In this document: positions 1 through 64,000 of the stretch, in pieces
How the letters are laid out: the number at the start of each line of letters is the position of its first letter
Numbering within the stretch: the first letter of the stretch is position 1
Assembly (NCBI GenBank): GCA_965197905.1
Contig: CBDAOB010000004.1
Location: 352,001 to 416,000 of the forward strand
Direction: 5' to 3'
From: Candidatus Latescibacterota bacterium
GTDB taxonomy: Bacteria; Latescibacterota; UBA2968; UBA8231
DNA length: 64,000 nt
Program-made: the position numbers and the translations under genes
The notes under the pieces: generated by a model
What the model was told of the DNA's origin: nothing
What the model saw: only the letters and a program-made list of their open reading frames with translations
Databases searched by the model: none

Positions 1-281
1 TCGACGCCGCAGCGCTCTTCGTTGCCAAGGACTCCGAACGGGTGTGTACCGAGTTTGATCTGAATCCGTTGGGGATCATTTCGTCCGGCGCGTTGTTGAT
101 CGGCTGTGAACCCGGCTCCGCCATTCCGATTCTCGGGGCGTTGAAGGAGGCCGGGATCAGGGCCGATCGAATTGGAGTCGTTCGCGAGAGGGAGTTCGGC
201 GTCATGTTGAGGCGAGCTGGCGAACTGGAAGAGCTGCCGGTTTTCGCTGTGGACGAAATTACGCGTCTGTTCGCGGATTGA
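1..281 (+). CDS. AIR synthase/HypE-like family protein, C-terminal part (5' end outside window)
   Basis: Frame open from position 3; C-terminus 'LNPLGIISSGALLI...GI.A.RIGVV...DEITRLF' is typical of the AIRS_C/HypE-like family. Confidence 0.7.
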   Translation, partial: DAAALFVAKDSERVCTEFDLNPLGIISSGALLIGCEPGSAIPILGALKEAGIRADRIGVVREREFGVMLRRAGELEELPVFAVDEITRLFAD

Positions 282-282
282 T

Positions 283-846
283 ATGACCGAAGGCGTACTG
301 TTTGACATGGACGGCACCATAACACGCCCCCACATCGATTTCAAAACCCTGCGTGCAGAGATCGGCGTGCCCGAGGGGACTCCCATAATGGACCATGTGG
401 AAAGGCTTGCGCCCGAGAAACGCAACCGCGCCAACGCCGCCATTGAGAGGGTCGAGCTGGAAGCCGCGGAGGCATCGATTCTCAATCCGGGAGCGGAACA
501 GCTCCTGGAAGGCTTGGGCCAGATTCCACTGAAACTCGGATTGATAACCAACAGCAATCGCAAAGCGATGCATTTCATCGTTGAAAAATTCGCCTTGAGG
601 TTCGATCTGCTTTTAAGTCGCGAGGACGCGGCGCTGAAGCCGGCGCCTGATCTGCTTTTCCTGGCATTGGAAAAACTCGGCCTGAGTCCACAAGCAACCG
701 TTTTTGTTGGGGACGGTCACTACGATCGCAGCGCCAGTGCGGCGGCGGGAATTCGGTACATCCATCTAGAGCACGGACACACTCAGGTTGTGTCTGAATC
801 CACTGTTTTTACCCTGCGCGAGGTATGGAATTACCTGGAGCTGTGA
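283..846 (+). CDS. HAD-superfamily hydrolase (phosphatase)
   Basis: Motifs FDMDGT, LITNS, KP.P and FVGD..YD. Confidence 0.9.
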   Translation: MTEGVLFDMDGTITRPHIDFKTLRAEIGVPEGTPIMDHVERLAPEKRNRANAAIERVELEAAEASILNPGAEQLLEGLGQIPLKLGLITNSNRKAMHFIVEKFALRFDLLLSREDAALKPAPDLLFLALEKLGLSPQATVFVGDGHYDRSASAAAGIRYIHLEHGHTQVVSESTVFTLREVWNYLEL

Positions 847-914
847 AATTCGCATAGATTCCCTTGCACCGTGCCGCAAACTACTATTTTCAGTTGATTT
901 GCGCACAATCCAAC

Positions 915-944
915 TTGACACGAAAAGTCGCACATCTCTACTTT
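915..944 (+). promoter_or_regulatory. Putative sigma70 promoter of the Fe-ADH gene
   Basis: TTGACA (915-920), 18 bp, TACTTT (939-944), about 60 bp before the ATG. Confidence 0.45.
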
Positions 945-1005
945 CCGGTGCACTGTTCAACAACTGGACGAGACACTCACACACTGCCACCTTCGACGAT
1001 AGAGA

Positions 1006-2157
1006 ATGCCACTCGAAACGAGCTTTGACTGGCGCGCGCCGACCCACCTGGTCTACGGACCGGGTTCGGTGGAGCGGCTACCCGACCTGATTCCGAATAA
1101 ACGTTGCCTGGTGGTAACCGATGCCGGTCTCAATGCTGCCGGTATCGTCGACCACGTCTGCGGTCATCTCAAGCGGGGCAAGATCGAGTACGTGATCTAC
1201 GACCAGGTCTTGGGCAACCCTCCGGCGCGTTGCGTGCGTGCGGGACACGACCTCTACGCCGCGGAAAAATGCGACGGACTCATCGGGCTTGGTGGCGGAA
1301 GTTCCATGGATGTGGCGAAGATGATCGGGGTGGTAGCCGGCAACGGGGGCCGCGTTGAATCCTACGTGGTCCCCGCCAAAGTAGAGAAGCCGCTGCCCCA
1401 TCTGGTTTGCGTACCTACCACGTATGGCACCGGCAGCGAGGTCACCCCGTTCGCGGTCGTCTCCAACCTCCGAACAAAAAGAAAAGATGCGGTCGTCAGC
1501 GGCAAGATCGTTCCACCGGTTGGCATCCTGGACGCGGAGCTGTCGGTAGCCTTGCCCTCCGACGTGGGTGGTCCGACCGGCATGGACGCGCTGACACACG
1601 CCCTCGAGTCTTACATCAACTTGATGGCGACTCCGCTTACAGAGGCTATGGCCCTTGGGGCGATCGAGCTGATTGGGGAGAATCTGCGTCTGGCATGCGC
1701 CAATGACCACGAGCTGGAAGCGACCCAGAACATGCTCAACGCCAGCACAATGGCCGCCTTCGCGTTCTCGCAAACGCGGCTCGGCATTGTTCATGCCATG
1801 TCCCACCCCGTGGGCGGCCACTTCAATGTCCATCACGGCATGGCCAACGCCATCCTGCTACCTGTGGTGTGCGAGTATAATCTGACTGCGAGGCTTGGGA
1901 AGTTCGCCCAGATTGCCGACGCCCTCGGAGCCGACACCGACGGTCTGACCGATTACGAAGCTGCCAACGCGGCCGTCGATGCCATCCTCGACTTGAATCG
2001 CGACCTCGCTATTCCCGACCGACTCTCCCAGGTGGGCGTGAAATCGACGGCCATCACATCTATGGCGAAAGACACCATGCGGAGCGCCAACATCGCGGTC
2101 AACCCGCGAAAGATCGACGAAGCAGGCATCCGACAGCTCTACAAAAACGCCCTCTAG
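1006..2157 (+). CDS. Iron-containing alcohol dehydrogenase
   Basis: GLGGGSSMD, VPTTYGTGSEVT, GMDALTHALE and HAMSH...HHG motifs. Confidence 0.95.
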   Translation: MPLETSFDWRAPTHLVYGPGSVERLPDLIPNKRCLVVTDAGLNAAGIVDHVCGHLKRGKIEYVIYDQVLGNPPARCVRAGHDLYAAEKCDGLIGLGGGSSMDVAKMIGVVAGNGGRVESYVVPAKVEKPLPHLVCVPTTYGTGSEVTPFAVVSNLRTKRKDAVVSGKIVPPVGILDAELSVALPSDVGGPTGMDALTHALESYINLMATPLTEAMALGAIELIGENLRLACANDHELEATQNMLNASTMAAFAFSQTRLGIVHAMSHPVGGHFNVHHGMANAILLPVVCEYNLTARLGKFAQIADALGADTDGLTDYEAANAAVDAILDLNRDLAIPDRLSQVGVKSTAITSMAKDTMRSANIAVNPRKIDEAGIRQLYKNAL

Positions 2158-2318
2158 CAGCCCGTGGTGAAAGGCCCTTGGATGGCGAGGCCGTGCAATT
2201 ACAGACGAGATCAAGGCGTGCGAGTGAGACGCATCTGAGAGCTGCGGCGATCGAGCGCAACGCAAGAGATCGGCTGCAATAGCCGGCCGCAGCCCCAATG
2301 GATTTTTGCCACGGGCTG
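2158..2318 (+). mobile_element. 161-bp MITE-like hairpin element, copy A
   Basis: TIR CAGCCCGTGG (2158-2167)/CCACGGGCTG (2309-2318), directly after CTAG (ADH stop); 52-nt core CAAGGCG...CAACGC at 2212-2263. Confidence 0.75.
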
Positions 2319-2351
2319 ATTGTCCCTTTCCACATCCTCTAGCTGAAGCGC

Positions 2352-3047
2352 GTGCGCAAAAAGGACTTAAAAGCGACGCTCGACCGACATCGCCAATGGC
2401 TCGAGTCGGACGGAGCAGAAGGAAGGCGACTCGACCTTCAGGGTGCCCATCTCTCTCGAAGTGATTTCAGCGGCGTCGATTTCCGCCAGGCAGATCTGCG
2501 ATGGGCAGATCTTCGGCGCGCCAACCTTGAGGATGCCCAGCTGCGGTCTGCCAATCTTCATGGCGCCAATCTGCGGAAAGCGAATCTGCGGGGGGCCGAC
2601 CTCGGCGGCGCCGATCTCAGCATGGTAGAGGCGTGCAGGGCGAACCTGAACAGCGCGGATTTGAGTGGTGCCATCGGGAAGGGAGCCGACTTCAATCAGG
2701 CTGAGCTTCGGGAAGCGAACCTTTCAATGGGGACGTTCAGCGGTGCCGGGTTCGCCGATGCCGATATGAGCGGAGCCAACTTCAGCGACGCGAATCTCAG
2801 AGGTGCCGATTTCTACGAATCCCTCCTGATCGGAGTGAATTTCGAGGGCACCAGCCTGGAAGCCGCCAACCTGATTGCCGCAAAGGAGTTGATGGTCAGC
2901 CAGCTGACGGGCGCGAAGACCCTGTTCAGGGCCCAGCTGGAGTCCGACCTGCGCACCGCGGTGATGATCGAGCACCTCGAGCTGTTCGAGGATCCTCCGG
3001 ACGGGAGATCGCCCCTGGACTCGGACCCAGCCACTTCCGATCATTAG
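2352..3047 (+). CDS. Pentapeptide repeat protein
   Basis: N-terminal 'LDRHRQWLESDG.EG.R.DL' followed by many A(D/N)Lxx repeats. Confidence 0.95.
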   Translation: MRKKDLKATLDRHRQWLESDGAEGRRLDLQGAHLSRSDFSGVDFRQADLRWADLRRANLEDAQLRSANLHGANLRKANLRGADLGGADLSMVEACRANLNSADLSGAIGKGADFNQAELREANLSMGTFSGAGFADADMSGANFSDANLRGADFYESLLIGVNFEGTSLEAANLIAAKELMVSQLTGAKTLFRAQLESDLRTAVMIEHLELFEDPPDGRSPLDSDPATSDH

Positions 3048-3075
3048 GCCTGACTTTTATACAGGAGAAACGTCC

Positions 3076-4332
3076 ATGTCATACCCGAAAATGATCCGCG
3101 TCCGGCAACAGTTCGAGGCGCCAGATGTCGACGACATCCCGGCAACGGTGCACGCCGAAATCAGAGGTCTGAATCTATCCGGAAGGGTGACTCCCGGGCA
3201 GTCGGTGGCGGTGACCGTGGGGAGCAGGGGTGTCGCTAATATCGCCTTGATCACCAAGACGATTGTGGAGGCATTGAAAGAGCTCCAGCTCGAACCCTTT
3301 CTCGTTCCGGCCATGGGAAGTCACGGTGCCGGCATCGCCGAGAATCAACGCAAGATCATCGAGGAGTACGGGGTAACGGAGGAGTACGCGGGCGCCCCCA
3401 TTCGCGCCTCGATGGAAACGGTGCAAGTGGGGACGATAGAAGATGGAGTCCCGGTCTACTTCGACAAACATGCCTACGAGGCCGATCATGTGGTCGTTGT
3501 CGGTCGCGTAAAGCCCCACACGACATTTGTCGGCGAGATCGAGAGCGGACTGCACAAGATGATGTTGATCGGTCTCGGCAAACGTAAAGGGGCGGAGCTT
3601 TACCACCGGGCGATCGTACAGTACAGCTTCGATCGCATCGTGCGCGCGGTAGCCCAGACGGTCATCGAGCAATGCGGCGTCCTGTTCGGGCTCGGCATCG
3701 TGGAAAACCAGCATGACCGCACCGCGCTTGTGCGCGCCGTCGCTCCGGAAAACTTCGCCGAAGGCGAGAAGGAACTCCTGATCCTCGCCAAGAAATGGAT
3801 GCCGCGCCTGCCGTGCGACCGGGCGGACTTGCTGATCGTTGACGAAATGGGCAAGAATATCAGCGGCTCCGGGATGGACAGCAACGTGATCGGCCGCAAG
3901 TTTCTCGACCACCGCGCCGCCGAGAAGGAATTCCCCAAGATCACCCGGATCTACGTCCGCGATCTCACCGAGGAAACCCACGGCAACGCCGCGGGACTCG
4001 GGATGGCGGAGTTTACCCACAAAAAATTGGTAGACAAGCTGGACCTCGAGATGACCTACATCAACGTGCTCACCGGCGGTCACCCCCCGTCGGGAGCGAT
4101 ACCGATCTATCTAGATTCCGACCGGAAGATCCTGGATGTGGCGTTGAAATCGGTCGGTCTGGTCGCACCCAAGGACGCCAAGGTCGTGCGCATTAAAAAC
4201 ACCCTGGAGGTCGTCGAGGTCCTCGTTTCCGAGGTATACGGACCGGAGGTGAACAAACGCGACGATCTGACCGCCCTCGGTGGACCATCGGAGATGGAAT
4301 TCGACGCCAACGGCGATCTTCTGCCTTTCTGA
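3076..4332 (+). CDS. Lactate racemase (LarA)-like / DUF362 domain protein, possible nickel-pincer isomerase
   Basis: VGSRGVANI, PAMGSHG, RVKPHT.F.G.IESGL.KM..IGLGK and GKNISGSGMD.NVIGR motifs; RBS AGGAG. Confidence 0.8.
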   Translation: MSYPKMIRVRQQFEAPDVDDIPATVHAEIRGLNLSGRVTPGQSVAVTVGSRGVANIALITKTIVEALKELQLEPFLVPAMGSHGAGIAENQRKIIEEYGVTEEYAGAPIRASMETVQVGTIEDGVPVYFDKHAYEADHVVVVGRVKPHTTFVGEIESGLHKMMLIGLGKRKGAELYHRAIVQYSFDRIVRAVAQTVIEQCGVLFGLGIVENQHDRTALVRAVAPENFAEGEKELLILAKKWMPRLPCDRADLLIVDEMGKNISGSGMDSNVIGRKFLDHRAAEKEFPKITRIYVRDLTEETHGNAAGLGMAEFTHKKLVDKLDLEMTYINVLTGGHPPSGAIPIYLDSDRKILDVALKSVGLVAPKDAKVVRIKNTLEVVEVLVSEVYGPEVNKRDDLTALGGPSEMEFDANGDLLPF

Positions 4333-4409
4333 TAACGGGCGGCCCTCCAGGTTCCTCCATCACGGCTGCGCCTGGGCGCTGACAGCCGGCCACTTCTGAG
4401 TCTATTCCG

Positions 4410-4982
4410 TTGAGCTTCCAAGAGGCGTTCGCCTCCTTTCCCGAGCTCGAATCGGAGCGCCTGGTGTTGCGCTGGGTCGAAGCTGCGGACGCTCCAACCC
4501 TATTCACTCACTTTGCGACCTTACGTGCAGACCGATTCTGGGATATAGAGCATCGATCGGTGGAAGATGCCCGTCAGCACATCGATCTGATTCACACCTG
4601 GTACGAAGAGCAGCGCCTCTTGTGGTGGGCGGTTACCCTCAAAGGCGAGTCGGAGGTATTCGGGTCGTGTTCCCTCTACGATTTTGAGCGCGAGTCCCGC
4701 GCCGAGATCGGTTACTGGTTGTCGCGACACAAACAGGGAATGGGAATCGCGACCGAAGCAGTAGAGCGGGTTGTCCGCTTCGGATTCGACCACTTGGACC
4801 TGCACCGGATCCAGGCCAGCTGCCATCCACAGAACCACGCAGCGGTGGCGGTGGTACGACGTGCCGGCTTTCGAGAAGAAGGGCTGTTGCGAGAGTACGA
4901 ACCGGGTCGTACCGGCTGGCGCGATTGCCTGATGTTTTCGTTGCTCAAGGGGGAAGCGCGCGCCGCAGCTGTCGATTCTTGA
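4410..4982 (+). CDS. GNAT N-acetyltransferase, RimJ/RimL family
   Basis: LESERLVLR, AEIGYWL...QGMGIATEA, LDLHRIQA...N.A...GFREEGLLRE. Confidence 0.9.
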   Translation: MSFQEAFASFPELESERLVLRWVEAADAPTLFTHFATLRADRFWDIEHRSVEDARQHIDLIHTWYEEQRLLWWAVTLKGESEVFGSCSLYDFERESRAEIGYWLSRHKQGMGIATEAVERVVRFGFDHLDLHRIQASCHPQNHAAVAVVRRAGFREEGLLREYEPGRTGWRDCLMFSLLKGEARAAAVDS

Positions 4983-5052
4983 TAGGCATTCGTGGTCCAG
5001 CTATATTCTCCCGCCCATCGCCCCTGTTTCCGTTTTCCAGAGAAAGGTACCC

Positions 5053-6129
5053 ATGAGCAGTAATGTTCCCGTCCGCGTCGGTCAGATCGGTTGTGGTCAT
5101 TGGGCGAGTTCATCCTGGCTGCCCTACATCGGCAGCTGTCCCGACGCCGAAATCGTCGCGCTCTGCGATCTCGATCTAGGTCGCGCGCGTCAGCTACGCG
5201 AGGAATTTTTTGGTGACATTCCGGAGGATTCGCGGCCGCGCCTCTACGACGATTATCACAAAATGATTGCCGACGGTTCACTGGACATGGTAATTGCCGG
5301 CACGCTCGCCGGAGCGCGTCCCCCCATGACCATTACTGCGCTGGAGGCCGGGCTCCCGGTACTGGCCGCGAAACCGATGGCACCGAACCTCACCGACGCC
5401 GAAGCCATGTTGGAGGCGGCCGAGAAATCAGGATCGTTGCTCATGGTGGGATACAACTACCGCTTCCGCGACGATGCCCGCGTTGTGCACAAATTCATCA
5501 AGGACGGCGGTATCGGTAAACCGTTGTTTGCCCGAGCCTGGGCACACTCACCAGGCATTCCCAGCTACGCCCCCCATTACAAACGCTCGGTCTCGGGAGG
5601 CGGGGCTCTGGCCAGCACCGGCGTCCATCCCTTGGATCTGGCGGTCTGGTTTCTGGGATGTCCCAAGCTGGTGTCGGTGGACGGCGTGTCGAGCGCCCAT
5701 TTCGAGGAGTTCGATTCCCTCCCGGAGGACCTTGAGCATATTCGCGGCGAATGCGACATCGACCTGTTGGTCTCGGGCTTAGCCCGTTTCGATGACGGCA
5801 CGACCCTCGCGACCGAGAGTATCTGGATGTCCGCCACCAACGGGACAGGGGTGGAGGTGTGGGGCACCCGCGGCCGGGCATCCATGGTGCCGTTAGAGCT
5901 TCACAGCTGGGAAGCCGGCGCTTTCGTGGACAAAACAGAGGAGGTCGCCCCCGGGCTCGCTGCTTCGTTCAAGGACACGAAGGTGCGCATGGAGAGGGAG
6001 GTTCACCACTTCGTCGACTGCGTGCTCGGGCGCTGTAAGCCCCTCGTCACGCCCGTTGAGATGTGGACGGACCAGGCGATCATGGATGCGTTATACACCG
6101 GGGGCCGGTCGTTTGCCGACGAGGGCTAG
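5053..6129 (+). CDS. Gfo/Idh/MocA family oxidoreductase
   Basis: IGCG Rossmann start, KPMA, VGYNYRF and GGGAL...GVHPLD motifs. Confidence 0.9.
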   Translation: MSSNVPVRVGQIGCGHWASSSWLPYIGSCPDAEIVALCDLDLGRARQLREEFFGDIPEDSRPRLYDDYHKMIADGSLDMVIAGTLAGARPPMTITALEAGLPVLAAKPMAPNLTDAEAMLEAAEKSGSLLMVGYNYRFRDDARVVHKFIKDGGIGKPLFARAWAHSPGIPSYAPHYKRSVSGGGALASTGVHPLDLAVWFLGCPKLVSVDGVSSAHFEEFDSLPEDLEHIRGECDIDLLVSGLARFDDGTTLATESIWMSATNGTGVEVWGTRGRASMVPLELHSWEAGAFVDKTEEVAPGLAASFKDTKVRMEREVHHFVDCVLGRCKPLVTPVEMWTDQAIMDALYTGGRSFADEG

Positions 6130-6291
6130 GAGCGTGTCCGAGAATCCCAATTGAGCTAAAGGTGCGTCATTGCTGCCGCTATCCGCGTTGCGCTACTCTC
6201 TCTGAATTCCCCAATTCAGATCGCTCCCACGCCTTGCCATCGACAACCATGACGCCCAAGCGCCTGTCAAAGCGAATACCCGGACACGCTC
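6130..6291 (-). mobile_element. 162-bp MITE-like hairpin element, copy B (core on minus strand)
   Basis: TIR GAGCGTGTCCG (6130-6140)/CGGACACGCTC (6281-6291), flanked by CTAG/CCAG; core GCGTTG...CGCCTTG at 6185-6236. Confidence 0.75.
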
Positions 6292-6307
6292 CCAGTCTGG
6301 CGAGCGA

Positions 6308-7224
6308 TTGAAGCAGCACGTCCCCACCGGCCGCCGCGCACTTGGCATCGGGCTGGCGTTGGTGACCGCCTTCGGGTGGGGCACGCTCCCGATTGCCCTC
6401 AAGGGTCTGCTCACTGTCGCCGATCCGTTTACCATTACCTGGTTTCGTTTTATCATCTCCGCCCTCCTGCTGGGATGTTTGCGTCCCGCGATTTCCACGC
6501 CGCGACGCGGCTCCGGGGAAAATCGCTGCTGGTCATGGCCGTTGCCGCCGTCGGCCTGGGCAGCAGCTACATCACCTACATCCTCTCTCTCAAGTTTCTT
6601 TCTCCCAGCACCACCCAGATCGTCATTCAACTGTCTCCCGCGTGTGTGCTGTTCGGCAGCCTGCTGCTCTTCAAAGAGCCGTTCGGCGCCAGACGCTGGA
6701 CCGGGTTCTTGATCCTGGCGATAGGATTGGCTCTGTTCTTCAATCAGCGATTCGACGAACTCCTCGGAGGGGTAAACGATCTCGCGACAGGCATCCTTCT
6801 TCTGGCGGGCGCCGCGCTGGGATTCGCCGCCTTCGCCCTGTGCCAGAAACTCCTGCTCAGCGCCGTCTCTTCAACCGCGATCATGTTTCCGCTGTTCTTG
6901 GCCGGATCCCTTTTCTTCGTTCCAGTGTCTCAACCCATGGATCTCCTTCGGCTTCAAGGGACCGACCTTGCCATACTCGTGGCTTGTGCCGTGAGCACCT
7001 TGATCTCGTTTATGGCTTACTCTACGTCGATGCGACATCTGGAGACATCGCGGGTCAGCGTGGTCACGGCGACGGCACCCCTGTTCACCATATCGGCGAT
7101 GTTGATCCTGGCTCCGCTGGCGCCGGACCGATTCCAGGCGGAGTCTCTCAACACAGCTAGTCTCGTCGGAGCCGCGATGGTCGTCGTCGGCTCCATGCTC
7201 AGCTCCATCGGCTCGTCGCGATAA
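6308..7224 (+). CDS. DMT/EamA family transporter (YhbE-like), single frameshift at about 6472
   Basis: ORF 6308 gives 'GLALVTAFGWGTLPIALK...TITWFRF'; the EamA sequence continues in the 6376-7224 frame; one extra G in the GGG at 6472-6474 joins them. Confidence 0.8.
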
Positions 7225-7234
7225 CGCGGGATCC

Positions 7235-8497
7235 GTGAAAGTCACCATTTCAGCCATTTTGAGTGCCCTCGTACTACTCGTGGCAGCGCTGGCAATCTAC
7301 GACTACGTTGCCGGAGAGCGAAACAAGAATGCGGCTCTAGTCGCAGCGGTAAAGCAGAACGAGCTCGCCGACACTCAAACCCTCCTCAGAGACGGTGCGA
7401 GTCCGAACACGGTTGACGAGAATGGCGTTTCGCTGTTGAACCTCGCGGTTGCCAAACGCAATCTGACCGTAGTCGAGACCCTGCTGGAAGGCGGTGCCGA
7501 TCCGAACAGAAGTGGCCGCTCGGGCAGCACTGCACTGCGCGCAGCCCTCGAACAGAACGCGCCCGATATCGTCGCCACCCTGCTGGAGCACACGGCCGAC
7601 CCCCATGCAGAGTACGAGGGCGGCAGGACCGCCCTCCACCTGGCGGCTGACTGGGGTTATGAGAAGATTGTGCGCCACCTGTTGGCCGCCGGCGCCCAGC
7701 CGAATGTTCGTTCCGGAGGTGGGGATACCCCGCTCATGGCCGCGGCGATTCGGAATCATCCGGAAGTCGTGAAAGTCCTTTTGGAGAAGGGTGCTGATCC
7801 CAATCTCGCCATGGCCGACGGAGCGACAGCGCTCATGGCCGCAGCGGACCGCGGGTTTTCCGAGGTAGCAGTTGTCTTGCTCCGCGGCGGCGCCGACCCC
7901 AATGCTTTCTTCGCCGACAGCACGACGGCGTTGGCCTGGTCTGCGGACAGGGGCAATAAAACCATCGCCCGGGCGCTGTTGGATGCCGGCGCCGATACCG
8001 AGGCGCGGTCGCGGGACAGCGCCACTAGCCTCATTATCGCCGCCAGCCGCGGTCACCTGGAAATCCTGCGACTATTGCTGGCGGCGCGTGCAAATCCGAA
8101 CAACCCGATGGACGGACAGTTCACCGCACTGATGGCGGCAGCCCGGGCGGGGCACATGGGAGCGGTGAGGATGTTGCTCGATGCCGGCGCCGATCTTCAC
8201 GCTAGGGATGAGGAGTCTATGACGGCATTCATGTTGGCGGCGGTCCGCGGCCAGACCGAGACTGTCGGATTCTTTCTGCACCGAGGTCTGGATCCAGACG
8301 TCAAGAACAGATACGATGAACGCCCTCTCATGCTAGCTGCCGGTGAGGGACACGCGGGGATCGTTCGCTTGCTGGTGGAAGCGGGTGCCGACTTGAACGT
8401 CGTCGATTCGAGCGGTGCCACCGCGCTGGACGCCGCCATGGAGAATGACCACGACGAAGTGGTGCACTTGTTGTTGAAGATGGGTGCCCGCCCTTAG
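7235..8497 (+). CDS. Ankyrin repeat protein with N-terminal membrane anchor
   Basis: Hydrophobic N-terminus, then about 11 G.TAL..AA..G...V..LL..GADPN repeats. Confidence 0.9.
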   Translation: MKVTISAILSALVLLVAALAIYDYVAGERNKNAALVAAVKQNELADTQTLLRDGASPNTVDENGVSLLNLAVAKRNLTVVETLLEGGADPNRSGRSGSTALRAALEQNAPDIVATLLEHTADPHAEYEGGRTALHLAADWGYEKIVRHLLAAGAQPNVRSGGGDTPLMAAAIRNHPEVVKVLLEKGADPNLAMADGATALMAAADRGFSEVAVVLLRGGADPNAFFADSTTALAWSADRGNKTIARALLDAGADTEARSRDSATSLIIAASRGHLEILRLLLAARANPNNPMDGQFTALMAAARAGHMGAVRMLLDAGADLHARDEESMTAFMLAAVRGQTETVGFFLHRGLDPDVKNRYDERPLMLAAGEGHAGIVRLLVEAGADLNVVDSSGATALDAAMENDHDEVVHLLLKMGARP

Positions 8498-8589
8498 CTA
8501 CTCACGGGATTCGTTGCCAACTATGCCGTAATTGATAGATTGCTTGCGAAGAAGCCCAGGACCGGAAAGAGTGCGACAGGAGCTTGTGC

Positions 8590-9402
8590 ATGGCCATCAC
8601 CCCATTCTTCGCGATCGCTCTAACCACCCTTGCGCTGCTGCTGAACGGGTGCGCAGGCCTGTATGCAGATCGTTCCGGCGTCCGGTCGCGTCACAACATT
8701 TCCGGATTCGTCCACCTGACGCTGATTTACGGCAGGGATTTCAGACCCGCTGCTCCACGAAGCATCATTGAACTTGCTGAGGCGATCAATAGATTTACGA
8801 ATGTCCGCGCCGAGATCGACGGACACCTCTTTCTGGATTCCGACGACCTGCATTCCTACCCATTCATCTACATCGGCGTCGACCGCGCCTTCACTCCGAC
8901 TCGAGAAGAACTAGCCAATCTGAAGTATTACTTATGGAACGGAGGATTTCTTTTTCTCGAAAACATCCAGTCTAACCGGGAGTACAGCCAGGCAGAGGCC
9001 TCACTGCGAGACATGATGAAGAAAACCCTGGGCAGCAAGGCGCGTTTTCGGATCCTGTCCAACAAGCATGGAATCTATCACAGTTTCTTCGATTTTGACG
9101 ACGGTCCCCCGCATTCGGCACCGAATTTGGATCCCTCGGCAGTCGTGGTTTCCATTCTGCCGCCTCTGGAGTTCGGACCGGAGCCGTTGGGGCGCGATGA
9201 GGTCCCCTTTTTCGAAGGCATATTCCTCAACGGCCGGCTCGCCGCTGTCTTCTCCAACAAGGCGCTCGGCCGGGCATGGGAGCGGGAGTTTCGCAATGAA
9301 CCCCATTTGAAGATGGGCGTAAACCTGGTGTTGTTCGCCTTGACTCAGCCGGGAGCCATGGCCCAGAGGAACGCCGAGATCTACCGGGAAGCCAACCCTT
9401 GA
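8590..9402 (+). CDS. DUF4159 domain lipoprotein
   Basis: Lipobox LLNGC; 'YPFIYI...E..NLK.YL.NGGFLF' and 'KMGVNLVLFALTQ'. Confidence 0.8.
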   Translation: MAITPFFAIALTTLALLLNGCAGLYADRSGVRSRHNISGFVHLTLIYGRDFRPAAPRSIIELAEAINRFTNVRAEIDGHLFLDSDDLHSYPFIYIGVDRAFTPTREELANLKYYLWNGGFLFLENIQSNREYSQAEASLRDMMKKTLGSKARFRILSNKHGIYHSFFDFDDGPPHSAPNLDPSAVVVSILPPLEFGPEPLGRDEVPFFEGIFLNGRLAAVFSNKALGRAWEREFRNEPHLKMGVNLVLFALTQPGAMAQRNAEIYREANP

Positions 9403-10295
9403 TACAATCCCGCAGTGCAGTTTGGTTAGCCTCCAGATCGTGTCTCCTTTTCGTTCCGCTATGCTGCAGCCCCAAGACGACGGCGCTGACGGAGGTCGAC
9501 CCGCTGGTCGCCAGAGTCGATCTCACCATAGAAAACCCTGCGGGGGATCGGCACGAAATGCTGCTGATCCCCGCAGGCGAATTCGACATGGGTACCTACA
9601 ACGGGGACATTAACGAAGCCCCGAAACATGCGGTATTTCTGGATTCGTTCTACGTCGACAAATACGAGGTCAACAACGAGAAGTTTCTCAGCTTCCTGAC
9701 CGCATTGGGAAAACACAAAGATGAAAAAGGGAACGACCTGGTGGACATTCGCGATATCCAGTCTCCGTTCCGGTATGCAAACTATCGCTTTGAGCTCAAG
9801 TCGTCTCGACGGCGGCTCGACCTGGAGTTTCATCCAGTCACCGAGGTGACCTGGCGCGGCGCCGATGCGTACTGCCGTTGGGCGGGGTTTCGCCTTCCTA
9901 CCGAGGCCGAGTGGGAGAAGGCGGCGCGCGGTTTGGATGGGCGCGTCTATCCGTGGGGCAAGGTCTTCAGCAGCAAGAAGGCCAACAGCATGCAAGGCGC
10001 TCGAGTTCACATAGCCACCGCGCGGGTCGGTCATTATCCCGGCGGCATTTCGCCGTTTGGCGTGCACGACATGTCCGGCAACGTCCAGGAATGGGTCGCG
10101 GACCGCTACTCCAAGACCTACTACGAGCTGGAAGAGGGTGTCAATCCGAAGGGCCCGTCCTCGGGGCTTGGGCGCGTACTCCGTGGCGGCTCCTGGCGGG
10201 ACAACATCAAGTTCGTCACCACCACTGCCAGGACCGGCGCGGGCCCCAACACCTCCTCTGACCACATCGGATTCCGGTGCGCCAGATCTCTGTGA
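9399..10295 (+). CDS. Formylglycine-generating enzyme family protein (SUMF1/EgtB/PvdO)
   Basis: IPAGEFDMG, FRLPTEAEWEKAARG, DMSGNVQEWV, RVLRGGSW and IGFRCA. Confidence 0.92.
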   Translation: MIQSRSAVWLASRSCLLFVPLCCSPKTTALTEVDPLVARVDLTIENPAGDRHEMLLIPAGEFDMGTYNGDINEAPKHAVFLDSFYVDKYEVNNEKFLSFLTALGKHKDEKGNDLVDIRDIQSPFRYANYRFELKSSRRRLDLEFHPVTEVTWRGADAYCRWAGFRLPTEAEWEKAARGLDGRVYPWGKVFSSKKANSMQGARVHIATARVGHYPGGISPFGVHDMSGNVQEWVADRYSKTYYELEEGVNPKGPSSGLGRVLRGGSWRDNIKFVTTTARTGAGPNTSSDHIGFRCARSL

Positions 10296-10300
10296 CCCGA

Positions 10301-11008
10301 ATGGACCCAGCCAGATTGCCATACGTCAGCTCCCAACTACCGGCGCTGATCTTTTCGAGTGTGCTCTGCTTCGTGCTGGTTGGATGTGGGCAGTTCGGTG
10401 ACGAGGAGGAGGAACCTCGTTTCGCCGATGAGCGTAGCGAGCCGTTTCTGGACGCAGCCCGGAAAGGAGACCTGGCGCTGGTGGGTTCGCTATTGGATGG
10501 TGGAATCGACGTGAACGTCGTCGACGGAGAGGGGGTTTCGGCGTTGGTGGCCGCCGCTTATCGCGGAAACGCGGAAATGGTCGCGGTGCTGGCGGATTCC
10601 GGGGCCGACCTGAACGCCCGCTACAAGGACGGCTCGACGGCGTTGATCCTGGCTGCGGAAAACGGTCACGTCCACGTCGCCCGTACTCTGGTGGAGGCTG
10701 GGGCTGAGCTAAATCTCACCGACGAAAAGGCCAGCACAGCGTTGATGTGGGCAGCGTTGGACGGATACGGCGAGATCGTGCGAATTCTGCTGGCTGCCGG
10801 AGCCGATCCGAATCTGCAGAACAAAAAGCAAGCGACCGCGCTGATGGCCGCGGCCTACCAGGGACACGCGGAGGTGGTCGCTCAATTGTTGGCGGCCGGC
10901 GCCCGCCGGGAAGCTCGGTACAGAAATGGATCCACCGCCCTCCGTTTGGCGGCGGAGAACGAACACGCCGAAGTAGTCAGGTTACTGCGTCGCGATCACC
11001 CACCCTGA
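10301..11008 (+). CDS. Ankyrin repeat lipoprotein
   Basis: Lipobox VLVGC, then about 6 ankyrin repeats; start uncertain (10277 or 10301). Confidence 0.85.
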   Translation: MDPARLPYVSSQLPALIFSSVLCFVLVGCGQFGDEEEEPRFADERSEPFLDAARKGDLALVGSLLDGGIDVNVVDGEGVSALVAAAYRGNAEMVAVLADSGADLNARYKDGSTALILAAENGHVHVARTLVEAGAELNLTDEKASTALMWAALDGYGEIVRILLAAGADPNLQNKKQATALMAAAYQGHAEVVAQLLAAGARREARYRNGSTALRLAAENEHAEVVRLLRRDHPP

Positions 11009-11017
11009 CCGACGTCA

Positions 11018-11899
11018 TTATTTCCGCCGCCGCCGGGGTTTCCACTTGCGCAGTTGTCGTTTCCAGACGCGGTCCACGGCATCCCTGACCGCCTGTGCGT
11101 CCTTCCACAACGGCCCGAATACGGAGAGATAGTACCCCGCCGGTATCTGTTCAGGACAGACGAACAGTTCCCGCCCCGGAGGGGCCGCCTCGAGCCAGCA
11201 GGCCAGAACCCGTTCGGCGAATTCGAGCCAGTCGAGAAACTCCGGAGTAATCTTGCCCCCTTTTCCCAGCGCGGGAATCTGCGCATGGTGACCATTGAAG
11301 GGCCGGAAGTGTATCTGGTTGGCCAGTTGGATGAGGTCTGGTCGTTCCGCCAACCGATCCCAGTAAGGCGGGCTCAAGTGTTTGACGATCGCAGGGTGGG
11401 AAAAGTCCCAGGTCATCTTCAGCGGTTTCTTCTCCGCCTTCTCGAAACCTTCGGCCAGGGCGTACGCCTTTTCCGGCGTCTCGGTGCAGGTATCGCGGTG
11501 GACCTCGATGGAGACGTCCATCTCCAGATCATCGGCGATCGCCATCACCCGGCGCCCGACGGCAACGGCGCGTTTGGTCGGGGTGTCGTGGTTCAGCATC
11601 TGAACGTTGACGCAGCGCGCGCCCGCTTCTTTGATCGCCCGGAATTTGGATCTGATTTCTCCGGCGCCGCCGATGTCCGACGTGGCCACGAAGATCAATC
11701 CGGAATTCTGTGCAATCTCAGGGGTGATAAAGGGAATCCTACCGGTAAAGCCATCGAATCCTGCTTTTTTGATCCGCGCCAGCTTCTGCACGACGGTCTT
11801 CTTGTCCATTTTGTCGCCGTACTCGATGCCCTGCGAACCCAGACTGGCCATATGTCGAATCACGGGCTTGGAGGGTTGTTTCTTCCTGGCTGCCATCAT
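11018..11899 (-). CDS. Sugar phosphate isomerase/epimerase (xylose isomerase-like TIM barrel)
   Basis: AGFDG, EVHRD...E, WDFSH and H.RPFNGH motifs; RBS AGGAG before the ATG at 11899. Confidence 0.75.
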   Translation of the reverse strand: MMAARKKQPSKPVIRHMASLGSQGIEYGDKMDKKTVVQKLARIKKAGFDGFTGRIPFITPEIAQNSGLIFVATSDIGGAGEIRSKFRAIKEAGARCVNVQMLNHDTPTKRAVAVGRRVMAIADDLEMDVSIEVHRDTCTETPEKAYALAEGFEKAEKKPLKMTWDFSHPAIVKHLSPPYWDRLAERPDLIQLANQIHFRPFNGHHAQIPALGKGGKITPEFLDWLEFAERVLACWLEAAPPGRELFVCPEQIPAGYYLSVFGPLWKDAQAVRDAVDRVWKRQLRKWKPRRRRK

Positions 11900-11990
11900 T
11901 TTTCTCCTGCAACTGAGTTTGGTTTTCGAACTACCGGGCAGCGTCGCGGACACAAGGTAAGGCGGCAAAAATAGGCCGGCAACCGCCTAG

Positions 11991-12151
11991 TGTGCTGTCG
12001 CAGAGATAAGTTGACAAAATTCGGCCGTTGAGGCAGCGCGGTTCGCAAGGCGGCTGAGCGAGCCGTACTGGTGGAGTACGGCGAGCGAAGTCAACGCGGC
12101 GAACCGCGATGGATCGGCGGCAGTATGTTGACAGATTTCTGCGACAGCACA
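11991..12151 (+). mobile_element. 161-bp MITE-like hairpin element, copy C
   Basis: Perfect 14-bp TIR TGTGCTGTCGCAGA/TCTGCGACAGCACA after CTAG; core at 12046-12097 with GCCGTACT/AGTACGGC hairpin. Confidence 0.8.
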
Positions 12152-12153
12152 CT

Positions 12154-14055
12154 TCAGCTTCTCCGTACACGCACGTCGCCCTGGCGCTCGGTGGTCCCTT
12201 CGCGATCGAAAAGACTGAGGAAAGCCATAGCCGATTTCCGGTTGCTGCTGATCAGGTCGCGGAAGGTCGCCACCGTCACCTCTCCGTGAATCTGCAGATG
12301 AGCCAAAAGCTCCTGGCGCACCGAGTCGACCAACGAGCGATGCGCCAACAGGCCACCCTCGAGGGCTGCCACAGTGCCCAGACTCTGCAATGCGTTCAAC
12401 ACGTTAATTACTCCCTTCTCGTCGGCCTTGAGCTGTCGTGCAAGGGAGGACGCGTCCGGCATGGCGGCAGGTGTAGCCAGCTCGAGTTCGGTCTCGATCC
12501 GTTTCTTTAGGTCTTCCTCTTGCGGCGAAAATCGGATTCCGTGGTCCTTTGCCCTCACCACCGAGCCCTCGAGCGCGATCCGTCCGCTCTCGGCCAGGTG
12601 GTCCAGTACGCGGTCGAACAACTCCTGGCGAACGTAACGGGCGGTTAGACTGCGCAGTTCCTGGCGACGCAGACCTTGCTTCAACGGGTTGTCAGCATGG
12701 TACGCCTGCAGCCCGGCGTAGACGGCGGCGGTCAATCCTTCCCAATGAACGGTGTGTATGGCGCTGACTCGATGTTCGAGCTCGCGGGTAACCGCATAGC
12801 CGTTCGACTCCAATTGGTGCAGAATCTCTGTCATCTCCTCGACGCCGCGACCGCAACCTCCCGCCAGCTCGGTTACGCTACAGAATTCGTTAGTCACCAG
12901 GCGCAGCTTGGCCTCGACGGCACCCGCTAGATCGCCGGTCTCTAGTGCCTGTCTCTGGGCTTGCAACGCTTCATCGGCGGATTTGCGTTTGCGCGGATGA
13001 GGTTCCAAAACTTGACCGCCACCTATCGTAATCGGCGGCGAGTAGCGGCGGATGACAAAGCGGTCTCCCCAAGCGGCAACCACTGGTGACTCGAGCCGCA
13101 GCTGGGCGAGCGCTTCATCTCCTTTCTCCAGCACCTCGCGATCGAGCAGCACCACCCGGGCGAGGATCTCGGTGGTGCCGACGTGGAGCCGCACGCGCGC
13201 GCGCTGTGCCAGCTCGCGGGGACTGGATGACAACAGTTTCAGGGTGACGTCCAGCATGTGGGTGGGTCGCAGGAAGTCGGGGCTCGCGAGGGTATCTCCA
13301 CGCTGGATCTCGCTCTGCTCGAGGCCGGGCAGATTGATCGCCGCCCTGTCTCCGGTTTGGACCGCCTCTACAAGCTCTCCATGCTGTTGTATACCGCGCA
13401 CCCGTATCTGGCGGCATGAGGGCAGCATCTCGATCATCTCCCCTTCGCGCAAACTGCCCGATAGAACCGTTCCGGTACTGACCAGACCGAATCCTTTGAC
13501 CACGAAGGTGCGATCCACCGGTAGCCGGAACGGCCCTAGATCCTGTCGCGCCCTCGTCTCCTTGATCATTCGCCGCAGGTGATCCTCGAGCTGATCGATG
13601 CCGTCCCCGGTGAGCGCCGACACGCGTATGATCTCCGCATCTTGCATACCGGTACCGCTGACCAGATCGCGGATCTCCTCCTCCACCAGGTCGAGCCAGT
13701 CCGCTTCGGCCAGGTCCACCTTGTTCAGGGCGATGACACCCCGGGTCACACCCATGAGATCGAGAATGTCCAGATGCTCGCGGGACTGCGGCATGACCCC
13801 GTCGTCGGCGGCGATGACAAACAGGCCGATGTCGATCGTGCTCACCCCGGCTACCATGGTTTTGACGAAGCGCTCGTGACCGGGCACATCGATGATGGTG
13901 GCTTCATCTCCGAAGAACGCGAAACCGAGCTCAATAGTTATTCCTCGGGCTCTCTCCTGGGGAGCGCGGTCGGTGTCGACACCCGTGAGACCTTTGACGA
14001 TCAGCGTTTTGCCGTGGTCGATATGTCCGGCCGTGCCTATGACAGTGTGGCTCAT
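12154..14055 (-). CDS. selB: Selenocysteine-specific translation elongation factor
   Basis: IGTAGHIDHGKT, RGITIELGFA, DVPGHERFVKTM, RFVIRRYSP..TIGGG and C-terminal winged helix (FRD...SNRK). Confidence 0.96.
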   Translation of the reverse strand: MSHTVIGTAGHIDHGKTLIVKGLTGVDTDRAPQERARGITIELGFAFFGDEATIIDVPGHERFVKTMVAGVSTIDIGLFVIAADDGVMPQSREHLDILDLMGVTRGVIALNKVDLAEADWLDLVEEEIRDLVSGTGMQDAEIIRVSALTGDGIDQLEDHLRRMIKETRARQDLGPFRLPVDRTFVVKGFGLVSTGTVLSGSLREGEMIEMLPSCRQIRVRGIQQHGELVEAVQTGDRAAINLPGLEQSEIQRGDTLASPDFLRPTHMLDVTLKLLSSSPRELAQRARVRLHVGTTEILARVVLLDREVLEKGDEALAQLRLESPVVAAWGDRFVIRRYSPPITIGGGQVLEPHPRKRKSADEALQAQRQALETGDLAGAVEAKLRLVTNEFCSVTELAGGCGRGVEEMTEILHQLESNGYAVTRELEHRVSAIHTVHWEGLTAAVYAGLQAYHADNPLKQGLRRQELRSLTARYVRQELFDRVLDHLAESGRIALEGSVVRAKDHGIRFSPQEEDLKKRIETELELATPAAMPDASSLARQLKADEKGVINVLNALQSLGTVAALEGGLLAHRSLVDSVRQELLAHLQIHGEVTVATFRDLISSNRKSAMAFLSLFDREGTTERQGDVRVRRS

Positions 14056-14188
14056 TGCGAGGATAGCTGGTGTGGCGGACACCGAGGCGTCCGGTTGTCC
14101 AGTTTGTGTGAAGCGATATTTTGGGTGGTGAAAGATATTCCGGTCCAGATGGCTACACAACTTGATCGCGAGGATTCCGGAGAGCAAT

Positions 14189-14812
14189 ATGGCAGAAGTG
14201 CTGAGCGTCGATCCTGATCATCTCAGGGGGCGGCATCTCAAGAAGGCGGTCGAGATACTCCTTGGGGGCGGCGTCGTGGTCTACCCAACCGATACCATCT
14301 ACGGATTGGGTTGTGACATCACCAAGAAAGAAGCTATCGAGCGAGTCCGCCGCATAAAAGGGCGAGACAAAAAGAAACCGATGTCGTTCGTTTGTTCCGA
14401 CCTGGTCAACATCAGCCGCTACGCCCATGTCAGTAAGTTCAGTTATCGCGTCCTAAAGCGGTTTCTTCCGGGAGCATACACCTTCGTGTTGCCCGCAACC
14501 AAAGAGACACCCCGAATACTCCAGACGAAACAGAAGACGGTGGGTATTCGGGTCCCGGATCATCCCTTGACCCTGGCTCTTGTTCGGGATCTGGGAAACC
14601 CGATTATCAGCACCAGCGCCAATCACACCGGCGAGGACGTCTTGACCGATCCACGGGATCTGGTGGAAACCCTTGGCAGTCGCGTAGATCTGATCATGGA
14701 ATGCGGGATCCTTCCAGTGCAGCCATCCAGCGTGGTGTCTTTGGTAAACGACCAGGTGGAGATATTGCGGGAGGGGATCGGCGACCTGAGTTTTTTTGAG
14801 GAGCAGCTCTGA
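14189..14812 (+). CDS. L-threonylcarbamoyladenylate synthase family (Sua5/YciO/YrdC)
   Basis: VVYPTDTIYGLGC, IKGRDKKKP, LPGAYTFVL, VGIRVP and ISTSAN. Confidence 0.92.
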   Translation: MAEVLSVDPDHLRGRHLKKAVEILLGGGVVVYPTDTIYGLGCDITKKEAIERVRRIKGRDKKKPMSFVCSDLVNISRYAHVSKFSYRVLKRFLPGAYTFVLPATKETPRILQTKQKTVGIRVPDHPLTLALVRDLGNPIISTSANHTGEDVLTDPRDLVETLGSRVDLIMECGILPVQPSSVVSLVNDQVEILREGIGDLSFFEEQL

Positions 14813-14815
14813 ATC

Positions 14816-17305
14816 ATGAACGCGAAGACCCGCCCTAGCCGCGATCAAACGGGAAGGTGCATCTTCATCATTCTGGCATGTTGTGCGATCTGTCCGGCGG
14901 CCGCTGGCGCACAAGGTGCGTTCGAACCGTACGAGTCCAGATCTGAGTTCCTGCTGACCTCGCCGGCGAGCAGCGCCACAGGTTTGCATGGGTATTTGAA
15001 CCCGGCCCTGGTCGGGCATATCCGGGGTCCCGAAACCGTCTTCGTCTGGTCCGATCGCCGAGATAAACGGCAGGGTAGTAACCAGTGGGGGCTTTTCACT
15101 GGTTTTCCACATCTGGGGTTGGGCATGGTGCACCGCCGCCTTCCAGGCCGAGACCTGACCGACTACAACCTTGCCGTTGCCTCCGGTGATCGCTCCGGGA
15201 GTCTCGGCGTCGCCTATGGGTGGTCCAGTGGCAGCGCTGGCCGAAACGGCCGACAGAACCGGATTTCGATCGGCACCCTGGTGCGCCCCTCCCAACAGGT
15301 TTCACTCGGAATTACGGTCGTTTCCACCCTCGACGGGGCGCGGGAAGGGGTCGCTGATCTGGCGCTTCGGCCCGCTTTCGGGCGACGGCTCACTCTGTTT
15401 GCCGAGGCCGCGAGCGCCAACAAGGAAGGGGGCGGCGACGAGTACTGGAGTGGCGGCGCCAGCTTCGAGATTGTGGACGGCATCTTGCTCACGGGAAGGT
15501 TTTTCGACAACCGCACCGTCAGCCTGGGCATCGAGCTTGGCCTCAGTCGATCTGCGTTTAACACCCAATCGCGACTCGATGGAGATCGGCGTGAATTCAA
15601 CACCTACTCCACCCGTATCGGACCGCGACGGGCATCGGCACTGACTCGATATTGGCAGCCCGACCCGAAATACCTGGAGCTCCTGTTCGACACCCCGATC
15701 GTTCATCGACGTTTCCCATTGTTCGATCGATCTCAGACCCTTCTCGACCTGTTGCAGCTGATCGACCGCTCGCGCACCGACGATTCGATTCAGGGTCTCG
15801 CTCTGAACCTGTCAGGGCTCCGTATCTCATTTGCCATGTCGTGGGAACTGCGCGAGGCGCTCAGAGAGTTCAAGGCCGCGGGCAAGCGCGTCATCGTCTA
15901 CATTGACCGGACCAACCTCGTCGGTTATCACCTGGCCTCGGTCGCCGATCGCGTCTACATGGATCCTGTCGGCATGCTGTCGCTGGAAGGTTTTGTCGCC
16001 GGGCAAACCTATTTCGCGGGCAGCTTGCAGAAACTGGGCCTAGGATTCGACGAGTGGCGGTTCTTCAAATACAAGTCTGCAGTGGAAGCCTTGAGCCGCC
16101 GCGAGATGTCGGCCGCGGATCGGGAGCAGTGGTCCCAACTGATCGAGGATTTTTATGGGACAGTGCGCAGCGAGATATGCGCCGAACGCAAGCTTAAGCC
16201 TGCCGAATTCGATCGCCTCGTCGACGAGACCACGATGTTCCTCCCCGAGGATGCCCTGAGCAGCGGCCTGGTGGACAGCCTTGGCCGCTGGGATGACCTG
16301 GAGACGTTGGTTCAGGATCTGGAGGGCGGCAAAGGGTCCGTTGCCCGCAGCTACGAGCCGATACACGATGCGGACTGGGGAGCCAGACCGCGCGTCGCCG
16401 TGGTCTACGCCCTCGGTGTCTGCGCCATGGACAGCGGCATTGGAGCGCGCACGTTGTCCAAAGAGCTTGAGTCGATCAAGGATGACGAAAACATCGACGC
16501 GGTCGTATTGCGCGTGGATTCGCCGGGAGGTGACGGTTTGGCGTCCGATCTGGTCGCTTCAGCGGTGACCCGATGTCGGGAGAAGAAACCGGTGATCGTC
16601 TCCCAGGGATCGGTGGCTGCGTCGGGCGGTTACTGGCTGTCGATGAATGCGGATTCCATCGTCGCGGCACCCAACACCGTCACCGGCTCCATCGGCATCA
16701 TCGGCGGCTGGCTCTATGACCTGGAGTTCAAACAGAGATTGGGCATGACCACCGACCACGTTAAGGTGGGCGCCCACGCCGACCTGCCGTTCGGCGCCAC
16801 TCTTCCCTTGCTGGGTTTGACCTTGCCGGATCGCAATCTCGATAGCGGCGAACAAGAGACGATGGAACGGGTGATGCGGAGCTTGTACCGGGACTTCGTC
16901 GACAAGGTCGGAAAGGGTCGCGGGCTGAGCACCGAGACGGTCGAGGAATCTGCGCAAGGTCGAGTGTGGTCGGGCAAGCGCGCGATGGAGCGCGGGCTCG
17001 TGGACGAACTTGGGGGTTTGAATCGGGCGATCCGAATCGCCGCGGAAAAGGCCGGCATCCCCGCAGACTCGGACGTGGAGCTGGTCGAATATCCCCGTCA
17101 ATCGCTCCTCGACCCCGGTTTCTTCACACCCAGCCTGGTGCGATCCGAGGCGTCCACGTTCTTGGATTTCTTAAGATTTCGGGTCGATCACAATGGGCGG
17201 CCGCTGGCGTTGATGCCGGAAGCGTTCATCAACAGCTTTGCCCATGAGCTGCCGCAGGTGGAGCCGCTGGGCGCCTTCGGCAGGGATGGGGACGACGAAC
17301 CCTAG
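14816..17305 (+). CDS. sppA: Signal peptide peptidase SppA (S49), long form with extra N-terminal beta-rich domain
   Basis: KYKSAVE, LRVDSPGG, AASGGY, TGSIG and AQGRVWSG..A...GLVDELGG; signal peptide plus about 280 aa beta-strand-rich N-domain. Confidence 0.88.
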   Translation: MNAKTRPSRDQTGRCIFIILACCAICPAAAGAQGAFEPYESRSEFLLTSPASSATGLHGYLNPALVGHIRGPETVFVWSDRRDKRQGSNQWGLFTGFPHLGLGMVHRRLPGRDLTDYNLAVASGDRSGSLGVAYGWSSGSAGRNGRQNRISIGTLVRPSQQVSLGITVVSTLDGAREGVADLALRPAFGRRLTLFAEAASANKEGGGDEYWSGGASFEIVDGILLTGRFFDNRTVSLGIELGLSRSAFNTQSRLDGDRREFNTYSTRIGPRRASALTRYWQPDPKYLELLFDTPIVHRRFPLFDRSQTLLDLLQLIDRSRTDDSIQGLALNLSGLRISFAMSWELREALREFKAAGKRVIVYIDRTNLVGYHLASVADRVYMDPVGMLSLEGFVAGQTYFAGSLQKLGLGFDEWRFFKYKSAVEALSRREMSAADREQWSQLIEDFYGTVRSEICAERKLKPAEFDRLVDETTMFLPEDALSSGLVDSLGRWDDLETLVQDLEGGKGSVARSYEPIHDADWGARPRVAVVYALGVCAMDSGIGARTLSKELESIKDDENIDAVVLRVDSPGGDGLASDLVASAVTRCREKKPVIVSQGSVAASGGYWLSMNADSIVAAPNTVTGSIGIIGGWLYDLEFKQRLGMTTDHVKVGAHADLPFGATLPLLGLTLPDRNLDSGEQETMERVMRSLYRDFVDKVGKGRGLSTETVEESAQGRVWSGKRAMERGLVDELGGLNRAIRIAAEKAGIPADSDVELVEYPRQSLLDPGFFTPSLVRSEASTFLDFLRFRVDHNGRPLALMPEAFINSFAHELPQVEPLGAFGRDGDDEP

Positions 17306-17319
17306 CCGCCGTGGCGCGC

Positions 17320-18105
17320 TCACTCCCCGTGCCAAGCTCCGAGCGCCATCAGCCCACCGTCAACGCAGACGTTTTCCCCGGTCATGAACGATGCTTTGTC
17401 ACTGGCAAGAAAGAGCACGACGTTGGCGATCTCTTCCGGTTTCCCGATCCGCTTGAGCGGGTGGCACTGTCCCAGGTCCTTCTTGATCTCCTCCGGTTCC
17501 CCGTCCATTACCTCGAACGCCTGGGCGACCATGGCGGTATCGATGGTTCCGGGGTTCACCGCCAACACCCGAATGTTCTGCTCGGCGTACTCCAGAGCCA
17601 GCTGACGGGTCAGGGAAAGGACCCCACCCTTGCTCGCGGCGTAAGCCGAAACCCCCTTCATCGACTGCAGACCCTGAACGCTGGCTGTGTTGATGATCGA
17701 TCCTCCTCCCCGCTTGAGGATCTCCGGAATGCACAAGCGGCTCATCAAGAAGTAACTCTTGAGATTCACATCCATGATCCGGTCCCAGGCTTCGATGGAG
17801 AGCTCGTGAACTGGCAGGTAGGTGTCTAGCGGCGCGATACCGACGTTGTTGCAGAGGACATCGATCCCGTCGGTTCCGGCGGCCGCCACCACCGCCTGAC
17901 AACCTTCGTTGGTCGCCACGTCGGCGCGTTGATAGTGAATCTCTCCCGGACCTGTCGACTCTCTCTCCAGTTTTTGCCCCACCTCGTCGTTTATGTCGGC
18001 ACAGATAACCTTTGCACCGGCCGCCGCGAAACCCCGGCAGATCGCTCTCCCGATGCCCAAACCGCCCCCGGTGACCACCACCACTTTGTCTTTGAAATCA
18101 CTCAT
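17320..18105 (-). CDS. SDR family oxidoreductase
   Basis: TGGGLGIG, NNVG, YAASK and NPGTIDT. Confidence 0.95.
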   Translation of the reverse strand: MSDFKDKVVVVTGGGLGIGRAICRGFAAAGAKVICADINDEVGQKLERESTGPGEIHYQRADVATNEGCQAVVAAAGTDGIDVLCNNVGIAPLDTYLPVHELSIEAWDRIMDVNLKSYFLMSRLCIPEILKRGGGSIINTASVQGLQSMKGVSAYAASKGGVLSLTRQLALEYAEQNIRVLAVNPGTIDTAMVAQAFEVMDGEPEEIKKDLGQCHPLKRIGKPEEIANVVLFLASDKASFMTGENVCVDGGLMALGAWHGE

Positions 18106-18199
18106 CAGATACTCCTCGCATTAGTTGTGAAAACCGCGGCCGATAGACGCGGCTTTTCCGTTGTTGTAATTTGCATTCTCTCTCGGAGGTATTCGTCAA

Positions 18200-19393
18200 A
18201 TGCGATGGGCTTCTTCAGTTTCTTCCAGTGACAATTTAAATGACGCGATTCGGGAAATGGGAGATGACATCCAACAGAAGCTCCACGGATCCCGTCCCGA
18301 TTTTCTCATCGCCTTTGTGTCACCCGGTTTCCCGGAAAGCTACGGCAAAATTCCAGGCCTCGTCCAGGACTTGATCGGCCCGCAGGTATTCCTGGGATGT
18401 ACGGCGATGGGTGTTATCGGCGGGGGCCAGGAGATCGAGCACCAGGTCGCTGGGCGGGCGGCGGTGTCGATGGCCGCCGCGCTTCTGCCCGATGCCGAGG
18501 TGACCACCTTCCATATCGAAGCCGACGACCTGCCAAGCCCCGATGACGGCCCCGATGAATGGGTTCGGGTTCTGGGGGTTCCCCAAGATCCGACGCCCCA
18601 CTTCGTGCTGCTCGGCGATCCGCGCTCGCTCTATCCCCAACCGCTGCTGATGGGTCTGGACTTCGCCTATGGCGGCAGCGCCAAGATCGGTGGACTGGCT
18701 TCTTCAGTCAGCGAGGGAAACGTCCTGTTTGTCGACGATGCCCACCATACGTCGGGGCTCGTGGGGGCCGCCTTCAGCGGCAACGTGGCGATCGATACGG
18801 TGGTCGCCCAGGGGTGCCGCCCTATCGGAGACCCTCTATCTGTAACCGAATGCGACCGCAACAATCTGGTGCAGCTGGACGACCGCTCCGCCCTCGAGGT
18901 GCTGATGGAGCTCTTCCAGTCACAACCCCCCGATGAGCAGGATCTGATTCGCACCGCGCTGCACATCGGCATCGCGACCACTGAGTTCAAGAGTCCCTTG
19001 GAACAAGGCGACTTTTTGATACGCCACGTCATCAACATCGATCAAGAGCGCGGCACCATCGGGGTGGACGAGTCGATTCGCAACGGTCAGACGGTGCAGT
19101 TCCATCTGCGTCACGCCGAGGCCGCCACGGAAGACCTGAACGTTATGCTCGGCAACTACCGGAGCAACAAACCTGCGACCGACCCTGCCGGCGCGTTGCT
19201 TTTCAGCTGTACGGGTCGGGGCGCCTACCTGTTCGGACAACCGAATCACGACTCCGACGCGTTCGCCAACAACATCGGGAGCCTTCCTGTGGGCGGATTC
19301 TTCTGTGCCGGCGAGATTGGCCAAGTCGGCGGATCCACCTACATGCACGGCTACACCAGCTCCTTCGGGATCTTCAGGCCGGAACACGCCTAG
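18200..19393 (+). CDS. FIST N/C domain signal-transduction protein
   Basis: GCTAMGVIG, IGGLAS, VAQGCRPIG, LFSCTGRG and GFFCAGEIG...HGYTSS. Confidence 0.9.
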   Translation: MRWASSVSSSDNLNDAIREMGDDIQQKLHGSRPDFLIAFVSPGFPESYGKIPGLVQDLIGPQVFLGCTAMGVIGGGQEIEHQVAGRAAVSMAAALLPDAEVTTFHIEADDLPSPDDGPDEWVRVLGVPQDPTPHFVLLGDPRSLYPQPLLMGLDFAYGGSAKIGGLASSVSEGNVLFVDDAHHTSGLVGAAFSGNVAIDTVVAQGCRPIGDPLSVTECDRNNLVQLDDRSALEVLMELFQSQPPDEQDLIRTALHIGIATTEFKSPLEQGDFLIRHVINIDQERGTIGVDESIRNGQTVQFHLRHAEAATEDLNVMLGNYRSNKPATDPAGALLFSCTGRGAYLFGQPNHDSDAFANNIGSLPVGGFFCAGEIGQVGGSTYMHGYTSSFGIFRPEHA

Positions 19394-19396
19394 GCG

Positions 19397-19969
19397 CTAG
19401 TTGAAAACCTCCAGATCCACTCTGCGCAACTCCGCGTACTCAGCTCCGCCGGGATTGAGAGTACTCTGCATCAGGTGAATGGATTCGATCGGAATGGTCG
19501 CTGCCAGCGGCGGCTCCTTCCAGACCGCTTCATCCGGAACGCTGAGCGTGCCTCGCACCCTTCCGAGAGTAAGATGAGGATGGAATGACCGACCTTCGCG
19601 CGGCCACCCGATTGCTAGCAAGGAAGTATCCAGCCGTTCTCTGAGACCAAGGAGACCGCCCCCGGGATCGAGCATTCCCACCCATATGACTTTAGGGCGA
19701 CGCCGATTCGGAAAATAGCCCAGATTCCCCAGCGTCGCCTCGAAGCGACCGAATCGCGATACCGCCTCCGCCATCACCTGGCCAATCTCGGGAACAGCCG
19801 CCGGGCTCGTTGGTCCCAGGAACCGCACCGTCAGATGCAGTTGGTGAGCGGCCGACCAGCGCACCAGACCGGGCGGCAGGGTGCGGGCCAGCCGGGTGCT
19901 GAGGTCGATCAGAGAAGATCGCACCTCAGGCGCCAGCGAAACCGCCACGAATGTTCTTATTTCTTTCAT
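19397..19969 (-). CDS. thpR: RNA 2',3'-cyclic phosphodiesterase (2H phosphoesterase)
   Basis: RTFVAV and two HxT motifs (HLTVRFLG, FHPHLTLGR). Confidence 0.92.
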   Translation of the reverse strand: MKEIRTFVAVSLAPEVRSSLIDLSTRLARTLPPGLVRWSAAHQLHLTVRFLGPTSPAAVPEIGQVMAEAVSRFGRFEATLGNLGYFPNRRRPKVIWVGMLDPGGGLLGLRERLDTSLLAIGWPREGRSFHPHLTLGRVRGTLSVPDEAVWKEPPLAATIPIESIHLMQSTLNPGGAEYAELRRVDLEVFN

Positions 19970-19992
19970 TGTGATTATGCGCTGCCCCTCCG

Positions 19993-20021
19993 TTGACACC
20001 TGCACATCAGTACAGTATATT
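19993..20021 (+). promoter_or_regulatory. Sigma70 promoter of uvrA with SOS-box-like dyad in the spacer
   Basis: TTGACA-17-TATATT; spacer contains CTGCACATCAGTACAG (20000-20015). Confidence 0.7.
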
Positions 20022-20046
20022 CGACCCTTTCTCTCCCCAGCTACTT

Positions 20047-23000
20047 ATGGAATCCCGCAATATCCTGGTCCGCGGCGCCCGCGTTCACAACCTCAAGAAC
20101 GTCGATCTCGAACTTCCGAAAAATCAGCTGATCTGTTTCACCGGCGTTAGCGGATCGGGGAAATCCTCGATGGCGTTCGACACGCTGTACGCCGAAGGCC
20201 AGCGACGCTACGTCGCTTCCCTCTCCGCCTATGCCCGGCAGTTTCTCGGACAGATGGAAAAACCGGATGTGGACCAGATTTCCGGGCTCGCACCGACGAT
20301 CTCGATCGCGCAGAAGACCGGAGGTCACAACCCTCGTTCCACCGTCGGCACAATCACTGAGATCTACGACTACCTCCGCGTTCTTTACGCGCGCGTTGGT
20401 AGACCCCACTGCGTTCAATGCGGCAAACCGATCGGCGCCCAGAACCGCGGCCAGATCGGAGTCCAGATTGCGGCGCTGGGGAAAGGATCCCGCGTGCAGA
20501 TCCTGGCCCCTGTGGTCGAGCAGCGCAAGGGAGAATACAGCGAGCTCTTCGACGATCTGCAACGATCCGGTTTCCTGCGAATACGCGTCGACGGGCATAT
20601 CTACCAGCTGGAGGACGCTCCCCAGCTGGACCGCTACAGCCGCCACAACATCGAGGTGGTGATAGACAGACTGGTGCTGCGCGGCGAGGTGGATGCGCGG
20701 CTCGCCGAAGCGGTAGACAGCGCCTTGCAGATGGGGGAGGGACAGCTGATCCTCGCCCGCGACGACGAAGATGACTGGCTGCTCAGCGCCGATTTCGCCT
20801 GCGGCCGCTGCGGGATTTCGTATCGCGAGCTCACGCCCCAGATGTTCTCATTCAACAACCCACAAGGGATGTGTTCCGGGTGCGGTGGTCTCGGCACCCA
20901 GGTGCAGATGAAAGAGCAGCTGATGGTGCCCGACGCTAAGAAGTCCATATCCCAGGGCGCGATCGAACCGCTTGGGGACATCCGCAGCAATCGCTGGCGA
21001 CTTCATCTCTACGAAGGAGCCGCGGAACATCTGGGCTTCGATCTCAAGACTCCCTGGAACAAACTCTCCCAAAGTCAGAAGGAGAGTTTCCTCCATGGCA
21101 TGGGCGACGACAAGCTCGAGTTCACCTACACCAACGTGCGCGGCTATAGCTGGTCTCACAAGGACAAATACGAAGGTGTGCTCAAACACCTGGAGGACCG
21201 TTTCCACTCCGGCTCCGAGCGGGCGCGTCGAGGTTTGGAGCAGTACATGGGCACGCAGGTTTGTGTCCAGTGCCATGGCGGCCGGCTGTGCCCCGAGGCA
21301 CTGGCGGTTACCTTCGAGGACACTCGGCTGCACGAGCTCACCTCCTGGGCCATCGAGGACACTCGCGCCTTCTTCGAAAAAACGGACCTGGGTGAAACCG
21401 AACAGCTCATCGCCGAAGACGCTCTACAGGAGATCCGTGGACGTCTGCAGCTCCTGGTCGACATCGGCCTGGGATACCTGACCCTGGGTCGGGGCGCTCA
21501 CACCCTGTCCGGTGGTGAAGCCCAGCGGATTCGTCTGGCGAGCCAGATCGGCTCGGGTTTGGTAGGGGTTCTCTACGTCCTGGACGAGCCATCGATCGGC
21601 CTGCACCATCGCGACAACGAGCGCTTGCTGAGCACCCTCAAGAAGTTGCGCAGTATCGGCAATACGGTGGTGGTGGTGGAGCACGACGAGGACACGATTC
21701 GGCAGGCGGATCTGGTCTGCGATTTTGGTCCGGGAGCGGGCGAGCGCGGCGGCCAGCTGGTGATAAGCGGCGCACCGAAAGAGGTGGAAACCTGTGCCGG
21801 CTCGCTCACTGGTCAATACCTTACCGGGGCCTGCCAGATCGCTGTTCCGGAGAAACGGCGACAGCAAAACGGCCACTGGCTCGAGGTGGTAGGCGCCAGG
21901 CACAACAACCTGAAAAACATCACGGTCCGCATACCGCTGGGCCTTTTCACCTGCATCACCGGTGTATCCGGTTCGGGCAAGAGCTCCCTGGTAAACGACA
22001 TTCTGTTCAAGGCGTTGGACCGCAAGCTGCATCGAGCCCAGCTGGAGCCTGGGTCCCATGACAGCCTGCGCGGCGTCGAAGAGCTGGACAAGGTCATTCG
22101 CATCGACCAGAAACCGATCGGGCGCACCCCCAGGTCGAATCCGGCGACCTACACCAATGTCTGGACACCTATCCGGCAGCTCTTCGCGCAAGTGGCGGAT
22201 GCCAGGGTGCGCGGGTATCGGCAAGGACGTTTTAGCTTCAACGTGAAAGGCGGGCGCTGCGACGCCTGCGAAGGAAGCGGGGCGCACCTGGTGGAGATGG
22301 AATTCCTCTCCGACGTGTGGATCACCTGCGAAGTCTGTGACGGCCGGCGGTTCAACCGCGAGACCCTCGCGGTTAAATTCAAGGAAAAGTCGATCGCTGA
22401 CATCCTCGACATGGAGGTGGAGGAAGCGCTCTCCTTCTTCGAGAATCTCCCCCACATACATCGAATCTTGAAAACCTTGCACGATGTGGGATTGGGATAC
22501 ATAAAACTCGGCCAGCCCGCCCCCACCTTATCCGGCGGCGAAGCGCAGCGGGTCAAGCTGGCGAAGGAACTCTGCAGACGCGGCACCGGCCGCACCGTGT
22601 ACATCCTGGACGAGCCGACGACCGGTTTGCATTTCGCCGACGTGGAAAAGCTGCTGCGCATACTGCACACCTTCACCGGCCAGGGGAATTCGGTAGTGGT
22701 GGTCGAACACAACCTGGAGGTGATCAAGACCGCCGATCATGTCATCGATATGGGTCCGGAAGGCGGAGCGGCAGGTGGTCTGATAGTCGCCGAGGGCACC
22801 CCAGAGGTTCTGGCGGCGCATCGAGAGTCCCATACCGGTCAGGCCTTGAAGACGGTGCTCTCCAAGAGAGAGACGGCTTCCGTAACCTCCTCGCGACGTC
22901 GGCTTCAGCTCAATGGCCGTCCCATCAAACATATCGACGTAGTCGGCGCCCGGATGCACAACCTCCGCGATATCAACCTGCGCGTTCCCCGGGACAAGAT

Positions 23001-25710
23001 GACGGTTGTGTCCGGCGTCAGCGGATCGGGAAAATCCTCCCTCGCCTTCGATACGATCTACGCCGAAGGGCAGCGTCGCTACGTAGAGTCGCTTTCGGCC
23101 TACGCCCGCCAGTTCCTGGATCAGATGCAGAAGCCGAAGGTGGAGAAGGTCACCGGTCTATCTCCCGCTATCGCCATCGAGCAGAAAAGTCCGAGCAAGA
23201 ATCCGCGTTCGACCGTCGGCACGGTCACCGAGGTCTACGACTACCTGCGCGCACTGTTCGCCAACATCGGGGTCCAGTACTGCCCCAGATGCAACGTCGC
23301 GGCCGGCACCCAGACACCTCAACAGATCGTCGACCGCATCCTCGAGTCGTACGAGGACCACCGCATCCTGGTTCTGGCGCCTATTGAGCCGGCGAGGAAC
23401 GAGGGGTATGAGACCTTGTTGCAGCGCGCGCGCCAAGAGGGTTTCGCCCGGGTTCGAATCGGTGGCAAGATTCGCGACCTGGCAGAGGATATCGAGCTGG
23501 AGCGACGCCACCGGCATCGAGTAGAGCTGGTTGTGGATCGGCTAAGCTCTCGCGTGCGGGATCGGGGTCGCCTGAACGAGTCGGTGGAGCGCTCCGTGGA
23601 ACTTTCGGGCGGCGAGATCGTCGTGTTGTCAGCCGAAGACAACAAGGAGTCCCGCTTCAGCAAGAGCTTTTCCTGCCCCCAATGCGGGCGCAGTTTCGAT
23701 CCGCTCAACCCGAGGCGATTTTCCTTCAACCATAACGAGGGCATGTGCCAGGTCTGCGAGGGGCTCGGGGTCGACGAGGGATTTGATCGAGACCTGGTGT
23801 TCCGCGATCGAAAATTGAGTGTCCGCGCCGGCGCGGTGGCCGCCTGGGGAGAGCTGAACGATTCCGATTTCGCCCGCATGCTGAAAGCTGCCGGGGAGCA
23901 GCTCGGGTTCGATATAGATACCCCGGTAGCGCGTTTGGGTGCGGATGCCGTCCGCGTTCTGCTCTACGGCGACCCGCACCGCAAGCTGTCCATGGGCAAC
24001 GGACTGCAAGTGGCCTATAGGGGGCTGCTGCATCCGATCGACGAGTTTATCCGCACCTCTAAGCGGTTCAAGAAGATGCTGCGCGAAGTGCCCTGCTCGG
24101 CTTGCGAGGGTAGTCGACTCAAGTTGGAGAGTCGCAACGTGCGCATCCGCGATTCGACGATGGTGGATTTGACCCGGCGACCCATGAGTGAATGCCTGCA
24201 GTTCTTCATGGAGGTGCAGCTGGCCCCTAGAGAAGAGGAATTGGCAGGCGAGCTGTTGCAGGAGATCCGCCAACGCCTGCAGTTTCTCGATCGGGTCGGG
24301 CTCGGTTATATAAGTCTGGAACGTCGCGCAGCGACCTTGTCTGGGGGTGAGGCCCAACGCATCAGGCTGGCAAGCCAGATTGGCTCGGGACTTACCGGCG
24401 TTCTTTACCTGCTCGACGAACCGACCATTGGGCTACACGCTCGGGATACCCACCGGCTGTTGGACGCACTCAACGATTTGAAGGAGCTGGGAAACACCCT
24501 GATCCTGGTGGAACACGATCGCGAGACCCTCGAGCGCGCCGATTTTATCGCCGACCTCGGCCCGGGCGCGGGACGAAGCGGCGGAGAGCTGGTGGCGTGC
24601 GGAACGCCCGACAAGGTGAAACGCAGCCGCGCGTCGAAGACCGGCGCCTATCTCCGCGGCCGGCTGCAGATTGACCTTCCCGCTCGCAAGCGTCGAAAAA
24701 AGACCGGATCGTTGACACTTAAAGGGGCGCGGCAGAACAACCTCAAGAATATCGATGTGGAATTTCCCCTCGAATCGTTCATCTGCGTAACCGGCGTTTC
24801 CGGCTCGGGCAAGAGCTCGTTGGTGCAGGACACGTTGCACAACGCTCTGGCCAGCAAGATCCAGGGCACTCGATGCGAGCAGGGTGAGTACGACGCGCTG
24901 ACGGGACTCGAGCAAATCGACAAGATCATCGACATCGACCAGAGCCCCATTGGCCACTCGCCGCGCAGCACGCCGGCGACAGTCATGGGGGTGTTCAACC
25001 TCATCCGCCAGCTCTACTCCCAGCTCCCCGATGCCAAGGTGCGGGGGTTCGCGCCAGGCCGCTTCAGCTTCAACCGGCCCGGCGGCCGTTGCGAGTCGTG
25101 CGAAGGGTTGGGCTGGCGCTGTATCGAAATGCATTTTCTGCCCGACGTCTGGGTAAGGTGCGATCATTGTCAGGGCAAACGTTTCACGGCGGAGATCCTC
25201 GAGATCCAGTTCAAGGGCCGTTCCATCGTTGACGTACTCGAGATGACCGTAGACCAAGCGGTGGGCGTGTTCGACAATGTTCCCAACATCTCCAAGAAAC
25301 TGCAGACGATGGAGGACGTGGGCTTGGGATACATGTCTCTTGGACAGTCGTCGACCACCTTCTCCGGCGGCGAAGCACAGCGGTTGAAATTGGCTACGGA
25401 GCTGGCTCGCCCCAGCACCGGAAACACCTTCTATATCCTGGACGAACCAACCACCGGGTTGCATTGCGCCGACATCCAAAAGTTGCTGCATGTCATCCAC
25501 CGTCTGGTCGCTTCGGGAAATACTGTGTTGGTGGTGGAGCACAATATGGATGTTATCAAGAATGCCGATCACATCATCGACCTCGGACCCGAAGGGGGAG
25601 ACGAGGGCGGCAAGATCGTGGCAATCGGAACGCCGAAGGCGGTCGCCTCCGCCTCCAAATCCCACACCGGCCGGGTGCTCAAACAGACCCTGGCGGCGGT
25701 TTCCGCGTGA
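20047..25710 (+). CDS. uvrA: Excinuclease ABC subunit A, tandem-fused double-length form (1887 aa)
   Basis: Two complete UvrA units; four GVSGSGKSS Walker A and four (L/F)SGGEAQR signatures; Zn-finger CxxC pairs; second unit starts near 22925. Confidence 0.96.
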
Positions 25711-25746
25711 GCGGGCTTGCCGTCCAGGCCTCTCTTGTGGGCTTCC

Positions 25747-26409
25747 ATGTTTGAACCCAACGTTCCGCGCCGCAGCTTCTTCGACTTCGCCTTCGTTTGC
25801 CCGCACCGTGCCCAACCACCCAAAATCGATGGAAATCTGCGGGATTGGTCTGCGGAAGAGATGCTGCCAGATCTGATGGGCGTCGACGGTGACAGCCGAT
25901 TCGCCAATCTGTTCGCCAGCTGGGACGACTCCGGGCTATACTTCGGCTTCGAGATCAGCCGCAAGACCACCTACAAGATCAAACCTAAAGAACCCGAGAG
26001 AGGGGACTGTCTGGAACTGTGGATCGACTCTCGGGACCTGAAGGATAGCCATCGCGCCAATAGGTACTGTCACCGGTTCTACTTCCTGCCGGGCGGCCGC
26101 GGGTCGGATGGCAAACAGCCAATCGGGCGACACACCCACATCGACGGGGCGAGGGAGCAATCCCCCCCTTGCCCTGAGGATGCGATCGAGATCGGACTGC
26201 GGCGTCTCAAGAGAAGCTGTCAGATGGAAATCAAGATTCCCGCTGAGGGTTTGAACGGATTCCAGCCGCGGGAATTCCGCCGCATTGGGTTCAACTACAT
26301 TCTTCACGACACCGAAAAGGGGCGTCAGTCATGGACGTGTAATGGCGACGAAGACCGCGGCAGTGACCCCAGTACATGGGGGACCCTCGAACTGCACGGG
26401 GAACTGTAG
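25747..26409 (+). CDS. CBM9/DOMON-like sugar-binding domain protein
   Basis: PKIDGNLRDW, WDDSGLYF, GDCLELWID, EIKIP, IGFN and DPSTWGTL. Confidence 0.7.
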   Translation: MFEPNVPRRSFFDFAFVCPHRAQPPKIDGNLRDWSAEEMLPDLMGVDGDSRFANLFASWDDSGLYFGFEISRKTTYKIKPKEPERGDCLELWIDSRDLKDSHRANRYCHRFYFLPGGRGSDGKQPIGRHTHIDGAREQSPPCPEDAIEIGLRRLKRSCQMEIKIPAEGLNGFQPREFRRIGFNYILHDTEKGRQSWTCNGDEDRGSDPSTWGTLELHGEL

Positions 26410-26570
26410 TGGCCTGTCGCGGAAATAGCTTACGGAAATTCTGGCGCCGAGGCGCCCGGCCCGCAAGGCGCCTGAGCGAAACCGTACTGTTCGAGTACGG
26501 CAAGAGAGGGCAACGCCACGGGTCGGGATGGATCGACGCCAGAAAACGGAATATATTCCGCGACCGGCCA
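26410..26570 (+). mobile_element. 161-bp MITE-like hairpin element, copy D
   Basis: TIR TGGCCTGTCGCGGAA/TTCCGCGACCGGCCA (1 mismatch) directly after a TAG stop; core at 26464-26516 with CCGTACT/AGTACGG hairpin. Confidence 0.8.
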
Positions 26571-26690
26571 CCTGTACTCGTGTATCCAGTACATCGAAGT
26601 TTTGTTATCTTTATCGGGTTACCAATGAATGCCATTGCCGACCACGTCCGGCGTTCTTAGGAACCGCACCACACCCATCCAACAAGGCTT

Positions 26691-29303
26691 ATGAACCTCT
26701 CCAAACCCGCCAACCAAGTGGGTCTCTGCGTATTTGTCGGGACACTGGCGCTATACCTGAAGACCATGGCGCCGGGCGTGACCTTTTGGGACACCGGCGA
26801 ATTCATTGCATCCTCCTATATTCTCGGTGTCCCTCACCCGCCCGGGTCGCCGCTCTACGTTCTGTTGGGACGCGCCTTTACCTTCTTACCGTTTGGAGAC
26901 GTTGCCTGGCGCGTGGTTCTAATGTCGGTGGTATCCGGGGCGCTCGGCGTCTGGTGTGCCTATCTCACCACCGTCTCCCTCATTCGCCGCGCCCTGGGCG
27001 GTCAGTCGTTGCAGCCGTTCGACGACGGCCGCGAGGTCAGCAGCATTCTTGGCGGCGCGGTAGCGGCCCTGTCGCTTGCGTGCTCCTACACCTACTGGTT
27101 CAACGCCACCGAAGCTGAAGTCTACGGCTACTCGCTCCTCTTCGTTACCCTCGGCATCTGGTTGATCGTCTACTGGGAAGGCACCCAGCACGGATCGACC
27201 AACGACCGCTGGCTGTTTCTGATCGCCTACCTGTTCGGGCTGGGGGGCGGCATTCATCTGCTCTGCCTGCTCACCATCCCGTCGATCCTGATTCTGGCCT
27301 GGTTCGCCGACGAGAAGCTGCGCCATCTGACGCTGCTGCTGATCGGGCTGGGGCTGTGGGGAATGCTTCTGCTCGCCGTCGCCGGACCGGGCACCGGAAG
27401 CAACGTGTTGACTGTAGTGGCCTTGGCCGCCCTGCTCTACCATCTCTACAATCGTGAACGCCGATCCTTCTGGCTGCTCATCGGGGTCGTCGTTCTCTTT
27501 GCGATTGGTTATTCGACCTACGCGTCCCTCTACGTGCGCTCCGGACTCAACCCGGTCATCGATGAGAATGATCCGGAAACCTGGGACGCCTTCATGAAAT
27601 TCCTGAACCGCGAACAGTACGGCACCGATAGCCAGCTCCTGGGCATGTTCAGCGCGCGGGCCTCTCGGGTCTACCAGTTCTGGTATCTGCAGATGAAGTA
27701 CTTCTTCCAGCAGTTTCCGTTCCCCCTGCTGGAACGCGCCATCGAATTCAGAAAAGCAACCGAGCAGAGCAAGGATATCGTGAGCGTTTCGTTGGTGCCA
27801 TACCTTCTCGGTCTCGGTGGGTTGTTCTGGCACATCCGGCAGGATTGGCGCCGATTTGCTGCGATCTTCGCGCTCTTCGTGATCATGGGATTCGGTCTAT
27901 CCATGTACCTCAATATGCCAGATCCACAACCGCGCGAACGGCATTATGTCTTCGGCGGCATGTTTTACGCCTTCGCGATCTGGATGGGCATCGGGTGGGC
28001 CGGTATCGTCGATTCATTGCGGCGTCAAATCGCCATGCCCGCCCGTGTATTGGTGGGGATCTCGCTGTTCGGGCTCCTGGTACCCGTCGGCATCGGAGCA
28101 CGCCTTTACCACGTGGAAGACCGAACCGGCGACCACGTGGCGTATGACTACGGCTACAACATTCTCCAGTCGTGCGATCAAAACAGCTTGCTGTTCACCA
28201 ACGGCGACAACGACACCTTCCCTCTATGGTACCTGCAGGAGGTAGAGGGCATTCGCAGGGATGTTCGGGTCATCAATCTGAGCCTGCTGAATACCGGGTG
28301 GTACATCAAACAGCTGCGCGATCGGGAGCCGAAGGTGGCAATAAGCCTACCCGACAGCTATATCGATTCGGTGCTGACCGACACTCAGCTCGTGGATCTC
28401 TACAAGAGAGCGTGGCAGGAACCTGTCATCTCACAGGTGCATAAGACACTGAAGGATGCGGGGTTCGACGTGGAGTACAAACCCCAACCCGGTCACGATT
28501 TGATGCGCATCCAGGACGTCATGATCATCGGCCTGTTGAAGTGGAACGAGGGGCGACGACCCGTTCACTTCGCCATAACGGTGGCCGGCAGCAATCGCCT
28601 TGGCCTCGACCCGTATCTGCGCATGGGCGGCATGACCTTGAGACTGGTCCCGGAGCGCGACCTTGGCCCTGACTTGGAACGACTCGAGCACAACCTGTTC
28701 CAGGTGTACCGATTCAGGAACTTGACCGACACCAACGTCTTCCAGGACCTGAACACGGCGCGGCTTCTGGGCAACTACCGCGCCTGCGTTCTGCAGCTCG
28801 CCGAGCTCTACCAGAAAGCGGGCAAAGGGGAGGAGATGGTCCACCTGATGAACTGGGCGCGCGAGCGTTTGCCGTTCGGCTGGGAAACCTTCTACTCGGC
28901 GGGCGAATACCTGGGCAATGTCAACGAGGTCGAGATGGCCGCCGAGTATATCGAGAACGCCGGCCTCGAGCTGGTCGAGAAGTACGGTGAGAGTGACGTA
29001 GCTTCCTACGACAACATCACGACCATTGGCAGCATTCTGTTGAATGAGCCGTATTCGGCTATCGATCGGGCGGAAGGGCTCTACCGCGCCGCAATCGCCA
29101 GGGAACCTCAAAGATGGGACGCCTATTTCGAGCTGGCCGCCACCCTGCAGGCCAAGGGTGACGCAGTCGGCGGACTGAAGCTCCTGACCGATTACCGCAG
29201 CCGCTACGGAGAGGTACAGAAGCTCGTGGAAGCGGAGCAGGTCCTGCAAAACGCCCTGCAAAAACCAACGGCACCAGCGGAAAGCTCCGCAGTTCGACCG
29301 TGA
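26691..29303 (+). CDS. DUF2723 (TMEM260-like) GT-C membrane glycosyltransferase with C-terminal TPR-like region
   Basis: WDTGEFI...LGVPHPPGSPLY, ATEAEVY, QPRERHY, FTNGDNDTFPLWYLQEVEG.R.DV and NLSLLNT.WY. Confidence 0.9.
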   Translation: MNLSKPANQVGLCVFVGTLALYLKTMAPGVTFWDTGEFIASSYILGVPHPPGSPLYVLLGRAFTFLPFGDVAWRVVLMSVVSGALGVWCAYLTTVSLIRRALGGQSLQPFDDGREVSSILGGAVAALSLACSYTYWFNATEAEVYGYSLLFVTLGIWLIVYWEGTQHGSTNDRWLFLIAYLFGLGGGIHLLCLLTIPSILILAWFADEKLRHLTLLLIGLGLWGMLLLAVAGPGTGSNVLTVVALAALLYHLYNRERRSFWLLIGVVVLFAIGYSTYASLYVRSGLNPVIDENDPETWDAFMKFLNREQYGTDSQLLGMFSARASRVYQFWYLQMKYFFQQFPFPLLERAIEFRKATEQSKDIVSVSLVPYLLGLGGLFWHIRQDWRRFAAIFALFVIMGFGLSMYLNMPDPQPRERHYVFGGMFYAFAIWMGIGWAGIVDSLRRQIAMPARVLVGISLFGLLVPVGIGARLYHVEDRTGDHVAYDYGYNILQSCDQNSLLFTNGDNDTFPLWYLQEVEGIRRDVRVINLSLLNTGWYIKQLRDREPKVAISLPDSYIDSVLTDTQLVDLYKRAWQEPVISQVHKTLKDAGFDVEYKPQPGHDLMRIQDVMIIGLLKWNEGRRPVHFAITVAGSNRLGLDPYLRMGGMTLRLVPERDLGPDLERLEHNLFQVYRFRNLTDTNVFQDLNTARLLGNYRACVLQLAELYQKAGKGEEMVHLMNWARERLPFGWETFYSAGEYLGNVNEVEMAAEYIENAGLELVEKYGESDVASYDNITTIGSILLNEPYSAIDRAEGLYRAAIAREPQRWDAYFELAATLQAKGDAVGGLKLLTDYRSRYGEVQKLVEAEQVLQNALQKPTAPAESSAVRP

Positions 29304-30343
29304 ATGATTCGGTCACCGTCGTAATTCCCCATTATTGCTCCGAAACCCTCCAGTCCTGTCTCACCTCCGTTTTTGACCATAGCGACGTGAACGTAACGGT
29401 CATCGTCGTCGACGATGGACCAGATGCGCCCAGCGTGCAGCAGGCACGGGCTGCTTTCCCCCAGGTCAACATACTGCGCAACGACCGCAATGTGGGATTC
29501 AGCGCTTCGTGCAATCGGGGGTTGAAAGCAGCGGACACCCGATTTGCGGTCCTACTCAACGACGATACCCGGGTGACCGCAGGGTGGTTATCACCCATGG
29601 TGGACGCAGCCGAAGCCGACCCCAGCATCGCCGTCTGCCAGCCCAAGCTGCTGTCGGCAACCAAAGCCGACACCTTCGATGACGGCGGCGCGGCGGGCGG
29701 TTATATGGATCAGCTGGGTTATCCGTTCTGTCGCGGGCGCCTGCTGTTTCATCAGGAGCAAGACGATGGACAATACGACGCGACCGTGCCCCTATTCTGG
29801 GCGTGCGGCTCCGCCATGTTTATCCGTCTCGAGTCGTTGGCCAGGGTTGGTTATCTGGATCTGGACTATTTCATGCACATGGAGGAGATAGACCTCTGCT
29901 GGCGCCTGCGCGATGCCGGCTACCGCATCATGGCAGTCCCCTTGTCCACGGTATTTCACTACTCGGCCTGGTCGCTGCCGCCCGAAGGTTTTCGCCGCGT
30001 CTACCTCAAGCACCGAAACAACCTGGCGATGATCTGCATCAACATGGATCTGCGTTCGCTGTTGTGGGTCTTCCCCGTCCGCATCCCGTTGGAGGCCATG
30101 GCCGCCCTCGGATATCTGGCGAAGCGGGAGTGGGAACACGTCGTCGCACCTCTGGCGGCCGTATTGTGGATTCTTACGCATCCGTTCAACCTCTGGTCGC
30201 GCCGGCGCCGCAGCCGAGCGTCCGCGGCTCCAACCTCGCGCCGCAATCGGGACGGACTCTTCCGCGGCAGTATTCTCTTTCAATACTACTTCAAGGGTGT
30301 CCGCGTGGCATCCGCGCTAATGAGCGAACGGCCCGAGGCATGA
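29300..30343 (+). CDS. Glycosyltransferase family 2
   Basis: VIVVDD, NVGFSASCN, LLNDD, WACGSAM and FMHMEEIDLCWR. Confidence 0.93.
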   Translation: MNDSVTVVIPHYCSETLQSCLTSVFDHSDVNVTVIVVDDGPDAPSVQQARAAFPQVNILRNDRNVGFSASCNRGLKAADTRFAVLLNDDTRVTAGWLSPMVDAAEADPSIAVCQPKLLSATKADTFDDGGAAGGYMDQLGYPFCRGRLLFHQEQDDGQYDATVPLFWACGSAMFIRLESLARVGYLDLDYFMHMEEIDLCWRLRDAGYRIMAVPLSTVFHYSAWSLPPEGFRRVYLKHRNNLAMICINMDLRSLLWVFPVRIPLEAMAALGYLAKREWEHVVAPLAAVLWILTHPFNLWSRRRRSRASAAPTSRRNRDGLFRGSILFQYYFKGVRVASALMSERPEA

Positions 30344-31317
30344 AGAAGCTGCTCAACACCGGCTTGAAGCTGTTGATCAGCGCCGGTCTGCTTGGTTACC
30401 TGGCTTACGAAGTGGACGTGCCCAGGTTGGGAGATGTTTTCGCGCAGACGGTGTTGTGGCCGTTTGCCGCGGCGGTCTGTTTCTTCGTCCTGAGCAATCT
30501 GCTGGGCTCGTTTCAATGGTACCTGCTGCTTCGAGCTCAGTTGATCCGAATTTCCTTCTGGCAGGCGATGGTTTTTTACTTCGTCGGCGTTTTCTTCAAC
30601 AACGTTCTCTTGGGAAACATCGGTGGCGACGCGCTCCGCATATACGATATTCGGCGCCTGACCGGCACCACCCGTGGAGGCATGGCAGCCACGCTCACCG
30701 ATCGCTTCGTCGGTCTGTTTTCCACCTGCAGCCTGGCGCTCGTCGCCATCCTGATGGCAACCGAGGCACCCGTCGCCGGCCTGCTGTCAATCCTCGTTCC
30801 GGTTTGGATAGCGCTGGTGGTTCTCCTCGTGATGGGACTCAGCCGGCGAATCGGCAGCCGCCTCGAATCCATGGCCGTTGCTATCCTGCCGCGGCGCCTG
30901 GGTTCGCTCCTGGCCGACCTTCGCGGCAGCATCGTTGTCTATCGGCACCAAGTACCCCTGCTGGTAACCGTCCTGGGGATCTCCCTAGGGGTGCAATCTT
31001 GCCGCATTCTCGTCTACTGGTCTGCCGGCCTCGCCGTGGGCTTGAACGCCGGATTGCTCTACTTCGTCTGTTTTCAGCCCGTCGCCGCCATCGTCGCCGC
31101 CCTGCCGATCTCCATCGGCGGCCTCGGCGTGCGCGAGAATTCGCTGGTACGGCTTTTTGGCAGCGTCGGCGTATCGCCGGAGGTGGCCACCGCCATGTCC
31201 CTGTTGGGGTACGTCGCCGGCATCATCGCAAGCTTGTTGGGAGGAGCGGCGTTCGTACTGCGCCGGGTCGAGCGTCGGGACGAATCCGCTATCCATCCTG
31301 GTGAGCCGCCGGCATGA
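30340..31317 (+). CDS. Lysylphosphatidylglycerol synthase TM / flippase-like protein (UPF0104)
   Basis: G.FFNNVL.GNIGGDA.R and LPISIGGLGVRE; ATGA overlap with GT2. Confidence 0.88.
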   Translation: MKKLLNTGLKLLISAGLLGYLAYEVDVPRLGDVFAQTVLWPFAAAVCFFVLSNLLGSFQWYLLLRAQLIRISFWQAMVFYFVGVFFNNVLLGNIGGDALRIYDIRRLTGTTRGGMAATLTDRFVGLFSTCSLALVAILMATEAPVAGLLSILVPVWIALVVLLVMGLSRRIGSRLESMAVAILPRRLGSLLADLRGSIVVYRHQVPLLVTVLGISLGVQSCRILVYWSAGLAVGLNAGLLYFVCFQPVAAIVAALPISIGGLGVRENSLVRLFGSVGVSPEVATAMSLLGYVAGIIASLLGGAAFVLRRVERRDESAIHPGEPPA

Positions 31318-32480
31318 GCCGATCCGCAGTAACTCTGGGGATCGACCGTCTGCTGTCGGAAGCATTCCACCTGGTGGAGGGCAAGCGGGTAGGCCTGGTC
31401 ACCAACAGCTCCGGCGTGAATCGCGAGCTGGAGAGTTCGGCTGCCTTGTTGCATCGGACCAACGGGGTGGAGGTTTGTTTGTTGTTTGGACCGGAACATG
31501 GGCTGCGTGCCAGCGCTCCCGATGGAGAGCGTGTCGCCAGCGACTCTGACCCCGAGACCAGGCTTCCCGTCCACAGCTTGTACGACGACGATCGACGACC
31601 GACCGAAGCGGCATTGAGACAGCTGGACCTCCTTCTGTTCGACATTCAAGACGTGGGATCGCGCTTCTATACCTATCTATATACCATGAGCTATTGCATG
31701 GAGGTGTGCGCCGGCATCGACCTGCCCTTCGTCGTGCTCGATCGGCCGAATCCGTTAGGAGGTGAACGGGTAGAAGGCAACCTGCTCGATCCCGCGTTTG
31801 CCTCGTTCGTAGGTCGCTACCCGATACCGATTCGTTACGGCCTCACGATCGGCGAAACCGCCCGCCTCTTCAACAAAGAGTTCGGGATCGGTGCCCGGGT
31901 GCATGTAGTGGAGATGGCGGGGTGGGAACGGGAGCACTACTGGGAGGAGTGCGGTTTGATTTGGGTCCCGCCCTCGCCCAACATGCCGACGCCGGACACG
32001 GCCGTAGTGTATCCGGGGATGTGTCTATTCGAAGGCACCAACCTATCCGAAGGACGCGGCACCTCTAAACCGTTCGAACAGGTGGGCGCCCCTTATGTGG
32101 ATTCCCGTCGCCTTGTGGAGCGGCTGCGCGAGCTCGAGCTTCCCGGACTCAAGTGGCGTCAGGTGCATTTTCGACCGGAGTCTGGAAAGCACGTGGGGCT
32201 GGAGTGCCACGGCGCCCAGCTGCACGTGATCGACCGCCACACCTTCAATCCGGTCAGGACCGGACTCGAGCTTCTGGTGGTCGTAAAGGAGCTGTGGGCG
32301 GGGGAATTCCAGTGGCATCTGCCGCCGCGGGGGATCCATAACTTTGACCGTTTGATGGGCACCGACCGGATCCGAACCGATATCGATGCGGGAATAGCGG
32401 TCTCGCAGCTCTCGCAGGAATGGCAGAACGACTGTGATCGGTTTCTATCCCTCTGTGAACCGTACCGGATTTATGGCTAG
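31314..32480 (+). CDS. namZ: Exo-beta-N-acetylmuramidase NamZ family (DUF1343)
   Basis: VGLVTN, LFGPEHG, FDIQDVGSRFYTY, LDRPNP, WVPPSPNMP and EGTNLSEGRGT. Confidence 0.92.
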   Translation: MSRSAVTLGIDRLLSEAFHLVEGKRVGLVTNSSGVNRELESSAALLHRTNGVEVCLLFGPEHGLRASAPDGERVASDSDPETRLPVHSLYDDDRRPTEAALRQLDLLLFDIQDVGSRFYTYLYTMSYCMEVCAGIDLPFVVLDRPNPLGGERVEGNLLDPAFASFVGRYPIPIRYGLTIGETARLFNKEFGIGARVHVVEMAGWEREHYWEECGLIWVPPSPNMPTPDTAVVYPGMCLFEGTNLSEGRGTSKPFEQVGAPYVDSRRLVERLRELELPGLKWRQVHFRPESGKHVGLECHGAQLHVIDRHTFNPVRTGLELLVVVKELWAGEFQWHLPPRGIHNFDRLMGTDRIRTDIDAGIAVSQLSQEWQNDCDRFLSLCEPYRIYG

Positions 32481-32502
32481 ATTTGTGGCATTACCCCCCT
32501 GA

Positions 32503-32532
32503 TTGACACCGGTGAACCGTTTTTTTTATCAT
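32503..32532 (+). promoter_or_regulatory. Putative sigma70 promoter
   Basis: TTGACA-18-TATCAT upstream of the YqgE/AlgH gene. Confidence 0.55.
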
Positions 32533-32543
32533 ATGGTTACCTC

Positions 32544-33176
32544 GTGCAAAAAGGAGATAGTTTGGCCGTTTCCATGGTCCTGGAAGCCGGGACCTTCCTC
32601 ATAGCCTCTTTGAATCTCGAGGCGCCGAGTTTCAAGCGAACCGTCGTATTATTGTTGAAACACAATGACGAGGGCACCGTCGGTGTGGTGGTAAATCGAC
32701 CACTTGGGGAACGGATCAATCTATACTCCAGCGAGGAGCTGATTCAGTACACCTGTAACGCCGGCGCTCCAGAACCGACGCCGCGCGAATTGGGCAGCAT
32801 GTTTTTTCAAGGGGGACCTGTGGAGCCGGGCACGTTGGTTTTTCTCCACCGGTTGGATCATTCGGGCAAAGACGGCGCGCAACCCACCGAGGTGTGCCAG
32901 GGATTGTTTCTGGGTGGCGACCTCGATACCATCCGGGCTCACACCGCGGTAATGGACGTGGAACGCCCCATTCTGCGTTTTTACTTGGGATACGCCGGAT
33001 GGAATCCAGGACAGCTGGAAAACGAGATCTCGCGCGGGGCGTGGCACGTCTGTCCCGGCGATGTCGAGCTGGTGCTTGAGCCGCATCCCGACAAGGTCTG
33101 GCAGCAGGCGGTATACAGTCTCGGAGGCAAACACCGCCCCATGTCTTTCATACCCGACGATGTGTCCGTAAACTGA
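32544..33176 (+). CDS. YqgE/AlgH (DUF179) family protein
   Basis: FKRTVVLL..H...GTVGVVVNRP, GGPV and FYLGYAGW..GQLENEI; start uncertain. Confidence 0.92.
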   Translation: MQKGDSLAVSMVLEAGTFLIASLNLEAPSFKRTVVLLLKHNDEGTVGVVVNRPLGERINLYSSEELIQYTCNAGAPEPTPRELGSMFFQGGPVEPGTLVFLHRLDHSGKDGAQPTEVCQGLFLGGDLDTIRAHTAVMDVERPILRFYLGYAGWNPGQLENEISRGAWHVCPGDVELVLEPHPDKVWQQAVYSLGGKHRPMSFIPDDVSVN

Positions 33177-33202
33177 CTTCGAACTGCAAGTGTGGCGGAA
33201 GA

Positions 33203-34342
33203 TTGAGTAGCGGCCGGTTGTGGATAGGGATCTGTTGCGGACTCGTGGCGGCGTTGCGTCCTTCCACGGCACAGACCTTCGACCCGGGCGCCGATCCAGC
33301 CTTCGCCGCGGCCGTTCTGGTGGAGGCGGAAAGCGGCTCCGTGCTGTTTGCATATCGCGCCGAGACACCCCGGTCTCCCGCCAGTACGCAGAAGCTCCTG
33401 TTGCAGCTGGTCGTCATGGACCTGGTCAAATCCGGAAAATTCTCTCTTGACGAGCCGGTGAGGGTGTCTGCCCGCGCCAGCCGCATGGGCGGATCTCAAG
33501 TCTTCCTGAAGGAGGGCGAGTCGTTCTCCCTCGACGAAATGATGGAGGCAATTTCCATACCTTCCGCCAACGACGCTTGCGTCGCCGTGGCGGAGCACAT
33601 AGGCGGTTCAGTCAAGGGTTTCGTCGATATGATGAACCAACGTGCCGATGATCTGAAACTCACCGAGACGAGTTGCGTCAACGTCCACGGTCTCGACGAC
33701 ACCCCGAAACAGAGCGGCAATCGCACAACCGCCCACGACCTGGCGCGCATCACCCGGGGGTTGTTGGCTCACCCGGAGATTCTGGCCTGGTCTGCGGTCA
33801 GATACAAGCCGTTTCGCGACGGCAGGTTCATGCTCTACAACACCAACAATCTTCTTGGACGGTTCCGCGGGCTGGACGGCATCAAAACCGGGTACACGAA
33901 ACGGGCCGGCTCCTGTCTCGTCGCCACGGCCAAACGGGGCGATATGCGGTTGATATCGGTCATCCTCGGGTGCCGCAGCGAAAAGATTCGCGATGCCGAG
34001 ACACGCCGGCTCTTGAGCTGGGGGTTCAACAACTTTTCGCGCGTCCCGATCGTGCACGAAGGGGAGAGCATGGGAACGGTGGTGCTGGATTGGGGGATGG
34101 AACCCGAAGTCAAAGCGCGTACCGGAACCGCCGCTGTGGCCGTCCTGAGCACCGCCCAACAAAAACTGATTCGCCGACAGATACATCTTCCCGGCTTGCG
34201 TCCAGCCCCAGTGGAGGCCGGAGAGGAACTGGGCAGCTTGACCGTATCCCTGGGCGACAGCCTACTCGTCGAAGTGGATGTGGTCGCCGCCAAGAGCGTG
34301 GCGCGCATGGGGTTCTGGGATAAGTTCCTGAGCTTTTTCTAG
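33203..34342 (+). CDS. D-alanyl-D-alanine carboxypeptidase (PBP5/DacA family, S11)
   Basis: SxxK (PASTQK), SxN (SANDA) and KTG triad; signal peptide; C-terminal PBP5 domain. Confidence 0.93.
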   Translation: MSSGRLWIGICCGLVAALRPSTAQTFDPGADPAFAAAVLVEAESGSVLFAYRAETPRSPASTQKLLLQLVVMDLVKSGKFSLDEPVRVSARASRMGGSQVFLKEGESFSLDEMMEAISIPSANDACVAVAEHIGGSVKGFVDMMNQRADDLKLTETSCVNVHGLDDTPKQSGNRTTAHDLARITRGLLAHPEILAWSAVRYKPFRDGRFMLYNTNNLLGRFRGLDGIKTGYTKRAGSCLVATAKRGDMRLISVILGCRSEKIRDAETRRLLSWGFNNFSRVPIVHEGESMGTVVLDWGMEPEVKARTGTAAVAVLSTAQQKLIRRQIHLPGLRPAPVEAGEELGSLTVSLGDSLLVEVDVVAAKSVARMGFWDKFLSFF

Positions 34343-34368
34343 AAATCACCCGGCCTCTTGCGTGCCGA

Positions 34369-34800
34369 TTACTTGTGGTATCGCCCGCCGTTGAGGAGAT
34401 CAAAACTCCGGTACAAAACCTCCAGCAACACCACCCGCGCCAACTGGTGCGAACAGGTGAGGCAAGAAAGCGACCAACGCTCCTGCAGCTGGGCTTCCGC
34501 GGCAGCCGGCATGCCCTCTGGGCCACCGATCACAAGCAGAAGGTGGGAGTTGCCGGTGTTCATCAGGTCTTGTAGTCGGGTTGCTAATGCCTTCGAGTCG
34601 TGCTGTTTGCCGTCGACGAAAAGACCGATGCAGAAGGCCGATTTGACGAGATCAAGTGGCAACTGTGACGACTTGGTCCAACTCTTGATTTCGCGCACTT
34701 CGATTTGGGCGAATCGCGAAAGTCGTTTGATGTACTCCGCTTCCGCTGCCAGGTAGTCCGCATTTCTATGTTTCTGGAAGGATACGATCGATATCTTCAC
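34369..34800 (-). CDS. rlmH: 23S rRNA pseudouridine-1915 N3-methyltransferase
   Basis: EYIKRL, IGGPEG, WSLS.LT..HQLARVVLLE..YR and C-terminal YHK. Confidence 0.92.
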   Translation of the reverse strand: MKISIVSFQKHRNADYLAAEAEYIKRLSRFAQIEVREIKSWTKSSQLPLDLVKSAFCIGLFVDGKQHDSKALATRLQDLMNTGNSHLLLVIGGPEGMPAAAEAQLQERWSLSCLTCSHQLARVVLLEVLYRSFDLLNGGRYHK

Positions 34801-34815
34801 GGTCAGGAGATTCTC

Positions 34816-34844
34816 TTGATGAGGTGGATCCCCTAATCTATATT
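34816..34844 (+). promoter_or_regulatory. Putative promoter of tRNA-Val
   Basis: TTGATG-17-TATATT, 30 bp before the tRNA. Confidence 0.55.
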
Positions 34845-34874
34845 TGGACCCTGATACAGGAAAAGATATGGAGT

Positions 34875-34951
34875 GGGCGATTAGCTCAGGTGGTTAGAGT
34901 GCCTGCTTGACATGCAGGAGGTCGCTAGTTCAAGTCTAGCATCGCCCACCA
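34875..34951 (+). tRNA. tRNA-Val(GAC)
   Basis: Acceptor GGGCGAT/ATCGCCC, D arm TAGCTCAG.TGGTTAGAG, anticodon arm CCTGC-TTGACAT-GCAGG, T loop GTTCAAGT and encoded CCA. Confidence 0.97.
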
Positions 34952-34956
34952 TTTAG

Positions 34957-34994
34957 GAGCCTTCAGACATTTAGTCTGAGGGCTCTTCTTGTTT
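34957..34994 (+). terminator. Intrinsic terminator after tRNA-Val
   Basis: GAGCCTTCAGAC/GTCTGAGGGCTC stem followed by TTCTTGTTT. Confidence 0.8.
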
Positions 34995-35185
34995 GACACA
35001 CCTTCTTTCTACACATTCGATGCGTCAGGCGTGAGAAGGCTGGTTCCGCAGTACAGGCGAAGCGTCTTGGCGACGTTAATGACCGTACTCTGCCTGATCG
35101 GCCTTGATTGCGTGGCGATAAGCCTTGAACAAAGCAGCCAGGCATAACTCGCGAGCAACGCATTACACAATTTTGACAGCGCTCG

Positions 35186-36565
35186 ATGCAAGGCAGCCTA
35201 TCCATGCCAGAATCAGCTAAGAGAGAAAGAGCCCCCGCCAAGGAGATTTTCGGCTGGGCCATGTTCGACTTCGCGAACTCGGCCTATACAACAGTGATCA
35301 TCACAGTTGTCTTCGCTGTCATTTTTCCCAAAATCCTCATCGGCCCGGATAACCCAGGTGCGGCAGTTGACAAGCTCACCTATACCCACGGCAATTGGCT
35401 CTGGAGTGTGGCCCAAGTGAGCGGCTACCTTCTGGTTGTGATTAGCGCCCCTATCTTTGGCGCCATTATGGACTACTCAGCTTCTAAGAAGCGATTCTTG
35501 GTTGCCAGCTACGCCCTGACTGTTCTAACGACGGCAGCACTCTATTTTGTTACTCCGGGCCAAGCATGGCTGGGGATTCTCTTGGTAGCGCTTTCGCTTT
35601 TCGGATTCCTGTCCGGTGAGAACTTCGTTTCTTCTTTCTTAATCGACCTTGGTCCGCCTGAGGATCTGGGCAGGATCTCCGGCATGGCATGGGGTCTGGG
35701 CTACTTTGGCGGTTTGGCATCTACCGTGTTAGTGACCACAATCGTCGGCGACGAAACCGTAGAAAACATCGGAATGCTTAGATTCGTTGGGCCTATCACA
35801 GCCGCGTTCTTCATGATCGCAGCTATCCCCACCTTCCTCTGGGTCAAGGAGCGGGGTAGTGCCCAGGAACTTCCCGCCGGTGCTAGCTACTTGACGGTCG
35901 GGTTCACACGATTGCGCCAGACAATCAGCGAGGTCGGTAAATTCCGCGACCTCTCTGTCTTCTTGATATCTGTTTTCTTTGCGATGGCAGGGCTGATCAT
36001 CGTAATCTCCTTTGCTTTCATCTACGGCGATCAGGTGGTCAAATGGTCTCCGGGCACGAAAAAGATCATGTTTATCGTGTCGCAAATAGCCGCCGCCGGC
36101 GGTGCACTACTGTTCGGGTTTGTTCAGGACCGCCTGGGTGCAAAGAAAACCTTCAACATTACGCTGGTTCTCTGGGTTGTAACGATCACCTTGATATGGG
36201 GTACAAACGACTGCACCGCGTTCCTGAACGGCGTCCTCGGCACCTCAATGCACCCGCAGTATTTCTTTCTCTTCGTCGGCTCGCTGGCAGGCATGGGACT
36301 CGGCGCTACACAATCAGCAAGTCGAGCGATCGTCGGCATTTTTTCGCCCGAATCGAAATCCGGCGAATTCTTCGGCTTCTGGGGCTTGTCGGGAAAACTC
36401 GCCGCAATCCCCGGTCTCGTGACCCTCGGTTATTTGCAGACGTTGCTCGGATTGCAGAGCGCGATCCTCATCTGTTCTGGGTTTTTCTTCATAGCTTTGC
36501 TGGTGAACATGGCCGTCAATGAGAAACGCGGACTCCAGGCTGCCATCGAACACGAGGGCGAGTAG
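35186..36565 (+). CDS. MFS transporter (UMF1/BtlA/Atg22-like)
   Basis: WAMFDFANSAY, GRISG..WGLGY.GG, QSASRA and EFFGFWGLSGK; about 12 TM segments; start may be 35204. Confidence 0.9.
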   Translation: MQGSLSMPESAKRERAPAKEIFGWAMFDFANSAYTTVIITVVFAVIFPKILIGPDNPGAAVDKLTYTHGNWLWSVAQVSGYLLVVISAPIFGAIMDYSASKKRFLVASYALTVLTTAALYFVTPGQAWLGILLVALSLFGFLSGENFVSSFLIDLGPPEDLGRISGMAWGLGYFGGLASTVLVTTIVGDETVENIGMLRFVGPITAAFFMIAAIPTFLWVKERGSAQELPAGASYLTVGFTRLRQTISEVGKFRDLSVFLISVFFAMAGLIIVISFAFIYGDQVVKWSPGTKKIMFIVSQIAAAGGALLFGFVQDRLGAKKTFNITLVLWVVTITLIWGTNDCTAFLNGVLGTSMHPQYFFLFVGSLAGMGLGATQSASRAIVGIFSPESKSGEFFGFWGLSGKLAAIPGLVTLGYLQTLLGLQSAILICSGFFFIALLVNMAVNEKRGLQAAIEHEGE

Positions 36566-36797
36566 CCGGTGCAACGTCCGCCAACCGCATGGCCTCGCAA
36601 TCACGATTCGTCGATCGCGATGTATACGAGACAGCTCGACATAGACGCATTGCTTGCAACGCTGGAGATTGAGGAGGCGGAGCAAGAATAGATTTAGACA
36701 GCGCGGCTATCAAAAAAATCGCGTCCGCTTTTCGTGTCCGAGATCTTCCGGCGTTACAGAGTCTAGGAAGCGAGGGAATTGATTTTGTCAATTTCGA

Positions 36798-38654
36798 TTG
36801 CGAAGTCGTAAAATCGTGCTGACGAAGAGGATTTCTGGGCATTTGGCCCACGTCGAAGCGATTCTGAACACAGTTGGCGAGGCGATCATCACCGTGGATA
36901 CCTCGCAAGTGATCCGGCTGGTCAATCGGGAAGCCGAGCGCATCTTCGGGTATGAGCCGGATGCGCTTTATGGGGTGCCGCTTGAGGCGTTGATGCCTGA
37001 GCAATACCGCGCTCGTCACCACGCCGGTTTTTCCAGGGCCGTATCAAACGAGGAACTTCGGACCTCTGCAGACTACCTGGAACTGGAGGGTCTTCGCAAG
37101 GACGGAGTGGTCTTTCCCCTGGATATTCGCTTTACCTCACTGGTGGTGGAGGGCGAACGATTCTTCACGGCTTCGATACGGGACATCACGGAACGGAAGC
37201 GGGCACAGGCGGAGCAGCAGAAGGCCGAAGCGGAGGCGGCGGCGGCAGAGCAAGCTAACCGAGCCAAGAGCGCTTTTCTGGCCAATATGAGCCACGAACT
37301 ACGCACGCCGCTCAATGCCATCCTCGGCTACGCCCAGATCCTCAGCAAGGAAGAGGGGCTGAATGAGAAGCAGCGAAGTAACATGGCGACCATCCAGCAC
37401 AGCGGGGAACACCTGTTGTCGCTGATCAACGACATTCTCGACATGTCGAAGATCGAAGCTGGACGCATCGAGCTGGAACCGAACGAATTCTCCCTGCCGG
37501 AACTGCTGGACACCCTGGCCCTCGTCTTCCAGGCGCGTGCCGAACAGATAGGGATCCAGTTCTCCTACGAAACGCTCACCGAGTTGCCGGTCGGTGTACG
37601 GATGGACGAGCGGAAGCTGCGTCAGGTGCTGATCAACCTACTGGGCAATGCGGTGAAGTTCACCGACGAGGGGAGCGTGTTGCTCAAGGTGGGGTACAAG
37701 GAAGCGAAGCTGCGTTTCCAGGTGGAAGACACGGGGATCGGAATCGCTCCGGAGTCTCTGGAGGAGATCTTCGAGGAGTTTAAGCAAGTGACGGATCCGA
37801 ACCACGCGACCGAGGGGACAGGGTTGGGACTGCCGATCAGCTCGAAGCTGGTCCAGTTGCTGGGGGGAGAGCTGCAGGTAAAGAGCGTGCCGGAAAAGGG
37901 GAGTGCGTTCTGGTTCGAGCTGGAACTGGAGGAGGTGGAAAGTTTCGTTCCGGCGGTAGAGGAACGAGAGCGCCGGGTGACCGGATTCCGGGGTGCATCC
38001 TGTAAGGTGCTGGTGGTGGATGATGTGGAGGGCAATCGCTCGGTACTGGTCGACCTGCTGCAGCCGTTGGGATTCGAGGTGCGGGAAGCGGTTAACGGTC
38101 GGGACGGGATCGATCAGGCAATCGACTGGCGTCCGGGCGTGATCTTGATGGATCTGCGCATGCCGGTGTTGGACGGCAATGCGGCGATGCGGGAGATCCG
38201 TCAGCAGTCGTGGGGTAAGGAGGTAGTGCTGATCGCGGTGACGGCGAATGCATTCGAGGTGAATCGTCAGGCGAGTTTCGAGGCGGGGGCGGATGGTTTT
38301 CTGGCGCAGCCGTTCCGTGTGGGACAGCTTCTGGATCTTCTGGCGGAGCATCTGGGACTGGAGTGGGAATACGCAGAGGAGGCCGTCGTCGAGGAAGGAG
38401 TTGATTCGGAATGGATTCTGCCTTCGGGGGAAGAGCTGTCGGGATTGATGCAACTGTCCCTGGCGGGCAACCTATTGGGGATCGGGAAGCGGGTGGACGA
38501 GTTGCTGGAGACGGATGCTGAGTTGAAGCCGTTCGTCCTCCACCTTCAGCAGCTGGTGAAGGAGTTCAAGGTGGGCGAGATCCAGGACTTCCTCCGGCCC
38601 CTGGCCGGATCAGGGAAGGGTAAGGAAGAACGCGCAGAGAAGGAATTAGAGTGA
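36798..38654 (+). CDS. Cytoplasmic hybrid sensor histidine kinase (PAS-HisKA-HATPase-REC)
   Basis: FixL-like PAS (LMPE.YR.RH), [30 protein letters not shown] and REC (VVDD, LMDLRMP); start uncertain. Confidence 0.92.
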   Translation: MRSRKIVLTKRISGHLAHVEAILNTVGEAIITVDTSQVIRLVNREAERIFGYEPDALYGVPLEALMPEQYRARHHAGFSRAVSNEELRTSADYLELEGLRKDGVVFPLDIRFTSLVVEGERFFTASIRDITERKRAQAEQQKAEAEAAAAEQANRAKSAFLANMSHELRTPLNAILGYAQILSKEEGLNEKQRSNMATIQHSGEHLLSLINDILDMSKIEAGRIELEPNEFSLPELLDTLALVFQARAEQIGIQFSYETLTELPVGVRMDERKLRQVLINLLGNAVKFTDEGSVLLKVGYKEAKLRFQVEDTGIGIAPESLEEIFEEFKQVTDPNHATEGTGLGLPISSKLVQLLGGELQVKSVPEKGSAFWFELELEEVESFVPAVEERERRVTGFRGASCKVLVVDDVEGNRSVLVDLLQPLGFEVREAVNGRDGIDQAIDWRPGVILMDLRMPVLDGNAAMREIRQQSWGKEVVLIAVTANAFEVNRQASFEAGADGFLAQPFRVGQLLDLLAEHLGLEWEYAEEAVVEEGVDSEWILPSGEELSGLMQLSLAGNLLGIGKRVDELLETDAELKPFVLHLQQLVKEFKVGEIQDFLRPLAGSGKGKEERAEKELE

Positions 38655-38771
38655 CCAGAGCGGAGTCGGCATTCGTACTGTGGAGTGGGCTCTTACCGAG
38701 CCTAATGCACGACTCGTATTCCAGTGCGTTCGCAAGGCCTATACACACCCCGTTTGTGTTGGAGGCTGGCG

Positions 38772-41700
38772 ATGTTCAGATATATACCTGCTCTATTTGT
38801 TCTGATCCTGGCAGCCGCTAAGTGGTGGGCGGTTCAGCCCTATCAGCCGGTTCAGCCCGATCCCGTATTGGAGCCGTGGCGGTGGCGGATGTTTTCGGAG
38901 TTACTGGAGCAGGGGCTTCGCTGTATGGCTGAAGCCCGTGATGGGACGATGTGGTTCGGGGTTGACCAGGGCGTCATGTCTTATGATGGACTCACCTGGG
39001 CGTCCTATGGTCCTCAAGACAGCCTTTTGGGCGCACCTGTCAATGTGTTACGCGCTGCCCGAGACGGCAGTGTTTATGCAGGTTCAGATCTTGGCATCAG
39101 TCGATTTCACGATGGGCAATGGCAGCGGGTCTTTCCTCCAGAAGAGGATATGCCGTGGCCAGTGGATGAGATTTTGGAGGATGCTGAAGGCAGACTTTTG
39201 GCAGCCACCGCCTGGGGGTGTTGCGGCAAAACGGAGAGGGCTGGACGCTGCACACCACTGTCGATATGGGCAAAGCGCTTGAGATGACACCCTACATAGA
39301 CCTGGCTTTTGTGCCAGATGAGGTTGTACCGGAGCGGGCATGGACATTTGGAACTGGAATCAAGGTGATCAAGGGGGGATACTTAGGGATTAGCCGCGGG
39401 AGTGTTTCGATGCCGATCTGGGCTCTCGCTCCCGGAGGCCCGGGAGAGGCTGCAGGCCTGGAAGTAGGCGATCAAGTTCTGGAGATTGATGGGCGGGTTC
39501 ACCCTTTGCCCCACCTAGCCCTGAATGGGCAAGGGAAGCCCGTGAAGCTGGTTGTCCGTCGAGCAGCTGGATCCGAGGCTTTTGAAGTGACGCTGAACCG
39601 AAGTGAGATTCCCAAAGGCTCGGTTCGCGAATTTTCGGTGTCGGATATCTATTTGAGCCGGGAAGGGGATCTTTGGGCGGGGCTTTCGTGGGGAGGAGAA
39701 ATCGCGCGGCATACACCGCACAAAGAGAGTGGGGCCTCCTGGCAGGTCTATACGGCTCGGGATGGGTTGGGACCTGGTGACCGTCCCCGCATAACTCAGA
39801 CACAGGACGGAGCGATCTGGACGGTTTCCAACCATTTCGTGGCACATATCAATCGGTTCGATGGGGAAAATTGGTCGCATCTCTCCCCAAGCGAACTCAA
39901 GAATAATAACATCCACACATCGCTTCTGGAAACCCGGGATAGAACGCTCTGGATCGGGGGACAACAAGGCAGACTGTTTGCCTTTCGAGATAGTACATGG
40001 CAGATGTGGACGGAGACCCAACTGCCTATCTCCGAGGCTCGGGTGACCGGGCTTTTGGAGACAGCCGATGGGGCGCTTTGGATAGCAGGGCTGGGCTTGG
40101 AAGCTGCACGGCTGGATTATCGCACCTCCAAATGGACCGGGTTTGAGGGATTGCATTTCCAATGTGAAGCCTCGGATGGGACACAGTGGTTTATTTCAAA
40201 GGATATGAAAATCGTCCGTTTTGATCGTTCCAGACCGGATGGGGAGATGTGGGTTCAGTATGGAATACAAGATGGGATTATGGATAACCCCACCGCTCTA
40301 CTGGTGACCGGGAAGGGAGTCGTATGGGCGGCTGGGGGGCATGAAGGAGAGGCGGCTTCCGCTCGTTTCGACCGCACCGGATGGATCCGTAGAACCTATC
40401 CTGGATTCACTCAGAGTATTGGCGGACAATCGTTTTTTGAGTCTTTGGATGGATCGCTATGGCTGGGGGCTGCGGTGGGTAGAGACACCGATTCGGGGCA
40501 TCTCGGAGGCGTTTTACAACTGAAACGGTCTGAAGAAACCGGAATGCCTGTGTGGGTTCACCACACGCCGCCGGAGGCACCCTCATATGCCTATGGTATT
40601 AGTCAGACGTCTGACGGGGTGCTTTGGTTTTTGGGATCGCGCCTGTACCGTTTCGATGGTAAGACCTGGTCTTGGATGCGGGAACCGCGTGTGCTAAGCA
40701 CGTTTTTACACGGGATTTGGGGAACGGGAGAAGGGGGACTCTGGGTGGGGACACGAGCTTATGGGTTGTTCCATTTTGATGGGCAAGATTGGACCCGGCA
40801 TGGGGTGCGGGACGGACTGTCAAGCAATCGGATTAGGGTGATCCTTCAGACGGACGACAAAAGTGTGTGGGTGGGCACGGACAAGGGCATTAGTCGCTTC
40901 GATGGGCGCACCTGGATGACCCATGCGCTGCCTGCAAAACTTGAGGTTGGAAATGAGTCCCTTCGAAAGGGCCGGGATGGATCCCTCTGGATTAATGCGG
41001 GGGAACGTGCGAAGACGACCCGATATAGATTTGAAGTCAGCCCGCCGGAGACAGAGATCACGGTCTCTGTAGACCGGGTATCTCAACCTGGAAACACCTC
41101 TCTGTCCTGGCGGGGAACCGATCCCTGGGGGGTTACTCCGCGGTCGGAACTCCAATATGCTTGGCGGCTCGATGAGGAGTCGTGGTCCTCATTTTCCGCA
41201 GAAGTGAATACGACCTTACTGACTTTGCCGAGTGGTCAGCATACGTTTGAGGTCAAGGCTCGGGATCGGGATTTTAACGAGGACCCGACCCCTGCGGCGG
41301 TCCGTTTCACCGTGGTTCCGCCGATCTGGCAGGAGCCCTGGTTCATTGCGATGGTCGTCGTGCTGATCGGTGGTATCGGGCTGCAGACCGGACGTGTGAT
41401 CCTGCGGGATCGGAAGCTCCAGGAGTCGAATGAGGGTCTGCAGAAGACCGATGACCTGACCGTGGAGGCGACATTAGAGCGGGTACGTGCGGAGGCATTG
41501 GGGATGCAGGCGAGCGAGGATCTCCACACCGTCAGCGCCGCTCTGTTTGAAGCCTTTGAGAGCCTGGATTTTGCCATGCTTCGTTTTGCAATCACCATTG
41601 TGGATGATGAAGCCGATACAGTGCTGGAGTTTCCTGTCCGAAAAGGCTACGATGGAAAACATATTTACAGGTTTTCCTTGAGGGAGTGGTCGGAGGGAGT

Positions 41701-43357
41701 AACCCAAAACGGGCAATCGATGGAAGCCCGAAAAGAGGGACTTCCGCACTTTATTTATGAACGGGCGGGAGAAGACCTGGTGGAGTACTTGCGACAGTTT
41801 CAATCGCTGACTAAGCAATCTGAAGCCTGGTTCGAAAACGCCTTATTATTGACGCCCGATCCAATGATCGGCCACCATGTTTTCTTCCTCCACGGGGTGA
41901 TCGGGTTTGTGGGCGGTGTTCGCTTCTCTGAAGCCGACCTGGCTGTGGCCAAACGGTTTACAGATGTATTCGACCTGGCCTACCGCCGCTTCCTGGAGCT
42001 TCAGGAAAAAGAAGAACGCAGCCGGGAACTGGCGGCAGCCAACCAGGCAATGTCGGAAGCCATCAACGAACTCTCCCAGGCCAACCAGGCCCTGCAGCGA
42101 GATCGTGCAGTCGAACGCATCCGCGGCCAGGTTCAGGCAATGGCGCAAGTCTCTGATTTCGAGAAGGTCCTCTCCCAACTGTCCGAGGACCTCAAGGCGG
42201 TTGGTCTATCCTTTGACACATGCGGAATCGACGTGCTGGACGAGCCAGTGGAAGAACCCACAATGGCCTATTTTGAGGACCACGGATTTCATCATACGAC
42301 CTATACAATTGATCCCGATGGCACCGTAACCCTGGAATCCAATCCCCTATCAGCCCCGTTTTCTCGTGTGATGCGGGAGACGATGGATCGTTTTATTGCA
42401 GGAGAGCCCTGGCAAGGCCGCAGTGGAGAGACAGCCATTGTAGAGGTCCCGGTTTTGGGGTATGGACGCCTCTGGATGATGGCCTCAGACCGAGAAAGGT
42501 TCTCTGGGGAGGAAGTACGTACCCTTCAGGATTTTGCAGAGGCGGTAGCGCTTGGATACGCACGGTTTCTGGACTTTCAGGAGATGTTGGAACGCGAGCG
42601 GGCAAAACAATCAGCTGAAGGGGCCAACCGTGCCAAAAGCACGTTCATGGGCCGCATGAGCCATGAACTGCGCACCCCGCTCAACGCCATTCTCGGGTTT
42701 ACCCAGATCATGACGCGCGATCAAACCGTTTCTAACAAGAATAAGGAAAGGCTGAAGACCATAAACAGCAGTAGCGAGCATCTGCTCAGGCTGATCAACG
42801 ATGTGTTGGAGATGTCCAGCATCGAAGCCGGTCGGACCGGGCTAAACCCAGTGAGCTTCGACTTGCATCACCTGATCGACGGCCTGGATGGCATGTTTCG
42901 ATTGCGAGCCGAAGAGAAGGACCTGCAACTGATTTGCCACAAGAGTCCCCGCCTGCCCCGGCAGGTGCACACGGACGAGGCCAAGTTGCTGAAGGTGCTG
43001 ATTAACCTGCTCGACAACGCCATCAAATTCACCGAAAAGGGCAGCGTGACTCTCAATGCGGCCTGTGACGGCCAGAGGCTGTCTTTCGAGGTGGAAGACA
43101 GCGGTTCGGGCATAGATCCGGCAGACATGGAGAATCTGTTCGAAGCTTTTGTGCAGCCGGATGTCGGCTTCCTTGCCCAGGAAGGACTCGGGCTGGGTTT
43201 GCCCATTTGCCAGGAGTATGTCCGTTTGATGGATGGGGAGATCACCGTCAGCAGCCAGGTAGGACAGGGTGCCACCTTTAAGTTTGATGTACAGACCGAG
43301 CAGATCGAGCACCTTAATGCGGACGCTGACGGACTTGGTCAAGAGCTTCCAGTTTGA
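38772..43357 (+). CDS. Membrane sensor histidine kinase: beta-propeller repeats with PDZ insertion, Y_Y_Y, TM, 2 GAF-like, HisKA, HATPase; frameshift at about 39216
   Basis: RBS GGAGG; Reg_prop repeats (DG.LW.GT..G..RFDG), HTFEVKARD..N.DPTPA and RMSHELRTPLN; one extra G in the G5 run at 39214-39218 fuses ORFs 38724 and 39218. Confidence 0.88.
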
Positions 43358-43439
43358 CACGATTATTGCGATGTTCACTAATGACCTGCCCCCCTGGATT
43401 GTGCCCATGATCTCCGAGGCAAGACGAATCGGCGGCGCC

Positions 43440-43612
43440 ATTCCTCGCCGCCTCAATGGGACGAAGAGGCTCGCGGCGTAACTCCATCGTGTACCGAAGT
43501 AGGGACTGCCTCTAGCGATTTGTCTTTGGACGGCAGTCCCTCAAGTTCTCTCGCCATTTCCTCCCACCGTTCGACCACGGTCACCGGCACCTTCACCACA
43601 CCCACCGTCGCG
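43440..43612. repeat. Degenerate direct repeat, copy 1 (HTH gene 3' end, hairpin, convergent ORF remnant)
   Basis: Aligns with 45041-45201; arms AGGGACTGCC (43501-43510)/GGCAGTCCCT (43532-43541). Confidence 0.8.
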
Positions 43613-43828
43613 CCTCGCCGCTGATCCGCTATCTCCTGTGCCAATGCGACTTCGTCGCCATCCCTCTTCCTCTCTCCTCATAAGCTTTGCGTCTACAGTA
43701 CGTTACAGATACAAGGGGAATTCGGATAAATTCCGAGGGAGCATTTCCCTTTTTCATTGCCATTTTAGCTTTGGTTGTCTGGAGCAGTTTGGTATCTTGG
43801 TTGTACACTACCAGTAAGGAGATCCCTC

Positions 43829-44631
43829 ATGAGGATTCTATTTTCTGTCATCGTGGCTCTAGCGCTTTTTGGATCTACATCGTATGGCAACGGAGGTGGC
43901 AAAAGACGGAATGTAAATCTCCACGTCAATGATAGATGGGATGAATGTTCGTTCGAACTTGATCCAGCGCTTACCCAAAAAGCGTGGCACCAAGCTACCA
44001 GAGAATTTGGGCTCGTCGTTTACTTTAGACCATTAAGTTCGGCAAAGCCTTTAGGACTGAAAAACCTTGAACTTTCGTTGCTGAATTGGGCCACGACGAT
44101 TGATGACACCGATGATGCTTGGAACGATACATTTGTCCATCCCGATTCCACTCATTGGCTTTTCGAGGGAAATGCTCTCCAATTTCCCGGCCTAATGTTT
44201 AGAGTCGGGGTTACAGACCAGATAGACATCGGGACTTACTTCACGCAGAATATCCCCGCCAATTACGGATTTTATGGTGGTCAGGTTCAATATAATTTTC
44301 TAAACGATACTGAAAAAATTTGGCCGCTGCCGCCAGATTCAATTTCACCGCCATGTTTGGCCCGGAGGATTTGAATCAAAGCGTGTTGGGCTTAGATGTT
44401 CTGGCAAGCAAAGATTATTCGCGATTTTCACCTTATGTTGGAGTTTCAGGTTATCTGGCTCGTGCACAAGAAACGACGACCAAGGTGGATCTTGATGACG
44501 AGAGTGTGTTTGGCCTGCAAGCTATGGTAGGCACATCGATGAATATTTCAGTGCTGAGGATCGGCGCGGAATTTAATCTCGCAGATGTAACTGGATATTC
44601 CCTCAAGATTGGGTATCCATTCGAATTGTGA
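43829..44631 (+). CDS. Exported, probable outer-membrane beta-barrel protein; frameshift at about 44315
   Basis: RBS AAGGAG, signal peptide, alternating beta-strand pattern ending YSLKIGYPFEL; one extra A in the A6 run at 44313-44318 joins the two ORFs; visibly AT-rich. Confidence 0.7.
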
Positions 44632-44666
44632 AGTCTTACCAGCACTTGTCAAAAGGGTCTAAATCA

Positions 44667-44703
44667 GCGCGGCATCGATTCGATCGGTGCCGCGTTTTTC
44701 TTT
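44667..44703 (+). terminator. Intrinsic terminator
   Basis: GCGCGGCATCGAT/ATCGGTGCCGCGT stem plus TTTTCTTT. Confidence 0.8.
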
Positions 44704-44826
44704 GCCCCAACTAGAAGTCTCAGCGAGTCCGAAGGATTTTTTGAAGATTTCTCCGTAGCCCCCGATCTAGTAGATAGCACCCCACGCAATCCCCTGCCTG
44801 CGATTTAGACATGGAGGTCTTTATTG

Positions 44827-45082
44827 ATGGCAGCAAAATCGCTCTACCTCATCAGCATTGAAGAGGCGGCGGACCTCTTTGAAAAGTCCGTTCCTCAGAT
44901 GCGCCAGTACAAGTCCAAGGGCCTACTCAAGGTCGCAGATTGCGTCGGTAACAAGGATCCTGTTTGATGCAGCGGAGGTCATTCTGCTCAAGCACCTGAT
45001 TAATGATCTGCGGGTCAACGAAGGGCTCTCGCTAGCTCAAATCTCCCGTCGGCTCAAGGCGACGAAGAGACTTGCGGCGTAG
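44827..45082 (+). CDS. Small MerR/excisionase-like HTH protein; frameshift at about 44955
   Basis: RBS GGAGGT; MAAKSLYLISIEEAADLFEKSVPQMRQYKSKGLL...GNK joined to ILFDAAEV...LRVNEGLSLAQISRRL by removing one G. Confidence 0.6.
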
Positions 45083-45201
45083 TTTCATCGACTGTTGAAG
45101 GGACTGCCTCTCGAACATTGTTTCTGGAAGGCAGTCCCTCCAGCTCCCTCGCCATTTCCTCCCACAACTCTATCACGGTAACCGGCACCTTCACCACTCC
45201 G
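45041..45201. repeat. Degenerate direct repeat, copy 2
   Basis: Aligns with 43440-43612; arms AGGGACTGCC (45099-45108)/GGCAGTCCCT (45130-45139). Confidence 0.8.
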
Positions 45202-45204
45202 GTG

Positions 45205-45477
45205 CGAAAACCTCGGTGTCGTGCGGCCGATAATGCGAGCATCGCCAGTCTCGAGGAATCGTTTTAAACCATCTTTGTGACGTTGCCGGTAGCGTTCCGG
45301 CATGATCGGTTCGGAAAGATCCCGACCGATCGCTTCTTCCCTCGTCCAGCCAAAGGTGGTTTCAGCGTGGCCGTTCCAGCCGGTTACCGTCCCATCCTCT
45401 GACATCGTAATCGCGGCGTCGATTGCCGAGTCGAGTATCCACCGGACTTGGTCGGCGAAATCATCCATAAGAGGCAT
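45205..45477 (-). pseudogene. Truncated PAS-domain protein (5' remnant)
   Basis: ILDSAIDAAITM..DG.VTGWN..AE.TFGW..EEAIG...IMPERYR..H..GL.RFL.TG; breaks off at the repeat. Confidence 0.75.
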
Positions 45478-45486
45478 GCAGCTTCG

Positions 45487-46473
45487 TTAAGTTCTGTTAT
45501 TGTGTACCACAGTTATGGCTACATTTCCCTTCTTGTGTCCTTTATCGACATACCTGTGAGCTTCGGCAATCTGTTCCAACGGATAGCGTCTATCGATGAC
45601 CGGTTTTATCCTCCCCGCCTCCATAAGCTCTTTGAGGAAGTTTAGATCTTTGGTCCTTTCGCTGGCTGGCCTCAGACCTGTGGCCGCAATCTTCGCTTTC
45701 TTGCCGCCGATCATCGAAGTCCACAACAGTTGAGGGAAATTTGCCAGCGCAAAAGCGGCTTCAAGATAGATTCCTTTCGGCTTTAGTGAACCTTTACAAC
45801 GTGAGAACGAAGTCTTGCCTACCGCGTCAAAAATAATGTCGTAGGTTACGTCGCTTTTGGTAAAGTCGTCTCTGGTGTAATCGATGACCACATCGGCCCC
45901 CAGAGATCTCACCAGTTCCATATTCGTTGTACTGCATACCCCAGTCACTTCCGCTCCAAAGTACTTGGCAAGCTGTATCCCAGCTGCACCTACGCTTCCA
46001 GAAGCGCCATTGATAAGAACCTTCTGTTCGCGCTGGATATATCCCTTATCTCTAAGAAATGGCAATGCTGTCAATACCCCATCACAGCTGGAGGCGGCCT
46101 CCTCATAGGTCATATTTGTGGGCATACTTGCTAGTACGCCGTCTTCAGGCAGACATAGGTACTCGGCGTTGGCACCAAAACTGGGACCGGCCGATCCAAA
46201 AACCTGGTCACCTTCTTTGAATAATCTTACGCCTTTGCCTGCCGCTTCAATTACACCTGCCAACTCCTCGCCGAGTGTAGTGATTTTTGGTCTTGTAAGA
46301 CCGGTGAACAATCTTGAAAAGGAATCTCCCTGTCGAAAGGTGCACTCCGTTGCCGTTACTGTTGTCGCATGTATCCTTACCAGTACTTCATTATCCTTGG
46401 GAGTAGGTTTTTCAACCTCTTTCAGTTCAAGAACATCCGGTGGTCCGTATTTCGTGTACACAATCGCTTTCAT
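45487..46473 (-). CDS. NAD(P)-dependent alcohol dehydrogenase / quinone oxidoreductase (MDR family)
   Basis: [26 protein letters not shown] and PVIDRRYPL...EAHRYV..GHKKG. Confidence 0.92.
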
Positions 46474-46560
46474 GAGTCTCCTTCAAGACCGCCCGGACCA
46501 TTTTTCAGGGTTGTCTACGACAACACGGAACAACGCTGAGAAACCAGAATCTGAGCGATT

Positions 46561-47256
46561 TCATTCCCGGCGGTGACCGAATAGCCACGCCACGCGTTGG
46601 TATGACACAGCGTAATGAACGAGCGTCCCGCTGACCATGCCCACAGAACCTGGCGTCCATCCACGATCATGAAAAGCCCATGCTGCGAGGCCGTGAACAG
46701 CCATCTCGTAGGCAAACCGCGACCAACCCGGAATCGCTACGCGTGGTTGGGAGGCGCCTCTGCCGCCAGGTCGCCATGGATCATGCGGCACACCGAATAT
46801 GGTCCATGTGGCGATGGTTCCCAGCGGCAATCCGACCATCAGGGCGTAGCGACTGGCACCATCCCCCTGATCCAAGCCCCAGGCGCCAAACGCACCCCAT
46901 ATTCCCAGCTCCAGGGCGAAGTGCAATACCCGATTCCGGGGATCATCTGTTAGATCGGAGAGGCGTGGAGGGGAGACCGATGCCATCTGCGTCGACGTAT
47001 TACGCCAATTCATAACCGAAGTTTCAGTTGATTGATCGATGAAAATGCCATGTCGATTAGGAAGTGGCTGCAGTCGATCGAGAATGAAGCGGTTGGAATG
47101 ACACGCGCGAGTCAGTTTCGTTTCGGAAATTAAGGTAGATGCTCTCGAGGTTGGTCCATCCTGTGCCCGCAAAGAAGACGGCTGCAATAGAAAAGCCGCA
47201 GAGACCGTGGCGGAAAGCAACAACCAGTAGGCCAACGATCTGATAAGGTCCCGCAT
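46561..47256 (-). CDS. DUF2568/YrdB family membrane protein with N-terminal extension
   Basis: N..L.F.LEL....A.G.WG and W..FGVP.DP.R...P.VAIPG..R...E; signal-like N-terminus MRDLIRSLAYWLLL. Confidence 0.65.
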   Translation of the reverse strand: MRDLIRSLAYWLLLSATVSAAFLLQPSSLRAQDGPTSRASTLISETKLTRACHSNRFILDRLQPLPNRHGIFIDQSTETSVMNWRNTSTQMASVSPPRLSDLTDDPRNRVLHFALELGIWGAFGAWGLDQGDGASRYALMVGLPLGTIATWTIFGVPHDPWRPGGRGASQPRVAIPGWSRFAYEMAVHGLAAWAFHDRGWTPGSVGMVSGTLVHYAVSYQRVAWLFGHRRE

Positions 47257-47369
47257 AGCATTACTCTCCCACTCTCTCCGCTCAAAACGTTTTTTCACAC
47301 GTGGCTTCTCACAGCTCTGGCATGGCGCGCAAACTGGAGCAGCAATTGAGAATTTGACAAAACGTTCCG

Positions 47370-47411
47370 AAGAAGGAAAGGGGATCCCGATGCTATCTTC
47401 AGGATCCCCTT
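47370..47411 (-). terminator. Probable intrinsic terminator (minus strand)
   Basis: AAGGGGATCC (47378-47387)/GGATCCCCTT (47402-47411) stem, followed on the minus strand by a T/C-rich run. Confidence 0.55.
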
Positions 47412-47462
47412 CTGTTTGGACAAGATCTTGCTCGACTACCTGGCACCGGCTCGGCGGACTTT

Positions 47463-47735
47463 TTAAGCGACTACTTGTTCCACCGGTCGGCGAGGGCTGG
47501 CTAACGCTTCCCTTTCCGGATAGCCCGCACGAAAAGCAAAAGTAGGCTTCCACATTGGATCACCGGTGAGACCCGCCAGGTCCTGCTCGGCGCGTGTCCG
47601 CTGGATCTCTGGTAGATGGGGTAGTTCCACGCTATCCGCCCACTTCTTGGGCCACTTCCACCATGCAACCTGAGCAACCGACGCTTCCAGTCCCAAAAGG
47701 ACAATCACGGCAGTCAAGAGATGTCTCTTCTTCAT
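47463..47735 (-). CDS. Hypothetical small secreted protein
   Basis: Signal peptide MKKRHLLTAVIVLLGLEASVAQ; followed by a terminator-like hairpin. Confidence 0.45.
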   Translation of the reverse strand: MKKRHLLTAVIVLLGLEASVAQVAWWKWPKKWADSVELPHLPEIQRTRAEQDLAGLTGDPMWKPTFAFRAGYPEREALASPRRPVEQVVA

Positions 47736-47802
47736 GCTACCATTAACTCGTAGAGATGTTGCCGGGTTCCGGCCCTTCGGATTGTGAAAGCGACGGTCAG
47801 AA

Positions 47803-47858
47803 CGAGCTTGCACTCAGGGATAAGATGGCGGCCCTCGGACGATTGGTCGCCGGAGTTC
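47803..47858 (+). pseudogene. Remnant of an NtrB-type histidine kinase H-box region
   Basis: Translates to ELALRDKMAALGRLVAGV, stopping just before the expected AHE. Confidence 0.5.
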
Positions 47859-48016
47859 GGGCGAGCTCCTGTGGGTCCCATATCGACCTATCGCCGCGTG
47901 TGACCGGGCCGCTTCATTTCCGAGAGCCAAAGAAGCAGATCGTTTTCTGGACTCTCCTACCTCAGCAGCATCAACTTCTGCGTCTCCACCCACCCAGTGC
48001 CGCTTTGACCAGGATT

Positions 48017-48169
48017 CTACTCTTCCCTCTTCTCAGAATCGAAGTCCTCGTCCAGTACGCCTGCCGCTTTCAGTTGTTTCTCCAGCTTTGAGATTCTTGC
48101 CTGAGCAGATAGGGCTAAAATTAAACCCATCGTGCCCAATGCCACTCCTGCAGCCCCCAAAGATTCCAT
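48017..48169 (-). CDS. Small single-TM protein (50 aa) with short coiled coil
   Basis: RBS AAGGAGA; MESLGAAGVALGTMGLILALSAQARISKLEKQLKAAGVL. Confidence 0.55.
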   Translation of the reverse strand: MESLGAAGVALGTMGLILALSAQARISKLEKQLKAAGVLDEDFDSEKREE

Positions 48170-48325
48170 CCCATCTCTCCTTCTCAGTTGATCTACCGCA
48201 GCGAGGCACACGCGGCGCGGTAAAGGCATCGGTGAGCATCTCACACGACCTCTTGCACACTGTTGTTTTAGGAGTGTGTACTTGGGGAGCGAGTGGCCTG
48301 GTTCATCATCTTTCGCAATAATGCT

Positions 48326-49819
48326 TCACTCCGAAGCATCCCTTCGCTTCATCACCAACGTGAGAGCTTCATTTAAGGCTCTAATAGTGACAGGCTTCTC
48401 AAGGATTCCGTCCGGCTTGGGCCGGCCCCGACCAATACGATTCTCCACGTCCGCCTTCGACCATCCCGTTATGAAAAGAATTGGCAGTGTTGGATCCAAC
48501 TCACGGACCTTTTCGACCACATTGTAGCCGTACATGCCTGCCATGCCTACGTCTGTGAGAACGACATCAAATTTGCCCGGATCGAACTTGGACAGTCCTT
48601 CAGCAACACTGTCAGCCTCCAAGACTGATCTTCCAGAGGCCCTGAGCATGGACCCCACGGCATTGCGGGTATTAGTATCATCGTCGATATACAATACTCG
48701 TAATGAATTCTCCTCCGGATTCTGACCCTTCTCATCGGTAACGATTTCGCCTGTCGACTCTGGAGACGCTTTCGGAAAACAGATTTCGAACCTCGACCCT
48801 TTACCGAGCTCGGACGACGCAGTAAGAGATCCATCGTGGCGTTTGGCTAGTCCGTAGCAAATGCTGAGACCGAGTCCATTGCCGTTGTCTTTTGTCGTGT
48901 AAAACGGTTCTGCGCAGCGAGCCAACTGCTCCTCTGTCATTCCCAGGCCAGTATCCGAGACTTCCACGAAACTAAAGTGTCTCTTGTGTCCAGTGCGAAT
49001 TGTGAGTAACCCTCCTTCGGGCATTGCTTCGCTTGCGTTGTGGATCAAATTGATCAAGGCCTGCCGCAGTTCCGCTGGATTAATCATCACGTACACACCT
49101 TCGTTCAATTCCGTCTCTACGTGGCAGCTGCCCTCCGACCAGATCGGACGGGTGCTCTCGACGACCTGAGGCACCAAATCGTTGATATCGACTAACTCGG
49201 GCGGATCATCGTCAGATTTCAAGGACGTAAATCGCTGGAGGCGCCGTACGGTATCGGTTGCATCGGATGCCCCATCCAAGATCGCACTCACGGCCTTTCG
49301 AATTTCATTAGAAAGTTGATGTTGTGTAAGCAACATGTCCGCCATTCCGACGACTGGCGAAAGAGCGTTGTTGAGACTATGAGCGATGCCAGCCGTGAGG
49401 GTGCCGATGGACACCAGGCGTTCGTTTCGACGAACCAGTTCCTCTGCTAGTTTAACCTCGGTAATGTCGCGGCAGACGCCGATGACGCCTACGCAAGTGC
49501 CAGATTCGTTTCTGAAGGGACTTTTGTTTGTCTGAAAAGTGTGGTCGCGCCCACCCAAATGGACCGTGATCTCCTGCATCAGTGTTTCGCTGGTTTCAAC
49601 AACAGTGGCATTCTCGTCAGCCATAATCTTGGCTTCGTGCGGGGCAAAGAGGTCTACATCCCGTTTTCCGACAACCTCGTCTACGGTCTTGCCCAGCATT
49701 TTCGCACCGACTGGGTTTATGACTAGGTACCGATTTTCAAGATCCTGCACATACACCACGTCACTCGTTCCTTCAATGATTGCATGAAGCAGGGACTGTG
49801 TCTCGCTATTGTCGGTCAT
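48326..49819 (-). CDS. Hybrid sensor histidine kinase (PAS-HisKA-HATPase-REC), NtrB/CckA type
   Basis: PAS/PAC, GTLTAGIAHSLNN, NLIHNASEAM, EPFYTTK..GNGLGL and REC (YIDDD, LTDVGM, EKP). Confidence 0.92.
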   Translation of the reverse strand: MTDNSETQSLLHAIIEGTSDVVYVQDLENRYLVINPVGAKMLGKTVDEVVGKRDVDLFAPHEAKIMADENATVVETSETLMQEITVHLGGRDHTFQTNKSPFRNESGTCVGVIGVCRDITEVKLAEELVRRNERLVSIGTLTAGIAHSLNNALSPVVGMADMLLTQHQLSNEIRKAVSAILDGASDATDTVRRLQRFTSLKSDDDPPELVDINDLVPQVVESTRPIWSEGSCHVETELNEGVYVMINPAELRQALINLIHNASEAMPEGGLLTIRTGHKRHFSFVEVSDTGLGMTEEQLARCAEPFYTTKDNGNGLGLSICYGLAKRHDGSLTASSELGKGSRFEICFPKASPESTGEIVTDEKGQNPEENSLRVLYIDDDTNTRNAVGSMLRASGRSVLEADSVAEGLSKFDPGKFDVVLTDVGMAGMYGYNVVEKVRELDPTLPILFITGWSKADVENRIGRGRPKPDGILEKPVTIRALNEALTLVMKRRDASE

Positions 49820-50128
49820 AAGGTTCTCTCTTTGTTGCCTCGGGCCGATCGCCTGCGCCAGGCAGTTCCGCCCAATTGACGCGCGAATCGAACTTCGCAG
49901 GGTCGGCTGTATCCGTCATTAGTTTACTAAGAGGAAAAAATTGTCGGGACTGTAGTTCAGATTCGTTAGAAGGTAGATCTTCTGCGCCGAAAATCCACAG
50001 GAGATGAGCCGTTGCCTTTTTTGTCTCTTTTATGTCTTTTATCGCAGATGAAGCGTACTAGCAGCTACTATTGACGGAATGACGAGCTACAAAAACTCAT
50101 AGATTCGCCCGGGGAAACAAGGATTACC

Positions 50129-52282
50129 GTGAAGAGAGTATACCTGGGGTGTCTTACCTGTCCATTCATCCTACCCTTCCTGATCGCCGGCGGTGCGGCC
50201 CAAATCGGTGGGGACTTCTACGAGCTCGACCTGAGGGAACTCAGCCAGCTTCGCATGTCGTCTGGCGCGACGCTTACCAAGACCGAAGCTGGCAAAATTC
50301 CTGCGGCGGTGACCACGATCACGCGCCGGATGATCATCGAGTCAGGCGCCCGCAGCCTCGACGAACTGCTGGAGATGTACGTGCCCAATCTCATGCGCCT
50401 TTGGGTGGCCGGTGGAGCGGGCCCTAAGGTTGGCGTACGTGGTATTATGGGCGGCCGTAACCACAAGACGCTCGTTCTGGTGAACGGCCGGATTACAAAT
50501 CAGAGGACCATTTACGGCGCAATCTCGGAACGCTTCGTGCCGCTGCTCGGAGACATCGAGTCGATCGAAGTGGTCCGCGGTCCCGGATCGTCGGTTTACG
50601 GTCCAGGTGCAATCAATGGTGTAATCAGCATCCGCACGCTCACACGGAGATCATCCGACGGCGTGACCGCCACTTTCAGGCAGGGACTCGTCGAAGGGTA
50701 CACACTCGGTGAGGTCAGATTCGCACGCACCCTCGGCTCTCGATCCAGCTTCTTCGGGTACTACGGAATCGCCGACTATCGGGGAGCGGACGCGACCGAT
50801 GCGCCACTGGTCTTCAGCAAGACCAAGAGCCTCGACTCCGGGACCGCTCTTTTCACTGCCGGCGTGCCGATCGCTTCCGGCATTGGGCGTGACAATAAGG
50901 CATTAGAAGGGAAACCCCTTCACAAGGCTCATCTAGAATACCGCTACGGGAATTCTCTTCTCTGGGCCCGGTTCGTCCGCGGCGGCATCCTTCAACTGCC
51001 CGCCCGTAGCTTCATCGAGAGCCAAGAGACTTTCGAAAGCAGTCAGGGGCTGCGTTATCAACAACTCACGATGCAGGCAGAGCAGGCTCTGGAGCTCAGC
51101 CGAAGATCGCGGCTGCAACTAAGAGCAAGCTACGACATCCACGACGTTGTCAAGGATCCCGGGCTGCTAGCAGACCGGGAGTATACGGCGGCCTTTCGGG
51201 AGGATGAACTCAACTTGAGATCGCTGCTCTCCTGGACGCCACGCGTCAACCAATCGGTGGCCGTTGGCCTGGAGTTTTCTCGCGAATGGTTCGGCAAGAA
51301 ACCTTTCAGCCTTACCGACGACCCGGCCCACAATGTCAGGACCGACCTCCAGCCGTGGACAACGAACACGATCGGCTTTCTGGGCGAGTATCAATGGAAG
51401 GCCAGTCCCCGGTGGACCGCCTTCTTCGGTGGGAGAATGGACAGGCACACCTTCACTCGCTGGATGTCCTCTCCGAAGGCAGCCCTGGTTTTTTCGGCAA
51501 ACCAGTCAAACACCGCCAAACTGTTATACAACCACTCAGTGAGAAAAAGCGATGATATCGAGCTGAAGCAGCAGCACGATGCCGACCCCGACTTCAAGGG
51601 AGAGATCGAGAAAATCGACGCGCTGGAGCTTCGACACGATTACCAAGCGAATGACGACCTTGTCGTGTCGGCCGCAGCGTTCTGGCAGAGCGTCGATATC
51701 ATCGGCTGGACGGCATCGGCGAGCCGGTCGTCGCCCGTAGGAAATGAAGAGATTTACGGGCTGGAGGCAGAGGTCGGTTACCGCGCCAGCCGTCACGATG
51801 TGACGCTCTCGTATGCGTTTACCAAGTTACGTGAGTTCACACTCGCGGATGAAACGATTCTGACCCAGACGGAAACCAGCGCGCCCTACGGATTCGGCAA
51901 CGACCTGCACCATTGGCCGTGGCACGTGAGTAAATTGACCTGGAACATGCAGCTTTCCAGAAACCTAAAAGCGCTGAGCTCTCTTCGTCTTTTCTGGGGA
52001 TTCAAGGGTGCCGAGGAATACGCGAAGTACAACAACGAAGTCCTCCAGCGGAATTCGCTCACCCGGACCGACGACGAACGCACCGATGCCTTCCAGGGCA
52101 ACGCCTTCCTGAATGTCGGCGCAGTGTACGACATGGATCGGCGACTCCAGCTGAGCCTACATGCGCACAATATCCTCGGCTGGTTGCAGCACGATCTGAA
52201 CAAACGCAATTTCTTCGGTCGGATGGGTGGCTATCGGAGTGAGGCGCCCGCAATATCCATCCGACTGGGATCGAGTCTGTAG
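50129..52282 (+). CDS. TonB-dependent receptor (plug plus barrel)
   Basis: PAAVTTIT...I..SGARSL.ELL and [27 protein letters not shown] plug motif; beta-barrel C-terminal part. Confidence 0.9.
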
Positions 52283-52328
52283 TCGCGCAATGCGCAACGG
52301 GGAAGAAGTGTCCTGCATTCGCAATACG

Positions 52329-55300
52329 ATGCCAGTCGAGTTCTATCGAAGGCTCTGGCTTGTGGGCATCCTCCTTATGGGCCTTGGCGAATCGGCATCG
52401 TCGCAGAACCCCACTCAGATAAAAGGGTACGTCTACAACTTCATTAGATATTGTAAGTGGCCACAGGAGGACGGTCCCTTCGTCGTGGCCCTTCTCGGCA
52501 GAGACGACGCTCTTGCCCGCGAACTGACCGCCGCTCTTCCAGGGAAAAGTGTCGGAAGCCGACCAATTAGCGTCGTCCGCGTCGACAACGCTCAGGAAGC
52601 GCGGTCAGCCCATCTATTGGTGTTGGGACAGTCCGAGAATGCCAGAGTCCGATCTGTTGTAGAGGCCCTTCGCGGCAGCGGCACGCTTCTGGTCACCGAT
52701 GGCTGCGACGACGGTGCGGCCGTTATGCTCAATCTCACAACCTCAGCGTCAGGACGCATCGGTTTCGAAGCCAACCTGGCCAACATCGTCGCGGAGAATC
52801 TCGGCGTCTCGGATGACGTTCTGGAACTGGGCGGCACTGAGCTCGACGTCGTTAGAGTTTATCGAGAAATGGGATCCACACTCGAGTCACAAAGACAGGA
52901 TATGGTCCGCCAGCAGGATGAACTTGGCAGGGTCCAGGAGGAGGTCGCCTGGCAGCAGGAAAAAATAGAGGGGCAAAGGCAGCGACTCGAAAGCCAAACC
53001 AAGCAAATCCAGCAACAGAGCTCTAAGATCGGCGAAAGGGAAGACCTTCTGGCTGAACTCGGATCCCAACTGGAAGACGACCGTGCCCAGATCGAGAGAA
53101 CCCGGGAGCGAGCGAGGGAGGCCGAAAAGGCATTGAGATCCAAGCTCGATACGCTGAAGATCCGCGAGGCAGAGGTCGGTTTCCTCGCCGAACAGATAGG
53201 GTCCAGCGCCACCGTCTTGGAACAACAGAAGCGGGAGATCGCCGACCTGGCGGAGGAGTCGGAACAACAGCGGCAAAACCTGCAGACACAGGATACCACC
53301 ATCCAGAGGCAAGAGACCGCACTCATCGCGGGCACCGTAATCGTGATCCTCCTCCTCGCCCTGTCGGGGGTGATCGCCTGGAGTTACCGGGTGAACCGCA
53401 GGCAATCAGCTGCGTTGCGCGAAGCCAGGGATGCCGCAGAAGCAGCGTCCCAGGCAAAGGCTGATTTCCTGGCCAATATGAGCCACGAGATTCGCACGCC
53501 GATGAACGCCGTTATCGGCATGGCGCACCTGGCTCTGCGGACGGCACTGGACGCCAAGCAGCGCGACTACGTGGAGAAGATCCAAGGCTCGGGCCAGCAC
53601 CTGCTGGGGATTATCAACGACATCCTCGACTTCTCGAAGATTGAAGCCGGCAAGCTAGACGTGGAAACCGTTGACTTCGATCTCGACAACGTGCTTGAAA
53701 ATGTGGCCGCCCTGATCGGTGAGAAGGCCACCGCGAAGGGTCTCGAGCTCGTTTTTGACATCGAATCGGACTTGCCGAGGGCGCTGCGAGGGGATCCGCT
53801 GCGGATCGGGCAGGTGATCATAAACTATGCAAACAATGCCGTGAAGTTCACGGATGAAGGCGAGATCGTCGTTCGGGTGCGGAGGGTTGAGGAGATAGAG
53901 GGTGACCTGATAGTTCGGTTCGACGTGCAGGATACCGGGATCGGATTGACAGAGGAGCAGAAAGGCAAGCTGTTCCAGTCCTTTCAGCAGGCAGACACAT
54001 CGACATCGCGCAAGTACGGTGGTACGGGCCCTCGGGTTGGCGATTTCCAAGCAGCTGGCGACGCTTATGAATGGCGAAGTAGGTGTGGAGAGTGAGCACG
54101 GCGTGGGGAGCACCTTTTGGTTTACAGCTCGACTGGGCGAAGGGGAGGAGAAGAAGCGCGCGTTCGTGCCGGCACCCGATCTTCGCGACCGGCGTGTGCT
54201 GGTGGTCGATGACAATGTCAACGCGCGTCAGATTCTTTGCGAGATGCTGGAGAGCATGACATTTCGCGTGGATGAAGTGGGTTCCGGCGAGGAGGCCTTG
54301 TCAGCGATCGCAATGGCGGACGACGGTGACGATCCCTACGAGGTCGTGTTCATCGACTGGCGCATGCCTCCCGGGATCGACGGAATTGAGACGGTGCGAC
54401 GGCTGGCATCGGCGGATCTCAAGGTTCGGCCCCATCCGGTGATGGTGACGGCGTACGGCCGTGCAGAGGTCATGCACGAGGCGGAGGATGCCGGGATTGA
54501 GGTGTCGCTGGTGAAGCCCGTGAACTCGTCGTTGCTGTTCGACGCGGCGATGCAGGTGCTCGGCGGTGAACCGGTGGAGAAGATCCCGGGCGACGTGTCT
54601 CGGACGGGGTCGGTTGATCTGGCGCCGATCCGCGGAGCCCGGATCCTGCTGGCGGAAGACAACGAGTTGAACCAGCAGGTGGCGATGGAGCTGCTGGGTG
54701 ACGCCGGGTTCTTCATGGACCTGGCAGAAGACGGCGGGGCGTGTGTGGCGATGGTGGCGGAGAACCAATACGACATAGTATTGATGGATATGCAGATGCC
54801 GGTGATGGACGGTCTAGACGCGACGCGGGAGATACGGAAGAACGAGCGTTTTGCGGAGTTGCCGATCGTCGCGATGACGGCCGCCGCCCTGGAAACTGAT
54901 CGTCAGCGATGTCTGGAAGCTGGGATGAACGACCACTTGGCCAAGCCAATCGAGCCGAATGAGCTCTTCGCGATGCTGCTGCGGTGGATTTCCCCGGCTG
55001 AGCGGGAAATGCCAGAGCCGGTCGAGGTGCCGGCGGCGGCAGCTGTCGAGGACCCACCACGTACTGAGCCCGCCCTAGATCCCTTATCGTCGATTGAGGG
55101 TCTGGATGTGGAGGTCGGAGTGAAGCGGGTAATGGGAAAGCGGGATTTCTACCAGAAGCTGGTGCGGCAGTTCGTCGAGGGCGAGGCGGCGGAGTCGGTG
55201 GCGACGGTGCGTGCTCAGCTCGGAGAAGGAGAGCGCGAGGCGGCGGAACGAACGGCCCACTCGCTGAAGGGCGTGGCCGGCACCATCGGTGCAGGCGAAT

Positions 55301-55749
55301 TGCAAACGAGGGCGCAGGGGTTAGAGACGGCGATTAAGGAAGAGGCCGCGGAAGTTGATACGCTGCTTGCCTCGGTGGAGGAAGAATTGACGAGGTTGGT
55401 GGTTGCGATCCGCGATGTCCTGGGTGTCGGAGGAGATACGGAGATGGACGCGCCGGAGTCGGTGGATTTGGACGGGCAGGTGATCGAGCGGCTACCGGAG
55501 CTGATTGTGGAACTGGAGTCGCGCAAGGCCAGGGTCGAGGAGTTGTCTTCGACGCTGACGATCAACGAGGTCGAAGAGCTTGCCGGCGAGCTGAGGGCCT
55601 TTGGGGAGGAGTACGGGTATCCACCGCTGTTGTCGTGGGGTGAAGGGTTGGCTCAGCACGCCGGCTCTTTCGATATGGATGCGATGGTTGAGGCGCTCCA
55701 GCATTACCCACAACTGATAGCTGACGTGAAGGACAGGGTTGCGAGCTAG
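52329..55749 (+). CDS. YfiR/DUF4154-coiled coil-TM hybrid histidine kinase (HisKA-HATPase-REC-REC-HPt); frameshift at about 54030
   Basis: YfiR-like '[14 protein letters not shown]...GTLLVTD...FEAN'; [15 protein letters not shown]2 box GGTG|LGLAIS split by one extra C at 54029-54031; HPt AHSLKGVAG. Confidence 0.88.
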
Positions 55750-55758
55750 AGGCCGGTT

Positions 55759-58017
55759 TTAAGCCGCCGCCAGCCTGTTCTCCACGATGTGAAACCGCGG
55801 TGCTCGGTACAACTCCGAAAGCCGGCGGCGAAATTCTCCCAATCGGGCTTCTACTCCGGCATGGGCACTGTCCCAGATCTTTACCTCTATGCACTCGCGC
55901 ACCGATTCCACTCTCTTTCTCAAGGTGCCGCGCCGTTCCAGCAGCTGTTGATACATCTGGGCAAGTTGACCCAGCTGGCGCGCGTTCTTGGCGAGTATCT
56001 TGCGTTTCGGACCCACGGCCGCCTTAATCATGTTGCGAATCTGAACCAGATCGAAATGATCGAGCGCAAAGCGTTCGAGCAGGCGTTCGATGTGATTGCT
56101 GGCCGTGCCAATGCTGCGTTCCAATCGGTCGAGCAACTGAGCATCGTCGTAACTCAAACCCGCCACCAGCATCGTCGGTGTTTCCCCGGGCGTACCGGCA
56201 ATATGGGCTTCGACTCCCAACATGCCCCAGGTTTCTCCCCCCATGATGCTCCCTCCCCGACTGCCCTTACCGCGGGATACTATGACTTTTCCTTTGGCTT
56301 TGACGTTGGCATGGTAGATATAATTGCCAACCTGAATGTCTTTTCCGGCGCGCAGGCTGGCCTCCTGGACTAGCTGGGCGCGAATGCTCCCCTCGGCCTT
56401 CACCTGGGTTTTGCGCCCCAGTATCCCCTTGCCGACGGCGATATCTCCTCCGGATTGAAGCGTGGCGCCCGGTTCTAAGGTGCCGGAAACGGTAATATCG
56501 CCGGCCGCCTTGACCGAGAAACCAGAGAGCACCGAACCGTTAACAAAGATCTCGCCGCCGAAGTCCAGATTTCCAGTGCGATAACTCACATCGCCGTTGA
56601 CGGTCAGCCGCTCTGCCACCGAAAGTTCGTCCGCGTGCTGTTTCAGCACTCCATCGATCAACGAGTAGTACTCCTCCTGGTCGTCCTCTTCGACAACCCG
56701 GACATTCTCTCCAGCCTGCAGCACCTGCTCCTCGCCGTCGTTGGCAGGTTGGGCGTTGCCAGTAAGGTCCCAACCCGGGGTGCCCGTTGTCGGACCGGTG
56801 CGCCAGGCCACCCGCTGACCCGCCCGCACGTTGGGAGTGAAGTTGACTTCCCTGAAATCGATGGAGCCATCTTCCCGCTCTTTGCCGGCGCTTCGTTCCA
56901 TGTCCACCAGAATTTCCACTTGCGCGTGCTCCCCGTCGACAGGTTTCGATCCGGCAGCAATCAGGTGCCTGCCGGTGGGGTGCTCGCCAGCGCCGACCTT
57001 GGCCACCAGAGCTTGGATGACATCTGATTTCACACCGGTGTTGACGTTCAGCTCGACCAGCCACTCTTGGATCATGGCGATGGTAAGGGAGGAGCGTTGG
57101 TTGCCCAGCATCACCCAATGGGCATTCATGGAGGTGGCGTCGACTTGAATGGGCGGCAGAATGGAAAGTCGACCGTCCTCAATAGCGACATAGCCGTACC
57201 GGGCAGCATGAAACTCCCCGGTGTCCGTCGCGGTCACGTGGGATCCCGCTTCCAGACGGAGTTCTCGGCTCTCGACCGGCGCGGACACCTCCCTGCCGAA
57301 TATGTCGCGCCCCGATCGGCCCGGCGTCGGGGATGTGGCTCGGGCCAGCAGATCTCCGGGCGCGGCGACGAGGGCGCTGCGATTCTTGCGGATAGCGCTG
57401 GCATCCGAGGATTTCAACATCTCTGCCAGTTCCAGAGAAATCAGTCCTAGCGATTCCCGTGATATCTCATTGTTCGGGTTGCCGGGTTCGACAAAGCCGA
57501 TCTGGGCCGCATTGCCCGCGGTAGGGTCGGATCCTGAGGCCACCTCGATCCACTGGCCCCGCAGTCGCTGTGCGCCACCCGTCATCGCCTCTCGATTGAT
57601 CTCAACGAGACCATGGGCGTGGAGCAGCTCAGCCAGGCGTTCGGGTTCGTGCCAGTCGGGATCTGCAATCCAAAAGGCTTGCAGCCCATCGTGGCGAATG
57701 GCCAGTCGCTGGCCTTCCATATCCAGCTCATAGTACTGCTGGTCTCCCTCGGTTTCGAAACCGGACGGTGTCTCGACGCGCTTCAGGTCCGCAGCCACCC
57801 TCCCAAGAGCGCTCGCCAAGCGGCGCATCCGTTGCTGTTGATGCACGCTGACTGATTGCGGCTCTGCAACGGCAGCGTCCGGATCGTACTCAGCGAACGC
57901 GTCGACCTCTTCCAGAAAGCGGTCGACACCTTCGACATCAGCTATTGCCGGATCGGGGAGTTCCGGGTCGAGCAGGGCAGATCGCCGTTTCATGGGTCGC
58001 TCACGCACCATCGTCAT
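55759..58017 (-). CDS. FapA/DUF342 family protein with duplicated N-terminal module
   Basis: DGSIDFRE, V.GDV...TGNLDF.G...V.G.V..GF.VKA.GDI.V and GG..MGG motifs. Confidence 0.85.
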   Translation of the reverse strand: MTMVRERPMKRRSALLDPELPDPAIADVEGVDRFLEEVDAFAEYDPDAAVAEPQSVSVHQQQRMRRLASALGRVAADLKRVETPSGFETEGDQQYYELDMEGQRLAIRHDGLQAFWIADPDWHEPERLAELLHAHGLVEINREAMTGGAQRLRGQWIEVASGSDPTAGNAAQIGFVEPGNPNNEISRESLGLISLELAEMLKSSDASAIRKNRSALVAAPGDLLARATSPTPGRSGRDIFGREVSAPVESRELRLEAGSHVTATDTGEFHAARYGYVAIEDGRLSILPPIQVDATSMNAHWVMLGNQRSSLTIAMIQEWLVELNVNTGVKSDVIQALVAKVGAGEHPTGRHLIAAGSKPVDGEHAQVEILVDMERSAGKEREDGSIDFREVNFTPNVRAGQRVAWRTGPTTGTPGWDLTGNAQPANDGEEQVLQAGENVRVVEEDDQEEYYSLIDGVLKQHADELSVAERLTVNGDVSYRTGNLDFGGEIFVNGSVLSGFSVKAAGDITVSGTLEPGATLQSGGDIAVGKGILGRKTQVKAEGSIRAQLVQEASLRAGKDIQVGNYIYHANVKAKGKVIVSRGKGSRGGSIMGGETWGMLGVEAHIAGTPGETPTMLVAGLSYDDAQLLDRLERSIGTASNHIERLLERFALDHFDLVQIRNMIKAAVGPKRKILAKNARQLGQLAQMYQQLLERRGTLRKRVESVRECIEVKIWDSAHAGVEARLGEFRRRLSELYRAPRFHIVENRLAAA

Positions 58018-58954
58018 AGGTGGCCTCTTCTTCGAGTTCCAGGAGTTCCTCAGCCGTTAGCTGGCCTCCATCCAGTTCCGTTGCCACCCGGGCCATGCGC
58101 AACAACAAGGCCGATTGTTCACCCAGTCGATGCAAAGCCGGGATCAGCTCTGAGCTCGGCCAACCCTCTTGATCAACCGCCCCGAGCCCAACCACACCCA
58201 CGGCTCGATCGCTGTAGTGCATGGCGACCGCAGCCTGCCTCCCGTCGGCGCTGAGCCGCGCAGCGACATCCCGAAAGGAGCCGGCAACCAAGGAATCGGG
58301 GTCACTGGCGACCAATCTGTCAGTGGTATCGGTGCCGTCGCCGGCAGTCGATGTCAATTCGAGCCAGGTACCGCTGGCGTCGGGCAAGTAGACCCCGATT
58401 TGAGTGGCCCCGAAAACGGTGGAAAAGATCCGTGCGATCTGATCGCAAGCCTCGTCAACGGTGGGACCGGTCACCTGAAATCGCACCAGCTGGTCACGGG
58501 CCTGCAACTCACGCACCTGGAGCCGGATCTGCGCATGCGCGCGCTCCAATTGCTGATGGGCGACTTTCAGTTTACCCGCCGTTTCATGTTTGTAGAGGGC
58601 AACTTCGATAGTGGTTTTCAACTCCGTTTCCTGATACGGTTTTAACAGGTAGCCATACGGCTGCGTGAGTTTTGCGTGCTGCAAGGTATTGTCGTCGGCG
58701 TAGGCGGTCAGGTAGATGAGCGCGATGTCGTACTGCTCGCGGACTATGCCAGCAGCCTCCACACCATCCATGTCGCCCTTCAGATGGATATCCATCAGCA
58801 CCACATCCGGTTGAGTAGCTGCTATTTTTTCCAACGCTTCCGCGCCCGTAATAGCAATCTCTGGAACGTCGTATCCAAGGAGTTCCAAACTGGACTGCAG
58901 GTCTCTTGCGACGAGAATTTCATCCTCTACCACTAGTATGCGAGTCTTGTTCAT
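58001..58954 (-). CDS. Response regulator (REC, coiled coil, GAF-like domain)
   Basis: ILVVEDE.LVA.DL, LMDIHLKG.MDG, YLTAYAD and PYGYLLKPY. Confidence 0.9.
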   Translation of the reverse strand: MNKTRILVVEDEILVARDLQSSLELLGYDVPEIAITGAEALEKIAATQPDVVLMDIHLKGDMDGVEAAGIVREQYDIALIYLTAYADDNTLQHAKLTQPYGYLLKPYQETELKTTIEVALYKHETAGKLKVAHQQLERAHAQIRLQVRELQARDQLVRFQVTGPTVDEACDQIARIFSTVFGATQIGVYLPDASGTWLELTSTAGDGTDTTDRLVASDPDSLVAGSFRDVAARLSADGRQAAVAMHYSDRAVGVVGLGAVDQEGWPSSELIPALHRLGEQSALLLRMARVATELDGGQLTAEELLELEEEATYDDGA

Positions 58955-58969
58955 ATCCTTTCTCCTGAC

Positions 58970-59770
58970 TTAAGCCGACTCTGAGAACGTCAGCTGAAAT
59001 GTCGTACCATTGATGTGATCAATCTTCATTTCTCCACCCAATTGATAGGTCAAATCGTGCACCAACCGCAGCCCCAGAGTGAGCGGATTCTCCAGGTCGA
59101 TGCCGCCCGAGATCCCCTCACCGTCATCGCTGACCGCCATTCTGAAACTTCCCTCGGGCAGCTTGCGCAATTCGACCCGAATCGTTCCCCGGCGGCCCTC
59201 CGGGAACGCATATTTGATCGCATTGGTAATCAGTTCGTTGAGGATGAGACCGCAGGGGATGGCGTAGTCGAGACCGAGAGATATTTCCTCCAAATCAAAC
59301 TCCAACGCGACTCGGAGGTCCTGTTGGTTGCTGGAGCGAACGAGATTGGCCGCCAGGTTCCTTATGTATCCATCGAAGGCGATCTGGCTTAGATCGGTCG
59401 ACTGATAGAGCGCCTGATGCACCAGTGCCATCGAGTGGATGCGATGCTGCATCTCGCTGAACACGCCGCGAGCTTCTTCGTTTTGCACAGCAGCCGATTG
59501 CCGCTTGAGCAGGCTGGTGACGATCTGCAGGTTGTTCTTGACGCGATGATACACCTCCTGCAGCAGAATCTCCTTTTCCCGTAGAGACTCCTCGATGCGC
59601 TCGTGGGCACGCTTGGTCTCGGTAACGTCTCTCCCATAGATGTGAATGCATTCGATGGAAGGAACCGGATTGTAGGTCCAGGAATAAACCCTATCGCCCA
59701 GGATTGTTTCGATGCCCCAGCGGCACTCGCCTTCGTCAAGGCAACTTTGTGGCCGGGAAAACTCATTTGT
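58970..59770 (-). pseudogene. HisKA_2-type sensor kinase, apparently 5'-truncated (half PAS plus kinase core)
   Basis: EKEILLQEVYHRVKNNLQ, LILNELITNAIKYAF, VSDDGEG and LGLRLV; similarity is lost upstream of about 59770 and there is no credible start. Confidence 0.75.
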
Positions 59771-59893
59771 GGGAAACAGATTACCGTTCTCCCCAAGCTC
59801 CGTTTGGTCGAGAAGCTGCTGAAAACGTAAATACCAACAGCCCAAGTAATCGCAACGCTGAGCGAATACTCGTCGTTGGCCTATACTCAAAAA

Positions 59894-59907
59894 GTTGTAT
59901 ATACAAC
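59894..59907. promoter_or_regulatory. Palindromic operator GTTGTATATACAAC (downstream of marR)
   Basis: Perfect 14-bp palindrome; second copy at 60412-60423. Confidence 0.7.
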
Positions 59908-59928
59908 ATTGAGCACAAAAAAGAGTCC

Positions 59929-60381
59929 CTATTCGGCATCGAGAGACCTCACGGCATTGGCAATACGCATCACGTCTCTTACGCCACGCTCGCCCACAAG
60001 TGCATGTACCTGGTCCTGTGCCTCCTGCCACAAGGGAACGATTCTCTTCCATAGCCTGGCACCCTTGGCGGTAATCTGAAACCTATGGGCACGTCCATCT
60101 TCTTCGATTACGTTCATCCAGCCGCTTTCGCGCAAGCGGCGAGAGTTTCGACTCAACGTCGACTTTTCCATGGACAACCAGTCACATACCTGTCGAGGCG
60201 TTGCATCCCCGTATTTGGCGACCACCCCCAGAATGTTCATCTGTGCCGTCGTGATGCCAGCCGGTTTTAGCGCGTCGTCGTAGACTTTTGTAATTACCCG
60301 GTTTAGGAGCCGAACCTTGTCAGCGATACAGCTACAGTTGACTTCGGTGGCTTCGCGGGAGCTTACCTGCGTTTTTCCCAA
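59929..60381 (-). CDS. MarR family transcriptional regulator
   Basis: C....R...R.IT..YD.AL.P.GIT..Q..IL, MEKSTLSRN and ITAKG; RBS AGGAGG. Confidence 0.9.
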   Translation of the reverse strand: MGKTQVSSREATEVNCSCIADKVRLLNRVITKVYDDALKPAGITTAQMNILGVVAKYGDATPRQVCDWLSMEKSTLSRNSRRLRESGWMNVIEEDGRAHRFQITAKGARLWKRIVPLWQEAQDQVHALVGERGVRDVMRIANAVRSLDAE

Positions 60382-60410
60382 CTAAAATGTCCTCCTGCGA
60401 CTAGGGTTTT

Positions 60411-60443
60411 ATTGTATATACAACTAAAAAGCGGGCTTGTCAA
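60411..60443 (-). promoter_or_regulatory. marR promoter with overlapping palindromic operator
   Basis: Minus strand TTGACA-17-TATATA, overlapped by TTGTATATACAA. Confidence 0.75.
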
Positions 60444-60585
60444 GTTATTCACCGCAGCTGGCTGAAACCGTTTGGTCGGCGATTTTCTCAAGCGGACTTC
60501 TCGGCGGTTCTACGTTCAGATTCTTTGCCCGTAGCCGCTGGTGATTGATTTATTCGTGTTGCCGGTTCAAGCTGATCCCACTATG

Positions 60586-60600
60586 GCAATACAGGTGCCA
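60586..60600 (-). promoter_or_regulatory. Sigma54 (-24/-12) promoter
   Basis: Minus strand TGGCAC-CTGTA-TTGC, exact consensus spacing; paired GATATATCG dyads about 105-130 bp upstream. Confidence 0.6.
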
Positions 60601-60683
60601 AACGGTTCCTGGCAGGTAACGATTTTCTGTATCTGCCAAAAAAACAGTACCTTAATGCATGAATCAGCGGGGTTACGGAGCAA

Positions 60684-60842
60684 CTAGCGAATTGCGGAAG
60701 CCATGATATATCGCAGGGGGCACGATATATCGCGGCAATTGGGCGGGTTGGGCTTATGGAGCTTCTGCGCCTTAGTCTTGCCGTCTCTCGATCCCGAGCC
60801 GCCGCATTCAGGCAAAACCAGTGTCAGGATTTTCTTCTGCAT
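60684..60842 (-). pseudogene. 5' remnant of an exported protein (last gene of the metal operon)
   Basis: Strong RBS AAAGGAGGTG; MQKKILTLVL then non-protein-like sequence. Confidence 0.4.
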
Positions 60843-60920
60843 AGACACCTCCTTTCAGGAGCTACCGAGACATTCTCAGGAATTCTCTGCTTCTTGACGA
60901 CAACGTGAACGACAAACTTA

Positions 60921-61778
60921 CTAATAGAGCAAAACCCGGAGCCCGGCAATCAAGGTCCAGTCGGGCTCCATCTGCGTGCGGTTGAGGTCTTTCAGCAACG
61001 GCAGCTGTAACGACGACTCAACCAGCAGCCAGCTTAGAGGGATGTACTGGAGTCCGGGCGCCAGGAAAAGCAGATGGCCACCTGAATCTTGGACGTTTCG
61101 GCCTTTGAATCGATCCTTGCCTTTCCAGGATCCGAGGAATTCCAGATAGCCATTCACCTGCCGTGCGGGATAGGTCTCGTAAACAGCCGGCACGAGCCGG
61201 TAGGCCAGGGCGAGATTGTACACCACTCCGTTACCAAACTGCCGTCCGTTGCTACTGCCGGTCACGTGGCAGTGCGCCTCTGCATACAGGCCGAATCGCC
61301 CCTTAAGCCAGGCAGCTACGCCCCCTGCAGAAACGTCGGTGGAACCGCTTCCCAGCGCAGGAGTTTCCTTCTCGTCTCCGGTGGGCAGCTTCAACACCAC
61401 CTTGGGTGCCAGGCGCAAGGTCTCTCGGTGGCGGTCAATCTGAAGTACGACGTACTTGGCAAAAAGCGAGATGTCTCCCAAGCCGGCAGACGAGACCGTC
61501 TCACTACCCCGTCTCACCTCTTTGAAAACCGTCGGCACAATGATTCCAGCCACCGCCTTCGTGGTCACATTGTAGGGGAGGGCCACCGGCCACAGCGTCG
61601 TGGTTACACGTCCATCCGAACGCTCGTTGGATGACCGGACAATCTTCGCAAAGGTCCGCACTCCCCGACCCTCCAGCCCCAGGGTAATTGGCGTGTCGGT
61701 ATTGATAGGCGGACCGATAGCTAGCGCCGGCGAGGCGGCAACGCACGGCAGAAGCCACAGGTAACCGAGGCGGTGCAC
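60921..61778 (-). CDS. Outer-membrane beta-barrel 'transporter' (MetA-pathway/phenol degradation-like)
   Basis: Signal peptide from GTG 61778; SAGLGDI, KLPTG....LGSGS.D and SGGH.LFLAPGLQY. Confidence 0.75.
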   Translation of the reverse strand: MHRLGYLWLLPCVAASPALAIGPPINTDTPITLGLEGRGVRTFAKIVRSSNERSDGRVTTTLWPVALPYNVTTKAVAGIIVPTVFKEVRRGSETVSSAGLGDISLFAKYVVLQIDRHRETLRLAPKVVLKLPTGDEKETPALGSGSTDVSAGGVAAWLKGRFGLYAEAHCHVTGSSNGRQFGNGVVYNLALAYRLVPAVYETYPARQVNGYLEFLGSWKGKDRFKGRNVQDSGGHLLFLAPGLQYIPLSWLLVESSLQLPLLKDLNRTQMEPDWTLIAGLRVLLY

Positions 61779-61783
61779 GCTGG

Positions 61784-62548
61784 TTAATCTTCGAGCACGA
61801 TTGCCGTGAAGGTTCCTGCTGGCATCCCCTCCATGCCCAGGGTGTTTACCAGCTCGGCTAGGGATTCCCCGCTGACGCGCTCGTCTTCGACCAGGATTTC
61901 CGCCAGGCCCGATTCCAAATCTAGCTCGATGTTCTTGATCCCGTCTCGTTTCTCCAAGTCGGCCTGAATCGCCTCGACACAACCCATACACGCCAGACCC
62001 GCAATTTTCAGCCGGCGCAATGTTCCAGCAGATTCGGAAGTAATGACTTTTTCAACCCTGAGCCGCAGCGGAGACGTGTCCGGAAAAAGCATGCCGACAA
62101 CCTGGACCGGCCAGTCTCCTTGGAACTTGCGAAGCTCCTCTAGGCTGGCGCTCTCCTCCAGTACCAGGGATTCCCCTGTGCCAGATAACTCCAGTTGTGT
62201 TTCTCCACCATTTTGAGCCACAACTTTGCCCTCCACCCTTGCCTCGAATGCTCGCGCAGTAAAACCACCCTCCTCAACGGCTCTCTGCACTTGGGCCACC
62301 ATTGTACCGGATGCGCCGGTGAGGCGGCTGCCTTCCACAACGCTCAAGACTACCTCTCCGGCGTTGATGTCAATATTCAAGGTCTCAACCCCTTCGACCT
62401 TCTTGAGCTTCTTCTCAAGGCCATAGGCACAAAAAGGACAAGCCAGCCCATCCACCTTCACGGTTAGGGATTTTACACCCGCTTGTGCCGACCCGATGAA
62501 CCCGGCCAACAGCATGAACGCCGTCAGCATAAACACGTTTTTCCACAT
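61784..62548 (-). CDS. Periplasmic heavy-metal-binding protein with two HMA domains (MerP/CopZ-like)
   Basis: Signal peptide; VDGLACPFC and IAGLACMGC motifs; RBS GAGGGAG. Confidence 0.88.
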   Translation of the reverse strand: MWKNVFMLTAFMLLAGFIGSAQAGVKSLTVKVDGLACPFCAYGLEKKLKKVEGVETLNIDINAGEVVLSVVEGSRLTGASGTMVAQVQRAVEEGGFTARAFEARVEGKVVAQNGGETQLELSGTGESLVLEESASLEELRKFQGDWPVQVVGMLFPDTSPLRLRVEKVITSESAGTLRRLKIAGLACMGCVEAIQADLEKRDGIKNIELDLESGLAEILVEDERVSGESLAELVNTLGMEGMPAGTFTAIVLED

Positions 62549-62727
62549 GGTATTATCTCCCTCGATATGTAGCATCTCAATATCTCCTCTACCAGAATCG
62601 CGGCAGCGCTGAAGCCGGACTGTCGTCGAGGCGGCTCGGGAATAAGCCCGCGCCGCTCGTAATATCCAATTGTGTCGACATTGACTTGTGCTTTTCGGGC
62701 GCACTGGCCGATCGTTAGCGCTGTCAT
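62524..62727 (-). pseudogene. merR: Truncated MerR-family heavy-metal regulator (HTH only)
   Basis: MTALTIGQCARKAQVNVDTIGYYERRGLIPEPPRRQSGF; similarity ends after about 39 codons. Confidence 0.8.
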
Positions 62728-62745
62728 CGTCTCACCCTCCTCTCG

Positions 62746-62776
62746 AAGATAACCTTGGACCTAAGTCCAGAGTCAA
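62746..62776 (-). promoter_or_regulatory. MerR-type promoter/operator (19-bp spacer)
   Basis: TTGACT-ctggacttaggtccaaggt-TATCTT with TGGAC-N4-GTCCA dyad. Confidence 0.85.
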
Positions 62777-63009
62777 GGGCTCGTTCACAATTGGGCAAGC
62801 GCGCAATTGAGACGCATGTTGCGAGATCGCCTGCTGAAGCGAATGTGGTGTTGAAGGGCGGCTGGAGGAGCCTTGACGGTCGTGCCGTAAATTCGCCTGG
62901 CACGCGTGATTCAGAAGAGGGCGGGCTAGCTCACCGAGGAGATATTTCGACACGCGAATCCTGGTCTGATGCCCGCATGAATATGCGCTGCTCGTTTGCG
63001 CGTCAGGAT

Positions 63010-64000
63010 TCAACCAACGTTAAAGTGACCGACTTCACCTTGCATCTCTTGGGCAGCCGTGGTTAGATCGTCGAGGGCACGATTGGTCTCACGCAGGGAG
63101 GCGACCGTCTGATGAGCGGCTTCATCCAGTTGCACCATGGATTCACTTATCTGTTGGGCTCCCAACGACTGCGATTCCATGCCTTCCGCGACGGTATCAA
63201 AGAGGGGTCCCAACGACTGCACTTCTTCGATTATCTGCGCCAGCTGCGCGCTCACGTTGGAGACCTCTTGAACACCCTGGTCCACGTCCTGGCTGAATTT
63301 GTCCATGCTCATAACTCCGGTCGAAACGGCTTCTCGCATCTCCTTGACGGTCTGTTCGATATCCAGGGTTGCGACTGCCGTTTGGTCGGCCAGGCGGCGT
63401 ATTTCCCGAGCGACGACGGAAAATCCGGTGCCGAATTCGCCGGCTTTTTCCGCTTCAATCGCTGCGTTCAACGATAGGAGATTGGTCTGATCCGCCACTT
63501 TTGTAATGGTCGTCACGACGGACGTAATATTGGAGGCTTTTTCGTTGATGATACCTAATTTGGACGAAATAGACTGTGTCTCCTCCGCCATCTGATTCAT
63601 CGTTGCCTCCATCCGTGTCAGCCCTTGCTGGCTCGCATCGGCAGAGGTCGCGGTTTCGGCAGCTTTGCCTGACACATGGGTCATGGTGTTCATGAACTCG
63701 TGGGAGGTGGCAGAAATCTCTTTGCTCGTAGCCACGACTTCGTTGGTCGATGCCGCCTGCTCGCTGACCGTTGCTTCCAGTTGTTTTCCGGAAGCGGCTA
63801 TCTGCGTTACGGAGGAAGTAATCTGAATGCCTGAGCGCTGCACCTGTCCGATCAAGGAGCCCAGACTGCGAGCCATATTCTTGATAGCAACCAACAATTG
63901 TCCAAGCTCGTCACTCGAAGAGATTTCGATTTTGGCATTCAAATCGCCGTTGGCGATTTGCTCTGCAATTTCTACCGATCGTTGGACCGGTGCTATGATC
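63010..64000 (-). CDS. Methyl-accepting chemotaxis protein (WspA-like), 5' end outside window
   Basis: HAMP (IANGDL...DELGQL) and [40 protein letters not shown]. Confidence 0.93.

Follow-up and report, generated by a model that had tools for sequence, protein, structure and literature searches.

MITEs with IS630-like and IS1182-like ends share one conserved, covarying interior in a Latescibacterota genome

The window, a stretch of 64,000 nucleotides from a Candidatus Latescibacterota bacterium, carries four short intergenic elements, which we call A to D. Element A (2157..2319, plus strand, 163 bp) adjoins an iron-type alcohol dehydrogenase open reading frame (1006-2157), and the TA of its TAG stop (2155..2157, plus strand) would be the left target duplication of A, judging from the empty sites of other copies; the right end of A is decayed, and its family comprises four full copies in the genome. 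Element B (6129..6292, minus strand, 164 bp) has IS1182-type ends and adjoins the TAG stop of the open reading frame at 5053-6129. Element C (11990..12152, plus strand, 163 bp) lies between converging genes, beside the selB stop at 12154, and element D (26409..26571, plus strand, 163 bp) adjoins the TAG stop of the open reading frame at 25717-26409; both have IS630-type ends.

The original prediction had described four elements, each bounded by its own inverted repeat, and these are present with pairing of 10/10, 11/11, 14/14 and 14/15 positions in A, B, C and D, respectively. Their near-identical length also held, but the predicted 161 to 162 bp had to be corrected to 163 to 164 bp, as the true ends (G..C) lie one base further out. 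A duplicated TA encloses these ends: outside the window, complete copies have the sequence CTA[G..C]TAG, and the right-hand TAG has been lost in all four window copies. The predicted core, CAAGGCG and CAACGC separated by 39, 39, 39 and 40 nucleotides in A to D, is found in all four, on the minus strand in B (6185..6236) and on the plus strand in A (2212..2263), C (12046..12097) and D (26464..26516). In A, the core consists of CAAGGCG, a GAGTGA/GATCGA loop, an apical hairpin, and CAACGC; in C, the loop is GAGCGA/GAGCGA. The core pattern matches four times in the window, against a mean of 0.04 in shuffled sequence, and none of 100 shuffles reached four.

Across the genome, 50 related loci fall into at least seven families by their ends, and the ends are conserved inside each multi-copy family. 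The four elements had been read as a reversal of the usual MITE pattern, with length and fold maintained rather than terminal repeat sequence. The second half of this reading fails, since each family maintains its own terminal repeats, just as ordinary MITEs do; the first holds in part, length being constant inside one size class only (other classes span 86 to 157 bp, and ERIC has 127 bp). What is unusual is the swapping of ends around one interior: of 409 pairs whose interiors share at least 80% identity, 28 have ends at most 50% identical. Derivatives with intact ends and no core are also present.

These ends resemble those of known insertion sequences. The two ends of B are identical at 17/18 and 14/18 positions to those of a resident IS1182 (C5:1127044-1128553). 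Those of C match IS630 ends at 13 to 16 of 18 positions (16/18 for the IS630 of a relative, G110, and 14/18 for the resident IS630 at C4:800599-801772), and those of D at 10 to 14 of 18 (14/18 and 11/18, respectively). Element A reaches only 11/18, against both an IS1182-like end and an IS630 end. The earlier assignment stands for B, C, and D and leaves A unassigned. The resident transposases are located elsewhere in the genome. All element types favour TA/CTAG targets and are found stacked beside IS copies (loci L298 and L303).

Comparison with a genome of the same genus (G002) revealed empty sites. This genome carries 43 copies, of which 12 have no orthologous site in the source genome, 8 are shared, and 23 are empty there (23/31 comparable sites). 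At locus L210, the empty target CTAA corresponds to a filled CTA[G..C]TAA, a net gain of 163 bp, and TA is duplicated at filled relative to empty sites at L212 and L228 as well; many of the remaining sites, those of B, C, and D in the window among them, are imprecise. Element A is shared with G002, where its left arm is 19 bp shorter, and its site holds no element in genomes G001 and G006. In G002, the site of B is occupied by about 60 other bases and those of C and D are empty; the site of C is also empty in one further contig (run X5). No IS630 or IS1182 match over the cutoff was found in G002. Short, without genes, bounded by terminal inverted repeats and TA duplications, with IS-like ends in B, C, and D, and polymorphic in insertion, the four elements are MITEs.

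The same core extends well beyond this genome. Written as CAAGGCG, two copies of GAKYGA, and CAACGC, a pattern that leaves the ends free, it is matched by about 2,400 GTDB stretches spread over several phyla; 120 loci come from Actinomycetota, Bacillota, Gammaproteobacteria, Deltaproteobacteria, Latescibacterota, Gemmatimonadota, and one member of the Solibacteraceae. Within the phylum, 33 of 168 genomes have the core, and the reversed-pattern control gave none. A flanking inverted repeat accompanies 101/122 cores, compared with 0/51 chance matches to the loose pattern in viral contigs, where the strict pattern matched once. TA-bounded ends were found at 24 of 68 non-redundant cores, 23 of them with an arm of 52 to 57 nucleotides. 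In Psychrobium, 251 matches to the core are near identical among the 100 matches listed, and the IS630- and IS1182-model loci retrieved include no IS with the ends of this element. Element C has no match among plasmids; one Streptomyces element matches 59 plasmid records, all from Streptomyces.

Several observations bear on the fold of the interior. The covariation score of the core is 0.58, compared with 0.19 for shuffled and 0.10 to 0.19 for slid alignments, although covariation in a palindrome can also come from arm-to-arm conversion. In columns outside the search pattern, tandem G-A replaces Watson-Crick pairs in 23/68 cores, and G-T outnumbers A-C 130 to 21. From AT-rich Colwellia to GC-rich Streptomyces, the unpaired CAAG/AAC bulges persist while the paired stems turn over; the search pattern imposed the bulge columns on the GTDB rows, though not on the genome's own families. 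The core strand is the better folder in 67/68 elements as RNA and 65/68 as DNA, and D is predicted to form a single rod (z of -7.1 as RNA and -4.8 as DNA). Among 77 of 87 copies, fold-damaging changes make up 141/266 private variants (53%; neutral expectation, about 57%) and 36/101 shared variants (36%), with a P value of 0.003. This value is overstated, as recurrent mutations and linked subfamily changes may be among the shared variants. Transitions at paired sites are strand symmetric when private (41:41) and run 25:13 when shared (P = 0.07). Together, these results support the part of the original prediction that saw a conserved, folded module, here also covarying, carried by ends of different IS families (IS1182 for B, IS630 for C and D).

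The folded strand need not be present in mRNA: in co-directional contexts, its sense-to-antisense counts are 5:18 in the source genome, 6:10, 7:15, 2:2, and 5:5 in other sets, and 7:7 among 30 Psychrobium copies. In the source genome, it lies on the C-rich strand in 28/36 copies, the skew being weak on contig C4. Loops of the GC-GNA-GC type, which have a DNA-specific stability, are confined to some copies from Streptomyces and Nocardioides. Overall, the evidence weakly favours DNA over RNA as the folded single strand.

We put at roughly 50% the probability of the following reading. The elements are MITEs with IS630- or IS1182-like ends, probably moved in trans by those transposases, and their interior would be a cis-acting module, with a predicted fold confined to one strand, that raises the chance of being copied. 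While single stranded, one strand would fold into a rod of about 80 bp that brings the two element ends together and displays the fixed CAAG/AAC double bulge and two tandem G-A pairs 52 to 57 nucleotides from the ends. A putative host or transposase-associated protein may read the shape of this rod and favour end pairing or copy gain. Such a benefit would be independent of the transposase family, so the module could persist while its ends are swapped. The poor pairing of the opposite strand would, in addition, restrict cruciform formation and copy loss. A precedent is the rice Stowaway element Ost35, likewise of the Tc1/mariner-IS630 superfamily with a TA target, the interior of which is reported to enhance transposition (PMC3660474). 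Ost35 is eukaryotic, and its effect is described there as shown experimentally with Osmar transposases (PMC3660474), whereas the role proposed here is inferred, spans unrelated transposase families, and would depend on a one-strand fold.

Alternatively, the core could be kept for a benefit to the host after insertion, for example as an RNA structure setting transcript processing or stability at gene ends. In Yersinia, ERIC is said to act on transcripts in this way. Consistent with a host function, 26/36 copies in the source genome adjoin a stop codon, and a review describes an effect of ERIC on mRNA stability that depends on orientation (PMC2229807). Orthologous copies shared with G002 diverge by 5.0 to 6.1% (61/1230 and 71/1165), compared with 13.5% for other intergenic DNA and 25.0% at fourfold sites. 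The rate is less than half the one for other intergenic sequence (P = 1.5e-14; 8 to 9 loci), also in copies with broken ends, which suggests constraint in place, something that a purely selfish role does not predict. Yet the differences are spread over the element, with 19/71 in the core third; private variants affect the fold almost as neutral changes would; and adjacency to stop codons follows from the TA/CTAG target. The strand that folds well is mostly different from the one transcribed, as the counts above indicate, 23/31 sites differ between the two congeners, and 135 of the 168 genomes of the phylum have no match. We consider a host function unlikely as the main reason for the core.

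Quite unlikely, in our judgment, is a core with no job at all, in which one old MITE swapped its ends by recombination and self-repair of the palindrome, by arm-to-arm conversion, produced the covariation. The end swaps are real, the common preference for TA/CTAG and the stacking beside IS copies would be expected, and a slow, evenly spread divergence fits self-repair. Self-repair would, however, remove mismatches, whereas the CAAG/AAC bulges persist unpaired from Colwellia to Streptomyces, G-A tandems and Watson-Crick pairs replace one another, and G-T exceeds A-C six to one.

An imperfect, one-sided rod might instead be selected for harmlessness only: by avoiding cruciforms, cleavage by nucleases, and polarity, it would prolong the survival of copies and play no positive part in copying. 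The strand asymmetry of the fold agrees with this, as do the older copies of the source genome, where the folding strand tends to stay out of mRNA (5:18) and to be the C-rich one (28/36), and the recent Psychrobium burst, which has no such bias. But any mismatches would do for this purpose, and it is left unexplained why several phyla have a single set motif at a constant distance from the ends; we rate this account as very unlikely.

Finally, REPIN-like elements moved by an HUH (RAYT/Y1) nuclease, an option in the original prediction, or palindromes bracketing a nuclease gene, can be set aside as extremely improbable: the hairpin form, the TAG at one end of the window copies, the position at gene ends, and the signs of single-strand folding recall REP/REPIN-RAYT systems, but the elements have target duplications and DDE-type ends and no intact HUH partner or common neighbouring gene. 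The sole Y1_Tnp match (PF01797), which lies on C4 and is separated by about 30 kb from the closest copy in the catalogue, has two internal stops. An all-against-all comparison of 2,551 open reading frames around about 180 loci, with clusters judged by eye, gave no shared nuclease cluster, only frames overlapping the elements, transposases of one genome, or ordinary enzymes, and fuller forms in which two cores enclose a nuclease gene were not seen at these loci.

Turning from these alternatives to known repeats, the elements had been put forward as possibly undescribed, and no Rfam 15 family matched the window or 12 related loci at gathering score or with a low E value. Among the 12 loci, only E. 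coli ERIC matched (RF02818, V_AS5), below the gathering score. ERIC/IRU/RU-1 resembles the elements in having TA at the ends, a rod-like fold, and an intergenic position. It also carries a longer and only weakly detected version of the core, CAAGGC..AACGC, in what appears to be the same register and with GAGYGA-type loops. ERIC differs in length (127 bp versus 160 to 164 bp here), inner part (60 versus 39 nucleotides), arms (about 24 versus 55 nucleotides), and ends. Our core model matched 9 of 13 BLAST-selected E. coli ERIC copies in register, four of them at an E value below 0.005, with the best off-target hit at 13.5 bits; a test on motif-selected copies was circular, and one non-ERIC locus scored 24.7 bits in it. 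The full-length element model had no match in the E. coli genome (best local E value, 0.018), and part of the motif has been lost from many ERIC copies. ERIC is likely a distant relative of these elements rather than the same family. The name MITEEc1_IS630 appears in an ISfinder comparison (PMC11602168), and we infer that this entry is ERIC. We found no description of the shared core in the literature searched; the MITE catalogues supplementing PMC11602168 may list such elements without comment.

Other bacterial repeats are less close. RUP of Streptococcus pneumoniae, a MITE of the IS630-Spn1 type, is likewise non-autonomous, targets TA, and has ends like those of a resident IS630, but by its description it has one end type, with no interior common to other families reported (PMC2229807). 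RPE of Rickettsia and CIR of Caulobacter, compared by description only, are also short palindromic intergenic repeats (PMC2229807). The two-armed, two-core form at locus L428 is reminiscent of the two arms described for CIR.

MITE interiors are usually seen as remnants of IS deletion. More broadly, and as a rather doubtful extension of the preferred reading of a cis-acting rod, many MITEs across phyla, ERIC included, might form one superfamily around a portable "copy-me" rod of single-stranded DNA. A conserved host protein would recognize the CAAG/AAC bulges and G-A tandems of this rod, which would be placed at fixed distances from the ends (about 24, 35, or 55 nucleotides, possibly whole helical turns) and would enable IS630, IS1182, and other ends to amplify through a replicative mechanism involving a single strand; the host may also retain copies once inserted. 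The reuse of one folded interior by unrelated ends makes it testable why MITEs outnumber their parent IS and what purpose the conserved middle of ERIC serves. In annotation, such repeats are likely sources of false small-RNA calls, as with the E. coli ERIC match to V_AS5.

The four elements of the window (A to D), their inverted repeats and their shared interior core (CAAGGCG-N39/40-CAACGC, on the minus strand in B) were all recovered as the original prediction had described them, and the 64 kb hold four cores against 0.04 expected. Elements A, B and D start at the TAG codon that closes the open reading frame upstream, and element C adjoins the stop of selB (window 12154-14187, minus strand), in opposite orientation. 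Immediately downstream of element A is a gene for a pentapeptide-repeat protein (2352-3047, plus strand; its family matches all fall below cut-off). Complete copies of the element have the form CTA[G..C]TAG, and the window copies lack the right-hand TAG; none of them matches Rfam. The window also carries a tRNA gene (34875-34948, plus strand) and a double-length UvrA of 1905 amino acids (19993-25710, plus strand).

The elements are near-certainly MITEs, and they move. Using a full-length model (R1), we identified 43 copies in a same-genus genome (G002); 12 have no orthologous site in the host genome (G000), 8 are shared, and 23 face an empty host site. At one locus (L210), the empty target CTAA becomes CTA[G..C]TAA, and the duplication is therefore TA rather than four bases, a result that covers the IS630-type families only and not B; many insertion sites are imprecise. 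Element A is common to both genomes, elements C and D are absent from G002, which has other sequence at the B site, and a contig of run X5 likewise lacks element C. Of 168 genomes from the phylum, 33 carry the core, and one Psychrobium genome has 251 core matches.

The host genome has 145 TA-anchored inverted repeats of 80-400 bp; the 160-169 bp bin accounts for 27 of them, and each of the remaining bins for 1-8. Profile searches, seeded with 25 entries (one locus present twice), found 50 loci in seven families with a mean identity between families of 54-76%. Ends are conserved inside each family, as in any MITE, contrary to the claim that terminal repeat sequence is not maintained. We compared the outer 18 bases of both ends with those of insertion sequences. 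B matches the resident IS1182 (C5:1127044-1128553) at 17 and 14 bases; against the resident IS630 (C4:800599-801772) and the IS630 of a relative (G110), C matches at 14/13 and 16/15 bases and D at 11/10 and 14/12. The ends of family f2 come closest to those of another type of IS630 (13/12), and A reaches at most 11 of 18 against IS630 or IS1182. The IS types named in the prediction thus hold for B, C and D. Family C has core-less deletion derivatives (e.g., C1:79834-79883), formed between short direct repeats of both arms. A 72-bp element (C3:86801-86872) combines A-type ends with a different palindromic interior; related pieces lie at C4:1926263 and in the empty site of locus L216. A further repeat, unrelated to the elements and perhaps an intron or the end of an IS, comprises 60 or more identical bases at no fewer than eight places (C2:498; C3:5467, 277000, 314735 and 569517; C4:1827987; C5:1334478 and 2674138).

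A GTDB search pattern that fixes 23 core bases only matched about 2,400 stretches, and at least 120 loci from seven groups were drawn from 4 of the 64 parts of the collection. A flanking inverted repeat, inner stems included, accompanies 101 of 122 cores and 0 of 51 chance-match controls. Ends are TA-bounded in 24 of 68 nonredundant cores, 23 of them with a 52-57 nt arm, and 35 elements from the seven groups align nearly without gaps. Of 409 pairs whose interiors agree at 80% or more of positions, 28 have ends at most 50% identical, as with the one interior that occurs with two Streptomyces end types; there is good evidence that ends have been swapped around a single folded interior. In genome G004 (L298 and L303), a core-family MITE and an IS630 are stacked at one common CTAG, a possible route to such swapping. 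In metagenomes, a looser pattern had 119 matches. The outer stem is present in 30, of which 23 also have a terminal repeat. The matches include a second class, in which the inner part measures 57-62 nt and the arms are shorter, as well as a 270-bp element with CTAG ends (L428:645-915; two cores in inverted orientation, two arms). The predicted near-constant length therefore holds within a class and fails across classes. By eye, arm lengths group near 24, 35 and 55 nt, which is no more than a lead.

Changes occur on both sides at 36 of 39 predicted pairs, and the core alignment has a covariation score of 0.58 (0.19 shuffled, 0.10-0.19 slid), though sequence kinship inflates such scores. Counting only columns left free by the search pattern, the outer stem of the 68 cores has 130 G-T and 21 A-C pairs, and two short-stem pairs are either Watson-Crick or tandem G-A (G-A in 23 of 68). 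The core strand is the better folder in 67 of 68 cores when folded as RNA and in 65 when folded as DNA; since a duplex palindrome would lack such strand bias, the predicted structure appears to matter in a single strand.

We next consider what the interior does. Among 77 copies in six families (10 copies in groups of fewer than four, and the G002 orthologues, were left out), 141 of 266 variants private to one copy damage the fold or motif, close to the neutral 57%, whereas among shared variants the figure is 36 of 101 (P = 0.003). Transitions at paired sites make G-T and A-C in a 41:41 ratio when private and 25:13 when shared (P = 0.07). That private variants are near neutral while shared ones spare the fold suggests that selection on the fold acts in the copying lineage. 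We infer, with a probability of about one-half, that the interior aids copying. A host function is unlikely, although orthologous copies shared with G002 differ at 5.0-6.1% of sites, compared with 13.5% in other intergenic sequence (11.6-15.0% in three well-sampled classes) and 25.0% at four-fold sites, and flank divergence is ordinary at 7 of the 8 loci. This slow divergence counts against a purely selfish reading, and host constraint and self-repair are candidate causes. mRNA does not have to contain the folding strand, which is mostly antisense in the host genome (sense:antisense, 5:18); by simple gene callers, the ratio is 6:10 in G002, 7:7 in Psychrobium and, for GTDB loci split according to GC content, 7:15, 2:2 and 5:5. 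An interior with no function seems somewhat less probable than a host function, and one kept for harmlessness only is slightly more doubtful still. REPIN-like elements moved by HUH enzymes, an option in the original prediction, are highly improbable and were rejected on the target duplication and the lack of an intact or linked HUH partner (the sole Y1 match has internal stops, and a comparison of open reading frames around about 180 loci showed no common nuclease neighbor).

The closest likeness is to ERIC, a known E. coli repeat that works similarly: its copies have CAAGGC..AACGC enclosing an inner part of 60 nt, and their GA loops resemble those seen here. However, its length and ends differ from those of the elements here, which places them outside ERIC. 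Model R1 did not detect ERIC across the E. coli genome; the core model (R2) matched 9 of 13 BLAST-selected ERIC copies in register (E below 0.005 for four of them), the same test on motif-selected copies being circular. The two are probably distant relatives. We found no description of the shared-core superfamily in the parts consulted of the literature searched (PMC2229807, PMC10969869, PMC3184786, PMC11602168 and PMC3660474 included). One E. coli ERIC copy (L078:1474-1597) scores 44.9 bits (E = 7e-7, below gathering) against Rfam RF02818 (V_AS5), which raises the possibility that this "Vibrio antisense RNA" is itself a repeat of the ERIC kind. Two further ERIC copies (L340 and L341) match Psychrobium IS630 ends (L292, G021) at 13-14 of 21 bases, the G021 match pointing to an IS630 subgroup that could possibly move ERIC.
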